From IMG/VR virus record IMGVR_UViG_3300021363_000006, positions 1 through 51,891 of that record: a DNA stretch of 51,891 nt. One strand, given 5' to 3'. How positions within the stretch are numbered: position 1 is the first letter of the stretch; each line of letters starts with the position of its first letter. A program made the translations under genes and the position numbers. This document shows, piece by piece, positions 1 to 51,891 of the stretch. Below the pieces are notes generated by a model that saw only the letters and a program-made list of their open reading frames with translations, did not search any database and had not been told where the DNA came from. The stretch comes from a virus (lineage: Duplodnaviria > Caudoviricetes).

Positions 1-139
1 CGGCAAGGGGAGCGCCATACTCGTCACTGACAAGGCCGGTGTCTCTATCTTTGAGGAACGAGGCAACGAGGTCAACGCCATCTCGCCAGTTCTCCTTCGC
101 CTCAGGTAGTGTCCAGCAGCCTACGAGGTCGATCGAAAT
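1..139. repeat. Terminal direct repeat, left copy (circular assembly overlap)
   Basis: 1-139 matches 51753-51891. Positions 14-139 are identical, with mismatches at 1, 4 and 13. The terminase frame runs through the junction. Confidence 0.95.
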
Positions 140-1129
140 CTGTACGCCAGCTTCAGGGTCAGCGGCATCCCCGAAGGCCATGTCGAGGTGGTAACCCTCG
201 GGCTGCTCACGGGCCTTAAGAATCCGGATGTGCTCGCCTAGGGTAGTGAAGGCTTGGTAGTGCTCACGCCATACCCTAATCTCGTCCCAGGGCGTTACCT
301 GAAACTCAATAGCTGCCAGAGGGTTCGTGTACCCGAAGTCGAAGGCCATGTAGTTTGGCCAGGCTGGGTTGAACTTAACAGACCCTACATGCTTGGTTAC
401 ATCCCACTCAGGGTAAATCTTTCCAACAAAGCTAGAGAAGTCCGCTGCGATCTCCTGAAGGAACTGCTCGGGTCGCATTGTTTGCAGTAGCAGTTGAATT
501 TCAGGATCGTCGTACCCGCCAGGATATACAGCGTCGTTGTCCCAGCTGGGGAATCTCCAGCTTTCGTAATCGGGGAACTCAGGATCCTGTCCGAACATCC
601 AAGTGGCGTAAAGCCAGTTGAAGCCTTCAGGTGTCGTAGGGAAGTCTGCCGAGCCGCGCTTGTCCGCCAACGCTGGCCGAATGAACCTCTCCCACGTCTC
701 TTCCTTATGCTTCGCGGCCTCAGACATGATCACGTGGTCGAGAGCCTCACCCACCAGGTTCTCAGGGTGGTCAGCACTTCTGACTTCCAAGCGTGTGTGC
801 CACGGAAACTCTAGGAACATGTGGCCTTGCTTCTTGTTGTATGCCTTCTTCACTCGACTGTCACGGCCAAGTTGTTGCTTGACAATCAGGTCATCCCAGA
901 TTACCCGAAACTCCTTCTCGCCAAGGTCGTACGTAGGTCCAACAATCCAAAACGTCTTGTACGGCTCGAACAGTCGAGGCTGGAGCTCCTTGCCCGCCAT
1001 GGTGCTTTTGCCAAAGCGTCGTCCGCAGTTCGGCAGTCGAAAGCGTGCCTTGCTATTGTGGTACAACCACTGCCGAGCATGTGGCGTGTACCCAATATGC
1101 TTGAAGTACGCTTCCTTCGACCACCTCAC
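1..1129 (-). CDS. terL: Terminase large subunit, N-terminal part (continues at 51753..51448; about 477 aa in total)
   Basis: Missing from the ORF track because it runs off the edge. GTG at 1129 overlaps the upstream TAG and reads MRWSKEAYFKHIGYTPHARQWLYHNSKARFRLPNCGRRFGKSTMA (terminase Walker A GRRFGKS). It lies upstream of the portal gene. Confidence 0.92.
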   Translation of the reverse strand, partial: MRWSKEAYFKHIGYTPHARQWLYHNSKARFRLPNCGRRFGKSTMAGKELQPRLFEPYKTFWIVGPTYDLGEKEFRVIWDDLIVKQQLGRDSRVKKAYNKKQGHMFLEFPWHTRLEVRSADHPENLVGEALDHVIMSEAAKHKEETWERFIRPALADKRGSADFPTTPEGFNWLYATWMFGQDPEFPDYESWRFPSWDNDAVYPGGYDDPEIQLLLQTMRPEQFLQEIAADFSSFVGKIYPEWDVTKHVGSVKFNPAWPNYMAFDFGYTNPLAAIEFQVTPWDEIRVWREHYQAFTTLGEHIRILKAREQPEGYHLDMAFGDAADPEAGVQISIDLVGCWTLPEAKENWRDGVDLVASFLKDRDTGLVSDEYGAPLA

Positions 1130-1446
1130 TACGCTTTCACCCACTTCCCATTACGGATCCAGCCGTGGTCACCACAGGTTCGGCAAAGCAGCGACGGCTC
1201 TAAGTGTAGCGGGTCCATCGATACAACTTGCCACTTGGCCTTGTCTGAAATGTCGACGTTCTCAGGAGTGTCGAAGAGGATCGAACCCTTACACTCCGAG
1301 CCATCAGGCTTGCTGTGCCAATCGATCAGTCCTGCTCGGAGGCCGCCAGCATGGTGAGTGTAGAAGGTGTAGAACGTGATCGCATGGCCTTCGCCAATGT
1401 CTTGACGATCTGAGCCCGACCACTCTACACCTGCATGCGCCAACAC
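1129..1446 (-). CDS. Small Cys/His protein, DUF6527-like (start uncertain)
   Basis: C-terminus WQVVSMDPLHLEPSLLCRTCGDHGWIRNGKW resembles the L.PS..C..HG.I..G.W pattern. Its stop is coupled to the terL start. Confidence 0.55.
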   Translation of the reverse strand: MLAHAGVEWSGSDRQDIGEGHAITFYTFYTHHAGGLRAGLIDWHSKPDGSECKGSILFDTPENVDISDKAKWQVVSMDPLHLEPSLLCRTCGDHGWIRNGKWVKA

Positions 1447-1450
1447 CGCT

Positions 1451-1693
1451 TTACTGCAACCGCGAGTAGTACACGTTGGTCTGCGTTCGTGTCGTAGCAG
1501 CAGCCACGTCATCTACAACAGCACAGTTGTTGGAGCCAATGGAGAGCTTCAATCCAGAGTTGGTTCCCTCCGAAAGTACCCGAGCCGCCTTGGTGTTACC
1601 CTTGGCATCGCGGTACAGCACAGAGCGCCTACCCGCAGTTGCGCGCTTGCCCTTGCGAGTCGTATCAATGGTGCGGGTGTCGTAGAGCGGCAT
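1451..1693 (-). CDS. Small hypothetical protein, probable paralog of 43111..43326
   Basis: ATG at 1693 with a GAAGGGA RBS; similar to the gene downstream of the major capsid gene. Confidence 0.6.
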   Translation of the reverse strand: MPLYDTRTIDTTRKGKRATAGRRSVLYRDAKGNTKAARVLSEGTNSGLKLSIGSNNCAVVDDVAAATTRTQTNVYYSRLQ

Positions 1694-1779
1694 CTGTATC
1701 TGTCCCTTCCTTCGGAACTTTGGATTGCAGTAGACCACAGGGAGCTCGGTGGGTGGCTGCCGCGGAGATGGGGCAGCTG

Positions 1780-1902
1780 TTACTTGCCCTGACCCTTGGC
1801 GAAAGGGTTGACCTTCTTGCCAGCAGCTACCTTTTTCGCAGCACCCTTTTTGGGCTTCGGCATAGGCTTTGGTGCTGCAGCCTTCTTAGCCGGTGTAGCC
1901 AT
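1780..1902 (-). CDS. 40-aa Lys/Ala/Pro-rich basic peptide (PAKK, histone H1-like composition)
   Basis: Below the ORF-track cutoff. Reads MATPAKKAAAPKPMPKPKKGAAKKVAAGKKVNPFAKGQGK, with a GGAAGAGGA RBS right after the upstream stop. Confidence 0.7.
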   Translation of the reverse strand: MATPAKKAAAPKPMPKPKKGAAKKVAAGKKVNPFAKGQGK

Positions 1903-1917
1903 GTTGATCCTCTTCCC

Positions 1918-2283
1918 TTACTTCCTGGGCTGGGCGTTGGCCGCGTTCTCGACATCTACTTCCATCTGGCGCAACATCGCCTCGAGCGGGCTGTCTGCCC
2001 TGTGAGTATCGTCGCCGATCTTGCCAAGTACTCGGTCCACGATGTACTTGCCCGCGTCAAGCCGAAGCCGCTCCGAAGATCCGCGGATCGCAATGTCAAC
2101 CAGGGACATTGCAACCCTAGCTGAGTTCTCCCGGAACAGTCTCTGCGTCAGCGCCTCTTCGGACTCTTCAACGTGAGTAACTCTTTCCATCCGAACCGCC
2201 TCATCAAGGCGTCTCTCGTCCTCGGCGGACAACGGAACCGGCGTCCCGCTACCCCTGAACTCGGTCTCATCGTTGTCTCTCAT
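1918..2283 (-). CDS. Putative terminase small subunit
   Basis: First gene of the packaging arm; helical segment SERLRLDAGKYIVDRVLGK; TATAAT 6 nt before the ATG suggests a leaderless transcript. Confidence 0.5.
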   Translation of the reverse strand: MRDNDETEFRGSGTPVPLSAEDERRLDEAVRMERVTHVEESEEALTQRLFRENSARVAMSLVDIAIRGSSERLRLDAGKYIVDRVLGKIGDDTHRADSPLEAMLRQMEVDVENAANAQPRK

Positions 2284-2289
2284 GTTCTC

Positions 2290-2700
2290 ATTATATAGTA
2301 TCCAGCCTAGCTGACTTCCCGATCAAGGATACATTGGTAACACTATGTCTATGGCCCCTTATATAAAACAAGACGACCACTTGTGTTACGGGCTAGGCTG
2401 GTAACACCTCTCATACCCAACCTAGCATGTATCCCGTATAGGCTGGTATACCTTCAGAGCTTAACCTTGGCGCGTTAGCCCCACGGGTTCTGTGTAGGTA
2501 GGCCTCCGGACAGGTAATATAGTTAGGTATGCCTACATGTAGGTATGCGTTCCGACATGTAGGGGAGGCGACACAACCCTAAGACATGCCTAAATGATGT
2601 TGATATAGCTTAGGCATAACTTAGGCTGGATTTAGGCAGATTGTGTTGAATAGATCTTGGTAGCGCTATAAGATATAGATATAAGAAGAACGAGAGATAC
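2290..2700. promoter_or_regulatory. Divergent intergenic control region with TAGGC/GCCTA repeats
   Basis: Non-coding gap between the two arms. TTAGGC at 2610, 2621 and 2632 (11-bp period). TTGAAT-17-TAAGAT at 2646-2674 on +; TATAAT at 2295-2290 on -. Confidence 0.6.
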
Positions 2701-2915
2701 ACACAGATGGGGTTGGGATCATGAACACACTGGCCAAGCTTGCAGATGCAGTGTTGTTAAGGGTACACAACGACGGCCACCCAGGGGATGTACAGGAACC
2801 GGAAGATTGCCTTTACTGCCACCCAGAAGGGTAAGGTACCGTAACCTGGGAGCTGGTGCCAGGTTGCAGTACGTACCGGAACAAGCCGGTACGTTCTGTG
2901 ACAGGGAGACAAGCC

Positions 2916-3266
2916 ATGAGCGAGAACAGTGTTACCGAGATCGAGGTTACCGAGACCGAGGTTGTCGTGGGGGACTTCTTCACCGCGGAGACGTACAGTC
3001 CGTACGGGGTGATCAAGGCCGTGAATGCCGTCCTCAAGGCCCTAGAGATCGAGAAGGTCCTGCCGGGACCGATGGGCTACACGTACTGCAAGAAGGGGTA
3101 CATCGCCACCGTCCCGGGGAGCAACGCGAAGCTGGTCACCAGGGCAGCTGCGATCGAGTGGACCGAGAAGTACCTGGGCAAGCTGGCAGCGAAGCAGACC
3201 ATGCAGGCCGAGATCGTCGAAGAGGTTACCGAAGCTCCGGAGGCTGACCTTCACGAGGTGCTGTAA
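2916..3266 (+). CDS. Hypothetical early protein, possible HTH DNA-binding protein
   Basis: RBS GGGAG, ATG at 2916, strongly biased codons, motif LPGPMGYTYCKKGYI, followed by a hairpin. Confidence 0.6.
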   Translation: MSENSVTEIEVTETEVVVGDFFTAETYSPYGVIKAVNAVLKALEIEKVLPGPMGYTYCKKGYIATVPGSNAKLVTRAAAIEWTEKYLGKLAAKQTMQAEIVEEVTEAPEADLHEVL

Positions 3267-3292
3267 GCGGAACGGAGTGACAGAGTGACGTA

Positions 3293-3335
3293 GTAGGTAG
3301 GGGGACCTCAAGGAGGTCGAGGTCCCCCGTCCTAC
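3293..3335 (+). terminator. Hairpin / probable terminator
   Basis: GGGGACCTC...GAGGTCCCC stem flanked by GTAGG/CCTAC, just after a stop codon. Confidence 0.5.
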
Positions 3336-3488
3336 TTCATCAGTCGATGGGGTAACAGGCAGAGGGAGGTAGACGTGAAGCGTATCGATCAGCTGTTGCA
3401 GAAGTGGCCTTCACCGCTCATGGTGTTCCACTTGATCGTGGTAATCGGGATCGTCCAGATGTGCTACCTCCCGATGTAACAGAGAGAC

Positions 3489-3923
3489 ATGGGTATAGAC
3501 ATGATCCTCAAGCGTACCATCGGTGCAATCGTCGTAGGCACTTCACTCTTCGGAGGCGGAGTTGCCTACGGCGCCACCAAGAGTACCTCGTACGCACCTG
3601 CTCCGCACAAGAGTTGGGCGGGTCAGAACAAGGCCGAAGTGGCCTGCGCCGCCGAGTTGGACGACGTGTCATGGGAGTCCTGCCTCGTGAAGGGGTGGGA
3701 GAAGTACACCGGCAAGCACCTCTCCTCCTCAGAGTACGTAACGAACGGTGCCAAGGGAACCTGGTCCGTTAGCTGGTCGCACGTGGTGCTTCCCAGTGGT
3801 GGGAAGGTCATGAACAAGGCGGCGAAGGCTGTGTACAACGTTCCAGTCACGGTGTACTGCAAGGCATACAACGAGGGCGAAGGCAAGGTTGTCCTCTGCA
3901 ACAACGGCTACCGTCACGAGTAA
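3489..3923 (+). CDS. Putative secreted or membrane-anchored protein
   Basis: Signal-like N-terminus MILKRTIGAIVVGTSLFGGGVAYG; four Cys. Confidence 0.6.
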   Translation: MGIDMILKRTIGAIVVGTSLFGGGVAYGATKSTSYAPAPHKSWAGQNKAEVACAAELDDVSWESCLVKGWEKYTGKHLSSSEYVTNGAKGTWSVSWSHVVLPSGGKVMNKAAKAVYNVPVTVYCKAYNEGEGKVVLCNNGYRHE

Positions 3924-3957
3924 GAGCTGGTGAGACTCCAGTAGAGACACTGATAGG

Positions 3958-3993
3958 CTAGGCTGGTTCCCCCGAGAGGGGGAGCCTTCCTAG
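3958..3993. terminator. Hairpin between convergent genes
   Basis: GGTTCCCCC-GAGA-GGGGGAGCC stem with a GNRA loop, flanked by CTAGG/CCTAG. Confidence 0.55.
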
Positions 3994-4033
3994 GCCCTCA
4001 GCGCCTATGTACCTTCACAACTCCACAGAGCTC

Positions 4034-4378
4034 TTACTGGGAAGGAAAGTACCTCACGAGGTCGTAGTTCACATTCATGATGTAGGCTTCCCGATGGGCA
4101 AGGTCAACATCATGTCTCAGGGTGCGTTCCCTGTCCACACTATCGAGGTAGTCGGCGACAGCCTTAGGGCCTTGCGTTCGCTTCTTAGTACAGGCCTTAC
4201 AGTACCCGCCAGGCCTTCCGTACTGGGTTCCGTCCCTCTCGTACCAGATGTCCTCGACCTTGTCCAGGCCGTCACCAATCAGCTTGGCTGTGTAGTAGTC
4301 TCCGATGTACACCCAACGGTGACACATGGAGCACTCGATGGTTCCGTCTTCCTGTATGTATCTCTTCCCTCTTCCCAT
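4034..4378 (-). CDS. Counter-oriented putative zinc-binding protein
   Basis: CSMC and CKAC pairs. It has its own promoter and is the only clear - strand gene in the + arm. Confidence 0.65.
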   Translation of the reverse strand: MGRGKRYIQEDGTIECSMCHRWVYIGDYYTAKLIGDGLDKVEDIWYERDGTQYGRPGGYCKACTKKRTQGPKAVADYLDSVDRERTLRHDVDLAHREAYIMNVNYDLVRYFPSQ

Positions 4379-4384
4379 ATAATA

Positions 4385-4413
4385 AGTATAACGTAGTCAA
4401 TAGAGTTAAGCAA
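4385..4413 (-). promoter_or_regulatory. Sigma70-type promoter, probably leaderless
   Basis: TTGCTT-17 nt-TATACT, ending 6 nt before the ATG at 4378. Confidence 0.6.
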
Positions 4414-4419
4414 CGGGTT

Positions 4420-4790
4420 CACGTGATTATTCTTATTTCCTTAACAATATATTCTCTAACAAGGGGCGGTATATCTAGTATAACATGTAGTGTCGGACAG
4501 AGAGAAAGGAACAGGAAATATCAATTATAATAATATATATACTACCTTATTTATATTAACTACTATTCTGGTAACTTACATTAACGATACGTCCCTTAAC
4601 TGTCCAACTACGTCTGGAGCCAGAAAGTTACATTGTCACTTCCAGAAAGTTACATGGTCACTTAACGTCTGGGGCTAGAACATTACAGGTTCAGTAGGCA
4701 AGTAAGTGAGATACAAATCCCTAAATAAACTTAAGCTAGATTTAAGGTTTTATTAATTGATCCCGCTATATAATTAAAAGAAAAGCGCAT
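4420..4790. other. AT-rich region with 22-bp tandem repeat; candidate replication origin
   Basis: Most AT-rich stretch of the genome; CCAGAAAGTTACATKGTCACTT occurs twice at 4620-4663. Confidence 0.45.
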
Positions 4791-4818
4791 AACACAAAGA
4801 CTCAGGAAGGTAAGTGGC

Positions 4819-5097
4819 ATGAAGATCAGGCTCTCCAATGGTGAACTGCTTGAGGTAAGTTCCTCCAGAACAACTCCATCAAAGAGAAGTGTTAAGCTCA
4901 AGAGTGGTAGTCTCAAGAGGTGGAACTCCTCAAAGGTGAATGCCTCAGTTGGAGGCCGTGCCTCTGTGGTCTCTGCTACCTATGCGCCGGCTGACACTCT
5001 TCTATGTATCGTTCGACCTACTAGCTCCGGGAAGCCATTCACCTGGGACTTAGGTGGTTCTGCAAGCACAGGTTATATTGGCGGAAGAGGAATCTGA
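4819..5097 (+). CDS. Hypothetical basic protein
   Basis: ORF with an AGGAAGG RBS after the AT-rich region. Confidence 0.5.
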   Translation: MKIRLSNGELLEVSSSRTTPSKRSVKLKSGSLKRWNSSKVNASVGGRASVVSATYAPADTLLCIVRPTSSGKPFTWDLGGSASTGYIGGRGI

Positions 5098-5456
5098 GAA
5101 GGAGTGTGACTGGAATGTTCACAGAGGCAGAGATCGAGTTCCTGACCATGTTGGTAGAGGATGCTAGAAGGGAGTCTTGGGAACAGGTAGCTAGCCACTC
5201 TGATGACGTCGAAATGAAAGCGCAGACCATCGAGCGGACGGATGCTATCCTTCGCAAGCTGAAGAATGGCGAGGACTAACAATGAGACGACGAATGATGT
5301 CACTGGTGGAAGTGTACTCCGGAGAGATGACCCTGTGTACGAAGAAGCCCTGTGTACGAAGAAGCACTGCATGGCCCAAGCTAAGTGGTGGCTGGTTGTA
5401 CGAGATGACGATAACGAACAAGATGTCGACCACGCCAGATGTGAGGAGCACAGCCG

Positions 5457-5786
5457 ATGAAGCGGACTAAGTGGGAGATACTAGAAGACCGTATGCTGAA
5501 CGCTGGTGAAGCTGTAGGCTACTCTGCCTGGAGAGAGCTACGCGCCCTAGAGCGCACTCCGTTCACTGCGAATGGTACGGGCCAGTGCTCGACCTGTGGT
5601 GCTTTACTCAGCACGGAGGCCGATTTTGCCAAGCACTACCTCATCGACGACGAACGTTATCTGAACCTGGGAATGTGCCCGACCAGAACAACTGAGGGCC
5701 ACCTCAAGCACGCTCTCGACATCGCGTACGCGATGAACGAGGAGTATAACGACAACGCAGGAGTACCACTTGAGGAGGAGCAATGA
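5457..5786 (+). CDS. Hypothetical protein (CxxC...H motif)
   Basis: Part of an ATGA-coupled gene run; CSTCG...FAKH. Confidence 0.55.
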   Translation: MKRTKWEILEDRMLNAGEAVGYSAWRELRALERTPFTANGTGQCSTCGALLSTEADFAKHYLIDDERYLNLGMCPTRTTEGHLKHALDIAYAMNEEYNDNAGVPLEEEQ

Positions 5787-6019
5787 CTAGGCACATCAAG
5801 GTTACAGACACGGAGGGTAACACAGCTGAACTGACGTACGAAGAGAGTCGATACCCATCTCGTAACAGATACGACAACGACCACTCAAGGTTGATGGACA
5901 GTGAAGCCCTTCACCTCGTGCTTCTGAACAACCCAATTGGTGATCACTACACTGTGGAGTTCGACAACGCTGAGCCAGAGAAGTACAAGCACAGCTACAA
6001 GAGCCCGAGAGAACTGTAA
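5783..6019 (+). CDS. Hypothetical protein
   Basis: ATGA overlap with the upstream gene; RBS GAGGAG. Confidence 0.55.
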   Translation: MTRHIKVTDTEGNTAELTYEESRYPSRNRYDNDHSRLMDSEALHLVLLNNPIGDHYTVEFDNAEPEKYKHSYKSPREL

Positions 6020-6377
6020 GTAGTGCATGACACTCAACTTCTCGTTGAGTGTTGTGTTCAGCGTACAGTAGACCACAGGGAGGCAGGCAATGCGAGGGCA
6101 GAGACGATTGCAAGTAAGGTCGAAAGTAGCTTGGTGGTTCCTGAACATCGCCAGTTTCGTACTGGCGTTCCTGATTACCATAGCAGTCAACTGGTACTTT
6201 CTAGACAGGAGGTAAGGACATGACGATTCGAGAACTGATCGACGAGCTCGAGGGCATTGCACTCAGGGAAGCTGCAATGGGAGACCAGACTGAGGTGCTT
6301 ACATTTCACGACTGCCAGGCACCAAACGTTTTCTACTCTGAAGATGGTCGAGTGTACATCGAGCCAGGCAGCTCCTG

Positions 6378-6770
6378 ATGGTCAACGAAAGAGGGTTCGA
6401 CGAGGACGGTAACGACGACCTTACTGACGAGGAGAAGAACTACTTCCTTGATCTGTTAGGGCGGAGCAACGTTAGCTCCAACCCGAGGCCGGAGATTTGG
6501 ATCGAGAGGAACGCGATGGCTAGAAGGAACGGCATAACGTTATCGTCACATAGCTATGTGGCCATGATGCTTAGGGAGCCGGAAGAAGGAGACAGGTTCC
6601 TTAACGGGAGGCAGAAGGGAATACAGGTTCCTGTGCGGACCGCTGAGCACTGCGACCACTGTGAAACCATCTGCCCCACCAAGGCTTGTGTAGATGGTTG
6701 GAGTATCGACCACATTGTTCTGCTAGATAGGACTGTTGCAGGTCGAGGAATTAAGGAGCAGCTGGGATGA
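6378..6770 (+). CDS. Hypothetical protein
   Basis: TGATG-coupled start; CDHC...C...C. Confidence 0.55.
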   Translation: MVNERGFDEDGNDDLTDEEKNYFLDLLGRSNVSSNPRPEIWIERNAMARRNGITLSSHSYVAMMLREPEEGDRFLNGRQKGIQVPVRTAEHCDHCETICPTKACVDGWSIDHIVLLDRTVAGRGIKEQLG

Positions 6771-7327
6771 AGCAACTTCTCTACAGGCCATCTTGGCAAG
6801 GACTGCGAGTGGGCCTACTGCAGGAGAACTCTCTCAATGGTGGCTGGACTACCGAAGAGGGTGTAGAGTTCAACATCGACTGCCTTAGGCACTATGTCAA
6901 TATGGACAACCATGCCATATTGTTTCAGGCAGCAACTGAATGCCGAGCGATGGGCTACGCAATCGAACAGGAGCGTTCGCTCAGGCTGTTCAGGACGATC
7001 AACCTTTTGAACGCTACACGTATGGGTTACTCTGGTCAAGGTCTTCGAGGTACCGACCAAGACGTTATGGTTCTGGAGTACAGGAACCAGTTGCAGAAGC
7101 TCCAGACCTCTATGTACATGAGGGATCTGACAATCGTGATGCATGCCTGGGATTGGAGTGTTGTCAAGAGAGAGCTACGCAGACAGCACGACAGCCAGAG
7201 ACTACTGTTCGACCTAACGAGAAGGAACCTTATCGCAAGGTTCAACCACGCAGCGTCGTTGGATAAGGTTCGAACCAGGCCAGAGCTGGTTAAGTACCTC
7301 GACCTGATGGACTCTGTAGGTGAGTGA
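6767..7327 (+). CDS. Hypothetical protein
   Basis: ATGA overlap; RBS AAGGAG. Confidence 0.6.
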   Translation: MKQLLYRPSWQGLRVGLLQENSLNGGWTTEEGVEFNIDCLRHYVNMDNHAILFQAATECRAMGYAIEQERSLRLFRTINLLNATRMGYSGQGLRGTDQDVMVLEYRNQLQKLQTSMYMRDLTIVMHAWDWSVVKRELRRQHDSQRLLFDLTRRNLIARFNHAASLDKVRTRPELVKYLDLMDSVGE

Positions 7328-7628
7328 GCCAAAGCTGCCATGGGTAAGGATGGCTTGCTATGCTCCCTTGGCCTTAGCGTTCTGCGGACTAGGGCTACTG
7401 ATCATGGTGTACGTGGTCGAACTAATACCACTCGGCCTTCTCTGCCTGTGGTGCTCTGCATACCCATACGCGCGGTGGCTGTCGAAGAAGATACACGCTG
7501 ACATCGCGTACGCGAACAGGGATCATTCGCTCAACGAGGGACAGCCTCTTGAGTGGGACGAAGAAGATCCTGTTGACATGGAACTACTCAACATTGTTAT
7601 CAACGGAACAGGGAGAGGCTCATCATGA
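7320..7628 (+). CDS. Putative membrane protein
   Basis: Two hydrophobic N-terminal segments; overlaps both neighbours. Confidence 0.55.
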   Translation: MSEPKLPWVRMACYAPLALAFCGLGLLIMVYVVELIPLGLLCLWCSAYPYARWLSKKIHADIAYANRDHSLNEGQPLEWDEEDPVDMELLNIVINGTGRGSS

Positions 7629-7930
7629 CCGAACAAGTTGTCGAGAGTCCTACGTTCACCGACCACGCACAACCAGTGTTGTCGGCTATGATCGTTGAGT
7701 ACCTCGCGATCCATCCTGATGTCGAGTACGTTATGAACTTCTTGACGGATCTTGGGTTGAGCGACGATCTCATTCGTGACTACCTTGCCTGGCTGAATGG
7801 TGAGAGCGTCACGATCAGATTGCCTCACTCCTACCCGGCAACACTGCAAAGGACTGAGCCTCCAGTGTTCGACATCGTGGGTGGTACACCGTTCAAGCCC
7901 ACCATCAACATGTTCACTCGCCTTCGCTGA
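7625..7930 (+). CDS. Hypothetical protein
   Basis: ATGA overlap; RBS GGAGAGG. Confidence 0.55.
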   Translation: MTEQVVESPTFTDHAQPVLSAMIVEYLAIHPDVEYVMNFLTDLGLSDDLIRDYLAWLNGESVTIRLPHSYPATLQRTEPPVFDIVGGTPFKPTINMFTRLR

Positions 7931-7989
7931 TCGGACTTGCGGCGCCTACACGATGTGTAGACGCTGTTGGTTCTATCGAGGAGGAGGAA

Positions 7990-8268
7990 GTGATGGCAAG
8001 CACTACTCGGCTCGTGTGCGCCGAAAGAGGCCACAAGTGGGGCGATGAGAGTTACGTTCAGGAGAGGAACTGGAAGGGCATCAGGATCATCTGGGTGTTG
8101 CGTCTCAGGTGTGAGAGGGATGGTTGTCAACGCATTCGTGTCGATCACGTAATGCCTAAGACCTTCAAGCTCGTTGGTCGTCGCTACGAGGGCGACTACG
8201 AGAAGATGCAACGGATGACGAGGGAAGACCTTCGTCAGGACATCATCACGAGGACGGGAGTTAGGTAA
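7990..8268 (+). CDS. Hypothetical protein, possible zinc ribbon
   Basis: RBS GGAGGAGG; C...GH.W...C....C pattern. Confidence 0.55.
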   Translation: MMASTTRLVCAERGHKWGDESYVQERNWKGIRIIWVLRLRCERDGCQRIRVDHVMPKTFKLVGRRYEGDYEKMQRMTREDLRQDIITRTGVR

Positions 8269-8421
8269 TGTACACATGTTTGTGTGGAGGGTTCTACAAG
8301 TCCACAAGACAACGAACTGTCCAAAGACCCAGCTGACACCTACACAGAAGGCTAAGCGACGGGCACTCAAGAAGGGAAAGAAGAAGTAGAGACACTTCCA
8401 AAAAGAAATCAAAGTCCCATC

Positions 8422-8451
8422 TTGCGTGGCTAGAGGGGACTGCGTTATAAT
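8422..8451 (+). promoter_or_regulatory. Sigma70-type promoter
   Basis: TTGCGT-18 nt-TATAAT in an intergenic gap. Confidence 0.6.
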
Positions 8452-8505
8452 TATAAGAGAGGCAAGCATAAGGGGCTTGCTTCGAGAGACTCAAGGACAA
8501 AGACA

Positions 8506-9060
8506 ATGGGAAGAGGTAAGACTGTGACAGAAGCTAGCGTGGCGCTCGACGAGGTCGACGTGCCGGACGTGAACGACGAGATCGAAGACATCACCGACGC
8601 TCCGACGGGTTCGGGCCAGGAAGAGAAGCCCAAGGAGCCGGCGAAGCCCAAGCGTGGCGACCTGCCGACCATCGAAGGCGACGAGTACATCACTCCTGTT
8701 GCCTTCGCCAAGCTGCTGAGCCAGCCGCTGGACGGCAACCCGGAGAACGACGACGCCAGCAACTGGCGGAACACGGACAAGAACGGCTCGCATGTCGTTC
8801 CTCCGCAGATGATCTACTCGTACATCAAGAGCTCCAAGGAGTTCGTGTCGTACGATGGCATTGTCGACAGCAACGGCGTTGTGCGGAACAACCTCCTGAA
8901 GCTGTCCGAGGCGAACGCGTACTGGGACGGGCGCGCCGGCAAGGCTGCGGAGCGTGCGGCCAACGCGAAGGCCAAGGCGGAGAAGAAGGCCGCGAAGGCT
9001 GAGACTTCGACGACTACCGTGGATGCCGAGTCTGTGGGCGAGGTCGTCGAGGCGGAGTAA
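8506..9060 (+). CDS. Probably abundant protein, possibly DNA-binding
   Basis: Own promoter and terminator; very strong C/G-ending codon bias; ITPVAFAK and VPPQMIYSYIK motifs; AK-rich tail. Confidence 0.7.
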   Translation: MGRGKTVTEASVALDEVDVPDVNDEIEDITDAPTGSGQEEKPKEPAKPKRGDLPTIEGDEYITPVAFAKLLSQPLDGNPENDDASNWRNTDKNGSHVVPPQMIYSYIKSSKEFVSYDGIVDSNGVVRNNLLKLSEANAYWDGRAGKAAERAANAKAKAEKKAAKAETSTTTVDAESVGEVVEAE

Positions 9061-9130
9061 CACCTCTCGTGTCGGTCCTGAGCGATGCTTTTGCTAGCAC
9101 AGGGGCTGTGAAGCAGGTGTAACTCCGTAA

Positions 9131-9198
9131 GAATGGCCGGACGTACAAGTACCAGAAGCCCTCCGCTTCCGAGGAAAGTACGTCCGGCCATTCGTTTT
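9131..9198 (+). terminator. Long hairpin with T-tract
   Basis: Perfect 16-bp stem GAATGGCCGGACGTAC...GTACGTCCGGCCATTC followed by GTTTT. Confidence 0.7.
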
Positions 9199-9203
9199 AG
9201 AGG

Positions 9204-9233
9204 TTGTGTTCCCTAGCTTGTACACTATATAAT
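9204..9233 (+). promoter_or_regulatory. Sigma70-type promoter
   Basis: TTGTGT-18 nt-TATAAT directly after the terminator. Confidence 0.55.
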
Positions 9234-9279
9234 TTAAGAGTAAGGTAAGACAAGTATCCAACGGTCGAATAGAGGATAC

Positions 9280-9489
9280 ATGGCTCAGATAGAAGTACCA
9301 GAACCAGATATAGAGGCGCTTGCCGATATACTGGACATGGCGATCGAGGAGTACCGTAGCGCTAAGGACCATACATTATCGTGTCCTAGTGTTGAAAGTC
9401 CGGAGCAGTTGCTAGTAGTTGTAGCTGACTACGATATGCGGCGAGCGGCACTACAGCGAGTCCGGATTCAGATTGAGGAGCAAAGGTGA
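9280..9489 (+). CDS. Hypothetical protein
   Basis: RBS GAGGA; GTGA overlap with the next gene. Confidence 0.55.
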   Translation: MAQIEVPEPDIEALADILDMAIEEYRSAKDHTLSCPSVESPEQLLVVVADYDMRRAALQRVRIQIEEQR

Positions 9490-9893
9490 ACGACAGCACG
9501 GAAGCTGCTCCAGCAGCCCTCCTAGGACATTGCACTTCGGTGTACGAGGAGATGGAGGCTCAGTCGCGAGTCATCACGGCTGAGCAGGTCGAGATGCTTG
9601 TGTACGAAGGCAAGCTCGTTGAGCTAGTGACAGTACACGTCGGACTGTCAGTACCTTACTACACCAAGGTGACCCAAGCACTTAAGGGCATGGGGTGTGC
9701 AAGGCAAATGCGACGTGGCGGAGGCAACAGTCCGTCGCAGTGGCAGTTGCTTCATGCACCCACGGTTGAACGATTCGACAAGTGGTTGGAGGCTATGGAT
9801 CCAACCCCCGACGAGATCGAGTACGCGACAGCACAGACAGTGCGGGACATGAACACGAGGCTACAGCGCCTCGAGAAAGCGATGGGTGTGTAG
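9486..9893 (+). CDS. Hypothetical protein, possible winged-helix
   Basis: GLSVPYYTKVTQALKGMGCARQMRRGGG pattern; C-terminal coiled coil. Confidence 0.55.
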   Translation: MNDSTEAAPAALLGHCTSVYEEMEAQSRVITAEQVEMLVYEGKLVELVTVHVGLSVPYYTKVTQALKGMGCARQMRRGGGNSPSQWQLLHAPTVERFDKWLEAMDPTPDEIEYATAQTVRDMNTRLQRLEKAMGV

Positions 9894-10073
9894 TGCGAAA
9901 GGTACGCATTACCTATACGGCTAGTGCAACGGTCGAGATGGACTTGTCCTCATACCCTGGTATGACGGAGAAGGGGATCAAGGAGTACGAAGAGGGCAAC
10001 GGCGAGGCAGAAGTCTTCGAGGTACTCGCAGGACAAGACGACCTTGATGTCAAGGTAGAAGTGGAGTTCTTCG

Positions 10074-10409
10074 ATGAGTAACACAACGTTCGAGGAAGCT
10101 AAACAGTGTCCGAAGTGTAGCAATCCTGGTGAGGATCGTATCACCAGAATCGCTAAGGGCATGAAGCCTGGTACGACTACGCACCACATCTACTGCATGT
10201 CCGTTCTTTGTCCTTGGTACGACACGTGCTGGATTGTTCAGGTGAATCCTGATGGGTCAATTCCTCCGGCGACTAACCATGTTGGCCAGCCCAAGGTGTA
10301 CGAAGGCTTTGAGGGTCACGACAAGGAAGCCACAGACCTGATCGACGAGCTGAAGCGTTCTGCCGCTAAGCAGACTGAAGACGGATATGAGATCCGTCGC
10401 AACCGGTGA
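10074..10409 (+). CDS. Putative zinc-binding protein
   Basis: CPKC and C....C pairs. Confidence 0.55.
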   Translation: MSNTTFEEAKQCPKCSNPGEDRITRIAKGMKPGTTTHHIYCMSVLCPWYDTCWIVQVNPDGSIPPATNHVGQPKVYEGFEGHDKEATDLIDELKRSAAKQTEDGYEIRRNR

Positions 10410-10480
10410 TCTTGAGAGTGCTCGTGGCAGCGTACGTTATAGTTGTCGCGAGCATTTTCGTTGCTGCGGTATTACTTATA

Positions 10481-10606
10481 GTCTCTCTGTAAGTCTAACT
10501 CTCATGATCCTTAGGGCTATGTTCTCTATGAGGGCGTATTGGCATTCGGTTAGACATAGCTTAGACTCGGTCTCATAGAAAGTCTAAGGCTATCGAGAGC
10601 TTAGAG
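10481..10606 (+). repeat. Dispersed ~125-bp TTAGAC/GTCTAA element, copy A
   Basis: Shares exact 25-bp and 19-bp blocks (inverted) with 30911-31018 and several blocks with 40130-40255. Confidence 0.85.
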
Positions 10607-10626
10607 CTCGAGCGTGTGATGGCTGA

Positions 10627-10643
10627 CAGTAGACCACAGGGAG
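10627..10643 (+). promoter_or_regulatory. CAGTAGACCACAGGGAG motif (representative copy)
   Basis: Identical 17-mer at 1728, 6066 and 10627; the core AGACCACAGGG occurs at 11 or more sites. Confidence 0.75.
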
Positions 10644-10649
10644 GAAGCG

Positions 10650-10865
10650 ATGCATAGGCAAGACATGGCAGTGATGCGTTCAGACATCAGAGCTGGACTG
10701 AGCCAGGAAGGTAAGGCCACTGTGGGGTTCGGCGGGACTCCGGCAGAGTGGCGAAACATCCGTGCCACCATAGCTCTCTGGGCCAAGAAGAACGGAAAGC
10801 AGGTGCACATCGAGTTCGTTAAGCACTCGGGCTGGCAAGAGCTGGATGTTCGGGTAGCGTCGTGA
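10650..10865 (+). CDS. Hypothetical protein
   Basis: RBS GGGAGG is supplied by the repeated motif; GTGA overlap downstream. Confidence 0.55.
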   Translation: MHRQDMAVMRSDIRAGLSQEGKATVGFGGTPAEWRNIRATIALWAKKNGKQVHIEFVKHSGWQELDVRVAS

Positions 10866-11113
10866 ACTTCGACGAACTCCAGAAACAGATTGAGGCAGAC
10901 GAACTAGCTGACGGTATCGAAGCAGGTCAGCTGTTACTGATGTCTGTAGCGGACTACGCGAAGGCTCGAGACATGAAGCCTCAACTCATCCACTACTACA
11001 TCCGCAAGGGCAAGATCGTACCAGTCTTGTGTGAGTGTGGACGCAAGTGCGTAGAGGTTAAGGAGGCAGACGATTTCCTTGCAGGAAGGAGCAAGAGTGA
11101 AGGAGAGAATTAA
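10862..11113 (+). CDS. Excisionase/MerR-like HTH DNA-binding protein
   Basis: MSVADYAKARDMKPQLIHYYIRKGKI is a typical helix-turn-helix pattern. Confidence 0.65.
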   Translation: MNFDELQKQIEADELADGIEAGQLLLMSVADYAKARDMKPQLIHYYIRKGKIVPVLCECGRKCVEVKEADDFLAGRSKSEGEN

Positions 11114-11594
11114 GGGCGATGTGATCGTTGCCTTGATTCTAGTACCTATCGTTACACCAGCCTGGTGGACGATGTGGCATGTCTGTGACAGACTATGGAG
11201 CCTGAGGTAAGGTAATGCCCGTGAACGACACACTGCTAGCGATGCTATTCGAAACGGAGAAGGCCAAGATGCCCAGCATGAGCCACTGCAACCACTCACT
11301 CAACGACGTTTGGGGCGACCAGCGAACTCCTGATGCTACGGAAGTGACGTTGGAAGAGGCCAAGGTGCTGGTCGAGGAGAAGCCTGCGGAACGCTATGCA
11401 GCCTGCTCGTTCTGTGGTGTAACTACTGTGGAGGAAGTAGAAAGTGTGTGAAGTGGAGGGAGTAGAAAGTGTGAAGTGCAAGTCCCAACTATGGCCAGAC
11501 AATGATGCCATGCACTACTACACGTATGACCTAGAGCAGAACCACCAAGGCTCACACATCGACCTCGATACATGCAGAAAGTGGGGCTGTAACG

Positions 11595-13070
11595 ATGAGC
11601 GACTTCGCACTCCTGGACTTTCAGAAGGAAGACGTTCTCAAGATCGCTAGAGCCGGCCGTGGTGCGATCGGTTCGGAGATGGGTACAGGTAAGACTCATG
11701 AGGCGATCGCCCTGGACAACTACTGGTATAAGGTCGCCAAGACGAAGGGCCCTACGCTAGTCGTTTGCCCCATCAACGTCTTCTCGTCTTGGAAGGAGAA
11801 GTACGCCTGGCAGTCTCCTGAGACGGACGTGTTCGTCATCGATCGGAAGGATAGAGATGGGTTTGTTCAGGCGATCAAGCAGGGCAAGGCTGACGTCTAC
11901 ATCATGCACTGGGACGCTCTGCGCCTCTTGCCCGCTCTGCATCGCATCAAGTTCCTCACCGTCATCGCTGATGAAGCTCACCGAGGGGCTAACCGAACAG
12001 CACAAGCCACACAGGCACTCAAGAAGATTCCGGCAGTCCACAAGCTTGCAATGTCCGGTACTATGTCAGGCGATCAACCGCAAAATCTCTGGTCAGTCCT
12101 GAACTGGATCTGGCCAAAGACGTACACGTCGTACTGGAAGTTCCGCAAGCACTACGTGGTCGAAGAAGCAAGTTCAGGCAGAGGCGACTACAAGGTCATC
12201 ACAGGTGTCAAAAACGTCGATAGCCTGAAGGAGGAGATGTCTCCCTGGTTCGTTCGACACCTGAAGAAGGAGCAGTGCTGTCCTCATCATCCCAATGGTG
12301 TCATGGACTACCTGCCCGAGAAGGTGAATGACACGATCTGGGTTGAGCTGTCGCCGACACAGCGCCGAGTGTACAAGCAGATGAAGGAGCAGATGGTCGC
12401 GTGGATCAACGAGCATGACGATACGCCACTTGTTGCCTCTATCGCTGTCGCTCAGCTGACACGCCTCTCGCAAATTGCTCTTGCGACTCCTGAGATTAGA
12501 ACCGAAACACGTCGCAAGAGGGACGGCACAGAGCACGACGTCTCTGTGGTCTACTTAAAGCTGCCGTCTTCGAAGATGGAGGCACTGCTCGAGCGCCTCA
12601 AGGACAACCCAGAGAAGAAGTTCGTAGTGTGGTCGGCGTCCAAGAAGATGTGCTACCTGATCTCAAAGCACCTTGAGCAGCACGGAATTGGTAGCCACGT
12701 TCTGTCGGGTGACACTCCTCAGTCTCAGCGAGACACAATGGTGAAGAGGTGGGAGACTGACGACAAGCAGGTCTTCATTGGCGTCATCGCAGCAGCCGGA
12801 GAAGGCATCGACGGACTTCAGAATACCACAGACACGTGCTTCTTCATGGACAGGAGCTGGTCAACAAAGCAGAACTACCAGGCCGAAGATAGGCTGCACC
12901 GACCAGGACAGCTAGGGGATCATGTACACATCATCGACATCATGGCCAAGGACACCATCGATCTTGGACGTCATACGCGTCTACTTGAGAAATGGGACTG
13001 GATCCGTATGATTCTGGGAGACAAGGTCGACCAGAGGACAGGAGAGTTGAAGCTTGAGCTGGCCTCCTAG
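11595..13070 (+). CDS. SNF2-family (superfamily 2) DNA helicase
   Basis: EMGTGKT (motif I), DEAH (II), SGT (III), AAGEGIDG (V), QAEDRLHRPGQ (VI). Confidence 0.93.
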   Translation: MSDFALLDFQKEDVLKIARAGRGAIGSEMGTGKTHEAIALDNYWYKVAKTKGPTLVVCPINVFSSWKEKYAWQSPETDVFVIDRKDRDGFVQAIKQGKADVYIMHWDALRLLPALHRIKFLTVIADEAHRGANRTAQATQALKKIPAVHKLAMSGTMSGDQPQNLWSVLNWIWPKTYTSYWKFRKHYVVEEASSGRGDYKVITGVKNVDSLKEEMSPWFVRHLKKEQCCPHHPNGVMDYLPEKVNDTIWVELSPTQRRVYKQMKEQMVAWINEHDDTPLVASIAVAQLTRLSQIALATPEIRTETRRKRDGTEHDVSVVYLKLPSSKMEALLERLKDNPEKKFVVWSASKKMCYLISKHLEQHGIGSHVLSGDTPQSQRDTMVKRWETDDKQVFIGVIAAAGEGIDGLQNTTDTCFFMDRSWSTKQNYQAEDRLHRPGQLGDHVHIIDIMAKDTIDLGRHTRLLEKWDWIRMILGDKVDQRTGELKLELAS

Positions 13071-13211
13071 TAAGGTCCCTTACGAGGGAATGCATAGAGA
13101 TCCATTCAAGCTGAGGTGGTACGAGCGTACTACTGCAGGCGTGGTTCTCGTCTTAGCCTTGCTTCTGGGCATGGCCTTACCGTGTATCGTCTTCTACTTC
13201 TGGAGCTAACC

Positions 13212-13502
13212 ATGACAGACAAGGACGTTCAGGTCCATATCGTAGTGAACCTCGAGGGCTTCTCTGGAGACGTCGCGGATATTCGTACACAGGCAAAGTT
13301 TGCTGACCACGACTACTTCTGGACTCAGGTTCTAGATGTCGATAAGGTTCGAGCAGAGGCATACACACTGTCGAAGCCTGACTACTACAGGAAGAAGGGT
13401 GAGACGTCCATGATTCACTTCCACAGGTTCCACGAGCCTTGCGACTACGGAACTCCTGGTGGAAGCCAGAAGCACGAGTTCTATCCTGTGCTGGAGGGGT
13501 AA
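13212..13502 (+). CDS. Hypothetical protein
   Basis: RBS GGAG before ATG 13212; TAATG overlap downstream. Confidence 0.5.
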   Translation: MTDKDVQVHIVVNLEGFSGDVADIRTQAKFADHDYFWTQVLDVDKVRAEAYTLSKPDYYRKKGETSMIHFHRFHEPCDYGTPGGSQKHEFYPVLEG

Positions 13503-13936
13503 TGGTAAGCGCCGAGGACTCTCTAGCAGTACCACTCGGGGAACACCTAGCATTACTACGCGAGGCAGACTTGAGGTTCGATGCTGAGAGGGATAGGCGC
13601 TTGTCTGAAGTAGCAGTAGAACGTGAGAAGGCCCTAAAGATCAAGGAGGAGGCGGACAAGGCTGCACTAGCTCTAGCTCGTGCCGACCAGACCTATAAGG
13701 ACGAACAGGCAAACAAGCTCAGGGAGCAGATCAACTCGGAGAGGAACATCTATGTTACCCAAGACCAGCTAGCTGCAGCTATTCGCGAGATGTCGGCACT
13801 AGTTCAACCGGTGAGCGACTACGTAGCCAAGCAGCAAGGTAGGTCTGGAGGCATAGGTGACTCACTCAGTATGGGTAATGTTCTAATTGTGCTCCTGATC
13901 TCGATAGTAGGCTTGTATGTGGCACTCAAACAATGA
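13502..13936 (+). CDS. Coiled-coil protein with C-terminal transmembrane anchor
   Basis: Charged heptad region followed by NVLIVLLISIVGLYVAL. Confidence 0.6.
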   Translation: MVSAEDSLAVPLGEHLALLREADLRFDAERDRRLSEVAVEREKALKIKEEADKAALALARADQTYKDEQANKLREQINSERNIYVTQDQLAAAIREMSALVQPVSDYVAKQQGRSGGIGDSLSMGNVLIVLLISIVGLYVALKQ

Positions 13937-13948
13937 CGAGAGGCAGTA

Positions 13949-14467
13949 ATGGCAAACAGGTACAACGACGAGTACAACGACTACGGAAATCCTACGGGTC
14001 GGTATGTCTTCCCGGACCCTGCCCCGGCAAGAACCACAGGGAGGCTGGGAAGCTTCAGACCTGTAACTGAGAAGGTCAAGGCAGTCGATCCGGAACTAGC
14101 AGAGGAGATCGAGATGAGTGCACTGAATCGCTACCAGATAGACCCGAACACGGCTGAGGCTCTCGAGCGTCGTGCCGATGCTATGCTGAAGCGTGCCGCA
14201 GAGATGCGCGCCAAGACCGAGCGCTTTGGCATCGACGACTTCCCAGATGGCTCCGTCATCATTTTCGACAAGGTCTTCCACGAGTATGGAGGCCGACCGA
14301 TCAGTCCGTCGAAGCCGTACCACTACGCAGCCATGAAGTTCGGCGGCGTATGGAACACTACCGGCCCGAAGTCTCCGAAGGCCTACACCTGGGAGGAACT
14401 CATCAACTGGATGGGTGAAGGTGTACAGGAGATTTACTACGTCAACGAGATCACGAGGTTCGTCTAG
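13949..14467 (+). CDS. Hypothetical protein
   Basis: RBS GAGG; coding-like codon usage. Confidence 0.6.
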   Translation: MANRYNDEYNDYGNPTGRYVFPDPAPARTTGRLGSFRPVTEKVKAVDPELAEEIEMSALNRYQIDPNTAEALERRADAMLKRAAEMRAKTERFGIDDFPDGSVIIFDKVFHEYGGRPISPSKPYHYAAMKFGGVWNTTGPKSPKAYTWEELINWMGEGVQEIYYVNEITRFV

Positions 14468-15049
14468 TGAGTACGAAAGGGCTAATTGGACTGGAGCTAG
14501 GTATCGCAGTCTGGTGCGTACTCTGGATTTGGGCTATTTGGTACTTTGGCTGGAAGGCTGATAAGCACAGGGATCTGCTTCAGGCGGGCCGACCCGACGC
14601 CCACCCTGACGACTTCGAGGGGCACTGATGGCATACAAGGTACTACGCCTGCTCGAGTACACCTATGACACCGTGGAGGATGCTGACGAAGACATGCAGC
14701 GTTGGTACGTACCTCCTGTAGGTGCGAAGAAGTTCAACCCCAACAACCGAGGCATCCGATCTACAGTCATCCAGTACCCGTTCAAGGAGGAAACAGATGG
14801 AGAACAAGACGCCTCCAATGAAGCGACTAGCTGTCGTCTTAAGCCCTCAGGCTGCTAGTCACTTCGGTGTCTGCGACCAGGGAGATACCATCGTGTTCTG
14901 GGAGGACGAGGGTAGTTGGTCGGTTCAGTTCTACGGGCTACGGATGACCTACACAGGGAAGAACTCCGACCGGAATAAGGGCGACACACAAACCATCGTG
15001 TGGCAGTCCATCGTGTTCTTCGAAGAAACAAGCATGTCGAGGTGGTCGC

Positions 15050-15466
15050 ATGACGGTTAGAGTTGTCCTGGAGTTCAAGGACGAAGTGGAAGCCAAGAGG
15101 TTCTGTAAGGCATCTCTGCTTAGTGGAATAGGAATGGTTGAGGCCTGCGCAGATAGTGTTCGCTGGATCAGTAACGAGACCCTCGAACTCATCGGGGTCT
15201 TCAAGAAGCCTACCCTCTACTGCAACCCTTCTGATGGTCACCGTGGCAAGAAGACTTCCGGTGGATGGGCCCGTGGCAAGAAGTACGGCTGGTGGGTCTG
15301 TGGTATCTGTGGGAAGCCGACTGAGCGTTGGGCGAACGGCGACCTCTGGCCTTACAGTATGGGCTTCAACCTGTTGCCGAAGTCCATCTCGAGGTGGGCT
15401 AGGCCTGATTGGGATACAGCTACGCAATGGACTGAAGAGGATTTAGGGTGTTCTGGGCAGGAGTAA
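15050..15466 (+). CDS. Hypothetical protein, Trp/Cys-rich
   Basis: Coupled ORF with WWVCGICGKP. Confidence 0.55.
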   Translation: MTVRVVLEFKDEVEAKRFCKASLLSGIGMVEACADSVRWISNETLELIGVFKKPTLYCNPSDGHRGKKTSGGWARGKKYGWWVCGICGKPTERWANGDLWPYSMGFNLLPKSISRWARPDWDTATQWTEEDLGCSGQE

Positions 15467-15515
15467 TTGTCGGAATAGTGATAGGCATAGGTTTCTACTA
15501 CTACCTAGAGAGGTT

Positions 15516-15992
15516 ATGATGGGTAAAGTTGTCACAATCGAGTTCAATACAGAAGAGTCTGCACAGATCTTCTACGACTGGTCGACAAGGCAAGACCACA
15601 TATTTGGCGATCCAGTAGTTAAGTCAGTTGAGCTAGACTGGCACACTCCTCACGAGCTGTACGAGCACCGCTATCACCTGTACCGTGCGCTTGTCTTTAG
15701 CGGAATCTACCGCTTCAAGTCTTGGCGATCTAGACTTCACCATGACGAGACGATGTTCGAGGACTCGTTCATCGTAGGTATCAACCTCGTCACGGGCATA
15801 AGCTCTAAACGGAATGACATCACTTACCACTTGCCCCTCTCGTGGTGGGAGTCGTTCGACGGCATTACGACCTACGACAAGGCGCCAGAGTATGACGGAG
15901 CATCGCCTGAGGAGGGTCTTCGCCGGCTAGAAGCATTCGTCGATGCGAATAAGGAGCCTAACCGTATGTACGGAGGGGATAGATTCGCGTGA
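15516..15992 (+). CDS. Conserved phage hypothetical protein (resembles the WDGH-type family)
   Basis: ELYEHR...SRLHHD...ITYHLP...APEYDG pattern, recalled from other phage proteins. Confidence 0.5.
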   Translation: MMGKVVTIEFNTEESAQIFYDWSTRQDHIFGDPVVKSVELDWHTPHELYEHRYHLYRALVFSGIYRFKSWRSRLHHDETMFEDSFIVGINLVTGISSKRNDITYHLPLSWWESFDGITTYDKAPEYDGASPEEGLRRLEAFVDANKEPNRMYGGDRFA

Positions 15993-16014
15993 CAGATGGT
16001 CGTCTAGGACGTAG

Positions 16015-16043
16015 TTGACTTTCAAGAGAGTCCACTATATAAT
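16015..16043 (+). promoter_or_regulatory. Near-consensus sigma70 promoter for the replication/recombination genes
   Basis: TTGACT-17 nt-TATAAT. Confidence 0.75.
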
Positions 16044-16073
16044 ATAAGTATAAGCCCGCAAGAGAGGGGTAAG

Positions 16074-17294
16074 ATGCCAGACTCGGCAGTCGACATCAAC
16101 TGGTTCATCGACAAACGTCTCGTCCATGAAGTGCATACATCTGAGCGGAAAGCGTTTCGTGGATGCCGTCGTAGGTGGGACTGGTTCTCTCGGCAGAGGT
16201 ACTATCCGAAGGTGACAGAGAAGCCTCTGAGCTTCGGCATTGCCTACCACAGCGGTCTCCAGGTGTACTACGACCCGAAGAACTATGACTTCTCTCGTCT
16301 CGTCCGGACCGAACTAGCCATCGCAGCCTTCGTTGCCAAGACGAACCAGCAGCGCAAGGAGATCCTCGAGTCAGGCCTTAAGGAAGACGAAGAGGTCAAC
16401 GAGGACTTCGACGCGCGTGTCACTCTCGGCATTGGCATGTTGCGGTACCTCGCGAGTAGCATAGCACCACAGGAAGAGGAGAAGTGGACTCCCGTCGAAG
16501 TTGAAGTGGAGTTCATGGTCCCGATTCCACATCCCGAAACGAACGTCCACATGGTCTGTGGGTGTAAAATCTGCTATGAGAAGTGGATGTTGTCCGATGA
16601 GGGTAAGAGGCAACACGCATTAGGACAGCTCTGGACTGGACTTCCTGTTGTCTATGCTGGTCGCATCGACTGCTTGATGAAGGACGAGTACGGAGACCTC
16701 TGGATTGTCGACTGGAAGACAGCAGCACAGATCGACTCGTCCCTAACCTTCCTAGACCTAGACGACCAGGTCGGATCCTACCCCTGGGCCCTGTGGTCTA
16801 TTGGCATGAGGGTCCGCGGGTTTATCTGGGCGCAGCAGAAGAAGGGCTTTCCTCAGCCTCCGAAGCAGAACAAGACCACTCGGCTCGGTCGGAAGTTCTC
16901 CGTAGCTGTGGGGCAAGACACTGACTACGAGACGTATAAAGATACGGTCTCCAAGCAGGACACAGCTGCGTATGAGGAAGGGCTGTACGACCAGTTCTTG
17001 GTGTTCCTGAAGAACGAGAACATCAAGTTCTTCCACCGTGAGCCTATCATGAAGACGGAGGAGGAGTTCCTCCAGCTGCAGAAGAACCTCGGCCAGGAAG
17101 TCCTTGACATGCTACGTGAGGACCTGTACCTCTATCCGAGTCCTGGACGCTTTAGTTGTGACCGTTGCACCTTCCTGGTTCCATGTGTCGAACAGACTCG
17201 AGGCGGAGACTACTTGTACGCCATCGAGACCTTGTTCGAGAAGAAGACGCCGTACTACCTTCGCGAAGAGCCTTCGACCGAGCGGTCGACCTAG
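16074..17294 (+). CDS. PD-(D/E)XK exonuclease (RecB/Cas4-like)
   Basis: SERKAFRGCRRRW, GIAYH, GRIDCL...IVDWKT, and C-terminal CDRCTFLVPC. Confidence 0.85.
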   Translation: MPDSAVDINWFIDKRLVHEVHTSERKAFRGCRRRWDWFSRQRYYPKVTEKPLSFGIAYHSGLQVYYDPKNYDFSRLVRTELAIAAFVAKTNQQRKEILESGLKEDEEVNEDFDARVTLGIGMLRYLASSIAPQEEEKWTPVEVEVEFMVPIPHPETNVHMVCGCKICYEKWMLSDEGKRQHALGQLWTGLPVVYAGRIDCLMKDEYGDLWIVDWKTAAQIDSSLTFLDLDDQVGSYPWALWSIGMRVRGFIWAQQKKGFPQPPKQNKTTRLGRKFSVAVGQDTDYETYKDTVSKQDTAAYEEGLYDQFLVFLKNENIKFFHREPIMKTEEEFLQLQKNLGQEVLDMLREDLYLYPSPGRFSCDRCTFLVPCVEQTRGGDYLYAIETLFEKKTPYYLREEPSTERST

Positions 17295-17400
17295 ACTCCC
17301 TAGTCCTCGGTGTTCCATATCGTCAAGTGCAGGCGGGTTGGATTAACTGGCATCGAGGACTAGGGTTACTATCCAACCACAACAGGAATGGATTAGTGCC

Positions 17401-18690
17401 ATGACTGAGCAACCCGTTACCAGAACAGAGTTCAATGCACTGTCGGCCCGAGTCGACAAGTTGGACGGCGGAGTGATTGTTACTCCTCCTGTCACCTCTG
17501 TCGGATCTGTCGTCGTGACTCCTGGCGTGAACAGTGTTCATGTCGAGTGGATCGCGCCAACGGGGAAGACCCAAGCCAATGCTAGTAGCAGTCGCAATGG
17601 TGTCGACAACACCGGAGCTGGTCCCTGGACGAACAACTTCACGACCCAGACGCACGACGACTTCGACAAGCTCCTCGCTGGTACGTCCTACACGTTCACC
17701 GTCCTCGTGACCTACACGGACGGTACGAGTGAGAGCTTGACAGGAACGGGAACGCCTACGGCTCCTGTCACCGGAACAGGTACTGGCGGAGCGATCCTCG
17801 CCGGTGTCGGAGGATGGGAGAGTGGTGTCTGGGGTCGGAACGATGCCTCGACCGTCACCAAGTTCGCTTCTGATCGTGGCGCGCCGGTGAAGAACATCGG
17901 AGTGTTCCCCGATCGCAATACTGGATGGGCTGGTCTCGCCAACAACTGGTGGACCGTCTCTATCCCGGCTGGTGCCATCGCAGCCGGAGCTCACCTGTCG
18001 GTGGCTCTCCCGCTGTGGCCCGAGTCGGGCAGTTCGGGTCTGGGTTCGGCTACTGACCAGCAGTGGAGGGACATCGCCAACAGCATCAAGGCGGTCGACC
18101 CAACGGCGCACATCCGGCTAGGCTGGGAGATGAACCTAGGGAACAACTGGCACATCTCCGCAGGCAACCGTTCAGCCTGGATCGCCGAGTGGCGCCGCGC
18201 AGCCACCCTGATGAAGTCCGTCGCTCCCGGTTTCCGCTTCTGCTGGAACCCCAACAGTGGTGGGGACCAGACTGGGACGAGCTCTCGTTCGGCCTTCCAG
18301 GCGGTCAAGGACTTGTGCTACTCATACGGCATCGACAGCTACGACGCGTGGCCGGGATGTAACACCACCACAGGGCTCAACGTGCACAAGACTGGCGTTG
18401 GATTCCTGGGCGAGAGCTACGCCTATGCCAAGGCCAATGGAGTCAAGTTCGCTCTTCCGGAATGGGCGCCAACGAATGGATCTGCCTGGGCAGGCAGCCA
18501 GGGTGGCGACGACCCAACCTACGTCAAGTACTACATGGAGTTCATGCGAGGGCATGCGACTGACATGGCGTTCGATTGCTACTTCTTCGAGCCGCAGGGC
18601 TATCTCCGCTCTGACATCTTTACTGGTAACATGCCAAACGCTTCTGCTGAGTATCGCAACCAGTGCACCAACGCCGTCGGTGTTCAGTAA
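17401..18690 (+). CDS. Glycoside hydrolase, GH26-like, with N-terminal fibronectin III-like domain
   Basis: IRLGWEMN (acid/base Glu), FCWNPN, GIDSYD, FALPEW (nucleophile Glu); VEWIAP...LLAGTSYTFTV is FN3-like. Confidence 0.75.
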   Translation: MTEQPVTRTEFNALSARVDKLDGGVIVTPPVTSVGSVVVTPGVNSVHVEWIAPTGKTQANASSSRNGVDNTGAGPWTNNFTTQTHDDFDKLLAGTSYTFTVLVTYTDGTSESLTGTGTPTAPVTGTGTGGAILAGVGGWESGVWGRNDASTVTKFASDRGAPVKNIGVFPDRNTGWAGLANNWWTVSIPAGAIAAGAHLSVALPLWPESGSSGLGSATDQQWRDIANSIKAVDPTAHIRLGWEMNLGNNWHISAGNRSAWIAEWRRAATLMKSVAPGFRFCWNPNSGGDQTGTSSRSAFQAVKDLCYSYGIDSYDAWPGCNTTTGLNVHKTGVGFLGESYAYAKANGVKFALPEWAPTNGSAWAGSQGGDDPTYVKYYMEFMRGHATDMAFDCYFFEPQGYLRSDIFTGNMPNASAEYRNQCTNAVGVQ

Positions 18691-18747
18691 CTGAGAGCGC
18701 TTCTCCTAGCACTACGCAAGTATCCAACCCAACCGAAAGGACTTGTA

Positions 18748-19329
18748 ATGCGCAAGAAACTCCTCATGATGCTGGGAGCAGTCCTATCTGTTTTCAGCCT
18801 TGCTATTGGGACCAATGCTGCATGGGCTGTGAACCAGACGCCTGTGTATCATGAGCTGTACGAAGCCAGTACTGCCCAGACGTGTTCAATTCCTTCCCAG
18901 TATGGCGGTGGGACGGTTCAAGCTCGTGCATACTGGAACTACAACAACCCCCATACTTCTGTCAAGCCTGCTCAGGTGAACTTCTCGACCAACACAACTG
19001 GGAATTGGTACACCCATTTGATGGCGATCTACTACATGGATGCCAATGGGATCAAGACCACTTCACAGTACCGTGACTACCTCATCCCAGTGGATGACCT
19101 GCCGGGAGACACCTCCTATTGGTCGATGTACAGTTCATACGACACCTTGTACCACGACACTCCATACAACGACGGGAACACGGCTACTGGGTCTGCATGG
19201 AACCCGTATGGCAACTCCAGTGCCATGCTGGTGGCCAGGTCTAACAGTCCTCACTTTCACATCGACTACAAGCTGAAGAATGGGTCAACGACCTCTTCCG
19301 TACGTACCTGTGTTGTCTACGGTCCATGA
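18748..19329 (+). CDS. Secreted protein
   Basis: Sec signal peptide MRKKLLMMLGAVLSVFSLAIGTNAAWA; two Cys at the ends of the mature domain. Confidence 0.75.
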   Translation: MRKKLLMMLGAVLSVFSLAIGTNAAWAVNQTPVYHELYEASTAQTCSIPSQYGGGTVQARAYWNYNNPHTSVKPAQVNFSTNTTGNWYTHLMAIYYMDANGIKTTSQYRDYLIPVDDLPGDTSYWSMYSSYDTLYHDTPYNDGNTATGSAWNPYGNSSAMLVARSNSPHFHIDYKLKNGSTTSSVRTCVVYGP

Positions 19330-19349
19330 TCCTGAGAGAAGGAAAAGTC

Positions 19350-19793
19350 ATGCGTAAGAAGTTCTCCATCATCATTGCTACTATGTTAGCCTGCATCGGG
19401 GCCCTGACCCTCACTCCTGCAGCCAACGCCGACACCTACCACTATGTTGACATGGCTTGTACTAGTGGTGGGTCAACGTTCAAGATCCATCAGCAGTACG
19501 TTAGCCATCTCCCGTACTTCCCCAGCAATGTCACGGAGTTTGCCTCTTGGGACAGCGACCCGAGAGCACTGTTCAACCGTGTGATGATCTCTGAGAGCTA
19601 TACAGATCACGGCCCTTGGGTTGAGCTGTACTCGTTCGGCGGGTCTTCCACTACGGTCGACGACGTCGCAAGCCATGGGAGCAACGTGGTCTCTGAGACC
19701 TTCGAGTCTGGGAAGTGGCTTCGGCTAAGTGTCTGGGGAGGTGTAGGCGGCTCTACGGATAGTTGTGTGAGCAACGCCAGACACACCTACTAG
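19350..19793 (+). CDS. Secreted protein
   Basis: Sec signal peptide MRKKFSIIIATMLACIGALTLTPAANA; two Cys at the ends of the mature domain. Confidence 0.75.
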   Translation: MRKKFSIIIATMLACIGALTLTPAANADTYHYVDMACTSGGSTFKIHQQYVSHLPYFPSNVTEFASWDSDPRALFNRVMISESYTDHGPWVELYSFGGSSTTVDDVASHGSNVVSETFESGKWLRLSVWGGVGGSTDSCVSNARHTY

Positions 19794-19800
19794 CACCAAG

Positions 19801-19915
19801 GCCCCTGCTACAAAAGAGCTGCCAGCAGATGTAGACGAACTGTACTGCCTGGGCAGACTGGTGTAATGGCTTCACTGAGGTGAAGCTACAGCCCGATCGA
19901 GTCGGGCCAGGGGCA
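19801..19915 (+). ncRNA. tRNA-like structured element (non-canonical)
   Basis: GCCCCTG/CAGGGGC-A closing stem; T-arm-like GCCCG-ATCGAGT-CGGGC; D-arm-like TGGTGTAATGG; no proper anticodon arm. Confidence 0.35.
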
Positions 19916-19950
19916 CGCTATGCTAGACATAGCCAGACAGAAGGAGAACG

Positions 19951-20751
19951 ATGACGACTCTCTCGCCAGGCAGAACCTTGGGCGGCGTATCCGTTCAGAA
20001 GGTAGCCAACAGGGATCCGTTCCTGAACATCCTGGTCTATGCAGACTCAGGAACAGGTAAGACAGTGCTCGCTGGGTCAGCAGATGACGTTCCAGCGATG
20101 CGGAAGGTTATCGTCGTCGACGTGGAAGGTGGTACGGAATCGCTTCGGCGGACCTACCCCAACTGCGACGTCGTCCGAGCACCTTCCTGGAGAGCAATGC
20201 AGGAAGTGTACAACGAACTGCATCGTGGCGGTCACGGGTACAGTACTGTGGTTGTTGACTCTCTGACTGAGGTTCAGAAGTTCAACATGTACAACATCAT
20301 GACGGACCTCGTCGCCAAGAAGACTGACGAGGGCAAGGAAGTCGATCCTGACATCCCATCCGTTCGTGAGTGGGGGAAGAACATCGAGCAGATGCGAAAG
20401 TACATCCGCGCGATGCGAGACCTCCCCATGCATACCATCTTTACAGCCTTGTTGCGTACTGACAAGGACGAGAAGACAGGTGCAACAACGTTAAAGCCTA
20501 TGCTCAGTGGCAAGCTCGCTGACGAGGTGGCAGCGTTTCTCGATGTCGTAGGGTTCTACTACGTCAAAGAGATCGTCCAAGAGGGTGGAGAGAACGAACT
20601 GCGTCGCGTTCTCTTGACCCGCAAGACTGCAAGACACGTGGCAAAGGATCGTAGTGGCAAGCTAGATATGCTGATCCAGAACCCGACGATGCAGATGCTG
20701 TTCGACCAGATGTACAACAAGACAACGACACCGAAAGAAGGAACAAACTGA
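19951..20751 (+). CDS. AAA_24 / Sak4-like P-loop ATPase
   Basis: ADSGTGKT, VDVEGG, VVVDSLTE, AKDRSGKL; located between the nuclease and SSB-like genes. Confidence 0.85.
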   Translation: MTTLSPGRTLGGVSVQKVANRDPFLNILVYADSGTGKTVLAGSADDVPAMRKVIVVDVEGGTESLRRTYPNCDVVRAPSWRAMQEVYNELHRGGHGYSTVVVDSLTEVQKFNMYNIMTDLVAKKTDEGKEVDPDIPSVREWGKNIEQMRKYIRAMRDLPMHTIFTALLRTDKDEKTGATTLKPMLSGKLADEVAAFLDVVGFYYVKEIVQEGGENELRRVLLTRKTARHVAKDRSGKLDMLIQNPTMQMLFDQMYNKTTTPKEGTN

Positions 20752-21338
20752 TGGCGCGTGATGACGATATGCAGGTTGTCGACGAGGATCTCCTTCCCGA
20801 CGGAGCTTCGCTCGACGATGTGGACAGCGGTGGCGATGACTTCGACATCACTGAGCTTCGTGTTGACTTCTCGGAGAAGGAGTCTTCCTCTGAAGCAAGG
20901 GACTTCGAGCCGCTTCCCTCCGGTAAGTACCTCGTCGCGGTGACTGAGATCACCATCCAGACCTGCGGTCCGAAGAGCAAGAACCCCGGCAAGAAGTTCT
21001 ACAACCTGCAGCTCACTGTGCAGGAGGGCAAGTACGAGAACCGGAAGCTCTTCGCGAACGTCATGCTCTTCAACGGTGCGCTATACTCTCTCGTCCAGAT
21101 CCTCAAGGCGATGGGTCTGCCGTATCAGGGTTCAGGTGTCAAGGTGCCCACGCCTGAGCAGCTCGAGGGCGAGCAGTTCATCGTCAGCGTCCAGAAGATG
21201 GTGGACAAGTACAAGATGGACAAGGAGGACTGGGACCCCAAGGAACCCAAGCCCTTCAAGAACGAGGTCAAGTCGTTCGCCAAGGCGCCTAACACTGGCA
21301 GCATGGTGCAGTCCGGTGGCAACGACCTGATGCCGTAA
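20751..21338 (+). CDS. DUF669-like ssDNA-binding protein
   Basis: FEPLPSGKYLVAV...EGKYENRKLF...NEVKSF; follows the Sak4-like ATPase. Confidence 0.75.
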   Translation: MARDDDMQVVDEDLLPDGASLDDVDSGGDDFDITELRVDFSEKESSSEARDFEPLPSGKYLVAVTEITIQTCGPKSKNPGKKFYNLQLTVQEGKYENRKLFANVMLFNGALYSLVQILKAMGLPYQGSGVKVPTPEQLEGEQFIVSVQKMVDKYKMDKEDWDPKEPKPFKNEVKSFAKAPNTGSMVQSGGNDLMP

Positions 21339-21498
21339 CACAGCACCACAGGGTGGGCCGGGCATCTTAGGCTAAGCGCACAAGCGTGAGGAAACCGGGA
21401 TGGGTAACAGTCAGTATTGCGTGTTAGACCCGGGAGTGGGAGGACTTGCAAGTGGTACCCCACACTGTACTACAACAACGAGAGACAGGCGGAGCTGA

Positions 21499-23739
21499 AT
21501 GGGCAATCTGTTAGGCGCTGCAGAGGATGAGCGCCGAGCATCATTCTTCCGTTACGCCTTCAACGGAAACCATGGTTACGTCGCCTTGGCTTTCCTAACA
21601 CCTGACAAGACAAACTTCTGGGAAGCGTACTTCAAGTACCCAGAAGAGGAAGCGGAGATGCTCCTCAAGATTCGGGACAACCTCGCTTCTCATAACGTCT
21701 ACTTTTGTCCTCAGCTATTTGGAGGTAAGAGGCGGAAGAAGGAAGACGTAACACTAACACCCTCGGCGTGGGCTGACCTCGATACTTGTCATCCAGACAA
21801 CCTAAGAGTTCGACCCAGCTTGGTGATCGAGTCGTCCGCAGGCAGATACCAAGCCCTGTGGACTCTTGACGAAGTCGAGGCCGACGATGCCGAGTTCCTC
21901 AGCAAGAGGATTGCGTACGCTCACTACGAGGAAGGTGCTGATCGATCTGGTTGGGATCTGACACAGCTACTCCGAGTTCCGTTTACGTACAACTTCAAGT
22001 ACAACGCCTTGGCTGGCGAACTGCAGATAGTTCGTATCCATGACCTGTACCGAAGCTCGTATCGTCTTCAGGACTTCGAAGAGGGTTACCCTACCCTTGC
22101 TTCTGAAGTCGTGGACAAGATCCCGATGCCAGAAGCCGGAGAGCTGCCTGAAACGGCAGAGGAACTGCTACAGACCAAGCGCAGGATGATGAACCCGCGC
22201 CTGTGGACTTTGTACAACACGGAGCCCGATGAGGACTGGAGCAAGCCTCTTTGGCAGCTGAACATGATGTGCTTCGAGGCAGGCTTCACTAGGGAAGAGT
22301 CCTTCGTCATCGCTCGTGAGGCGAAGTGTAACAAGTACGCTCGGGATGAGCGTCCTCTCAGGTTGCTATGGAAGGAAGTAGTTAGAGCCCATGCGCGCGG
22401 TGAGGCTACGGCCACACTCTTGGAAGTCCCCGGCGGTCCTGAACGGACTACGCTTCTCACTCCAGAGGAGCAGGAGTCCGTTCATCAGCAGCCCGACACC
22501 TTCGTTGAACGTTACATCACCTGGGCCCGAGCGCTGGGAGATGCTGCACACCAGTATCACCAAGCCGGAGCATTTATCATCTTGTCAACGTTGCTCAGCG
22601 GTAACGTTCGACTCCCTACTTCCTTCGGAACGTTCATCCCTAACCTCTGGTTCATGATCCTTGCGGACACAACACTGACACGTAAGACCACCGCAATGGA
22701 CATGGCAGTCGATCTAATTGCCGAGTTAGATAGTGATGCCATCCTTGCTACTGACGGAAGCATCGAGGGTCTGATGACCTCGTTGTCTCTTAGGCCAGGA
22801 CGCCCGAGTATCTTCCTTCGGGACGAGTTCTCGGGCCTCCTGGAGTCAATGACGAAGAAGGACTACTACGCAGGTATGGCGGAGGTGTTCACAAAATTAT
22901 ACGACGGGAAGATGCAGAAGAGGGTCTTGCGGAAAGAGACTTTGGAAGTCCGCGATCCGCGTTTGATCTTGTTTGCGGGTGGGATCAAGAACAAGGTCAC
23001 TGGGTTGTTGACTTTCGAACAAGTTTCAAGTGGCTTCATGCCCCGTTTCATTTTTATTACCGCGGAATCGGACATCACCAAGCTGAAGCCGTTGGGACCA
23101 AAGACGGAGCAGACGAACTACGGCAAAGAGATCATCTTGAACGAGATGCGCGACCTGATGGATCACTACCAGCAGTTGACGACCATCGAGGTAGCGAAGC
23201 TCGGAACGAAGATCGAAGTGCCTCTTATACACGAAGTAGAGATGACGGACGAGGCGTGGTTCAGATACAACCAGCTCGAGTCAGAGATGCTACAGGTTGG
23301 GATTGCGAGTGAGTTCAGGGCAGATGTCCTTACCCCTACCTACGACAGGCTCAGCAAGAGTATCCTCAAAGCTGCCGTTCTTCTCGCTGCCAGCAGGACG
23401 AGGGACGAACAGATTGTTGTCGAGCTGTCTGACATCCTTAGGGCGATCCATTATGGTGAGCAGTGGAAGATTCATGCCGACGATGTTATGTCGAATATCG
23501 GTAAGACGACTTACGAGAGACAGATCATCAATATTCACAAGTTGATCTGGCGCAAGCCTGGTCTAAGTCGTTCGCAGGTAATGCAGCACTACCACCTGAA
23601 TGCCAAGGCGTGTACGGAAATCTTCGAGACAATGGAACAACGAGGACTCCTATCACGTTCACGCACAGGCAAGACTGAACAGTTGTATCCAACTCAGATT
23701 CACCCACCGGAGGAATGGAATGGCAAGCAGCCAGCTTAA
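21499..23739 (+). CDS. Primase-helicase (RepB-like primase N-terminus, DUF3987-like ATPase C-terminus)
   Basis: WADLD, IESSAGRYQALW, LLRVPFTYNFKY; TRKTT and FLRDEF in the C-terminal domain. Confidence 0.8.
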   Translation: MGNLLGAAEDERRASFFRYAFNGNHGYVALAFLTPDKTNFWEAYFKYPEEEAEMLLKIRDNLASHNVYFCPQLFGGKRRKKEDVTLTPSAWADLDTCHPDNLRVRPSLVIESSAGRYQALWTLDEVEADDAEFLSKRIAYAHYEEGADRSGWDLTQLLRVPFTYNFKYNALAGELQIVRIHDLYRSSYRLQDFEEGYPTLASEVVDKIPMPEAGELPETAEELLQTKRRMMNPRLWTLYNTEPDEDWSKPLWQLNMMCFEAGFTREESFVIAREAKCNKYARDERPLRLLWKEVVRAHARGEATATLLEVPGGPERTTLLTPEEQESVHQQPDTFVERYITWARALGDAAHQYHQAGAFIILSTLLSGNVRLPTSFGTFIPNLWFMILADTTLTRKTTAMDMAVDLIAELDSDAILATDGSIEGLMTSLSLRPGRPSIFLRDEFSGLLESMTKKDYYAGMAEVFTKLYDGKMQKRVLRKETLEVRDPRLILFAGGIKNKVTGLLTFEQVSSGFMPRFIFITAESDITKLKPLGPKTEQTNYGKEIILNEMRDLMDHYQQLTTIEVAKLGTKIEVPLIHEVEMTDEAWFRYNQLESEMLQVGIASEFRADVLTPTYDRLSKSILKAAVLLAASRTRDEQIVVELSDILRAIHYGEQWKIHADDVMSNIGKTTYERQIINIHKLIWRKPGLSRSQVMQHYHLNAKACTEIFETMEQRGLLSRSRTGKTEQLYPTQIHPPEEWNGKQPA

Positions 23740-24526
23740 TGGCATCGCGATCTTCAGCGGTGGACTCGATAGCACAACAATGGTATGGGATGCAATTGTC
23801 AATAGAGGATTGCATATCGACCTAGTCAGCTTCGACTACGGACAGCGTCACAAGAAGGAGTTGGAGTATGCGGCACGTACTGCTGAACGTCTTGGTTTGC
23901 GTCATGACATTGTTGACCTATCTTCAATCACACCCTTGCTAGCGGAGTCGGGCAGCTCATTGGTGTCGAGCGAAACTGTTCCGGAAGGACACTACGCCGA
24001 AGATAACATGAAGGCGACGATCGTTCCGAACCGCAACATGATGATGATCTCGATCGCAGTCAGCATCGCCGTGGCCCGTAAGGCTCCATTTGTCCTAACA
24101 GGTGTCCATGCTGGTGATCATGCCGTGTACCCGGACTGCCGTCCTGAGTTCGTCAAGGCTGTTAGCTACGCTGCGATGGAAGCGAACTTGGGTTCGGAGT
24201 TCAAAGCTGTCGTTGCCCCCTACATGGAACAGTCTAAGGAAGATATCGCCGCGATCGCTATTGGCTTGCACCTGGACTTGTCTCGGACTTGGAGTTGCTA
24301 TAAGGGCGGCGAGCTTCACTGTGGACGCTGCGGAACCTGTGTCGAACGTCTTGAGGCTATTTACGGTGCTCAAGCCCGCCTGTCCTCAGGAGATATCCTC
24401 AAGCAGTACGATACGACCAAGTACGAGGACACCAAGTTCTGGCAGGAAGCAGTAGCTGCTCAAGGCGTTGAGGAAGAGATCGTCAACCTAGATGCCTGTG
24501 ATGGGACTGAAAAGGAGATCATCTGA
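23720..24526 (+). CDS. queC: 7-cyano-7-deazaguanine synthase
   Basis: FSGGLDST, FDYGQRH, VPNRN, YPDCRPEF, TWSCY, HCGRCGTCVER. Confidence 0.96.
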   Translation: MASSQLNGIAIFSGGLDSTTMVWDAIVNRGLHIDLVSFDYGQRHKKELEYAARTAERLGLRHDIVDLSSITPLLAESGSSLVSSETVPEGHYAEDNMKATIVPNRNMMMISIAVSIAVARKAPFVLTGVHAGDHAVYPDCRPEFVKAVSYAAMEANLGSEFKAVVAPYMEQSKEDIAAIAIGLHLDLSRTWSCYKGGELHCGRCGTCVERLEAIYGAQARLSSGDILKQYDTTKYEDTKFWQEAVAAQGVEEEIVNLDACDGTEKEII

Positions 24527-24972
24527 TGTACACAGTGTCGAAGGAGATTGAGTTTGATGCAGGTCATCGCGTTCCCAATCACAAGAGCAAGTGTAGAAAT
24601 CCGCACGGGCATCGCTATCGTCTTCGTGTCACTATCGCAGGCGAGCTCATCACCAATGCTGGTGCAAGCGACGAGGGTATGCTTGCTGACTTCGGAGACC
24701 TAAAGACCATCATGACCGAGAAGGTCCACGACGTTCTCGATCATGGCTTCATCGTACATGAAGACGATAGAGTCATGCTAGGCTTCTTCAGCGAATACTC
24801 GGAAGACGTGTTCAAGTACATCGTTGTGCCCTTCGTTCCTACAGCTGAGAACCTTGCCAAGTGGTGCTGGGACCAGCTTAGCGATTTGGTCCTGCAGATG
24901 GGCTTCTGGCTCGAACTAGTCGAGCTATGGGAAACGCCTACTAGTCTGGCTACGTACAAGGAGGTTCGATGA
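24526..24972 (+). CDS. queD: 6-carboxy-5,6,7,8-tetrahydropterin synthase
   Basis: FDAGHR, CRNPHGHRY, DFGDLK, LDH, PTAENLA, ETP. Confidence 0.95.
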   Translation: MYTVSKEIEFDAGHRVPNHKSKCRNPHGHRYRLRVTIAGELITNAGASDEGMLADFGDLKTIMTEKVHDVLDHGFIVHEDDRVMLGFFSEYSEDVFKYIVVPFVPTAENLAKWCWDQLSDLVLQMGFWLELVELWETPTSLATYKEVR

Positions 24973-25181
24973 ACTGGGCAAGGGCCAACAGGTTCTCAGA
25001 ACGTATCTTCTCGAACTTGAAAGGAGTCAAGGGTCCAACGGCCAAGGAGATGGAGTCTATCGACTACGGGCCCAAGCCTTGGAACTGGCAAGACCCATCT
25101 CGTGAGACGTCTGCGCCAGAGCAGCCTCAAGCACTTGACCTGACAGACCTTGACTTGATCAGACAGTCGTACAGGAAGTAG
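24969..25181 (+). CDS. Hypothetical protein inside the que cluster
   Basis: ATGA overlap with queD; fills the gap before queE. Confidence 0.55.
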   Translation: MNWARANRFSERIFSNLKGVKGPTAKEMESIDYGPKPWNWQDPSRETSAPEQPQALDLTDLDLIRQSYRK

Positions 25182-25186
25182 GGAAC

Positions 25187-25906
25187 GTGCTCAAGCTGCG
25201 CGTCAGTGAAGTCTACCTTTCAATCCAAGGTGAAGGCCCTAGAGTTGGCGAGTCTACGGTTTTCGTTCGCTTCGCAGGTTGCAACCTCCGTTGTCCTGGC
25301 TGGGCTTGTGATACTCCGCATGCTATTGATCCTGCAATCTATACGAAGGATGCGCAGCTACTTACGCCTCAGGAGATCGTTGAGCTCGTCGTCGAGGCTT
25401 CTCATCCAGGAACGAACATCTGCTACACTGGCGGAGAGCCCTTCATTCAGAATAGTGAGACTCTCTGTGAGTTGTCCGACGCCCTTACGGTTGCGGGTTA
25501 CCCAACGCAGGAGGTGTTCACTAATGGAACTCTCGAGTTCCCCGAGTGGGCATACGAGGTCCTATACTTCGTCATGGACTACAAGTTGTCTGGGTCCGGC
25601 GAGGAGGGCAACATCCATGGGACCGAGGGTGTGCAGGCAACTAGGATCAAGAACATCCAGAGGATGAATGAAGGCGACGTAGTCAAGTTCACCATCGCCA
25701 GTCGCGCTGATTACGAAGAAGCGTGCATGTCCTACCCTCATTTGCAGAAGGACAACCCCCACATCGACTTTTACTACGGAGTCGTGTGGGGGAAGCTCGA
25801 GGCTGGGGACCTAATCGCCTGGGTCCTGGAGGATGGGCTCACTGCTTGGATGTACACCCATCAACTGCATAACGTCATTTGGTCAAGGGACATGCGTGGA
25901 ATCTAA
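25187..25906 (+). CDS. queE: 7-carboxy-7-deazaguanine synthase (radical SAM)
   Basis: SIQGEG, FVRFAGCNLRCPGWACDT, TGGEP, TNGT, QLH. Confidence 0.93.
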   Translation: MLKLRVSEVYLSIQGEGPRVGESTVFVRFAGCNLRCPGWACDTPHAIDPAIYTKDAQLLTPQEIVELVVEASHPGTNICYTGGEPFIQNSETLCELSDALTVAGYPTQEVFTNGTLEFPEWAYEVLYFVMDYKLSGSGEEGNIHGTEGVQATRIKNIQRMNEGDVVKFTIASRADYEEACMSYPHLQKDNPHIDFYYGVVWGKLEAGDLIAWVLEDGLTAWMYTHQLHNVIWSRDMRGI

Positions 25907-26549
25907 ACCGCTTGCCAACCCTCACAGAAGCAAGATCGACCACCCTTACCACTACTCGTTGTTCATGCCTGAGCAGAAAGAGGTACCCAGATTGTTCGAT
26001 CTCGACGCATCTTCCGATGCCGCTCAAAGGTTCCTCCAGTCTCTAGGCGCCGCGTGGGATGGATCTGAAGAAGACCACAGGGATAGAACGCCACGTCGTA
26101 TGGCAACCATGTTCAGGCAGATGACAGAGCGTGAAGAGTTCAACTTCACCACTTTTCCTGCTAAGGCTCAAGACATGGTAACGTTAGGCCCAATCCCCTT
26201 CTACACCATGTGCGCCCATCACACGGCCCCGTTCTTTGGGAATGTATGGATTGGGTATGTGCCGAACGCTAGCATCGCAGGGCTGTCCAAGTTCGCTCGC
26301 GCAGTCAAGTACTGTGCGAAGGGATTCCACGTTCAGGAGGAGCTGACGGCTCAGATCGCTGATTTCATCGACAAGAAGTTAGACCCTATGGGTGTGGCTG
26401 TCGTAGTGAAGGCGGAGCATCTATGTATGGCGATGCGAGGGGTCCAACAGCCGGGCGTCGTCACCACGACCTCGTCCATGCTAGGCGCGTTCGGAGATCA
26501 CAAACGGACGGCAAAAGCGGAGTTCATGTCACTCATCCAGGGAGGCTAA
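25896..26549 (+). CDS. folE: GTP cyclohydrolase I
   Basis: TPRR, MCAHH, GLSKFAR, VQEELT, HLCMAMRGV. Start uncertain. Confidence 0.95.
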   Translation: MESKPLANPHRSKIDHPYHYSLFMPEQKEVPRLFDLDASSDAAQRFLQSLGAAWDGSEEDHRDRTPRRMATMFRQMTEREEFNFTTFPAKAQDMVTLGPIPFYTMCAHHTAPFFGNVWIGYVPNASIAGLSKFARAVKYCAKGFHVQEELTAQIADFIDKKLDPMGVAVVVKAEHLCMAMRGVQQPGVVTTTSSMLGAFGDHKRTAKAEFMSLIQGG

Positions 26550-26551
26550 CT

Positions 26552-26878
26552 ATGTTCAAGGAACCTACGCATCTCGGTCGTATGTCCCTCGAGGCTCATC
26601 AGGACAGCAGGCGATGGTTCCCCGACACTGCTGACAACCTCTTCTTCATGACTGCTTGTATGGGTGGTGAAGCAGGTGAAGCTGTCAATGAGCTGAAGAA
26701 GGTCTTTCGACTCCAACGTAGCTTGACGCCCGTCGAGAAGCATAAGTACGTCATGGAGCTTACAGACGTTCTGACGTACCTGCTAGGCTGCTACGCAATC
26801 GTTGGAGCAGATCCCGAACGAGCGTACTACCAGAAGCGACTTGAGAATGAGCAGCGCTTTGGAAAGGTGATAGAGTGA
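26552..26878 (+). CDS. MazG-like nucleotide pyrophosphohydrolase
   Basis: GEAGEAVNELKK...ELTDVLTY acidic motif. Confidence 0.85.
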   Translation: MFKEPTHLGRMSLEAHQDSRRWFPDTADNLFFMTACMGGEAGEAVNELKKVFRLQRSLTPVEKHKYVMELTDVLTYLLGCYAIVGADPERAYYQKRLENEQRFGKVIE

Positions 26879-27162
26879 GTATCCCCGAACTGATCCGAGA
26901 CTTCTCAGCAGAGTTTGACGCAGTATGTGAGGCGCGACACCTCGAAGGTCAGCAGAAGTATGGTGTCTTCACCTTCCTCGAGAAGGACATGATCGAAGAG
27001 ACGATCAAGGAGATCACCGACGCATCGAACTATCTCCGGTACATGTTCATCAAGCTGAGACTGCTCCAGTTGGCTCTGACTGAAGATGAACGAATCAAAG
27101 GTCTGACCGATGAGAACGGTAACATCTCTATCGGTGTTGAGTCTTTTCACTCCAACGGCTAG
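26875..27162 (+). CDS. Small all-alpha protein, possibly a second MazG-fold pyrophosphatase
   Basis: R...G..KYG followed by EETIKEITDASNY. Confidence 0.5.
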   Translation: MSIPELIRDFSAEFDAVCEARHLEGQQKYGVFTFLEKDMIEETIKEITDASNYLRYMFIKLRLLQLALTEDERIKGLTDENGNISIGVESFHSNG

Positions 27163-27191
27163 CCCTGTGGTCTACTGAAAGGTGTAACCCC

Positions 27192-27965
27192 GTGCAGATG
27201 GTATACATCCCACCGTTGCAGATGTTAGATCAGGCAGGCAACTACAGGATGCAGTTGATGCTTCCGCAGTGGGTAGGGAACCTCACGTACGACAAGTTCT
27301 TCAAGTACCGTGCAGGTATGGGTGATCACATCATCCTGGACAATGGTGCCAACGAAGGCTACAAGATCAGCCTGGACCGCTTGTGTACACTCGCCAACAG
27401 GTATGGTGTGTCGGAGCTGGTGCTACCTGACACTATGGGAGACTTCGAGGAGACGCTTGGACAGGCAAAGCTATTCCTTGGCCACTACGCTTCCTCGTGT
27501 CCTAAGTGGACGAAGTTCGGGTTCGTACTTCATGGTGCCAACTATGAGGACGCTGCAAGGAACTTCGCTAAGCTTCGAGGCATCAAGGAGCTGTATGACA
27601 TGATCTCAGTCATCTACATTCCCCGAATGCTTGTCACGAAGAAGGAGCCAGGTGCTCGGATTAGTTTGGCTTACTACATCCATGGACACAACAACAGGTT
27701 CGTCTCGCGTAACCAGGAGAAGCAGATACATCTACTTGGCGCCTCTCCTATCTGTATGACAGAAGTTCGGGATGCGCGTAAGAGCGTGTCAGCCATTCGC
27801 AGCATGGACACGTCTGCTCCGTATGTGTACGCACTAAAGGGAAAGCATGTAGATGATGGCGTAGTCCACAGGGAGCATGACACCTACTTCTACGCCCTCA
27901 TTGACCCTGGTACTCGTAAGCTAGCCCTTCAGAGTTGTGAACTGATGGACAGCTGGGTCAAGTGA
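27192..27965 (+). CDS. TGT-fold protein, DpdA-like DNA 7-deazaguanine transglycosylase
   Basis: IILDNG, VLPD, FVLHG, IHLLG and RSMDTS follow the TGT motif order; lies in the que/folE cluster. Confidence 0.7.
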   Translation: MQMVYIPPLQMLDQAGNYRMQLMLPQWVGNLTYDKFFKYRAGMGDHIILDNGANEGYKISLDRLCTLANRYGVSELVLPDTMGDFEETLGQAKLFLGHYASSCPKWTKFGFVLHGANYEDAARNFAKLRGIKELYDMISVIYIPRMLVTKKEPGARISLAYYIHGHNNRFVSRNQEKQIHLLGASPICMTEVRDARKSVSAIRSMDTSAPYVYALKGKHVDDGVVHREHDTYFYALIDPGTRKLALQSCELMDSWVK

Positions 27966-30355
27966 ACAAGAACCCATTAGCGGACTGTGAGAACTGCCCC
28001 CTTCAAGGAAGAGAGAACGTTTATGTCCCGAGTAGTGGTCCCCCTCGTGCCCAAGTGGCCTTCGTTGGGGAGGCACCAGGCCTCCAAGAGGCCCGCACAG
28101 GTCGTCCGTTCATGGGGCCTTCTGGCGATCTCCTCAATACTGTTATGCGTCATCATGGGATTAAGCGACAGGAGGTCTTGCTGACCAATGCGTGCCTTTG
28201 TCGCCCACCTGATAACGCGACTCCTCCTGCAGTGGCTATCAAAGCATGCCGTCCGCGACTCATTCATGAGCTTGGATCCGCCCAGGTGGAAACGGCAGTT
28301 GCGCTCGGTAACACTGCAGCTCAAGCACTCACGGGTCGCACTGGAGTTACAAAGCTCCGAGTTGGATCGGGTATCCCATCAAGTTTCAATCCGGATCTCC
28401 GTGTTGTCAGCACCCTCCATCCTGCGTACTGTTTGCGAAATGCTGATGGATTCCCTTCGCTCGTCGTCGACGTCGGAAAGGTAGTACACAAAGGTGTCAG
28501 CTTCACTCCTCCCAACTACACAGTCATTCATACTCCGCTTGAAGCCATCCGACTCGCCCGGAAGCTTCTCAGAGGACAGGGACCTCTTGTTGTCGACATT
28601 GAAACTGATGTTGAGAAGGATGTCGGCTTCGGACACCCTAATCAGCACAGTATGTTGTGCATTGGAATCGGTAAGCGAGCTGAAGGATACTTCGTTCTTG
28701 CTGACACTGCACTTAACAAGCGGTCGTATCGTGCGCTGGGAATTCTCCTGCGACGAAGGGGTGTTGTCGAGCAGAATGGAAAGTTTGACAACGCAGGACT
28801 CTACAGGCACGTTGGGCCAGTTCCTCTCAAGTTCGATACGCTCATCGCCAGCTACGTATTCGATGAACGACCGGGCATCCATGGGCTAGAGCATCAGGCA
28901 CAGGAGTATCTCGGAGCTCCTTCTTGGAAGGACGAGATCAAGCAGTATGTTGGTTCCGGTGAGGGTTACGGCAACATCCCGAGAAATATTCTATACAAGT
29001 ACAATGCGTACGATGTATATTGCACGGATCTCTTGCAAGAGATGTGGGAGTTGCGGCTTAGCCACGACCCAGACGCTCGGAGAGTCCACGATTTTCTGGT
29101 GGAAGCATCCAACGAGCTCATGTTTGTGGAGCTCAATGGTATCGCAGTGGACGTTGGATACCTAGATGTCCTAACAGATATGTATACGAAGTCGCTAGGT
29201 GAGATCGAAGCAGGCATTGACAAGATTGTCGAGAAGGGAACCAAAGGTCAGACAGCGTTCGTCAACCCACGTTCGCCTCAACAGGTGAAGAAGGTTATCC
29301 ACCAGATGGGTATAAAGGTGGACTCGACTGACGTAGACCAGCTCAACAAGATCATTGACTACATCAAGCAGCTAGCGCACAAGAAGAGTCTGACTAGAGA
29401 CACTCCCGTAGAGCCCGAACAGTTCCCGCTATACAACTTCGCCGTAGAGCTCCTGCGGCACCGCAGAGAAACGAAGATGTATGGAACCTATGTCAAGGGT
29501 ATTCGTAAGCGGCTATACCGGGGTAGGGTGTACCCAACCTTTCTTCTTCATGGAACGACCACGGGAAGACTTAGTTGTCGTAACCCTAACTTGCAGAACG
29601 TTCCACGAGAGTCAGCAATACGAGATTTGTTCGTCCCAGCTAGAGAGGGCAATGTCTTTGTTCAGACTGACTACAGTCAGGCTGAGTTGCGGGTGCTATC
29701 TTTCCTTGCGGGTGATAAGTACTTCAGAGACATTTTCAATGCAGGGGATCACGATCTCTTCGATGATCTTACTCCGGTGCTATACCCTCACCTCCAATCC
29801 AAAGATGTTGTCGGAGCTGCGAGATGGAAAGAAGTACGTATCCGCATTAAGGCATTCGTCTATGGTCTTGGGTACGGTCGAGGTCATGAGTCTATTGCGG
29901 AAGAGCTTAAGATCCCTACGTCTGAGGCGTACAAACTCAAGCAGAACTTCTTCCGTGTCATCCCAGAGATACAGGCATTCCAATCACAGGTCCAAAGGGA
30001 CATCCTCGCTGGTAAGGATTTGGTTACTCCTTTCGGTAGGCATCGCCGCTTCATGCTTATCACTGATCGTAATCGCCATGAGGTCCTAAAGGAAGGCCTA
30101 GCCTTCAAGCCTCAATCAACCTCTAGCGACCTAACACTACAAGCTATGGTCAACGTCAGAAAGGATCTAAAGGGTTATGGATGGGTTCGAAACATCGTCC
30201 ACGACTCTATCCTCGCCGAGTGTCGAGCTGAAGATGCCGAGGAGGTTGCAGCTCTTATGGATCGGCGCATGCTAGAGTCGGCCCGAAGCGTTGTCGGAGA
30301 CACTGTCAAGTTCGCAACGGAGTCAAAGATTGGGACAACGTGGGGGCAAGTATAG
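27962..30355 (+). CDS. Family A DNA polymerase with N-terminal family-4 uracil-DNA glycosylase domain
   Basis: UDG motifs CENC, VGEAPG, NACLCRPP, LHPAY; exonuclease motifs DIET, NGKFD, YNAYD; polymerase motifs TGRLS, DYSQAELR, KAFVYGLGYG, VHDS. Confidence 0.93.
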   Translation: MNKNPLADCENCPLQGRENVYVPSSGPPRAQVAFVGEAPGLQEARTGRPFMGPSGDLLNTVMRHHGIKRQEVLLTNACLCRPPDNATPPAVAIKACRPRLIHELGSAQVETAVALGNTAAQALTGRTGVTKLRVGSGIPSSFNPDLRVVSTLHPAYCLRNADGFPSLVVDVGKVVHKGVSFTPPNYTVIHTPLEAIRLARKLLRGQGPLVVDIETDVEKDVGFGHPNQHSMLCIGIGKRAEGYFVLADTALNKRSYRALGILLRRRGVVEQNGKFDNAGLYRHVGPVPLKFDTLIASYVFDERPGIHGLEHQAQEYLGAPSWKDEIKQYVGSGEGYGNIPRNILYKYNAYDVYCTDLLQEMWELRLSHDPDARRVHDFLVEASNELMFVELNGIAVDVGYLDVLTDMYTKSLGEIEAGIDKIVEKGTKGQTAFVNPRSPQQVKKVIHQMGIKVDSTDVDQLNKIIDYIKQLAHKKSLTRDTPVEPEQFPLYNFAVELLRHRRETKMYGTYVKGIRKRLYRGRVYPTFLLHGTTTGRLSCRNPNLQNVPRESAIRDLFVPAREGNVFVQTDYSQAELRVLSFLAGDKYFRDIFNAGDHDLFDDLTPVLYPHLQSKDVVGAARWKEVRIRIKAFVYGLGYGRGHESIAEELKIPTSEAYKLKQNFFRVIPEIQAFQSQVQRDILAGKDLVTPFGRHRRFMLITDRNRHEVLKEGLAFKPQSTSSDLTLQAMVNVRKDLKGYGWVRNIVHDSILAECRAEDAEEVAALMDRRMLESARSVVGDTVKFATESKIGTTWGQV

Positions 30356-30370
30356 TGACTGGAGTCTTCG

Positions 30371-30634
30371 ATGGCTGAACACGGAACATACGCAAGGTAC
30401 AAGAAGCACACCCGGGAGAAGGACACTCCCTGCGATGAGTGTCGAGAGGCTTGCCGGGTATACCAGAATGAGTTGTTCGCTCGACACCCTCAGACACATG
30501 AGGCGGAGAAGCTACGTCAGCGAGCAGTTCAAAGGGCTGCAACTCGCCTCAAGCATATGTATCCACTCGACTACGAAGTCTTCTACCAGGATGAGCTACG
30601 AAAGGAGCAGGAGCGTGAGAGGCCAGCTGAGTGA
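30371..30634 (+). CDS. Hypothetical protein (HGT...C..C motif)
   Basis: EHGTYARY...PCDECREA. Confidence 0.6.
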   Translation: MAEHGTYARYKKHTREKDTPCDECREACRVYQNELFARHPQTHEAEKLRQRAVQRAATRLKHMYPLDYEVFYQDELRKEQERERPAE

Positions 30635-30920
30635 TCCAGGAGAGACTCGGACATCTCCAAATGGTTACCACTACACAAAGACCTCAAAGGGCTGGCGGAT
30701 GACCCATCACATCATGATGGAGCAGCACATCGGTCGCCCTATCAAATTGGAGGAGCGTGTTGTCTTCAAGGACAAGGACCGCACCAACCTTGAGGTCGAC
30801 AACCTCGAACTCCAGGTGAAGGGCAGGAGTACTGCTGCACGTGAGCTCGCTAGACTCGAGGCACGTCGGGATGAGCTCGAAGCTAGGATTACTGAGCTTA
30901 GAGAGAAGCTTGAGACTTAG
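30615..30920 (+). CDS. Degenerate HNH-like protein with coiled-coil tail
   Basis: HHIMMEQHIGRPI...VVFKDKDRTNLEVDNLEL resembles the HNH scaffold but lacks the catalytic His. Confidence 0.55.
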   Translation: MRGQLSDPGETRTSPNGYHYTKTSKGWRMTHHIMMEQHIGRPIKLEERVVFKDKDRTNLEVDNLELQVKGRSTAARELARLEARRDELEARITELREKLET

Positions 30921-31018
30921 AGTTAGACCAAGTCTAAGCTATGTCTAACCGAATGAATCGTAGACCCAAGGGAGTAATGAGGGGCAAGATCCTTCACAGG
31001 TTAGACTTACAGAGAGAC
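30911..31018 (-). repeat. Dispersed TTAGAC/GTCTAA element, copy B
   Basis: AGTCTAAGCTATGTCTAACCGAATG and GTTAGACTTACAGAGAGAC are exact reverse complements of blocks in copy A. Confidence 0.85.
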
Positions 31019-31137
31019 CTCGAAACATTGCAGACAGGAGACCACAGGGTGGGCTTAGCTATTGCTTTTGTGGCAGGAGCCGTTGCGGCTTGTGCAGGAT
31101 TACTAATCTGGTTGGCCTACAAGTTTAAGGATATCTG

Positions 31138-31632
31138 GTGAGTGAGTTCGTCTATCGAGTCCTGGCCCTTGATCCAGGAGGCACAACAGGTTGGGCAACG
31201 TACACAACTGAAGCAGAAGGTGTGAAGCCTTACGACCGCTTGGACTTTACCTCTGGACATCTCGGCCCAGAGAAGCACCATCAGGCACTAGAGGTTCTCC
31301 TAGGCAATCAGCGAACAACCTACTTCACTGTGGTCTGTGAGCGCTTTCAGGATCGTGTAGGCGAACACTCAATCAACCTTATGGCTCGGGAGTACATTGG
31401 CGTTGTCGAGAGATGGTGCCAGGAGAACGAGACACAGCTTGTTATGCAGACTCCTGCATATGCCAAGGGCTTCATCCTCGACTACAACTTGAAGGAAGCA
31501 GGTCTCTGGGACGGACCAAAATGGAAGCACGCGAACGATGCAAAGCGACATCTGTTGTCTTACATGATCAATGGTACGCCCCATAGACATGACTGGCTAC
31601 GCAAGATTGGGAAGGGTCCTCATGGCAAGTGA
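31138..31632 (+). CDS. RuvC-like Holliday junction resolvase
   Basis: VLALDPGGTTGWA, VVCERF, HANDA. Confidence 0.75.
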   Translation: MSEFVYRVLALDPGGTTGWATYTTEAEGVKPYDRLDFTSGHLGPEKHHQALEVLLGNQRTTYFTVVCERFQDRVGEHSINLMAREYIGVVERWCQENETQLVMQTPAYAKGFILDYNLKEAGLWDGPKWKHANDAKRHLLSYMINGTPHRHDWLRKIGKGPHGK

Positions 31633-31800
31633 GGACTACATCGAGCTGAAACTAATTGCCTCACTGATGGCAATGTACGGGCGGGACGAACTGACGATGA
31701 CGTTAGGTGAGCTGGACAAGGTCTTCAGCCTCTACGCCCCTGTGGTCTCTACGACGTTCGATGGCCGTGTGTTTGTCCATCTGCTAAGGAGATGACAGAA

Positions 31801-31854
31801 GACTAGCCCTCACCTGCGGTCCCTAGGATCGACCCCTTCAGGTGAGGGCTAGTC
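31801..31854. terminator. Bidirectional terminator at the convergence of the two arms
   Basis: Perfect 16-bp inverted repeat GACTAGCCCTCACCTG...CAGGTGAGGGCTAGTC between convergent stop codons. Confidence 0.8.
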
Positions 31855-31863
31855 GGCTCTGAC

Positions 31864-32193
31864 CTAGACGGTCGGGGTCTCGGGTGCAGGGGTTTCCGCG
31901 TCGAGAGCGTCCAGAGCGTCCAGCTTGGCGTCGATCGCCGAGAAGTCCAGCTCCTCCGGCGGGGTGCCAGCAGCGATCTGGTCCTTCAGGCTCTGGAAGT
32001 CAGCACGAAGATCAGTACTGAGGGTCCCGAGACGGCCAGCGATGATGTTGAGCTTGTCCTGGTTCTCGGACATTACGTTCTCCATTCCTTCGAGTTTCTC
32101 CAGGATGTACACCTGGAGTAGGTAGGTCCGAATCGCAAGGTCACGTTCGGACAGATGGTGCGGCTCTGGGTGACAATGAGGCCTATGGCTCAT
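31864..32193 (-). CDS. Hypothetical coiled-coil protein at the end of the lysis cassette (start uncertain)
   Basis: Open frame with coding-like codons after the holin candidate. Confidence 0.55.
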   Translation of the reverse strand: MSHRPHCHPEPHHLSERDLAIRTYLLQVYILEKLEGMENVMSENQDKLNIIAGRLGTLSTDLRADFQSLKDQIAAGTPPEELDFSAIDAKLDALDALDAETPAPETPTV

Positions 32194-32371
32194 TGCGGAC
32201 CTTGTAGACTCCGACGGATGTAAGGAAGACGACAGCCGCGACGGCATACGTTTTGTAAGGCTCATGAACGAGTCCCGTAGCCAGCACAGCAACCAAACCG
32301 CCAGCGACTGCTGCTCCAAGCTTCTTCGCCTCCGATCTCCACTTGAGCCAGGTAGGCTTGTCAGGTTTCAT
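32183..32371 (-). CDS. Putative holin
   Basis: 62 aa, two TM segments, ends GVYKVRN; directly follows the endolysin. Confidence 0.7.
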   Translation of the reverse strand: MKPDKPTWLKWRSEAKKLGAAVAGGLVAVLATGLVHEPYKTYAVAAVVFLTSVGVYKVRNEP

Positions 32372-33155
32372 CCTTCTTCACCTGCTCCTTCAGCATTCGA
32401 ATGATAGTGTCGAGCTTCCTGTCATCGGCAGCCTGCACTTCTGTGGTGGTCCAGTTCTTGCTCTGGGGTTCACCCTCTACGACAGGCAGGTTGGGAATGA
32501 TGCGCTCTGTCCTAAGCACATCTATGATGAGCTCGCGGATGCTTTTGAGATCATCCTTGTTCAGTGGCATGTGGCCTTCGACTCCTTCCTTGACCCTCGG
32601 GATGACTTCGCGGATGAACTGCTTCACCCTAACAGGTCCAGGACATGTGTGTCCGGCCTTAGACCAGAGTTCTCCTCCCCTGACGAGGTTAGGCGGAACT
32701 CCTTGGTAGTGGTAGGCAAGTCCTCGCCTACCAGGTTTCGTGTCAGGGATCAATACTGGTGGGATGTCGTAGAGGAGACACCACTCTACAATGACCTCAA
32801 CCAGTTTGTCAACCTGTTTCGGGGTCCAGGGTTCAATGTCCTCTGGATGTTGCGGAGCATTGTCAGCTGTCTCGATCGACAAGATATGCCAACTACCCTC
32901 ATAGTTGGCGTCAGCTGTGTGGTTATCGTCTTGAAACTGCCAAGCGACACCATCTAGTCCAGCAGCTGCGTCGGTACCCCACTTGCCGCCGATACCTACG
33001 TGCGACTCGGTACCTGTGTACCCGTTGACCTCAAACATACGCTCAGTCGACTTGAGGTAGCCAACCATCGTATGAACACAGATGATGTCCTTATGTACCA
33101 GGGACGGTTGCCTCTGAGGGCCTAAAGGCCTTTGCGTTGCGCTCTTGAGCCACAT
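32361..33155 (-). CDS. Endolysin, N-acetylmuramoyl-L-alanine amidase (Amidase_2)
   Basis: ICVHT, SIET, AYH and CPG zinc-amidase residues. Confidence 0.88.
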   Translation of the reverse strand: MWLKSATQRPLGPQRQPSLVHKDIICVHTMVGYLKSTERMFEVNGYTGTESHVGIGGKWGTDAAAGLDGVAWQFQDDNHTADANYEGSWHILSIETADNAPQHPEDIEPWTPKQVDKLVEVIVEWCLLYDIPPVLIPDTKPGRRGLAYHYQGVPPNLVRGGELWSKAGHTCPGPVRVKQFIREVIPRVKEGVEGHMPLNKDDLKSIRELIIDVLRTERIIPNLPVVEGEPQSKNWTTTEVQAADDRKLDTIIRMLKEQVKKDET

Positions 33156-33232
33156 GTTCCTCCTCCAACGTCTTGATCCTACCCTCTAGGGTTTCGATGT
33201 ATGACATACTCATACATTCTCTCAGTTCTGCG

Positions 33233-33823
33233 TCAGCTAGGCGCTGTGCCAAGAGCTGTACGGTTCTCTCGAGATTTACGTTCACTAGCCTCAGCCTCCA
33301 GTCGACTCTTCATCACATCTTGCAGACGCTGTCCATGTGACTTCTTGCTGTTCATCCCTCGAGCATGTCGATCTCTACCTACATCTCGGAAGTACTTTGT
33401 CGCTGCCACAGTAGTAGGATCTACATGCTCAAGCAAGAGTGCCTTTGCCTGCTTCAACCCGTCAGATGATGTGCTAGACTCTGCCGCATGGAATAAGGTC
33501 CTCATTCGTCCTGCAGGTGCTCCATGCTCTTGCTTAACAGCTTCGATGTGCCTCATCACTTCCGCATGAGCATCGACAATAGTTGCAGCCGTAACAAGAG
33601 GATGTAGCCCAGGCATGTCAATAAATGGCTCAAGCAAAATCATGTCAAGAACGTCAGGATGTTCCGGCTCAAGGTTATACTCCGCTGCGCGAAGGGATAG
33701 AATTTCCTTTGGCATCCTGTTGATACTCGTTCGTTCGTTTGGAGTACCTTCGTCGTACGTTCTGTAGACAAGTAGGTGCCTTCCATCAGGATCTAGCTCT
33801 GCTTTAGTGATCTTAATGTCCAT
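33233..33823 (-). CDS. Hypothetical protein at the end of the tail module
   Basis: TAATG-coupled to the tail tip gene. Confidence 0.6.
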   Translation of the reverse strand: MDIKITKAELDPDGRHLLVYRTYDEGTPNERTSINRMPKEILSLRAAEYNLEPEHPDVLDMILLEPFIDMPGLHPLVTAATIVDAHAEVMRHIEAVKQEHGAPAGRMRTLFHAAESSTSSDGLKQAKALLLEHVDPTTVAATKYFRDVGRDRHARGMNSKKSHGQRLQDVMKSRLEAEASERKSRENRTALGTAPS

Positions 33824-35496
33824 TACGTAGTCCTAAAGTTGAAGTAGTTTAGTTTAGGTGCGCAGGCAGTAACGCAGTGGATTGTGAATCCTGTAGCGCT
33901 CTCTGCAGAACATCTATCGTCACCCTGAGAAGCTCCAGATAGCTTGAACGAGTAGATTACATTTGGCGTCGAACTGAATGTCGTCCCATAAGATAGGATG
34001 AAGTCAGTATTAGAGCCTGGACTCCACGACCCACAAAACACAAGGGCATCACCGCCAATGACGTTGTCGGCGCTAAACACACCTGACACCCACCATGACT
34101 GGTCATCGAACATTGCGAGCTCAGCTGCAACTGAGCCCGAGTTCTGTACGTTAAGTTTAGCCTGACCACCATTTAAGTCTACGTAGCCGCCATTGATAAC
34201 ACCGTTGGACATGATACCAAGAGTGGCACCAGCACCTGTTAAGGCAAGTCGCCCACCTTCGTTGTTACCTCCAGATGTCCTAAACGACTCGAGGATAATG
34301 CCAGAAGCGTTCGCCATAAACAACCGATGCTTACAAGTCACACTATTGTATGTGAATGCTGCAGTGTTAATACCAACCATTGGGTTGCCTGACCCATCGA
34401 TTGGTGTATTCATAAATGCTGGATTGGTTCCGCTAGCATCATAGAACGTCAAGGTTGTGCGGTCTGCTATAGACGTCATATCGACATATGGGACGCCAGC
34501 CGATGGGAAAGCTGTACGAAATGCTCCAGTAATGGTAACTGCGCCCGTAGAGGCTTTGACGTCGAACGTTTGCTGGCCAGACGAGTTAAACGCCTGAAAC
34601 CCATTCGAGTTCATTTCGGCTCGCGCACCAGTGAGACTAGTTGCAATACGGCCCGAAATAGTAATGATTGCCGAGATAACACCTGCGGTAAGCTTGCCCA
34701 CGCCTAGAGATGCGATATCCCCATCAGCTGCCTGGACAGGCGTTCCAGACCCCGCAGTCGACGCTACGCTTCGATTGCCTACAGTATCAACAGCGACAAG
34801 CCTAGCATACTGTACTGTGCCATAAGCCAAGCCAGTCGCGACCCAAGTTCCACCACCACGTAAAATAGTGCCGACCAGAGTAGCAGTAGAAGGAGTAAAC
34901 GTAGGACTTGAAGTAGAGAGGTGTACTTCACAAAATCTAAAGTCCGTCGGCATAGGGTTGGAGCTAACGTCCAAACCGTTCCAGTCAATCGCGAGCTGCC
35001 CCAGGTATGGAGAGACCACAGGGGTAGCTGGCTGGAATGGTGCAGTCGCGTCAGCAGTAGTAGTGTTACTAATGGAGCTGAAGTTGCCTAGGGTTCCCTT
35101 GACGGTTCTTGCTCGGACACGGAACGTGACGACTTGACTTTGAGTAAACGGCCCAACGTCCGCAAACGTGTCTGTCGTAAAGAGTTCCGCAGTCCAATGC
35201 GTACCATCAAGAGACCAAGACGTAAGGTACCCATCAAGCGCTTCCTTATTGTACTCTGACGGGTCATCTGGAACTGCTGTCCAACTATACCGCATCATGA
35301 CACGATAGTTGTCACCGTCAGTTGTTATAGTCTGGGTCGCAAGAGCTAGTCCAGTAATGGCGAGACTACCAATGACGACGACATCAGTAGAGGGGGCGCC
35401 AGACACACCTCGTTCAAGTCTAGCAATGCGACGCTCTAGCATCTTGTAGTAGTCAGCTAGATCAATCTGGCCTGTGGAGTTGCTGAAGCCTACCAT
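33823..35496 (-). CDS. Minor tail / tail tip protein with FN3-like domains
   Basis: TFRVRART and YARLVAVDTVGNRS FN3-like strands; Gly/Ser/Thr-rich C-terminus; synteny. Confidence 0.75.
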   Translation of the reverse strand: MVGFSNSTGQIDLADYYKMLERRIARLERGVSGAPSTDVVVIGSLAITGLALATQTITTDGDNYRVMMRYSWTAVPDDPSEYNKEALDGYLTSWSLDGTHWTAELFTTDTFADVGPFTQSQVVTFRVRARTVKGTLGNFSSISNTTTADATAPFQPATPVVSPYLGQLAIDWNGLDVSSNPMPTDFRFCEVHLSTSSPTFTPSTATLVGTILRGGGTWVATGLAYGTVQYARLVAVDTVGNRSVASTAGSGTPVQAADGDIASLGVGKLTAGVISAIITISGRIATSLTGARAEMNSNGFQAFNSSGQQTFDVKASTGAVTITGAFRTAFPSAGVPYVDMTSIADRTTLTFYDASGTNPAFMNTPIDGSGNPMVGINTAAFTYNSVTCKHRLFMANASGIILESFRTSGGNNEGGRLALTGAGATLGIMSNGVINGGYVDLNGGQAKLNVQNSGSVAAELAMFDDQSWWVSGVFSADNVIGGDALVFCGSWSPGSNTDFILSYGTTFSSTPNVIYSFKLSGASQGDDRCSAESATGFTIHCVTACAPKLNYFNFRTT

Positions 35497-36515
35497 TACA
35501 GCTCCCTCAGGTCTTGGGTGTACAAGACTATAGTCTCGTCGCCACTCTTGTTGACAGTAACCTGTGCACCCTTATACCTGTACTGCTGATTGATACTGAG
35601 GTACCCATCCAGGATAGTAACCTTGATCTTGTCACCGTACTGAATGACACTCGTGTCGAAGATGTTAATCCCCTGCCCTCGTAGGACAAGAGTTGGATAA
35701 GCGCTCACATCGGATCGCTGATCGCTAACGTGAGTTGTGTACGCAGTCAGCTCATTGGCTGTCGCTGCGTCTTTGAGGGCGTCTGCATACTCTCTTAGAC
35801 CGTACAATGCCCGGTTCGTTGTGTTGATCCCAACGTCGTAGCTAGGATCAGGTCCTTGAACTACAACCCTGTTACGCGTATACTTGCCTTGGATGTTCAG
35901 CGCGTAGGAGCTAATATGCTGAGGATATACCAGGTGCAGACCTCTATCCGTAGCAGGCCTAGGATATATAGCGTTGAAGGCCCTCGTTACAGGATTGATC
36001 CAGAAGTCAAAGCCATCATCTAGCTCTGCGAAGTCCTGAATGGCCTCCAAGATATACTTGCAATCGTACGTAGTCCATGAGATGCTTCTAGTAACACCCG
36101 TACCGAGCGTGCCCGATACAATTCCTAGAGCACCATCAGTTCTAGCTTGAGAGTCACTAATTAGGTCCCACGCAATGTTCACTTGGTCGATTACACTATA
36201 GTCAACATCTTGAATGAGTCTGACGTCTAGATAGTCTTCCAAGCTTTGTGCACTACAGCTCAGAGACCTAGAGTCTGTCGACACTGAGATGTCCCAAAGA
36301 GGTCCTGCGGCGACGCATACTCCATTACGCATCACCCAAACCTCGTGGAGACCTGCCCGAATAGTCGTCATCGACACTAGCTCATGGTAGAGAGGAGTGC
36401 TCCAGCGAATCCCTGTGGTGCCATTAAAGCCTACTTCGAATTGCAGATTGTAAAACGGGATCTTACAAACGAAAGTCCCGTCGCGTAACCTTGTCTCAAG
36501 CCAGTACCTAGTCAT
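35496..36515 (-). CDS. Minor tail protein (baseplate hub / Tal-like)
   Basis: Second gene after the tape measure; YGLRE and YGDKIKV patterns. Confidence 0.75.
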   Translation of the reverse strand: MTRYWLETRLRDGTFVCKIPFYNLQFEVGFNGTTGIRWSTPLYHELVSMTTIRAGLHEVWVMRNGVCVAAGPLWDISVSTDSRSLSCSAQSLEDYLDVRLIQDVDYSVIDQVNIAWDLISDSQARTDGALGIVSGTLGTGVTRSISWTTYDCKYILEAIQDFAELDDGFDFWINPVTRAFNAIYPRPATDRGLHLVYPQHISSYALNIQGKYTRNRVVVQGPDPSYDVGINTTNRALYGLREYADALKDAATANELTAYTTHVSDQRSDVSAYPTLVLRGQGINIFDTSVIQYGDKIKVTILDGYLSINQQYRYKGAQVTVNKSGDETIVLYTQDLREL

Positions 36516-37315
36516 TACAACCAAGCCGACTTAGCTGCAACAGTACCATTACCAATGTTGCTAGTGACCTTCCAAGTATTCAAGCCAGGAAGTGCTACAG
36601 GCCAAGCACCGCCTGTGAGGGTCAAAGCTACATTGACGATGACACCATTCACCTTGAAGACTAACTTCTCCACGTCGATTGTCAACACCTGACCTGAGGT
36701 AATTGCCTTCGAGAAGCTAAAGGACAAGCCCGTAGTAATGTTAGCGACTGTGATGTTAGCTGTCGTTGAGGACGTTGCGGTGATGGATATAACCTGCCCA
36801 GTTGCTGCGTTGCCCGCGTTGGTGAATGTGTAGTTCGATCCTGCTGTCCAAGCGAACGATGTAATGTCAATGTAGGATCGAGGATCAGTACAGCCAAACT
36901 GCAACTGGAAGGGCATCCGACCTGTACGACGTCCAGCCTCTACGTCCGCCTTGTATGCGATAGGCTTTGCAAGGAAGTAACGTTGTGCTTTCGAAGGATG
37001 CTTCCAGTACAAAGGATAGTCGACACCATCAGGAGTAATGGTCGCCTTAAGGAGTTCGTTGTTCGTTTCTACATCTGAAGGGCCGCAGTACAAGGTACCT
37101 TCGGGGATGACCATTCGATGGTGGAAGTAATTACCTGTAACGAACCCACCATGCTGACCATCGAGATCGAGAACGTCATAGTCCAAATCAGGAAAGTCAG
37201 ATAGTCCACCAACCTTATTCACGTCCCAAAAGGGCATGACAGATGCATTTTGGTTAAGCAGGATACCTGTATCCTTGTACTGGTACTCATAGTCCAAAAG
37301 AGTAGGAGCAGCCAT
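36515..37315 (-). CDS. Distal tail protein (Dit-like)
   Basis: Follows the tape measure; FGCTDPRSY, NAGNA, LPGLN, terminal AWL. Confidence 0.8.
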   Translation of the reverse strand: MAAPTLLDYEYQYKDTGILLNQNASVMPFWDVNKVGGLSDFPDLDYDVLDLDGQHGGFVTGNYFHHRMVIPEGTLYCGPSDVETNNELLKATITPDGVDYPLYWKHPSKAQRYFLAKPIAYKADVEAGRRTGRMPFQLQFGCTDPRSYIDITSFAWTAGSNYTFTNAGNAATGQVISITATSSTTANITVANITTGLSFSFSKAITSGQVLTIDVEKLVFKVNGVIVNVALTLTGGAWPVALPGLNTWKVTSNIGNGTVAAKSAWL

Positions 37316-39480
37316 TACCCAACCCTCTTCGCTACCTCGTAGCCAAGGTCAGCTGCATGCTTCCTTGGGTCGATCTCCTGTGTCTTGATGTTGAAAATCT
37401 GCGTCAGCCCACTAGCATTGTCGCCTGAAGCGGCCAGCGCCGCTGCAGATACCACAGGCCGTTGGGCTGGGATCATTGCCGGGAGCCTCTTGGTAAGACC
37501 CTGAAGCTTGGATTGAATATCAGGAACACCTTGGTCGAGACCGTCGCCGAAGCCCTTCATGACTAGTCGACCGTTGTTGTAGAGGAGCTTCGCATCCTTC
37601 TCAGGCGGACCTTTCCAGCTCGGCAAGATGTTTGTAACGTTGCCAAGCGTGTTCCGTACGCTACCGAGCATGCCCTGAATACCATTGATCAGGCCCTGCA
37701 TAATAGATCGGCCTACTCCTACCAGGATGCTTCCAGGGTTGGGAATAGCTCCGACGATTCGTCCTGGAAGGCCTCTTAGCCAGGTGAGTGTGGTGTTCCA
37801 ACCATTCTGGATAGCTGTCCGAGCACCATTAGCCAGGTTAGTAGCCCACGTACGGACGCTGGCGATAGCGCTGCTAATCGCGCCCATGATTCTGCCGGGC
37901 AATCCTCTGAAGAAGCTGATGATCGCGTTCCAGACGCCAGAGACGTCCGACTTAACTTGGTTCCAATTCTTCTTGAAGTTATCAACAATATTGAGTAGCC
38001 AAGTCAGAAGGAAGGCTAGCGCATAGATTAACATCTTCTGAAGGAAGTCAATAATCGCATGCCAGACCTTTTGTACGAAGTCCCAAATCTGAGTATGGTA
38101 CTTGACAATTAGCACAACGATAATGACAAGCGCAACAATAGCGGCAATGATTCCGAGTACAACTGCAATGACTGCCCCTAGAGCCACGCCTGCGACAGCT
38201 GCAGCAGCCATCAACATTAAGATGCCACCAACAATAACCATGACGATTCCGATGAGGACCATCAGTACTGAGATGACTGCCAACACAATAATGATGGTCT
38301 TCTGCATACCCGGACTGAGACCATTCCACATGTCAAGCAGCTTCATACCTGCTGCGACTAGCTGCATCTTGACAGGAAGGAGCTTATCTCCAACCTCAAT
38401 TCGCATGGCCTGGTACTTGTTCTGCAGCAACTGAATCTGACTTTGAGGCTGCTTGAACATCGTGTCATAGGCTGCTTGCATAGAGCCCTTAGACTTCGAC
38501 ATATCGCCAGTCAGCTTATTAAGCTGAGTGTATCCTGGAATTGCTAGGTCGAAGAACCGTCGAGCCTGAATGGTTCCTCCAGATCCCTTGAACAAAGCAT
38601 CTAGCGCCTTTGCTCGTTCGGGAGCTGTCATCTCCCCCATCTTGCCATTCAGTTCCTTGATGATCTGAACCATAGGCTTGAAGTTTCCATGAGCATCCTT
38701 AACAGATAGCCCAATGTCCTTCATGTGTTTCTGCGTCTTCGGGTTCGCCATTGCGTCGAAGGCTCGAGCAGCCGAGGTCGCAGACTGTGCAGTCGACAGA
38801 CCATTCCGAGTCATGAATGCCATCATGCCAGCTAGATCCTTGATGGATCCACCTGCACGAACAGTTGAAGGGATCGCTCTACCTATGGACTTGGAGAACT
38901 GATCGTAGGTGCCAACACCCTTCTGCACCAGCTTGAACATGATGTCGTTAACTTTATTTACGTCCGTAGCAGGCAAGTGCCATGCGTTTAGGATCGCGAT
39001 TGTTCCTCGGCCTGCAGTCTGAAGGTCAGTCTGACCAGCAACTGCAGCCTTAGAAAACTCTGTCAGAAGCTTCTTAGCCTGAGGGACCGAGACATCCATC
39101 GACGAGAAGATGTCATACAGTCCTGCTTGAATCTCATCAAGCGGAACAGGAATCGTCTTGGCGACGTCTAGTCCGATCTTCTTTACCGTGTCTAGCGACG
39201 TGCCCAACTTGTCTGTCTGGGTAAGCGTCAGCGCAGCTTTCTGGTTGTAGTCAGCTGCTGCTGTAGTAGCATCGTTGAAGTACTTAATGCCTAACCCACC
39301 AGCGAAGGCTATACCTGCCCCAACTGTGACTAGCGCTTTGCCCTGAGCCATATGCTTCGCAGCTGCATCCTGCGAAGCCTTACTCATAGTGGTAATGCTG
39401 CCGGCAGCTCCAGCTAGAGTCTTGGATGCCTCATCACGTGCACGTAGAACTAGTAGCAGTTCACGTGTTGAGACACCCAC
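37315..39480 (-). CDS. Tape measure protein
   Basis: 721 aa, Ala/Gly-rich helical; RARDEAS start; hydrophobic block; Trp-spaced repeats. Confidence 0.92.
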   Translation of the reverse strand: MGVSTRELLLVLRARDEASKTLAGAAGSITTMSKASQDAAAKHMAQGKALVTVGAGIAFAGGLGIKYFNDATTAAADYNQKAALTLTQTDKLGTSLDTVKKIGLDVAKTIPVPLDEIQAGLYDIFSSMDVSVPQAKKLLTEFSKAAVAGQTDLQTAGRGTIAILNAWHLPATDVNKVNDIMFKLVQKGVGTYDQFSKSIGRAIPSTVRAGGSIKDLAGMMAFMTRNGLSTAQSATSAARAFDAMANPKTQKHMKDIGLSVKDAHGNFKPMVQIIKELNGKMGEMTAPERAKALDALFKGSGGTIQARRFFDLAIPGYTQLNKLTGDMSKSKGSMQAAYDTMFKQPQSQIQLLQNKYQAMRIEVGDKLLPVKMQLVAAGMKLLDMWNGLSPGMQKTIIIVLAVISVLMVLIGIVMVIVGGILMLMAAAAVAGVALGAVIAVVLGIIAAIVALVIIVVLIVKYHTQIWDFVQKVWHAIIDFLQKMLIYALAFLLTWLLNIVDNFKKNWNQVKSDVSGVWNAIISFFRGLPGRIMGAISSAIASVRTWATNLANGARTAIQNGWNTTLTWLRGLPGRIVGAIPNPGSILVGVGRSIMQGLINGIQGMLGSVRNTLGNVTNILPSWKGPPEKDAKLLYNNGRLVMKGFGDGLDQGVPDIQSKLQGLTKRLPAMIPAQRPVVSAAALAASGDNASGLTQIFNIKTQEIDPRKHAADLGYEVAKRVG

Positions 39481-40081
39481 TACGTCCTCCTCCTCCTGCT
39501 GTTTCGTTCCTGTTCGAGTCGCTGCTTCTCGTGCATAGCATTCAGCCCTGCAGTTAAGAGCTCGATGTGGTATGGGTCCTGATCAAGCAACCCTCCAGCT
39601 CTTGGTAGAACGTGCAGCTCCTTGCACAGGAACGTAATCCGTATGGCGAGATCAACTTCGTCATCTGGTTCGCGATCTAGGATGACACTGGCGTTGACTC
39701 GCCCTTGGAGTTTCCCTCGTCATCGTCCCCGTCGAAGTTGTTCATGTCCTCGATGAGCTTCTCGATTTCCTGTCCAACGCGCGGGTCCAGGGAAGCAACA
39801 TCCACAGGGTTGGAGAGGTTGAGCAGCTGACCTTCGATGCGTTCCAGGTTGTGTTCGATAACACAATAGCGGAACTCGAACAAGTTCACATTCTTGTTCG
39901 CCATCGCGATCTCGCCTGCAACGTCGTTCTTACCCTTGCCGTGGTTGGAGAAGGTCAACTTGAGCATGGCACGTCGTTCCAGGATTTGACCATAGTCCAT
40001 CTTTCGGAGCACAACAAATGCTCCGTCAAGAGTCTTGAGGTCAAACCTCTCAGTGCTATTGGATCTGATTGCTACGGGCAT
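39480..40081 (-). CDS. Tail assembly chaperone pair (short form 40081..39677; long form by -1 frameshift to 39480)
   Basis: Slippery GGGAAAC at 39716-39710; the -1 frame is open (LQGRVNASV...LPRAGGLLDQD...RRRRT) to a TAG overlapping the tape measure GTG. Confidence 0.85.
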
Positions 40082-40129
40082 TGCATTTCCTCCCTTAAGG
40101 AATTTCTCGCCCTGTGGTCTACTAGATTT

Positions 40130-40255
40130 CTCTAAGCTCTCTAACCCTTAGACTTCTCATTAGACCGAGTCTAACCTAAGTCTAATCGAAGTTCCCTGAG
40201 GCCCTAATACTACTCGACCCCGCAAGATCCTTCTTAGTTAGACTCTCAGAGAGAC
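40130..40255 (-). repeat. Dispersed TTAGAC/GTCTAA element, copy C
   Basis: Begins immediately after the tail tube stop; shares CTCTAAGCTCTC, CCTTAGACTT and AGACCGAGTCTAA with A, and GCAAGATCCTTC with B. Confidence 0.85.
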
Positions 40256-41176
40256 TTAGACAATGTTCTCCGTAGTATTCACTACAAGTCCGTAAGCGTT
40301 ACCGGCACCTAGCGTACCCTTGTACTCAACCTTAGCCCGGACCAAATCGCCCTGTCCTCCGAGGTTGACCTCATACGTGTCGATAATCGAGGCTGCCATC
40401 GTCATCACGAAGCCAGGAGTACTGCCAACTGTCATGGTGATGCTCTGCGCTGTCTCAGCTTTGAACAGGTCGTACTCCGCACGGCTGTCGAAGTCTCTCT
40501 CGACCGACAGCCCTACTTCCCGTTCCCCATAGCTAATGAACTGTGCACCTGTTCCAGTGTTCTTCAACCGGAACTCAGGCTTACCCTTGTCGTCAACCTT
40601 CAGCTCGAACTTGTCCGTGTCGAAGATTTGGGAAGCTGTTGGAATCTGGAGATTGTAACTGCCAGCACCGAACGGAACCGAGGTAGGCCACGTAGCAGTA
40701 GGCGATGACTGAACTGCCTCGTCCTGACCAACAATATGCGGCTTGAACATGAGTTCACCGTTGTCGACAGAGAAGCTAAAGCTCGCAACAACGCAGCCCG
40801 TGTAGGCATACACAATACCATTGCGGACGATCGTGATCGACAGCGTCTTGGCTGGGATAGCTACAGCTGTAGGAGTGCACGTATAGACGTACGGTCCGGC
40901 ACCTGTCTTGACAATGCTCACTCGCGATGCGTAGAGGAAGTACGGCACACAATCGTGCAGCGCCTCCATCGTAATGTCACCAGCGATGTTCGAGTCACCC
41001 GCAACAGCACCAACGATATCAGGTGTCTGTCGAATCGGACGGCGCCACTGCGTGTCCTGTTCGAACTTGAGCGACTCCGACATGAACGGGATGAACTTGG
41101 TAGGCGCGACGTACGTGCCAGGCACGGTCTCGATCGCAACGCCCATGATGCCAGCTGCACCGATGCCCGGAGCCAT
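40256..41176 (-). CDS. Major tail (tube) protein
   Basis: GVAIETVPGTYVAPTKFIPF start, AYTGCVV; sits upstream of the chaperones. Confidence 0.85.
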   Translation of the reverse strand: MAPGIGAAGIMGVAIETVPGTYVAPTKFIPFMSESLKFEQDTQWRRPIRQTPDIVGAVAGDSNIAGDITMEALHDCVPYFLYASRVSIVKTGAGPYVYTCTPTAVAIPAKTLSITIVRNGIVYAYTGCVVASFSFSVDNGELMFKPHIVGQDEAVQSSPTATWPTSVPFGAGSYNLQIPTASQIFDTDKFELKVDDKGKPEFRLKNTGTGAQFISYGEREVGLSVERDFDSRAEYDLFKAETAQSITMTVGSTPGFVMTMAASIIDTYEVNLGGQGDLVRAKVEYKGTLGAGNAYGLVVNTTENIV

Positions 41177-41421
41177 TACACTTCGCCACCCTCCGTGAAC
41201 TCGACCGTGACATGCTCATTGCCTGCGAACGCCTCAACCAGCGAAGGTCCCGGCCCGTATCCGCCTTCTGCAAGAACCACAGGGTTGGAGGCTCGGTAGT
41301 GTTCGTCGACTTCATCGTTGACTCTGTACGTTCGACCATTGAGGAGGATCTGGTCGAGGCCTGTGATGTCGATCTCCCCATCCTTGGGGAGGTTCGGAAA
41401 GTTGAAGCTAATGGTGTACAA
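41176..41421 (-). CDS. Hypothetical protein
   Basis: RBS GGAGG; TAATG-coupled to the tail tube gene. Confidence 0.6.
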   Translation of the reverse strand: MYTISFNFPNLPKDGEIDITGLDQILLNGRTYRVNDEVDEHYRASNPVVLAEGGYGPGPSLVEAFAGNEHVTVEFTEGGEV

Positions 41422-41431
41422 CGTGCACCTC

Positions 41432-41881
41432 CTAGGGGTTGTTGGGGAGTCGTTCCTGTGTGGTAGCTTCCCACGTTATGCGAGACGCTCTCATCGTAGT
41501 ATTCGCTTTGGTAGAGTAGCCCGACGTAACATCAGTAACGTAGCAATGAATTGCCATGCCAAAGAATGTAGCATCTGCGTTCACTAGGGTACAGATGGCT
41601 TCAGCGAGTTGATCCGACTCAAGTCTGTTAGTTGTTATGTTCCTGATTTCACTGTGGTATACTAGGATGAACAACGTCAGCTTGACCTGAGTCATGCGAC
41701 CTGCACCGTACAGCTCTGAGGCCTTGTTGTTAGGCTCAACACATACAGCAGGAGAAACGGGAATGCGCTCCTGATCTCCATAGAAGATTCCGCCATCAGC
41801 AATGCCTAGAGCATTACTGTTGGCCTCCAGTAGCTGTTGCATCCGAAGGCCGAACTCAGAGAGTGTCGTAGCAAGTGTCAT
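41432..41881 (-). CDS. Putative tail terminator/completion protein
   Basis: Size and position before the tail tube gene. Confidence 0.6.
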   Translation of the reverse strand: MTLATTLSEFGLRMQQLLEANSNALGIADGGIFYGDQERIPVSPAVCVEPNNKASELYGAGRMTQVKLTLFILVYHSEIRNITTNRLESDQLAEAICTLVNADATFFGMAIHCYVTDVTSGYSTKANTTMRASRITWEATTQERLPNNP

Positions 41882-42393
41882 CCAGGCCACGCAGCTTCGA
41901 TGCGCTCTAAGAGCCACCTGTCGAAGACATCGCCAATGGCCTTCTCATCTGAGTCCTGCAACAGAACGAAAGGCCTAGCCGGGATAGCGCCAGCACCCGA
42001 CTTGCCTCCATAGCCGCCCTGATGGACCTTACCATACCAAATGTTTGGAGGTAGATCCGCGATGTAGGCTTCTTCCTTTGTGATGGTCCAAAGGTTCTGG
42101 TAACTCATCCCCTGACGGAGAGCGCCTGTCTTGATGAGCATCTCGCCTAGGTCTTCACCCAGCATCTCATGGAACTCAACTGTCGAGTCCGCGTAAGGAG
42201 CCCAGCCAGGCCTTCCACCAGCATCGAAGTTCGCCCTAATGCTGGGAATGACTACCTGCTTGACGCAACGCTTGAGAGGTTCCTTGAAGGACCTGATGTC
42301 AAGACCCAACTTGTCAACATGGGCAGCAACGATCTTCAACGAGGGCTTGAACGTGTACTCTAGAACAGGCTGTGCTGTAACTGCTGCAGGCAT
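41878..42393 (-). CDS. Virion morphogenesis protein (Mu gpG-like neck/tail completion)
   Basis: NFDAGGRPGWAP, LIKTGALR, YGKVHQGG, IPARPF. Confidence 0.75.
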   Translation of the reverse strand: MPAAVTAQPVLEYTFKPSLKIVAAHVDKLGLDIRSFKEPLKRCVKQVVIPSIRANFDAGGRPGWAPYADSTVEFHEMLGEDLGEMLIKTGALRQGMSYQNLWTITKEEAYIADLPPNIWYGKVHQGGYGGKSGAGAIPARPFVLLQDSDEKAIGDVFDRWLLERIEAAWPG

Positions 42394-42401
42394 AGCCCCT
42401 C

Positions 42402-42857
42402 CTAGAAAACGTTGCCCATGGAGAACGATGCGGGCCCGAGACTCGGGTCTTCGACTGTCGGACACTGTGCCGACGAAACGTCTGTAGGGTAGAAGGACGG
42501 AGCACCCTGATCATTCACAGGTATAACCCCAGGAATGATTGTAGCACCCGTCAGGATGTTCGAGAGCATTGCCTCAGCCATGGCCGCAAGTCTAGTGGCG
42601 TAGGCATTTTGATCTGCGTTGTCGTCCGAGTACTGCCGTGAGTACAACCATGACACGTAGTACATTGCAATGATGGTCTTGATCAGCTCTGGCGTAGTCG
42701 TAGGGCTGACCCAGCTCGAAGTGTCATATGCCGTTGCTACTCTTCCGAGCACCTGGGCTGACACCTGCACTTCGAGCTCACCGTCGAGAGTAGAGCCCAG
42801 AGCAAGTTTGGTCTTCTCAGCCCACGCTTGCGCCTCAGCGACAGTGATGTTGGACAC
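42402..42857 (-). CDS. Head-tail adaptor
   Basis: Synteny; TPELIKTIIAMY helical adaptor-like pattern. Confidence 0.65.
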   Translation of the reverse strand: MSNITVAEAQAWAEKTKLALGSTLDGELEVQVSAQVLGRVATAYDTSSWVSPTTTPELIKTIIAMYYVSWLYSRQYSDDNADQNAYATRLAAMAEAMLSNILTGATIIPGVIPVNDQGAPSFYPTDVSSAQCPTVEDPSLGPASFSMGNVF

Positions 42858-42859
42858 GA

Positions 42860-43111
42860 CTACTTGACCGGTTCCTTCGGCTTGTTAGCCTCGGCCAGTT
42901 CCTTCTGCAGCTGCTCGATCTTCGTCAGGAGCTGAGCCTTCTCCTCGTCCTTGTCAGCAGGACCAACGACAGGTTCACCGATGGCGCCCTGCTCCTTGAG
43001 CAGCTTGATGGTCTTCGCGTCGAGTCCCGTAACCTTGTCGCCCTGTTCGATCACGACTCGTGTCTGATCCCCGTTGCCGTGGACGATCCTCGTAAGTGCT
43101 ACGTCAGTCAT
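42860..43111 (-). CDS. Hypothetical head-associated protein
   Basis: TAATG-coupled; LLKEQGAI motif and coiled coil. Confidence 0.55.
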   Translation of the reverse strand: MTDVALTRIVHGNGDQTRVVIEQGDKVTGLDAKTIKLLKEQGAIGEPVVGPADKDEEKAQLLTKIEQLQKELAEANKPKEPVK

Positions 43112-43326
43112 TAGTGTTGCCTCCAAACGTTTGTATCGGTAGGAAGGATGCGTCGTGGAACGGCTGCCCCAGCATTGAGAGGGGTACGTGTGCCTGACTG
43201 CTGGACGATTGCAAGGACCAAGTTGCTCTGATCAGTAACCGAAGTCACCTTCGCTGATTGCCACTTGGCTGCAGCCGTCAAGTAGTCGACGCAGTCACCC
43301 ACTCTCACGTGCCAGGCATTTGCCAC
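43111..43326 (-). CDS. Small protein after the capsid gene, probable paralog of 1451..1693
   Basis: TAGTG-coupled to the major capsid gene. Confidence 0.6.
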   Translation of the reverse strand: MANAWHVRVGDCVDYLTAAAKWQSAKVTSVTDQSNLVLAIVQQSGTRTPLNAGAAVPRRILPTDTNVWRQH

Positions 43327-44327
43327 TACGCGATCGCGGCCTTGATGAGGTAGCCGGTGATCGACTTCCCGAAGTCAGCCGAGGCAGGATTGATCTCGTT
43401 GCCAACCAGCTTGAGGTCGTAGCGGCGGGCCGTCCGAATGAGATCGGACTTACGCTTGTCCTCGCGCCAGCGGTCGGTAACCATGACCTGCCCACCGTAG
43501 TTCCAGGCGAACTCGTAACCGAAGGCAGGAGTGCGTAGACCTGGACGTGGCGGCACCCAAGCCATGATGACGTCCTTGCCCCACAGGTACCCGACGGTCA
43601 CGGCGTTGCCGAGCGTACCTACACCCCCAGATCCGATACCGATACCTGGCACGACGATCTTCGCCATGCCGAAGACGGCAGCGATGATCTCAGGAGTCAG
43701 AATGGCTCGTTCGGAGTACTTGATCCGCTCGATGATGTCCGGGTGGTCCTCCAACGTGCTCATCACCAGGTAGGGGATGATCGCGATGTTGGGATCCATG
43801 AACACCTTGGCGTTGAGGGCACGAACCCCTGTACGCCAATCCAGGATCGGGTTGCTATTGACGTAGTCGTTCCATTGAGCCGTACCCGACAGCGTGGTCG
43901 AAAGACCCGAGGCGTAGTTGGCTGCAGTGGTGACCAGCGCCTGCATCTTGACTTCGCGAGCCAAGAGGATCTTGGACGTAAGCAGCTCAGTCGCGTCGCG
44001 GTCTGGAACGAATGGCGAATCAACCTGCTCCCGCTCTTCGTCCGGGATCGCCATCTGGAGCGCGTGCTCCTGGCAGTAGTAGGTGTCCGTAGACACCGTG
44101 TACCCGGGGATCTCGTTCGCTTCGGTTCCAGGAGCTCGGTAGTCTGACGTCTCCGTCAGCCAAGCTTCACGACCGAAGACGTAGTACTTGTCGGCCTGCT
44201 TCTTCACCGCGACGACGGGGAACAGTTCCTCGCCAACCATGCCAACGTTCGGCCAGCCAACGCTGATCTGCGTAAGGACGGCATCGATGTGGGTCTGACC
44301 GGATCCGGTAGGACTCCAAACAGCCAT
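43326..44327 (-). CDS. Major capsid protein
   Basis: 333 aa, strongest codon bias in the arm; HIDAVLTQISV, ELFPVVAV, RAPGTEANE, terminal GYLIKAA. Confidence 0.88.
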   Translation of the reverse strand: MAVWSPTGSGQTHIDAVLTQISVGWPNVGMVGEELFPVVAVKKQADKYYVFGREAWLTETSDYRAPGTEANEIPGYTVSTDTYYCQEHALQMAIPDEEREQVDSPFVPDRDATELLTSKILLAREVKMQALVTTAANYASGLSTTLSGTAQWNDYVNSNPILDWRTGVRALNAKVFMDPNIAIIPYLVMSTLEDHPDIIERIKYSERAILTPEIIAAVFGMAKIVVPGIGIGSGGVGTLGNAVTVGYLWGKDVIMAWVPPRPGLRTPAFGYEFAWNYGGQVMVTDRWREDKRKSDLIRTARRYDLKLVGNEINPASADFGKSITGYLIKAAIA

Positions 44328-44347
44328 TGCTTAGTACACCTCCTTCT

Positions 44348-44764
44348 CTAGTAAGACGCGCCGGGAGTGAGCAGCATGTCGAAGAACTCGTTGGCATTGC
44401 TCGTAGCCGTCAGTGCAATGCCAAAGACTGGCAACGGCTGAGCACCTGCGATCGCACGAGTCACAACGATTCCTCGAGAGCTAGAGTCGTTGCTGATACG
44501 TGCACCCTTGGTAACGGCTGCACCGCACTTCACGCGGGCGATGCCCATCAGGTCGACCTTGATGAAGGCCTTGCCCGTAGCGATCTTGGCCGCATCGATG
44601 TCCTCGGTGCAAACACCAAACGGAAGCAAGGTGTTCGCAGCGGACAATGTAATCACGGACTGCTCGACAGTGCCCTGAATGACCAGGAGACCTGAAGCGT
44701 AGGCGGTGACAGGCGTCTGAGCCAGAAAGCCTTTGCTCAAAACGTAATTCGGACCAACACCCAT
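44348..44764 (-). CDS. Capsid decoration/cement protein (DUF2190-like)
   Basis: GIARVKCGAAVTKGARI and FGIALTA; between the protease and capsid genes. Confidence 0.75.
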   Translation of the reverse strand: MGVGPNYVLSKGFLAQTPVTAYASGLLVIQGTVEQSVITLSAANTLLPFGVCTEDIDAAKIATGKAFIKVDLMGIARVKCGAAVTKGARISNDSSSRGIVVTRAIAGAQPLPVFGIALTATSNANEFFDMLLTPGASY

Positions 44765-44766
44765 TT

Positions 44767-45876
44767 CTAGTTACCTCCCTGCACGGCGTAGGAGCCCATC
44801 GCGTAGTCGCGGTAGGCGTCAGGGTTCTCCAGAGCCACCTTGGCTACAGCGTCAGCGTAGTTGAGCTTGTGGTCAGTCTGGACCTTCTGAACCAGCTCGC
44901 CGAACACCTTGACAGGGTCCTGCTCGGTACCGGGGTTCTGATGACCAACCTCACCAAGCTTGACAAAGCCTGTCTCACCAAGCGCCTTGACAATCGTGGT
45001 GACCTTGGTACCAACGGCGTCAGTCGACTCGTGCAGGATCTGCACCAACGTCTCCACGACAGTCGCAGGAAGCGCAACCTTCTTGGTACGAAGCTCTTCG
45101 TTCAGAGTAGTAACACCGTTGCGAACCTCAGCAAGGCGCAAGGCTGCAGTGGTACGGGCACTCTCTTCCCGCAACTGCTGCTGCGACTCCATCAGCAGCT
45201 TGATCGCAGGGTTGGTCTCGGCCAGCTTCTTGAGTTCGGTCTCGGCGTCGGTCAGCTTGACCGGCTCCTTCTCCGCCTTCTCCTTAAACTCCTTGATCTT
45301 GGCCAAGAGCTGCTCTTCGGTAGCGTCCTCGGCCAGACCCAGAAGTTCAGCGAACTTCTTCGGATCCATATCATTCCCTTCTTCTGGGTCGTCCGTACCT
45401 TTGAGCATCTCGGACAGGTTGAGAGGAGACAGGTCCTTCAGGAAAGGCCTGTTGGTGATTGCTCCGCCACTGAGGACATCCGAGAACTTGGTCTGGCTCT
45501 TCGGATGCACCCACTCATCGACAAACTCAGGGGAGAAGTACTTGTAGGCCTTCGACCGAATCTTGGTCGCGGCGTCCTTCGTCCACTCGACAAACAGGTA
45601 GAGGCCGTCAGTACGAACTTCAGCCTTCTTCACCCATCCTGCAGCCTCGTCGGTTCGCTTCTTGTGATCGTAATCAACGTCAGGCTCAATCTCTCGCACC
45701 TTGTTGTTGACACTATCTGCAAACCTCTGAAGGCGTTCATCAGAGAAGTCGATCTCACCATAAACGACGTGATCGTACTTGCCTCGAGTCATGGCGTGGA
45801 TCCAGGATGATGGAGTTTCTCCCTCACTTAGTACAACCTTATGCAGGTCGACCAAGTAGCTCATCCGCTGCGTCAC
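44767..45876 (-). CDS. Prohead protease/scaffold (Mu I-like)
   Basis: DYDH, AAGW, VEWT, YKYFSPEF, AITNRPF; helical scaffold C-terminus. Confidence 0.88.
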   Translation of the reverse strand: MTQRMSYLVDLHKVVLSEGETPSSWIHAMTRGKYDHVVYGEIDFSDERLQRFADSVNNKVREIEPDVDYDHKKRTDEAAGWVKKAEVRTDGLYLFVEWTKDAATKIRSKAYKYFSPEFVDEWVHPKSQTKFSDVLSGGAITNRPFLKDLSPLNLSEMLKGTDDPEEGNDMDPKKFAELLGLAEDATEEQLLAKIKEFKEKAEKEPVKLTDAETELKKLAETNPAIKLLMESQQQLREESARTTAALRLAEVRNGVTTLNEELRTKKVALPATVVETLVQILHESTDAVGTKVTTIVKALGETGFVKLGEVGHQNPGTEQDPVKVFGELVQKVQTDHKLNYADAVAKVALENPDAYRDYAMGSYAVQGGN

Positions 45877-45942
45877 TGTACCACCCTCCTTACCTCTTAT
45901 TGTAGAGTATACCTAGTAGTGAACTACACGAACACGTATATC

Positions 45943-47247
45943 TTAGACTATCTTAATCGCACCATCATCGCATGTGACGTAATACGAGATGTACAAGGTA
46001 GTTGCAAGGTCATCAAGCTTGAAGGATATGTACTTCGGAAGCAATGTACCATCGTCAACGAGCTGAGCCAGGTCTGCTGCTACGCAGCTGTCGAACGCTT
46101 CCTTGGCAAAGGCTACAACCAGGTCAACAGCAGAAGCATTATCAGCCGCCAAGATGCTAACGACTACGTTGGTTGTAGTATCCGCACCATTGCAAGTCTC
46201 GCTTGCGAAGACCTGAACAACAACCGTACCAGCCTCGGAGGCTACAACACTATCGCCAAGACCTGCTCGAGCTAGAATGCCTACAGCGTCTACTCCAGCG
46301 GAAGCCTCTGCGGTAACTGGGAGGGCTGCTGCGATGGAGGAGCCTTCACTGCTCGCAGCATTGTCAAGGCCGCTTCTCGTCGTCGCCGTGACCGCTTCAG
46401 TACTACCAGAAGTGTCAGCAGCACTAGTAGTGACAACAAGTGAGCCTACCGAATCTGCGCCTGTAGAAGTCTCAGACGCTGCAGGGAAGAAGGACTGGAA
46501 GACCGTTCCAGCAGTATCTACACCTGCAGACGTTTCAGTTGCAGAAGTAGCAACTGCAAGAGTCGTTGATGCATCGCTACCTGAACCAGTCTCCGTCTGG
46601 GTCCGAGACGTAGCAAGGCTTGCAGCATCTGCGCCAGATGCGACATCAGCGGAAGTCGTGGACGCAGAGACCACAGGGAGGTCTGATCCAGATGACGTGT
46701 CTGCCGAGCTCGTTGCAACAGCTTGGGTGTTTACAGCATCTGAACCCGTACCTGTATCCGAGTCGCTAACTGGAACTATGGATAGTGGTGCAGGTAGTGC
46801 AGGTAGGACGATGTTGGTTTGGCGTGTGTAAAGTCGCCTCGCTACGTTTAGAGCAGCTGAGTTGACAACGAGTGGCTGTCGAACGGGTGGGTCGAAGACC
46901 TGAAGCGTCCCTGCATCGACTCCAGATCCTATCTCAGTACCAGTACTTGACGCTGCAAGTGTTCCTGCGTCTACAGACGATCCCGTCTCAGTCGCTGAAG
47001 TTGACGTTGTTGTCGCACTTACAGCATCCGTACCTGAGGACGTTTCTGTCGCAGTGAAGGTTACAGTCTGGGTGAGTACAGAGTCATTGCCAGTAGGGGA
47101 TTCAGTGTCTGTCCTCGACGTTGCAAGTGTTAGGACAACATCTACTGCAGAGCTGGTATCTGAGTCTGCAATTGGTGTAGGCAGCAGGAAGACAGGCGTC
47201 CGCAATACGATCGGGACGTTAGGATAGCCCCTACCAGCTCTTGCCAT
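45943..47247 (-). CDS. Ser/Thr/Ala-rich repeat protein, putative virion appendage
   Basis: Recurrent (D/E)T.(S/A)G.DA units about 19-20 aa apart; lies in the head module. Confidence 0.65.
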   Translation of the reverse strand: MARAGRGYPNVPIVLRTPVFLLPTPIADSDTSSAVDVVLTLATSRTDTESPTGNDSVLTQTVTFTATETSSGTDAVSATTTSTSATETGSSVDAGTLAASSTGTEIGSGVDAGTLQVFDPPVRQPLVVNSAALNVARRLYTRQTNIVLPALPAPLSIVPVSDSDTGTGSDAVNTQAVATSSADTSSGSDLPVVSASTTSADVASGADAASLATSRTQTETGSGSDASTTLAVATSATETSAGVDTAGTVFQSFFPAASETSTGADSVGSLVVTTSAADTSGSTEAVTATTRSGLDNAASSEGSSIAAALPVTAEASAGVDAVGILARAGLGDSVVASEAGTVVVQVFASETCNGADTTTNVVVSILAADNASAVDLVVAFAKEAFDSCVAADLAQLVDDGTLLPKYISFKLDDLATTLYISYYVTCDDGAIKIV

Positions 47248-47250
47248 GTG

Positions 47251-47952
47251 TCACCAACTCATTGCTCTGTTGAGTGCTGCCATCGAAGGTGAGACGTATG
47301 TCTCAGGAGGATTGAACGAGGCAGACGGAAAGGCGTCGTCTAGCTGGTAGTCATCTACATCCCACTTTCCCAAACCAGCATTGCCTACGCCAACAGAGAA
47401 GCCTGCAGCACCTGCAGCTGTGAGGGTAGTATCGGTCGTGGACCTATCCCACGTGTTCGGCTCGCCAGCACCGTCAGCCCAAACACGTGCTTGGACTAGG
47501 GAGCCTACAGCACCAAATCTACACCAGTACTTAGTAGCAGATGCAAATGCTAGGGTAACGGGTGTTAGTAGGTCTGTGCCTGCATAGGCATTGCTATATC
47601 CAAGGGTCCAGTTACCTGCAGGCCTATTCAGAGATACATAGTACCCTGCTTGTCCATCTAGCAGGTTCGCATTTGACTGGTTTGATCGCACATAGAATAG
47701 CGGATATACTTCATCCCCTGTAGGCCACTGGAAGCTGAAGAGTGCCACGGCATTTGCCACGGACCCTGCAGTAGCATCCCGGCGTGCAACGCGCGACCCA
47801 CCAGCGTAGCCCCCTGTGGTGCCACAGGTCAAACGTCCCTGGTTAGACTGGATCTGGGATCCACCACCAGAAGGCGTCAGACCTGTAGCCCAGGTAGCAC
47901 TCCACGCAGCACCATTGGTCCCAGTAAACGTGTCACTGGAAAGCGTGGTCAC
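47251..47952 (-). CDS. Beta-rich, lectin-like virion protein
   Basis: SDTFTGTNGAAW start; ARVWADGAGEPNTW motif. Confidence 0.6.
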   Translation of the reverse strand: MTTLSSDTFTGTNGAAWSATWATGLTPSGGGSQIQSNQGRLTCGTTGGYAGGSRVARRDATAGSVANAVALFSFQWPTGDEVYPLFYVRSNQSNANLLDGQAGYYVSLNRPAGNWTLGYSNAYAGTDLLTPVTLAFASATKYWCRFGAVGSLVQARVWADGAGEPNTWDRSTTDTTLTAAGAAGFSVGVGNAGLGKWDVDDYQLDDAFPSASFNPPETYVSPSMAALNRAMSW

Positions 47953-47955
47953 CGA

Positions 47956-48435
47956 CTAGCACCTCTCGAACCAAAAGGCTGCACGGGCGTTGACGACGGC
48001 TGCCGCAGTAAGGCGAATTGCGAAGCCCTTGGACACGTCGTTGTCAGGCGTGTCACCAAGCGGGAAGTCGTAGACAAGCAGTCCACCTGCAGGCGACAGG
48101 AAGCCTGAGTCAATTGGAGCCAATACCGTAGGCTCCGATGTCGATGCGGAGAAGGCCGTAAAGCCTGCAGTAATCGCACGCCCATAGTTCTGGGTGATGT
48201 TGGAGTTCTCGTTGGTGTTGGCTGTACCAGGTGTACTGTTGGTTGCAGCAGTGAGGGTACAGAGCTCCCAGAACACAGGGACAGCCGTACCCGTAACACC
48301 GTCAAGCGAGAGCCTGAACTTCTTCAGGTCTGCGCCGAATGTAGAAGGGGCGAGGACAGCAAGCACTGTCTTCGCTGTAGCTGCAGCTAGAGCGACCTGC
48401 GAGGTCGTCCTGACCGAGTAGCCAGCCTTAGCCAT
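47956..48435 (-). CDS. Hypothetical structural protein
   Basis: RBS GGAGGAGG; Ala/Thr-rich beta pattern. Confidence 0.6.
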   Translation of the reverse strand: MAKAGYSVRTTSQVALAAATAKTVLAVLAPSTFGADLKKFRLSLDGVTGTAVPVFWELCTLTAATNSTPGTANTNENSNITQNYGRAITAGFTAFSASTSEPTVLAPIDSGFLSPAGGLLVYDFPLGDTPDNDVSKGFAIRLTAAAVVNARAAFWFERC

Positions 48436-48444
48436 GCCTCCTCC

Positions 48445-49023
48445 TTAGGAGAACGTGATTGTGGTGGTGAAGGCCCAGGTGGAACCGGAAGCCTTGGTAC
48501 CGAGCGCTGCCGACGTCTTGTGGTTTAGCAACGTGGCACTAACGGCGTTGCTAGAGGAAACGGTCGGAGTACCGATATCGATGCCCCACTCGTTCCACGC
48601 GTAGTTGCCATCTGCAGTACCAAACGTCGACTTGAACGTGATGACTGCAGCTGCAATCGTGGGGAACGTAGCATCCATGACCTGGAACCAGCGGTGTGTG
48701 GAACCTGCAGCAGCTGAGAGGTCAGTATCACCAACTGCTGCCGAGCCTGCGCCATCACCCGTACCAATACGGGCCGCTGTGTTCGTAGGAGCCTGACCTC
48801 CAGCAGCTACCATCAGCGACACAAGACGAGTCAAGCCCGCAGTGGTCAGGAGGTTGTCCGCCCGATCAGCCGTGTCTGACGGCTTGATCCCAAGAGCTGT
48901 GAACACCGCAGCTGTCGGAGCCAAGATACCCGACTTGAGCTGAGCGTACTTGGTCTGGTCCGCGTCGTACTTGTCAACGTGGGCATGTGCCTGCCACTTG
49001 AACGTGTCAGTCTTTGTCGTCAT
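48445..49023 (-). CDS. Hypothetical structural protein (fibre/filament subunit-like)
   Basis: NLLTTAG, IGTGDG, FGTADGNYAWNEWGI, LGTKASG. Confidence 0.65.
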   Translation of the reverse strand: MTTKTDTFKWQAHAHVDKYDADQTKYAQLKSGILAPTAAVFTALGIKPSDTADRADNLLTTAGLTRLVSLMVAAGGQAPTNTAARIGTGDGAGSAAVGDTDLSAAAGSTHRWFQVMDATFPTIAAAVITFKSTFGTADGNYAWNEWGIDIGTPTVSSSNAVSATLLNHKTSAALGTKASGSTWAFTTTITFS

Positions 49024-49358
49024 CGCTGTATCGCTACCTCTCCTGTAATGACGGTCTCCCTAATGACTGGGATGGTCTTGGCGAGCATAACTCGGAACGG
49101 TTGAGCGTCCCAAGAGAACTGAACATCCTCAGATGGCTGATCGAATGTCGCACTGTTAGCCAGTATGACACTCGTCCAAGTAACCATCCCATCAGGATCG
49201 TCAATCTCAATTGTGATCGATGTCCCAGCTAAGCTGGCAGGAACTGTATTCTCGACATCGTTCCAAAAGTACAATACGAACTTATTGCGTGAATTGAACT
49301 TCAGTCGCAGGACAGCAACAATTGCAACTGAGCCTACTTCGACTGTGCGCGCCATCAC
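49020..49358 (-). CDS. Hypothetical protein
   Basis: Overlaps both neighbours by 4 nt. Confidence 0.55.
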   Translation of the reverse strand: MMARTVEVGSVAIVAVLRLKFNSRNKFVLYFWNDVENTVPASLAGTSITIEIDDPDGMVTWTSVILANSATFDQPSEDVQFSWDAQPFRVMLAKTIPVIRETVITGEVAIQR

Positions 49359-49615
49359 TTACCTCCGCAACGGAAGGACCCTCGCAGTTTGACAAGCTCG
49401 TCATACGTACGAATCTGATACGCGCGCTGCTGTACACCAGCAGCAGTCGTCGGCGTCAGCTGCTTATGCGGATCATTCGAGGTGAGGATGTCTAGCGTCG
49501 AGCACCATTTCTGGTTTGAGTAGGTAACGTACCAGACAACAAATGCTCCACTCAGGACCAGCGACATCAGCACAGATACAATGCTGTAGACAACACGCTG
49601 CCTAGTATTGGTCAT
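49355..49615 (-). CDS. Membrane protein
   Basis: N-terminal TM helix; two Cys. Confidence 0.6.
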   Translation of the reverse strand: MTNTRQRVVYSIVSVLMSLVLSGAFVVWYVTYSNQKWCSTLDILTSNDPHKQLTPTTAAGVQQRAYQIRTYDELVKLRGSFRCGGK

Positions 49616-49622
49616 CTGTGAA

Positions 49623-49880
49623 TCACCACGTTCCAGAACGTTGAGACCGAGATGGCGGAGATGGTGAGTCCGGCGGAGACGGTGGCGGCGAAGAGCCTCC
49701 ATTCTGTCTCAGTAACCAGATGGCGTTCGTGATGCCAGGAATCCCTAGCATCGTGGTGAACGTTGCTAGGAGCAGAGGGTCTGTCCTGCCCGTCAACAAC
49801 TGATACACGATACCGAATGTACCTAGTGCGAGGAGGACCAGATCGCGTAGAATCGTTAGCCATGGAGGACCGTTCACCAT
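49623..49880 (-). CDS. Two-TM membrane protein with Pro/Ser tail
   Basis: RDLVLLALGTFGIVYQLL and LLLATFTTMLGIPG segments. Confidence 0.6.
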   Translation of the reverse strand: MVNGPPWLTILRDLVLLALGTFGIVYQLLTGRTDPLLLATFTTMLGIPGITNAIWLLRQNGGSSPPPSPPDSPSPPSRSQRSGTW

Positions 49881-49917
49881 TCACCTGTTAGTCCTAACCA
49901 GTAGGGGATGCTACTAG

Positions 49918-51429
49918 TTACTTGTTGCCCGAGCGATCAGCTCCAGCATTACTGGCAGGGAGTTGTGCCTTCGCAGGCCCTTGCCTTGGAGGTCCCGCTT
50001 TAGGAGCCTCACCATTCCCAGGCTTTCCAGCAGCAGCTTCACCAGGTGCCTGAGGTGTAGCCGTCTCTCGGACGGTTGCTTCGTCCGCTGGGGGCAAATC
50101 CATTTCCTCTCGAATGTTTGCCTCTAGTACATCGTCAGGACGAATGATGTTTGCTCCGACGAAGTTTCTAATCGCGAAGCTAAGCGTACGCCAGTCAGCA
50201 GATTCACCAATACGGCGGGCACGAAGCTTAGGGTAGTCCTTAACGCCAGTGAAGTTGAAATCCACTAGCTCTTTGATAGCATAGTCGTTAACCGTCTGGC
50301 ATACAATATCCGCAATGAACCTCGTAGCCTTCAGGAACAGGTCAAGGTCGACATCCTTTGACCCCTGCCCAGTATCAGCCAGGAAGGCAGCCAAGATAGA
50401 CTTCTCGATCTGCTTGTCATGATGCTCGATCGAAGCCAAGGCATCTACAGGTTGACCCTCGAGCTTCAGCATGATCAGCTCCCAGTTAGGCGGAAGCACT
50501 ACATGCGCTCGCTCGTTGGTTCGAAGGTTTCGACCCATCTGCTCTGCGAGTCCTCGGTCCTGGGGCGAGAAACCGGGAGGCAGCGTAATCATCGGGATGC
50601 CAATGCCGTGACGTTCCTTCTGAATGGCATCGATCTTGTACAGCTGCTCCTTGTAGTACCAGTGCTTATAGGTCGACCGGAGCAAGCTGATACCCTCGAT
50701 GTTCCCTGCTTCCTTGTCGAAGGTAAACACCAGCATCTTACTGATATCGATCATGACCTCCTGGTCATAACCATTACCGTTCGGAGGCCAAAAGCAAACT
50801 GACTTAGGTCCGCCAGCTGTATCGTACTTCCACTCCTTGACATCCATGGGATGCCGAGGAGCAAGCTTCTTCCAAACGATCTGGTACTTGCCATCGATGA
50901 TTCGAGGTTCCCAGACCTTCTCGAACATGTAGTACCCAAACTCGCACATCAGCAAGGACTCAATAATGAACTGAGACCAGCTGATCGACATGTACTCGGT
51001 TAGGCACTTCCATACGAACTCCGCGATCTTTTTGTCCTTGGGTCGAATCTTCCCATTAGGACCTTTACCGGGTTCCATGAACCAGCGTGCGGCGAGTACA
51101 GGCGTCTTAACCAGGCGAAGAGTACCGCGAACAGTACCATCACCACGACGCATCTGGTCGTACTTCTGGAGGCCCTTAATCCCCATGAGGTCACGATTGT
51201 ACTCCGCTCTAATAAAGGATGTAAATGGTGAAGGTGAGGATGTTCCAATCTCTCGCAGGTCAACTTCGTTGATGCTGGATGAAGCAACGTTAGATGCGAA
51301 CTGGCGAGGCGTGACGATGGCAAACGGGTCCATGCCAGGCTCAGAGACCACAGACACGATCTCAAATCTGGCCAGAACATCGTCCATCGTGCTAACGAGG
51401 GTCTGGGTCTCGGCCTGGGTCTCAGTCAC
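49918..51429 (-). CDS. Portal protein (DUF935 / Mu gp29-like)
   Basis: 503 aa directly after terL; FGYYMFEKVW, GISLLRSTY, ERHGIG. Confidence 0.88.
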   Translation of the reverse strand: MTETQAETQTLVSTMDDVLARFEIVSVVSEPGMDPFAIVTPRQFASNVASSSINEVDLREIGTSSPSPFTSFIRAEYNRDLMGIKGLQKYDQMRRGDGTVRGTLRLVKTPVLAARWFMEPGKGPNGKIRPKDKKIAEFVWKCLTEYMSISWSQFIIESLLMCEFGYYMFEKVWEPRIIDGKYQIVWKKLAPRHPMDVKEWKYDTAGGPKSVCFWPPNGNGYDQEVMIDISKMLVFTFDKEAGNIEGISLLRSTYKHWYYKEQLYKIDAIQKERHGIGIPMITLPPGFSPQDRGLAEQMGRNLRTNERAHVVLPPNWELIMLKLEGQPVDALASIEHHDKQIEKSILAAFLADTGQGSKDVDLDLFLKATRFIADIVCQTVNDYAIKELVDFNFTGVKDYPKLRARRIGESADWRTLSFAIRNFVGANIIRPDDVLEANIREEMDLPPADEATVRETATPQAPGEAAAGKPGNGEAPKAGPPRQGPAKAQLPASNAGADRSGNK

Positions 51430-51447
51430 TTACTGCCTCGCCCTTCA

Positions 51448-51891
51448 TTAGAAAACTCCACCTGAGGTAAAGAAGGATGCATCGCCTTCTCCTCCACCCT
51501 CTGCGGGCGTCATTGTGAACGAGCCACCATCTTTCGAGCCTCCAGATTCTCCCTGGTAGACTTCGGATAGGTGGTGATGAGCTCCGAGCTTGAACACATG
51601 CATAAGGCCGTATCGCAATGCATCGAGTGCGTGGTCTTCGACCTTGTTTCCGAACTCAGGTACGTTCCGCCCCTTGACTGGAGCATTGGACTTGTAGTTG
51701 TTGAACTCATGGATGAGAGACTTGCATGAGTGATCCACCAGCATCCCTGTGGTGGTAAGGGGAGTGCCATACTCGTCACTGACAAGGCCGGTGTCTCTAT
51801 CTTTGAGGAACGAGGCAACGAGGTCAACGCCATCTCGCCAGTTCTCCTTCGCCTCAGGTAGTGTCCAGCAGCCTACGAGGTCGATCGAAAT
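51448..51891 (-). CDS. terL: Terminase large subunit, C-terminal nuclease part
   Basis: EDHALDALRYG nuclease motif; in frame with 1..1129 across the terminal repeat. Confidence 0.9.
   Translation of the reverse strand: MSIDLVGCWTLPEAKENWRDGVDLVASFLKDRDTGLVSDEYGTPLTTTGMLVDHSCKSLIHEFNNYKSNAPVKGRNVPEFGNKVEDHALDALRYGLMHVFKLGAHHHLSEVYQGESGGSKDGGSFTMTPAEGGGEGDASFFTSGGVF
51753..51891. repeat. Terminal direct repeat, right copy
   Basis: Matches 1-139. Confidence 0.95.

Follow-up and report, generated by a model that had tools for sequence, protein, structure and literature searches.

The 11-mer AGACCACAGGG is a local dialect of a clade-wide signal that is selected at the DNA level and is indifferent to gene orientation. 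Its core is CCACAGG(G), which can be widened to S-CACA-S (S = G or C). The motif is a genuine recognition signal, the presence of its copies is not accounted for by coding, and their positions are conserved between relatives. We tentatively propose, at somewhat less than an even chance, that the copies are recognition or loading sites for the phage primase-helicase, a candidate reader that is linked to the motif by co-occurrence only.

Motif copies in the window

The window (the whole 51,891-nt stretch of DNA that was analysed) is a soil phage genome. It contains 11 exact copies of AGACCACAGGG, seven on the plus strand and four on the minus strand, versus 0.08 expected; the largest count in 100 dinucleotide-preserving shuffles was one. 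The repetition on both strands and over chance that the initial annotation had reported is therefore real. The starts given there as 1728, 6066 and 10627 belong to a CAGT-extended form, in which the 11-mers proper begin at 1732, 6070 and 10631. This extension is found at four of the 11 exact sites (the fourth is 27163), and a TAGT extension at 40110. When one mismatch is allowed, there are 17 matches versus 1.31 expected. The four near-copies listed earlier are all present: one on the minus strand at 12542, with one mismatch, and three on the plus strand at 14031, 41274 and 51345, with two mismatches each.

Table 1. Motif copies, composite modules and candidate reader genes in the window
Feature	Positions	Strand	Context
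Exact 11-mer, CAGT-extended	1732..1742	+	Intergenic in minus-strand packaging arm; antisense to neighbours; followed by GGGAG and GTG at 1753
Exact 11-mer, CAGT-extended	6070..6080	+	Intergenic; GGG + AGG gives Shine-Dalgarno; 9 nt before ATG at 6090
Exact 11-mer, CAGT-extended	10631..10641	+	8 nt before ATG at 10650; 3' end of module 10410-10649
Exact 11-mer	16789..16799	-	Antisense within PD-(D/E)XK exonuclease gene; position kept in G001
Exact 11-mer	26072..26082	+	Sense within GTP cyclohydrolase I gene; position kept in G001
Exact 11-mer, CAGT-extended	27163..27173	-	Intergenic; complement begins right after stop codon at 27162
Exact 11-mer	31039..31049	+	In module 30921-31137, upstream of resolvase-like gene
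Exact 11-mer	31738..31748	-	Antisense, last small gene of plus arm
Exact 11-mer	35013..35023	+	Antisense within tail gene; position kept in G001
Exact 11-mer, TAGT extension	40110..40120	-	Intergenic, sense; 28 nt before tail-chaperone ATG; part of module 40082-40255; G002 has a site at the same boundary
Exact 11-mer	46668..46678	+	Antisense within 434-aa head-module gene
Core-only copy (CCACAGGG)	14034..14041	+	Genic, sense
Core-only copy	18368..18375	+	Genic, sense
Core-only copy	21346..21353	+	7 nt past SSB stop codon, 145 nt before primase start; kept in G001
Core-only copy	21854..21861	-	Antisense in primase gene; encodes invariant A-L-W
Core-only copy	27866..27873	+	Genic, sense
Core-only copy	36411..36418	-	Between two tail genes, or within longer ORF form
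Core-only copy	39802..39809	+	Antisense in tail-chaperone gene; kept in G002, not in G001
Core-only copy	41277..41284	+	Antisense; kept in G001
Core-only copy	47812..47819	-	Genic, sense
Core-only copy	51745..51752	-	Sense, N-terminal part of large terminase gene
Composite intergenic module	10410..10649	+	GTCTA/TAGAC repeats, 28-nt element and 11-mer
Composite intergenic module	30921..31137	+	Contains 11-mer at 31039
Composite intergenic module	40082..40255	-	Contains 11-mer at 40110
Early gene, predicted winged helix	9486..9893	+	Conserved; candidate regulator (fold prediction)
Early gene, zinc-ribbon protein	10074..10409	+	Conserved; candidate regulator; usually adjoins winged-helix gene in relatives
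Primase-helicase	21499..23739	+	Candidate motif reader; RepB'-type AEP domain, helicase part, C-terminal winged-helix-like domain

As a codon-aware null, synonymous codons were shuffled inside each called gene (200 shuffles). The window has five genic 11-mers versus a mean of 0.17 (largest 1) and 13 genic copies of CCACAGGG versus 1.99 (largest 6). The genic copies fall in two reading frames (1 and 2), each orientation being represented; the initial annotation had noted the different frames, and its view that coding is not the explanation holds under this null. At least one conserved genic site consists of the codons of the invariant A-L-W in the primase (21854..21861), so that protein constraint alone may suffice to explain this site.

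The intergenic share of CCACAGGG in the window is 8/21, far above the non-coding share. Among the dialects, short words sit in coding DNA and long ones in intergenic spacers. Two copies, at 6070 and 10631, do run into a ribosome-binding site, where they form GGGAGG. The three composite modules are mutually homologous and carry one motif copy each. In windows of 87-88 nt, the sequence surrounding the sites folds no differently from random windows and shows no secondary structure, and Rfam gave no match.

Dialects and positional conservation in related phages

Of nine independent related phage genomes fetched from IMG/VR, with GC contents of 42-57%, eight show strong over-representation of the core. 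The ninth genome (G007) and a near-copy (G010) carry the variant CCACACGG, with 12 copies in G007. The counts of CCACAGGG are 21, 18, 10, 13, 12, 29, 11 and 12 in G000 (the window) to G006 and G009, respectively; CCACAGG occurs 41 times in G008 and 32 times in G009. Genic copies exceed the codon-aware expectation in G001 (13 vs 2.1), G005 (27 vs 3.06), G008 (36 vs 8.35) and G009 (28 vs 10.37). Among 53 further contigs, each covering at least 12 kb around a related primase, CCACAGG was counted 427 times versus 152 for the reversed control, with the top 8-mer containing the core in only seven of these loci.

Conservation in relatives had been suggested as a check, and the sites do keep their positions. 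Between the window and G001, six of the nine alignable sites are kept, compared with 10.2% of 8-mer windows that are identical; between G003 and G004 it is three of four over a background of 9.4%. Intergenic shares are high in G003 (8/13), G004 (9/12) and G007 (10/12), in genomes that are 82-93% coding. The word is almost entirely genic and evenly spread in G005, G008 and the cultured phages 9g and Jojan60.

Cultured phages whose primases belong to the same family have similar words. GCACAGG is enriched in Jojan60 (32 genic copies vs 9.2 expected), whose primase is 28% identical to that of the window (E 5e-83), and in Yappy (34 vs 11.2). In Molivia the word is GGCACAC (37 vs 7.4), and in E. 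coli phage 9g it is T[GA]ACCACA (45 vs 7.25); GACCACA is common to the 9g word and the window 11-mer. Clavibacter phage CN1A has a primase with 26% identity and yet no clear motif (12 vs 5.6). The core is retained in phages whose GC content spans 42-62% and whose hosts belong to two phyla.

Strand and spacing

Sites on one strand are spaced regularly. The 13 sites on the plus strand of the window have a spacing CV of 0.35, and the 32 sites on the minus strand of 9g a CV of 0.36; none of 1500 random sets was equally even in either case. Per-strand CVs were also low in G001 (0.46, P 0.003), G004 (0.29, P 0.004), G005 (0.43, 0/1500), G006 (0.36, P 0.011) and G007 (0.35, P 0.005), several of the contigs being incomplete and treated as circles. 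The regularity was not significant in G002, G009 and Jojan60. Combined-strand CVs are higher (0.61-0.65), which fits two independent series of sites. Neighbouring sites on one strand are about 4 kb apart in the window, and those on the 9g majority strand about 1.8 kb. On the minus strand of the window, a stretch of about 17 kb is free of sites; it runs from 51745 past the ends of the record to 16789.

We saw no orientation switch resembling an origin, and within the replication arms of these 53 primase loci both strands are equally represented (206 to 221). Relative to genes, the sites face both ways, as the initial annotation had described; the intergenic sites counted are 25 sense and 27 antisense.

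Primase-helicase as the candidate reader

We suggest that the signal would be read strand-specifically by the phage's own replication machinery, with the AEP-helicase primase as the likeliest reader. The sites would be points where the primase-helicase is recruited or begins primers, and every few kilobases either strand would offer it an entry point. The flanking bases may co-evolve with the enzyme, which would give rise to the lineage dialects.

The helicase part matches Pfam DUF3987 in the Jojan60 and 9g primases, and phrog_10514/phrog_3022 are common to these and the window primase. The C-terminal residues 655-746 resemble winged-helix regulators (Atlas model, TM 0.65-0.73). Sequence-specific priming, at pentamers, is known for T7 gp4, and the complement of the window 11-mer contains TGGTC, which we take to be one of the T7 primase sites. 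However, known primase sites are 3-5 nt long and are not known to be selected genome-wide; sites of 8-11 nt under selection would be out of the ordinary. Known origin-binding primase-helicases have their sites grouped at one or two origins, whereas here 20-50 longer sites are distributed over both strands. A DUF3987 protein is described as a 5'-3' helicase in the excerpted text of PMC11724360. According to the excerpted part of PMC2777425, P4 alpha and pRN1 ORF904 combine a primase, a helicase and a winged helix, a layout that the window primase resembles in its AEP domain, helicase part and winged-helix-like end, and priming by the pRN1 protein requires GTG.

The 9g primase is related only remotely (BLAST E 0.005; PHROG cross-hit 8.9e-07), yet the motif core is common to both phages. 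The same phages also have in common a helicase, a Cas4-like exonuclease, Sak4, SSB and a family-A DNA polymerase; thus, one of these proteins could be the reader instead. Many intergenic copies adjoin a Shine-Dalgarno sequence or a stop codon within composite repeat modules, which counts against the primase. Such copies would also suit a regulator.

Alternative explanations

The initial annotation considered the motif to be a binding site for a phage or host protein used in regulation, genome organisation or packaging. The recognition signal stands. A role chiefly in gene regulation is not well supported, since the core is evenly spread through coding DNA on both strands and its orientation ignores transcription; a host protein is disfavoured, and the motif may still serve packaging or genome organisation.

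Dispersed operators are the best of the alternatives, though we consider them unlikely. A small phage DNA-binding protein would bind the asymmetric word genome-wide and block or tune transcription and translation starts, as an analogue of stoperators. The high intergenic shares agree with this, as do the sense copies found 2-33 nt upstream of start codons, with an overlap of GGGAGG at 6070 and 10631, and the three regulatory-looking modules. Candidate regulators are available too. The winged-helix protein (pLDDT 85.8) has wHTH regulators as its best Foldseek rows (E 0.008-0.05), the zinc-ribbon model (pLDDT 78) is weakly similar to MBD and NrdR, and in five relatives (G001, G003, G004, G005 and G008) their genes adjoin or overlap each other. 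However, HMMs for both proteins found nothing in 9g, Jojan60 and G006, and the word is nearly all genic and evenly spread in four of the phages. The orientation is independent of transcription, and regularity per strand is unexpected if orientation is irrelevant. [quoted passage not shown] The window motif is likewise a short asymmetric word dispersed along the whole genome, but differs in its mixed orientation, as noted in the initial annotation, its many genic copies and its regular per-strand spacing. In agreement with the same annotation, no integrase or immunity repressor was matched among the 89-90 called proteins (PHROGs, Pfam). Even spread in coding DNA, regular series on each strand and transcription-blind orientation fit a genome-wide signal of DNA metabolism better than an operator. 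The excerpted reports on the T1-like phages T1, TLS and Stevie, which are lytic siphophages, describe 22-bp asymmetric repeats of unknown role, 16-20 per genome (PMC4319613, PMC11447400). These are predominantly intergenic, point with transcription and are unrelated in sequence to the window motif, and no both-strand regular series is described for them there.

Chi-like sites are improbable in our estimation. These directional sites would halt or modulate a helicase-nuclease that moves in from a DNA end, protect the phage DNA and switch to Sak4-mediated recombination; the enzyme could be the phage SNF2-type helicase with the Cas4-like exonuclease, or a host enzyme. Chi sites are over-represented directional 5-8-mers that run through coding DNA without long gaps, and the word studied here is similarly directional, genome-wide, present on both strands, mostly free of long gaps and indifferent to genes. 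The window has a module of helicase, exonuclease, SSB and Sak4 with annotated counterparts in Jojan60, 9g, Yappy and Molivia, and majority-orientation sites lie within 0.4-0.9 kb of the terminase-side end in G001 (terminal repeats) and 9g (known pac end). However, Chi is host-owned and enriched in the host genome, whereas this motif is phage-specific. The 9g word differs from E. coli Chi, which is not enriched in 9g (4 vs 2.8 expected), and five genome bins holding relatives have the word once per 20-94 kb, below the phage density, although binning is unreliable and this evidence is weak. The 17-kb gap on the minus strand also speaks against such sites, and we know of no phage-encoded Chi-recognising enzyme.

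It is very unlikely that the sites serve a conserved host protein, as a DnaA-box-like word or as a host word of the DNA-uptake type that the phage carries. The constancy of the core over phages of very different GC content and hosts could be explained in this way, and the T-CCACA dialects of G005 and G006 resemble the 3' part of the DnaA box, with a match to its six final bases. The motif flanks, however, do not match the rest of the box, and DnaA sites are not known to be arranged as single boxes every few kilobases. A host protein is disfavoured as the reader because the core persists across such GC contents and two host phyla, Chi is not the 9g motif, and the bins lack the word at phage density.

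Still less credible are site-specific single-strand nicks made at the word by the conserved HNH endonuclease (30615-30920). Nicks of this kind have been reported for T5-like and some Pseudomonas phages, the word is asymmetric and recurs at intervals on one strand at a time, and the HNH gene is present in eight of ten relatives, but the HMM found no HNH gene in G008, G009, 9g and Jojan60, which all bear a motif.

A promoter or transcription-start element for the host RNA polymerase with a phage factor is hardly tenable: some sense copies do lie directly upstream of a Shine-Dalgarno sequence and follow, at a distance of about 21 nt, a GTCTWAC-N3-AGTCT element containing -10-like hexamers, but roughly half of all copies lie antisense or within genes, the genic ones have no common upstream element, a sigma-70 scan was at chance (10 matches vs 10.9), and no RNA polymerase or sigma factor was matched among the called proteins (PHROGs, Pfam).

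Similar words in the relatives and in cultured phages suggest that the signal is read by the phage's own DNA-copying machinery.

Enrichment of the repeated word in the window

The initial annotation had drawn attention to an asymmetric 11-mer, AGACCACAGGG, repeated on both strands of the window. All 11 copies are present at the positions it gave, seven on the plus strand and four on the minus strand, as are the four near-copies that it named. Its statement that chance would supply far fewer than one copy also holds, the expectation being 0.08. If up to one mismatch is allowed, 17 copies are found against 1.31 expected. The core of the word, CCACAGGG, which is built on CCACAGG, occurs 21 times. 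A CAGT extension accompanies four of the 11 exact sites, all four of them intergenic. Two copies run into a ribosome-binding site: the one at 6070 stops 9 nt and the one at 10631 stops 8 nt ahead of an ATG, where GGG and AGG join into GGGAGG.

As a codon-aware null we used 200 replicates in which synonymous codons were shuffled gene by gene. The window has five genic copies of the 11-mer, while the shuffled genomes have 0.17 on average and one at most. For the core the corresponding numbers are 13, 1.99 and 6. Since the genic copies exceed this null, protein coding and codon usage fail to explain the motif, as the initial annotation had argued from the reading frames.

Gene content of the window

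The window comprises one entire IMG/VR virus record (51,891 bp), which is rated 100% complete and has a GC content of about 53%. Genes were called with our own codon-usage caller and annotated with PHROGs and Pfam (89-90 proteins). It is a siphophage genome whose two arms converge. Encoded in the plus arm are small early proteins, a SNF2-type helicase, a PD-(D/E)XK exonuclease, Sak4, SSB, the primase, QueC, QueD, QueE and FolE, a fusion of a family-A DNA polymerase with a UDG domain, an HNH endonuclease and a resolvase-like protein. A tRNA scan of the window found no tRNA genes. A nucleotide search of GenBank phages gave no close isolates, and in a protein search isolate proteins are at most 32% identical to those of the window. 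The large terminase gene is split at the record ends; thus the record is a circular permutation. Its features are collected in the table.

Features of the window and their coordinates
Feature	Coordinates	Strand	Remarks
Plus arm	2916-31795	+	Early, replication, Que and polymerase genes
Minus arm	31864-51891, on into 2-2190	-	Lysis, tail, head, portal and terminase genes
Primase gene	21499-23739	+	In the replication arm
Large terminase gene	2-1000 and 51448-51891		Cut by the record ends
Non-coding stretch, 725 bp	2191-2915		Likely location of physical ends and early promoters
Non-coding stretch, 506 bp	4313-4818		AT-rich, short direct repeats; doubtful minus-strand ORF on one side, next early gene on the other
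Winged-helix and zinc-ribbon gene pair	9486-10409		62-aa ORF between the two genes
Winged-helix protein	9486-9893
Zinc-ribbon protein	10074-10409		Weak likeness to the methyl-CpG-binding-domain fold in two independent searches
GTCTWAC-N3-AGTCT repeats	10552-10566, 30932-30946, 40169-40183		Second repeat family
Moron-like insert	17401-19793		Within the replication arm, poorly conserved among relatives; 429-aa protein without family match, and two small proteins that have signal-peptide-like N-termini
7-deazaguanine (queuosine-precursor) gene set	23720-27965		QueC, QueD, QueE and GTP cyclohydrolase I, then two small proteins, then a 257-aa protein
257-aa protein	27192-27965		Weak DUF6610 match only; no BLAST likeness to DpdA of phage 9g
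Polymerase fusion	28055-30355		Uracil-DNA-glycosylase-superfamily domain N-terminal to family-A DNA polymerase

Given the 7-deazaguanine gene set, the DNA of this phage may be modified. These genes are ruled out as the cause of the motif, since two related records, G008 and G009, have the motif without Que genes.

The core word in related uncultured phages

Searching with the major capsid protein yielded 31 related loci in IMG/VR, and ten related records (G001-G010) were fetched whole; G010 is a near-copy of G007. In k-mer tables, which presuppose no word, the commonest 8-10-mers of the related genomes contain the same core. In G001 to G006 there are 18, 10, 13, 12, 29 and 11 copies of CCACAGGG, and G009 has 12 although its capsid protein is just 34% identical. 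G008, with a GC content of 42%, has 41 copies of CCACAGG, and G007 has 12 copies of a variant, CCACACGG.

The flanks of the core differ between lineages. The window and G001 have (C)AG(T/A)AGA before the core, G003 and G004 have AAC before and CC after it, G005 and G006 a preceding T, G008 CA before and TA after, and G009 a preceding CCC. Under the codon-aware null, the genic excess is large in G001 (13 copies vs 2.1), G005 (27 vs 3.06), G008 (36 vs 8.35) and G009 (28 vs 10.37). G002, G003, G004, G006 and G007, where the long variants lie mostly between genes, have a small genic excess.

A survey with the primase as bait gave 169 related contigs. In the 53 loci of at least 12 kb among the best 80 of these, CCACAGG is found 427 times and the same word read backwards 152 times. 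The top 8-mer contains the core in only seven of the 53 loci, a criterion too crude for 22-kb windows. An exact 14-mer search of IMG/VR matched 56 contigs, once each; seven of them have at least three core copies and are probably relatives. Palindromes are seen as top 8-mers in many related replication arms: in L158, L159, L165, L166, L170, L172 and L222 (contigs of the surveys) the most over-represented 8-mers are ATGATCAT, GATCGATC, CTTCGAAG and CATCGATG.

Close capsid relatives were also found on contigs binned as Pedobacter, Chitinophagaceae (two), Acidimicrobiaceae and one further bacterium. The five bins have CCACAGGG 36-185 times in 3.4-8.4 Mb, i.e., once per 20-94 kb, which is about the level of the reversed control, against once per 2-5 kb in the phages; binning of phage contigs is unreliable, so the true hosts may differ. 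With this caveat, the five bins lend no support to a host-wide word.

Similar words in cultured phages

Several cultured phages have similar words. Stenotrophomonas phage Jojan60 shares its two-arm layout with the window, and its primase shows 28% identity along the full length. GCACAGG occurs 38 times in the 42 kb retrieved (32 genic copies vs 9.2 expected). The same word is found 37 times in 50 kb of Curtobacterium phage Yappy (34 genic vs 11.2). In Arthrobacter phage Molivia, GGCACAC occurs 41 times (37 genic vs 7.4) and GGCACACCC 14 times (12 genic vs 0.85). Clavibacter phage CN1A has no clear motif.

In E. coli phage 9g (NC_024146; L146 and L147 in our set), T[GA]ACCACA occurs 52 times in 56.7 kb, with copies on both strands and 45 of them genic against 7.25 expected. 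The 7-mer GACCACA is common to the 9g word and the 11-mer of the window. BLAST matches between the two genomes are confined to the Sak4 and Que genes, and the 9g primase is a remote relative of that of the window (PHROG cross-hits, shared DUF3987 domain).

We chose the words counted in G007, G008, Jojan60, Yappy, Molivia and 9g after viewing the k-mer tables. They exceed expectation by 8 to 16 standard deviations, and thus the excess survives multiple testing despite this choice. The word is absent from the passages on promoters, repeats, motifs and consensus sequences in two papers on 9g, one on its genome and one on restriction, which may mention it elsewhere. A literature search found no paper carrying the name Jojan60.

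Position and orientation of the sites

The motif proved to be conserved in place. Six of the nine alignable window sites are intact in G001, compared with 10.2% of 8-mer windows, at an aligned nucleotide identity of 72.5%; between G003 and G004, three of four sites are intact against a background of 9.4%. Judging by these alignments, motif sites are under selection in place. One antisense site in the primase gene, about 355 nt from its start, coincides with codons of an invariant A-L-W and could be explained by protein constraint alone.

The genome is 91% coding, and eight of the 21 core copies in the window are intergenic. Intergenic shares are high in G003 (8/13), G004 (9/12) and G007 (10/12) and low in G005 (2/29) and G008 (5/41). 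Short variants of the word are thus genic and dense and long ones are sparse and lie in spacers, as expected if sites go wherever coding constraints permit.

Orientation is independent of the direction of transcription. The window has eight co-oriented and four opposed sites in the replication arm and four and five in the structural arm. Pooled over 11 genomes, the counts are 63 and 50 in the replication arm and 34 and 54 in the structural arm. By our own count, 25 intergenic copies are sense, lying 2-33 nt upstream of a start codon, and 27 are antisense, lying 0-50 nt past a stop codon. A bias between the physical strands (117 to 84, P 0.024, in the pooled soil clade; 149 to 104, P 0.006, with 9g) was set aside as evidence because the 53 loci show none of it in their replication arms (206 to 221); it therefore stems from the structural arm.

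These properties distinguish the motif from the best-known dispersed phage repeats. The passages on Cluster A stoperators in PMC9283540 describe a similar system in that the word is asymmetric (about 13 bp), dispersed and present in more than 20 copies per genome. However, stoperators are co-oriented, as the initial annotation had pointed out, and they go with a cognate immunity repressor and a temperate life style. No match to a repressor or an integrase was found by PHROGs and Pfam among the window proteins, in agreement with that annotation, though distant forms could escape such a search. The 22-bp repeats of T1-like phages, according to the relevant parts of PMC4319613 and PMC11447400, are mainly intergenic and co-oriented, whereas the window sites are mixed in both respects.

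The DNA around the sites folds no better than windows drawn at random, and the core is not preferentially paired; a hairpin, a terminator, a structured RNA and a hairpin ssi signal are rejected on this basis. Rfam gave no match at the sites, and a terminator scan gave none or chance-level numbers. Some motif copies form close inverted pairs: 24238-24261 and 46422-46470 in G005, and 37996-38046 and 44963-45026 in G007. In the G005 pair at 24238, TGT and ACA are 12 nt apart.

Spacing of the sites

The sites are spaced more evenly than chance would have it, which we regard as the most informative of the results. For both strands of the window combined, the gaps have a coefficient of variation (CV) of 0.61 (P 0.011), and it is similarly low in G001, G003, G006 and G008. 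The 13 plus-strand sites, with a mean gap of about 4 kb, have a CV of 0.35, an evenness that 1500 random sets never reached. One strand each of G001, G003, G004, G005, G006 and G007 has a CV of 0.29-0.50 (P <0.05); in G008 it is 0.66 on both strands. Overall, per-strand values of 0.29-0.50 are found in eight of the 11 genomes tested and at least one strand reaches P <0.05 in nine of 11, with both strands tested per genome and several incomplete contigs closed into circles. Regularity is not significant in G009, in Jojan60 and, in the combined test, in G002. In 9g, the 32 minus-strand sites have a CV of 0.36, and the strands alternate above chance (35 switches vs 24.6).

Each strand's series is more regular than the two combined. 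This suggests two independent series, which would be unexpected if orientation were irrelevant, and is evidence, though short of proof, for directional reading of the word. Per-strand spacing so much evener than chance speaks for a process that moves directionally along the DNA rather than for the control of genes.

The candidate reader of the word

The protein most likely to read the word is the primase-helicase. It is the protein with a DNA-binding-type domain that is common to all motif-bearing lineages, and its domain plan and its parallels with P4 alpha and pRN1 also favour it. The window primase matches phrog_10514 (3.4e-104) and RepB_primase (1.5e-08) and has an N-terminal RepB'-type AEP domain. 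Its helicase part corresponds to what Pfam calls DUF3987 in the Jojan60 and 9g primases, which belong to the same PHROG families. In the Atlas predicted model, C-terminal residues 655-746 match MarR-type winged helices (TM 0.65-0.73), and by sequence features they weakly resemble the MCM winged helix. A profile search of the PDB with the primase gave nothing. The residues of the winged helix follow the flank groups, a pattern not separable from phylogeny.

The relevant part of PMC11724360 describes a DUF3987 protein as a 5'-3' helicase working with an AEP primase. Primase, helicase and winged helix form the layout of P4 alpha and of ORF904 of pRN1, and priming in pRN1 requires GTG in the template, as stated in the corresponding sections of PMC2777425. 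Sites on both strands at kilobase intervals, as found here, would be expected of primase recognition or loading sites; known primase or initiator sites differ in being short words or clustered at origins.

We infer the reader from the shared protein, and priming from the even spacing. The sites would then serve as recruitment or priming points for the primase-helicase, written at synonymous positions in genes and into spacers, with flanking bases that would co-evolve with the enzyme. The group concerned would comprise the soil clade together with E. coli phage 9g, Jojan60, Yappy and Molivia. That this large group of siphophages has such a "replication lattice" of selected, strand-specific, evenly spaced primase-helicase sites, in genes and spacers alike and with flanks following the enzyme, is a tentative proposal, and we consider it rather doubtful in its entirety.

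Its main rival is an operator-like system read by a conserved early pair, the winged-helix and the zinc-ribbon protein. The model of the former has a pLDDT of 85.8, and its best Foldseek rows are wHTH regulators (E 0.008-0.05). The window also has three homologous composite modules with one 11-mer each beside GTCTA/TAGAC repeats, and relatives carry GTCTWAC-N3-AGTCT elements as divergent pairs. Against this reading stand the mixed orientation, the lattices of genic sites in G005, G008 and 9g, and the early pair itself, which our HMMs did not detect in 9g, Jojan60 and G006. For the small early proteins, searches of Pfam, NCBIfam and the Atlas yielded nothing of use.

The two genes of the pair are adjacent or overlapping in G001, G003, G004, G005 and G008 and about 300 bp apart in G007. 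The divergent GTCTWAC-N3-AGTCT elements are about 50 bp apart and often lie just downstream of these genes; in G006 the repeats are at about 7257-7336, 19143-19223, 34703-34783, 41628-41708 and 51834-51914. They look like back-to-back promoters or a dimeric operator.

Four other rivals of a primase-helicase site stand beside the operator-like system. The word could be a Chi-like signal to a helicase-nuclease of phage or host, mark site-specific nicks, act as a promoter or bind a host protein. As to the first, E. coli Chi is not enriched in 9g (4 copies vs 2.8), and the 9g word is not Chi. As to promoters, those of the sigma-70 type are rejected on the mixed orientation and on a scan at chance level (10 sites vs 10.9 expected, none at the motif).

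Meaning of the finding

To our knowledge, dispersed asymmetric repeats have been found in a few phage groups, and their role is known only in temperate mycobacteriophages. We rate the motif as a further case of such repeats, with a fair chance of being a new kind of genome-wide replication signal. What is added here is a core conserved over a wide, mostly uncultured clade, and similar words in cultured phages, foremost E. coli phage 9g, which are open to bench tests. If the proposed lattice is real, these would be the first dsDNA phage genomes known to encode their own genome-wide priming or loading signals. If the primase-helicase is the reader, a long recognition word of the replisome would shape synonymous sites and spacers throughout the genome. 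Whatever the reader, the word can serve as a convenient marker of this group of phages, and it is a constraint to be respected when such genomes are recoded.

Follow-up and report, generated by a model that had tools for sequence, protein, structure and literature searches.

What is the function of three stretches of intergenic DNA, about 120 bp each, that are dispersed over the genome of an uncultured soil phage and are built from the same short box? The window analyzed, 51,891 nt in length, corresponds to a complete 51.9-kb siphovirus with 7-deazaguanine genes (G0; genome rated 100% complete), and related virus records are labeled G1 to G11. Most likely they serve as docking platforms on which a small DNA-binding protein of the phage controls transcription, rather than as structured RNA. 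Chances are about even that they are operator or roadblock arrays for a small phage winged-helix protein of the Xis/Cox/BldC (MerR-like) kind; we infer which protein binds, its polymerization and the direction of the effect on transcription.

Organization of the Three Elements

Element A (10481..10606), element B (30911..31018) and element C (40130..40261), none of them assigned to a strand, were recovered at the places originally predicted, except that C ends at 40261 and not at 40255, since its last TTAGAC contains the major tail gene's stop codon (40256-40258). Element A is located between orf10074, encoding a Zn-ribbon protein, and orf10650. It consists of a left arm of two sites (10481-10498), a core of about 50 bp (10499-10549) and a right arm of four sites (10550-10587) with TTAGAG-like tails; the sites are GTCTC 10481-85, GTCTAA 10493-98, TTAGAC 10550-55 and 10561-66, GTCTC 10570-74 and GTCTAA 10582-87. 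Element B, which has the layout of A and C but inverted, begins within the last codons of an HNH gene (stop 30918-30920), with a small membrane ORF and a RuvC-like gene downstream of it. Its sites are GAGAC 30912-16, TTAGAC 30923-28 and 31001-06, GTCTAA 30932-37 and 30943-48, GTAGAC 30960-65 and GAGAC 31014-18. In element C, which separates the major tail gene from the tail assembly chaperone gene, TTAGAC occurs at 40148-53, 40160-65, 40238-43 and 40256-61, GTCTAA at 40169-74 and 40180-85, and GAGAC at 40251-55.

The site maps agree with the original prediction that A and C are oriented alike with respect to transcription and that B is inverted. The 25-bp and 19-bp blocks common to A and B were likewise found in the A(rc)/B/C alignment, and self-BLAST matched 10543-10573 with 30955-30925 (30/31 identical). 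The centre-to-centre distance between arms was 58 in A, 59 in C and 18+41=59 in B. The GTCTAA/TTAGAC hexamer shows no genome-wide enrichment (24 copies, against 22.0 expected after shuffling) but is extremely clustered, 14 of the 24 lying inside A, B and C. When 24 positions were placed at random in 20,000 trials, at least one cluster of at least four within 125 bp was obtained in 0.065% of them, and three clusters in none.

The search for sigma-70 -35/-10 hexamers inside the elements gave one 9-of-12 match in A and none in B or C. Exact TATAAT occurs 10 times in G0, five of them just upstream of genes, and none near A, B or C; no terminator-like site (GC hairpin plus T run) was detected in any of the three. 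A phage-specific promoter, one of the functions initially proposed, was not supported: the genome yielded neither a phage RNA polymerase (a search run without a positive control) nor a sigma factor, and element direction flips between orthologues.

Conservation and Variation in Related Phages

The alignment of the copies and the search of related phages recovered, in 12 related virus records, elements of this type at the three gene junctions that they occupy in G0. A simple detector applied to 13 related records (597,214 bp) found 20 elements, compared with 0.30 in shuffles. All 20 are intergenic (junction A 6, B 9, C 3, elsewhere 2), and weaker copies beyond the detector were seen by eye at G5-A, G7-A, G8-A/B and G3-C. 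With a stricter detector, 7/28 DNA-polymerase loci were positive, all at the B junction, and none was found elsewhere in 382 kb. Conservation of element B at this junction reaches down to 45% DNA-polymerase identity, where everything except the boxes has diverged.

In the consensus of 124 sites, GTCTA(A) alone is conserved, plus weak flanking preferences. Each element contains 4-7 GTCT[AC] boxes (23 elements), and the shared layout is that of two arms of phased sites around a core of about 45 bp. Neighbouring boxes within arms are 10-12 bp apart in 57 of the 76 spacings, and 18/25 arm-to-arm distances belong to one of two classes, 45-48 and 54-60 bp, which differ by one step of about 11.5 bp. 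Box direction is mixed in most copies and differs between orthologous ones: B in G0, G2 and G6 is inverted relative to G1, and G4-B and G1-B are essentially all-direct. Taken with the conservation of the 5-6-bp core at syntenic junctions and the winged-helix genes beside A, the helical phasing and the variable box direction support the initial proposal that protein and DNA form an operator-like complex over several sites.

The set of occupied junctions also varies. Extra copies were found in G4 and in G9, the latter carrying four elements, and junction C of G1 measures 40 bp, with intact flanks and the element absent. The most distant relative, G10, has no elements and carries a GC-rich hairpin at its C junction instead, which fits an attenuator role for that junction. 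In G5, G6, G8 and G11, a TTGxxx-18-TATAAT/TATACT promoter stands between A and the orf10862 orthologue downstream.

Candidate Binding Proteins Beside Element A

The first candidate binder, orf10862 (10862..11113, + strand, 83 aa), was modeled as a MerR/Xis/BldC-like winged helix with a pLDDT of 78.8. The best structural matches of the model were Pukovnik Xis (Z 7.8, 54/54 residues) and the BldC-DNA complex (Z 7.6, 51/51 residues), and the matches ranking next were uniformly MerR-type DNA-binding domains, excisionases, RacA and lambda gpNu1. The predicted structure places orf10862 in the winged-helix fold class, with fold matches (Foldseek E 7e-3, Z <8) too weak to exclude that the arrangement is just a common one. 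Its orthologue in G1 starts directly after element A and the 11-mer described below, and it is absent from G9, with its four elements.

The second candidate, orf8506 (8506..9060, + strand, 184 aa), shares the PQ(M/L)xYxYI helix motif; its tail is rich in Lys/Ala and its ends are acidic. This gene was present in 9/9 records having the early region and elements and absent from the element-less G10, a co-occurrence that depends on one outgroup genome and is confounded by phylogeny. The operon just upstream of A encodes orf9486 (9486..9893, + strand, 135 aa), which combines a winged-helix (MarR/Rep-like) domain with a C-terminal coiled coil, and the conserved orf10074 (10074..10409, + strand, 111 aa), a CxxC...CxxxxC zinc-ribbon protein, ends 72 nt before A; both are present in G10. 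Searches of Pfam, NCBIfam and PDB sequence profiles gave no match for any candidate binder.

Proposed Function of the Elements

We propose that each element is a double-stranded-DNA docking platform, in which two arms of 2-4 GTCTA(A)/GTCTC boxes flank a core of about 45 bp and the spacing of about 11.5 bp would place all the boxes on one helix face. A small phage winged-helix protein, putatively orf10862 and/or orf8506, both encoded beside A, would polymerize on the boxes and bend or wrap about 120 bp. The bound complex would be mainly a switchable roadblock or attenuator for RNA polymerase that sets downstream expression, a role suggested because A, B and C lie inside long transcription units without a TATAAT promoter or an intrinsic terminator of their own. 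Element A would thus set the expression of the HTH gene and the replication module, B that of the RuvC-like resolvase, and C that of the tail chaperone and tape measure genes, needed far below the level of the major tail protein encoded upstream. In the relatives with a consensus promoter after A, such a complex would act on this promoter as a repressor or an activator, resulting in autoregulation of the HTH gene.

A bolder version, to which a low probability is given, presents the arrays as protein-built, orientation-independent roadblocks or insulators that replace intrinsic terminators in the long operons of this clade of soil phages with 7-deazaguanine synthesis genes, the three loci possibly being bridged into one higher-order hub by the same filament-forming protein; with the strand-symmetric word ACCACAGG, they would form a two-layer cis code as yet undescribed in cultured phages.

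If the docking-platform reading is correct, a whole clade of uncultured soil siphoviruses tunes gene dosage inside operons by means of nucleoprotein platforms of about 120 bp. It would also provide a defined DNA target for the orphan Xis/BldC-like proteins of integrase-less phages, extending the work on D29 Gp36, as well as portable, protein-switchable attenuator parts.

Alternative Explanations

It is unlikely that the elements act as RNA or single-stranded DNA hairpins, with the inverted arms pairing across the core to give an mRNA stabilizer, a processing site or an attenuator. What stood of this alternative, already named in the original prediction, is the complementarity of the arms and the low folding z of some copies. 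The arms are often mutually inverted, long near-perfect inverted repeats extend beyond the boxes in 3-5 of 25 elements (20/20 in G4, 16/17 in G3-C, 12/12 in G7-A), and complementarity between an element's own arms was higher than between swapped arms (7/300 permutations reached the observed value). The mean folding z was -1.64, with 9/24 copies below -2 and values of -2.5 to -4.6 for some of them (C in G0, C in G3, A in G9), and junction C of G10 is a plain hairpin. The flipped orthologues would be explained as well, since a hairpin survives inversion. By contrast, the z range over copies (+0.19 to -4.62) includes several copies with z near zero (A in G0, G4 and G6; B in G4; the additional copy in G9), and the all-direct G4-B and G1-B are unable to form the stem. 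No consensus fold emerged either: RNAalifold found 0 pairs in 20 copies, a weak test given the poor alignment of such variable layouts, and the feature that is conserved, a 5-6-mer recurring unchanged at 11-12-bp phase, shows no compensatory change. No known Rfam family, which would have removed the novelty, was matched in the window at the gathering score; with the limit relaxed to an E of 1, B and C still gave nothing, and a single mir-15 row, a chance match, fell outside A.

It is quite unlikely that the elements are iteron-type replication origins, or sites acting in cis in replication, to which the Rep-like winged-helix orf9486 binds, a situation that would resemble phage SPP1, with two origins, or P4 ori/crr. 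Phased repeats are typical of iterons, A stands at the head of the replication module, and the GC content of the elements is about 10 points below that of the genome. The top Foldseek rows of orf9486 include the plasmid Rep initiator-DNA complexes 5kbj, 4pql and 4pt7 among MarR-type matches; these Rep-like rows have E values of 0.01-0.05 and large rmsd, however, and orf9486 and orf10074 also occur in a genome without elements. A 30-mer of at least 80% AT was located within 150 bp in just 2/24 elements, which indicates that there is no unwinding element. Moreover, C is placed among tail genes and its presence varies between relatives, and box direction varies, whereas iteron repeats run in one way.

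Equally improbable is the recruitment by the phage of a host DNA-binding or nucleoid protein, for example a regulator of the OmpR/CtrA type reading direct repeats at 11-bp spacing. The CTAA-N7-CTAAC spacing in the elements presumably resembles response-regulator boxes, and the hexamer is constant across phages though the candidate binders diverge to 33-50% identity. Against a host factor, winged-helix genes are found directly beside A.

A small selfish palindromic insertion (MITE/Correia-like) spreading between intergenic sites of these phages is very unlikely. Presence and absence at junction C, the extra copies in G4 and G9, the inverted ends and the 25-31-bp near-identical blocks common to A and B in G0 would fit such an insertion, but B is kept at one junction while all but its boxes diverged, no target duplication was seen at the C junction, and no transposase was found. 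The contigs of three DNA runs showed no alternative arrangement, although contigs drop rare variants.

Finally, res/att-like sites for a site-specific recombinase, which the size (about 115 bp) and the multiple subsites recall, are close to refuted: Phage_integrase (PF00589) and Resolvase (PF00239) gave no match in the complete genome, with positive controls in 14 and 12 of 14 genomes, and three sites of mixed orientation would delete or invert essential genes.

Comparison With Known Systems

The docking-platform reading has precedents, as arrays of short, variable-direction boxes bound by Xis/Cox/BldC-type proteins are already known, and the description of the elements as an undescribed system was an overstatement. 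Like such arrays, they present several short boxes in 70-120 bp at about helical-turn spacing. P2 Cox, a small winged-helix filament former that represses or activates depending on geometry, binds at least six cox-boxes of varying direction, protects at least 70 bp and wraps DNA (PMC3936717). The P2 Cox arrays, with which those of lambda Xis (X1-X1.5-X2) and 186 Apl are grouped, resemble the elements in having at least six short boxes in about 70-100 bp, whose direction varies between targets (PMC3936717). In contrast, the box here is GTCTAA and not TTAAAG/CNCA, the layout is bipartite around a core of about 45 bp, and three to four dispersed copies occupy conserved operon-internal junctions in a phage without integrase. 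No sequence-level homology to Cox was detected in the candidate binders.

Streptomyces BldC and Gp36 of the lytic phage D29 are minimal MerR/Xis-like winged helices that form head-to-tail multimers on direct repeats about one helical turn apart, and BldC is, with Pukovnik Xis, the closest fold to the orf10862 model. BldC is reported to bind variable numbers of direct repeats head-to-tail (PMC5859096), and the Xis-like Gp36 to bind direct repeats and lower downstream gene expression, its loss raising the expression of genes downstream of its site (PMC12266134). Gp36 has one mapped site with two GC-rich repeats, whereas here there are 4-7 boxes of mixed direction per element and binding is predicted.

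In parC of plasmid R1, two sets of 11-bp repeats flank a core of about 39 bp and are coated by a small DNA-binding protein, ParR; the repeats are all-direct, the core holds a promoter, and the site serves plasmid partitioning. The likeness lies in the two repeat sets around a core, and no ParM/ParA-type gene was found among the ORFs scanned. Each stoperator of the cluster A mycobacteriophages is one asymmetric site of 13 bp; a genome has about 20-30 of them, oriented one way with respect to transcription, while here there are three composite arrays of about 120 bp. Stoperators are presented as dispersed repressor sites, many inside operons, that stop elongating RNA polymerase (PMC9283540).

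A Separate Genome-Wide Word

The elements had also been described as paired with the 11-mer AGACCACAGGG. Its positions were as predicted: 10631..10641 (+), overlapping the ribosome-binding site of orf10650; 31039..31049 (+), 20 nt past B and overlapping the GTG start (31049) of a hydrophobic ORF of about 30 aa that ends at the start of the RuvC-like gene; and 40110..40120 (-), between C and the start of the chaperone gene (40081). The pairing itself did not hold. The word has 11 exact copies in the genome, seven on the forward and four on the reverse strand (0 for the reversed-word control), only three of which adjoin an element, and the word is also present in the relative without elements. 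AGACCACAGGG is a separate genome-wide motif, independent of the elements, and the two signals coincide in regulatory DNA.

Membership in the SAS/ESAS system of cluster K mycobacteriophages was rejected. SAS is a short asymmetric repeat, a 13-mer, by start codons in 11-19 copies, about half of them preceded by a pair of 17-bp imperfect inverted repeats (ESAS), conserved by gene family and of unknown function (PMC3203893, PMC12699233). ESAS spacers are 4-13 bp, not about 45, whereas the arms here are 30-60 bp apart and their distance to ACCACAGG varies. SAS is almost all intergenic and in one orientation; ACCACAGG, a DNA-level signal that merits its own study, occurs about 10-30 times in each genome and on either strand, half of it within genes.

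Conserved Arrays of GTCTAA Boxes

The three copies described in the original prediction, A (10481-10606), B (30911-31018) and C (40130-40261), were found in the window as intergenic arrays of GTCTAA/TTAGAC boxes. Near-identical blocks shared by A and B were confirmed by alignment and self-comparison, as was the common direction of A and C relative to transcription, B being the reverse complement of both. The hexamer is not enriched in the window as a whole (24 copies found versus 22.0 expected), and 14 of the 24 fall inside the three elements. When hexamers were placed at random, at least one such cluster was obtained in 0.065% of 20,000 trials, and three clusters never. Avoidance of stray GTCTAA outside the elements was rejected, the low counts being explained by composition. 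In the contigs of three soil DNA runs the sole "joint" was copy A cross-aligning to B, and neither inversion nor deletion at the elements was seen in these contigs, which cannot show rare variants.

Megablast of 12 kb of the window against isolate phages gave no match, and all matches in protein searches against isolate phages were below 35% identity; no cultured relative and no host were therefore found. A binned-contig scan of genomes returned phage contigs only, with no host clue, and neither an exact 19-mer pattern scan of viral contigs nor the major tail protein as sole query retrieved any relatives. With the DNA polymerase as query, two relatives were retrieved, and a profile built from three sequences extended this to 51 loci. 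Twelve records with 42–72% polymerase identity (G1 to G12) were fetched and mapped by tblastn, and the gene order of the window was common to all of them.

The window and these twelve genomes were scanned with a detector calling at least four GTCT[AC]/[GT]AGAC sites in 130 bp, with at least two neighbor spacings of 10–12 bp and at least two GTCTA. Twenty elements were detected in 597,214 bp, versus 0.30 in mononucleotide shuffles, and all 20 were intergenic. Nine were located at junction B, between the HNH and RuvC-like genes, six at junction A, between a Zn-ribbon gene and the HTH gene-helicase module, and three at junction C, which separates the major tail gene from the chaperone gene; one more lies upstream of the small terminase gene in G9, and one in G4 was unplaced. 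Weaker copies were recognized by eye at junction A of G5, G7 and G8, junction B of G8 and G12, and junction C of G3. With a stricter detector, seven of 28 polymerase loci (382,376 bp) gave a hit, always at junction B, with nothing elsewhere in these loci or in shuffles; compared over 303 bases, two of the seven (L028 and L029) are identical. No element was detected in G10, the most distant record, where a 14-bp GC-rich hairpin takes the place of the element at junction C (L095 region, record positions 43800-43890).

Over 124 sites, GTCT(A/C)(A) was the sole conserved part, with weak preferences for A-rich sequence on the 5' side and C on the 3' side. Spacings within an arm, that is, one of the two box groups flanking the core of about 45 bp, were 10–12 bp in 57 of 76 cases, and arm-to-arm distances were 45–48 or 54–60 bp in 18 of 25. 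These two classes differ by one step of about 11.5 bp, so that the whole stretch of about 120 bp stands in one helical register. The direction of the sites is not conserved: the junction-B copies of the window, G2 and G6 point the opposite way from that of G1, and the boxes of the G4 copy are all direct. A box reading AAGATC(C/T)T, which contains GATC, is kept beside one of the arms in about 8 of the 20 cores across the relatives (in the window, for example, at 10506-10513, 30985-30993 and 40225-40233), and it is possible that this is a Dam-type site or the site of a second protein.

Candidate Binding Proteins and Proposed Mechanism

Four conserved small proteins flank element A (orf10862, orf8506, orf9486 and orf10074), and none of them had a match in Pfam, NCBIfam or PDB-sequence searches. 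The first, orf10862 (83 aa), carries the conserved segment ...PQLxYYYIRxGK...CxCGRK.ID...AD.F, and its model (pLDDT 78.8) matched Pukovnik Xis (Z 7.8, rmsd 2.1, 54/54) and BldC bound to DNA (Z 7.6, 51/51), followed by MerR-family DNA-binding domains, excisionases, RacA, pSK1 Par and lambda gpNu1. Since Z is below 8 and the Foldseek E is 7e-3, these matches assign the predicted protein to an Xis/BldC/MerR-like fold class and do not amount to proof. Its gene starts directly after element A and the 11-mer in G1, and is absent from G9, which has four elements, and from G10. The PQMxYSYI motif of orf8506 (184 aa) is held in common with orf10862 and is accompanied by a Lys/Ala-rich tail; orf8506 was present in all nine records holding both the early region and elements, and absent from G10. 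Its Atlas rows (Cox, MerR, HTH_17 and AlpA) scored below 0.9 and serve as leads only. As encoded in the window (8506-9060), this protein combines an Xis-like helix motif with a histone-H1/HU-type Lys/Ala-rich tail and acidic ends, and its gene has a TATAAT promoter of its own. The model of orf9486 (pLDDT 87.8) is a winged helix plus a coiled coil; its matches are MarR-, ArsR- and Rep-type proteins, with E values starting at 6e-3 and poor rmsd. The fourth protein, orf10074, has a CxxC...CxxxxC zinc ribbon.

According to excerpts of the published work, P2 Cox requires at least six boxes, which change direction from one target to another; it covers 70 bp or more in protection, wraps the DNA, and represses or activates depending on geometry (PMC3936717). 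Excerpts of other reports describe head-to-tail binding of BldC to variable numbers of repeats (PMC5859096), and Gp36 of the lytic phage D29 as an Xis-like protein that binds direct repeats and whose deletion raises the expression of downstream genes (PMC12266134). As proteins of the Xis/Cox/BldC class do what the anatomy of the elements calls for, coating by a winged-helix protein is proposed. A phage protein of this type would coat both arms and bend the core, and the complex would either attenuate the RNA polymerase passing through or control an adjacent promoter where one is present, with dosage control over the HTH/replication module at A, the resolvase at B and the tail chaperone/tape measure at C. 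We give an even chance to the elements being arrays coated in this way that tune transcription, with the binder, its polymerization and the sign of the effect all putative.

The multi-site protein-DNA complex suggested earlier is thus backed by the array anatomy, that is, phasing and syntenic conservation; calling it a candidate for an undescribed system went too far, given the resemblance to cox-box, Xis and BldC arrays. The elements would work like these arrays, of which box layout and predicted fold make them candidate members. Stoperators are also among the closest known things, as are the SAS/ESAS of cluster K mycobacteriophages, whose function is still described as open in excerpts of the literature up to 2025 (PMC3203893, PMC12699233). 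GTCTAA arrays themselves were not found described in literature searches. What is new here is the GTCTAA box, the bipartite layout of about 120 bp around a core of about 45 bp, and the conservation at three operon-internal junctions of phages lacking an integrase.

Alternative Readings

The elements could instead act as a hairpin, which we consider unlikely. In a few copies, inverted repeats are long and extend through the spacers separating the boxes (20/20 in G4, 16/17 at junction C of G3 and 12/12 at junction A of G7), and arms of the same element were more complementary than swapped arms (mean score 8.82 versus 7.43, a value reached by 7 of 300 permutations). Folding z scores on the transcribed strand ranged from +0.19 to -4.62 (mean -1.64), 9 of 24 being below -2. 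RNAalifold predicted no pair over 20 copies in the direction of transcription, on an alignment that is poor because the layouts differ, and a structured RNA of a known family found no backing, with no Rfam match inside the elements, whether at gathering score or at any E value up to 1. Our reading is that the elements are palindromic arrays of sites, with homogenization of their arms in some cases. The proposal of a res/att-like site was not borne out, no tyrosine or serine recombinase being found in the window with positive controls.

Transcription around the Elements

No sigma-70 region 2 was found; a search for a T7-type RNA polymerase, run with no positive control, was also negative. Exact TATAAT is rare in the window (10 copies versus about 25 expected on both strands), and five copies stand just upstream of genes, at 2295(-), 4769, 8446, 9228 and 16038, likely marking host-type promoters; ahead of the copy at 9228 lies a hairpin with a T run. 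No TATAAT was present near A, B or C in the window, and local scans detected no terminator-like site inside the elements, which would place all three within long transcription units. Whole-genome promoter and terminator scans performed no better than shuffles. At junction A of G5, G6, G8 and G11, a TTGxxx-18-TATAAT/TATACT promoter is located between the element and the HTH gene.

A Genome-Wide Word

The pairing of the elements with the 11-mer, which contains ACCACAGG, dissolved on counting. This 8-mer has 23 copies in the window, 22 in G1 and 33 in G10, which has no elements, versus about 1.5 expected, is about equally frequent on both strands, is retained in every one of the relatives, and is some 15-fold enriched in the window; its copies there include 1734, 6072, 10633, 14033, 16790(-), 26074, 27164(-), 31041, 35015, 40111(-) and 46670. 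The maximal-order Markov expectation was uninformative, since the motif itself dominates the counts of its sub-words. The longer ACCACAGGG is the commonest 9-mer in the window (18 copies) and G1 (15), and among the top three in the four other tested records keeping it, G6 having a variant. Sixteen of the 23 copies in the window are genic and frame-biased, reading ACC-ACA-GG (Thr-Thr-Gly) in sense and CCT-GTG-GT in antisense, and several are preserved in G1 at the orthologous codons of the exonuclease, FolE and tail genes. Across relatives, sense copies are kept immediately before the RuvC-like and chaperone genes, where they often provide the ribosome-binding site, and the downstream word holds the sense direction whatever the direction of the element. 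Because of these counts, the strand symmetry, the frame bias and the conserved copies, ACCACAGG is a genome-wide, DNA-level word independent of the elements; speculative ideas for its role are a Chi-like protection site, a nicking/priming site or a regulator site. A literature search with the 11-mer gave no phage paper among the matches listed. After element B, a hydrophobic ORF of about 30 aa (VGLAIAFVAGAVAACAGLLIWLAYKFKDIW, 31049-31141) starts within the 11-mer and runs up to the beginning of the RuvC-like gene.

Genome Organization

The record (51,891 bp, the whole IMG/VR entry) is rated 100% complete, and self-comparison revealed a 135-bp terminal repeat (5-139 = 51757-51891, 99.3% identity). 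Because the ends repeat, the large terminase gene runs across them; the record is labeled linear, yet this gene is split across its ends, and the window probably represents either a circular assembly or a permuted genome. PHROG scans indicated a siphovirus with two gene arms. The early and replication arm (2807-31800, plus strand) encodes a helicase, exonuclease, Sak4, SSB, primase, family A DNA polymerase, HNH and RuvC-like protein, together with Gat-QueC, QueD, QueE and FolE, and the packaging, head, tail and lysis genes are on the minus strand. The latter four plus-strand genes form a 7-deazaguanine DNA modification set at 23600-26549, perhaps also 26423-27965; no transglycosylase DpdA was identified among the neighboring unknown ORFs. 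Exactly where the two convergent arms meet, at 31796-31863, there is a long perfect hairpin, GACTAGCCCTCACCTG...CAGGTGAGGGCTAGTC, probably a bidirectional terminator.
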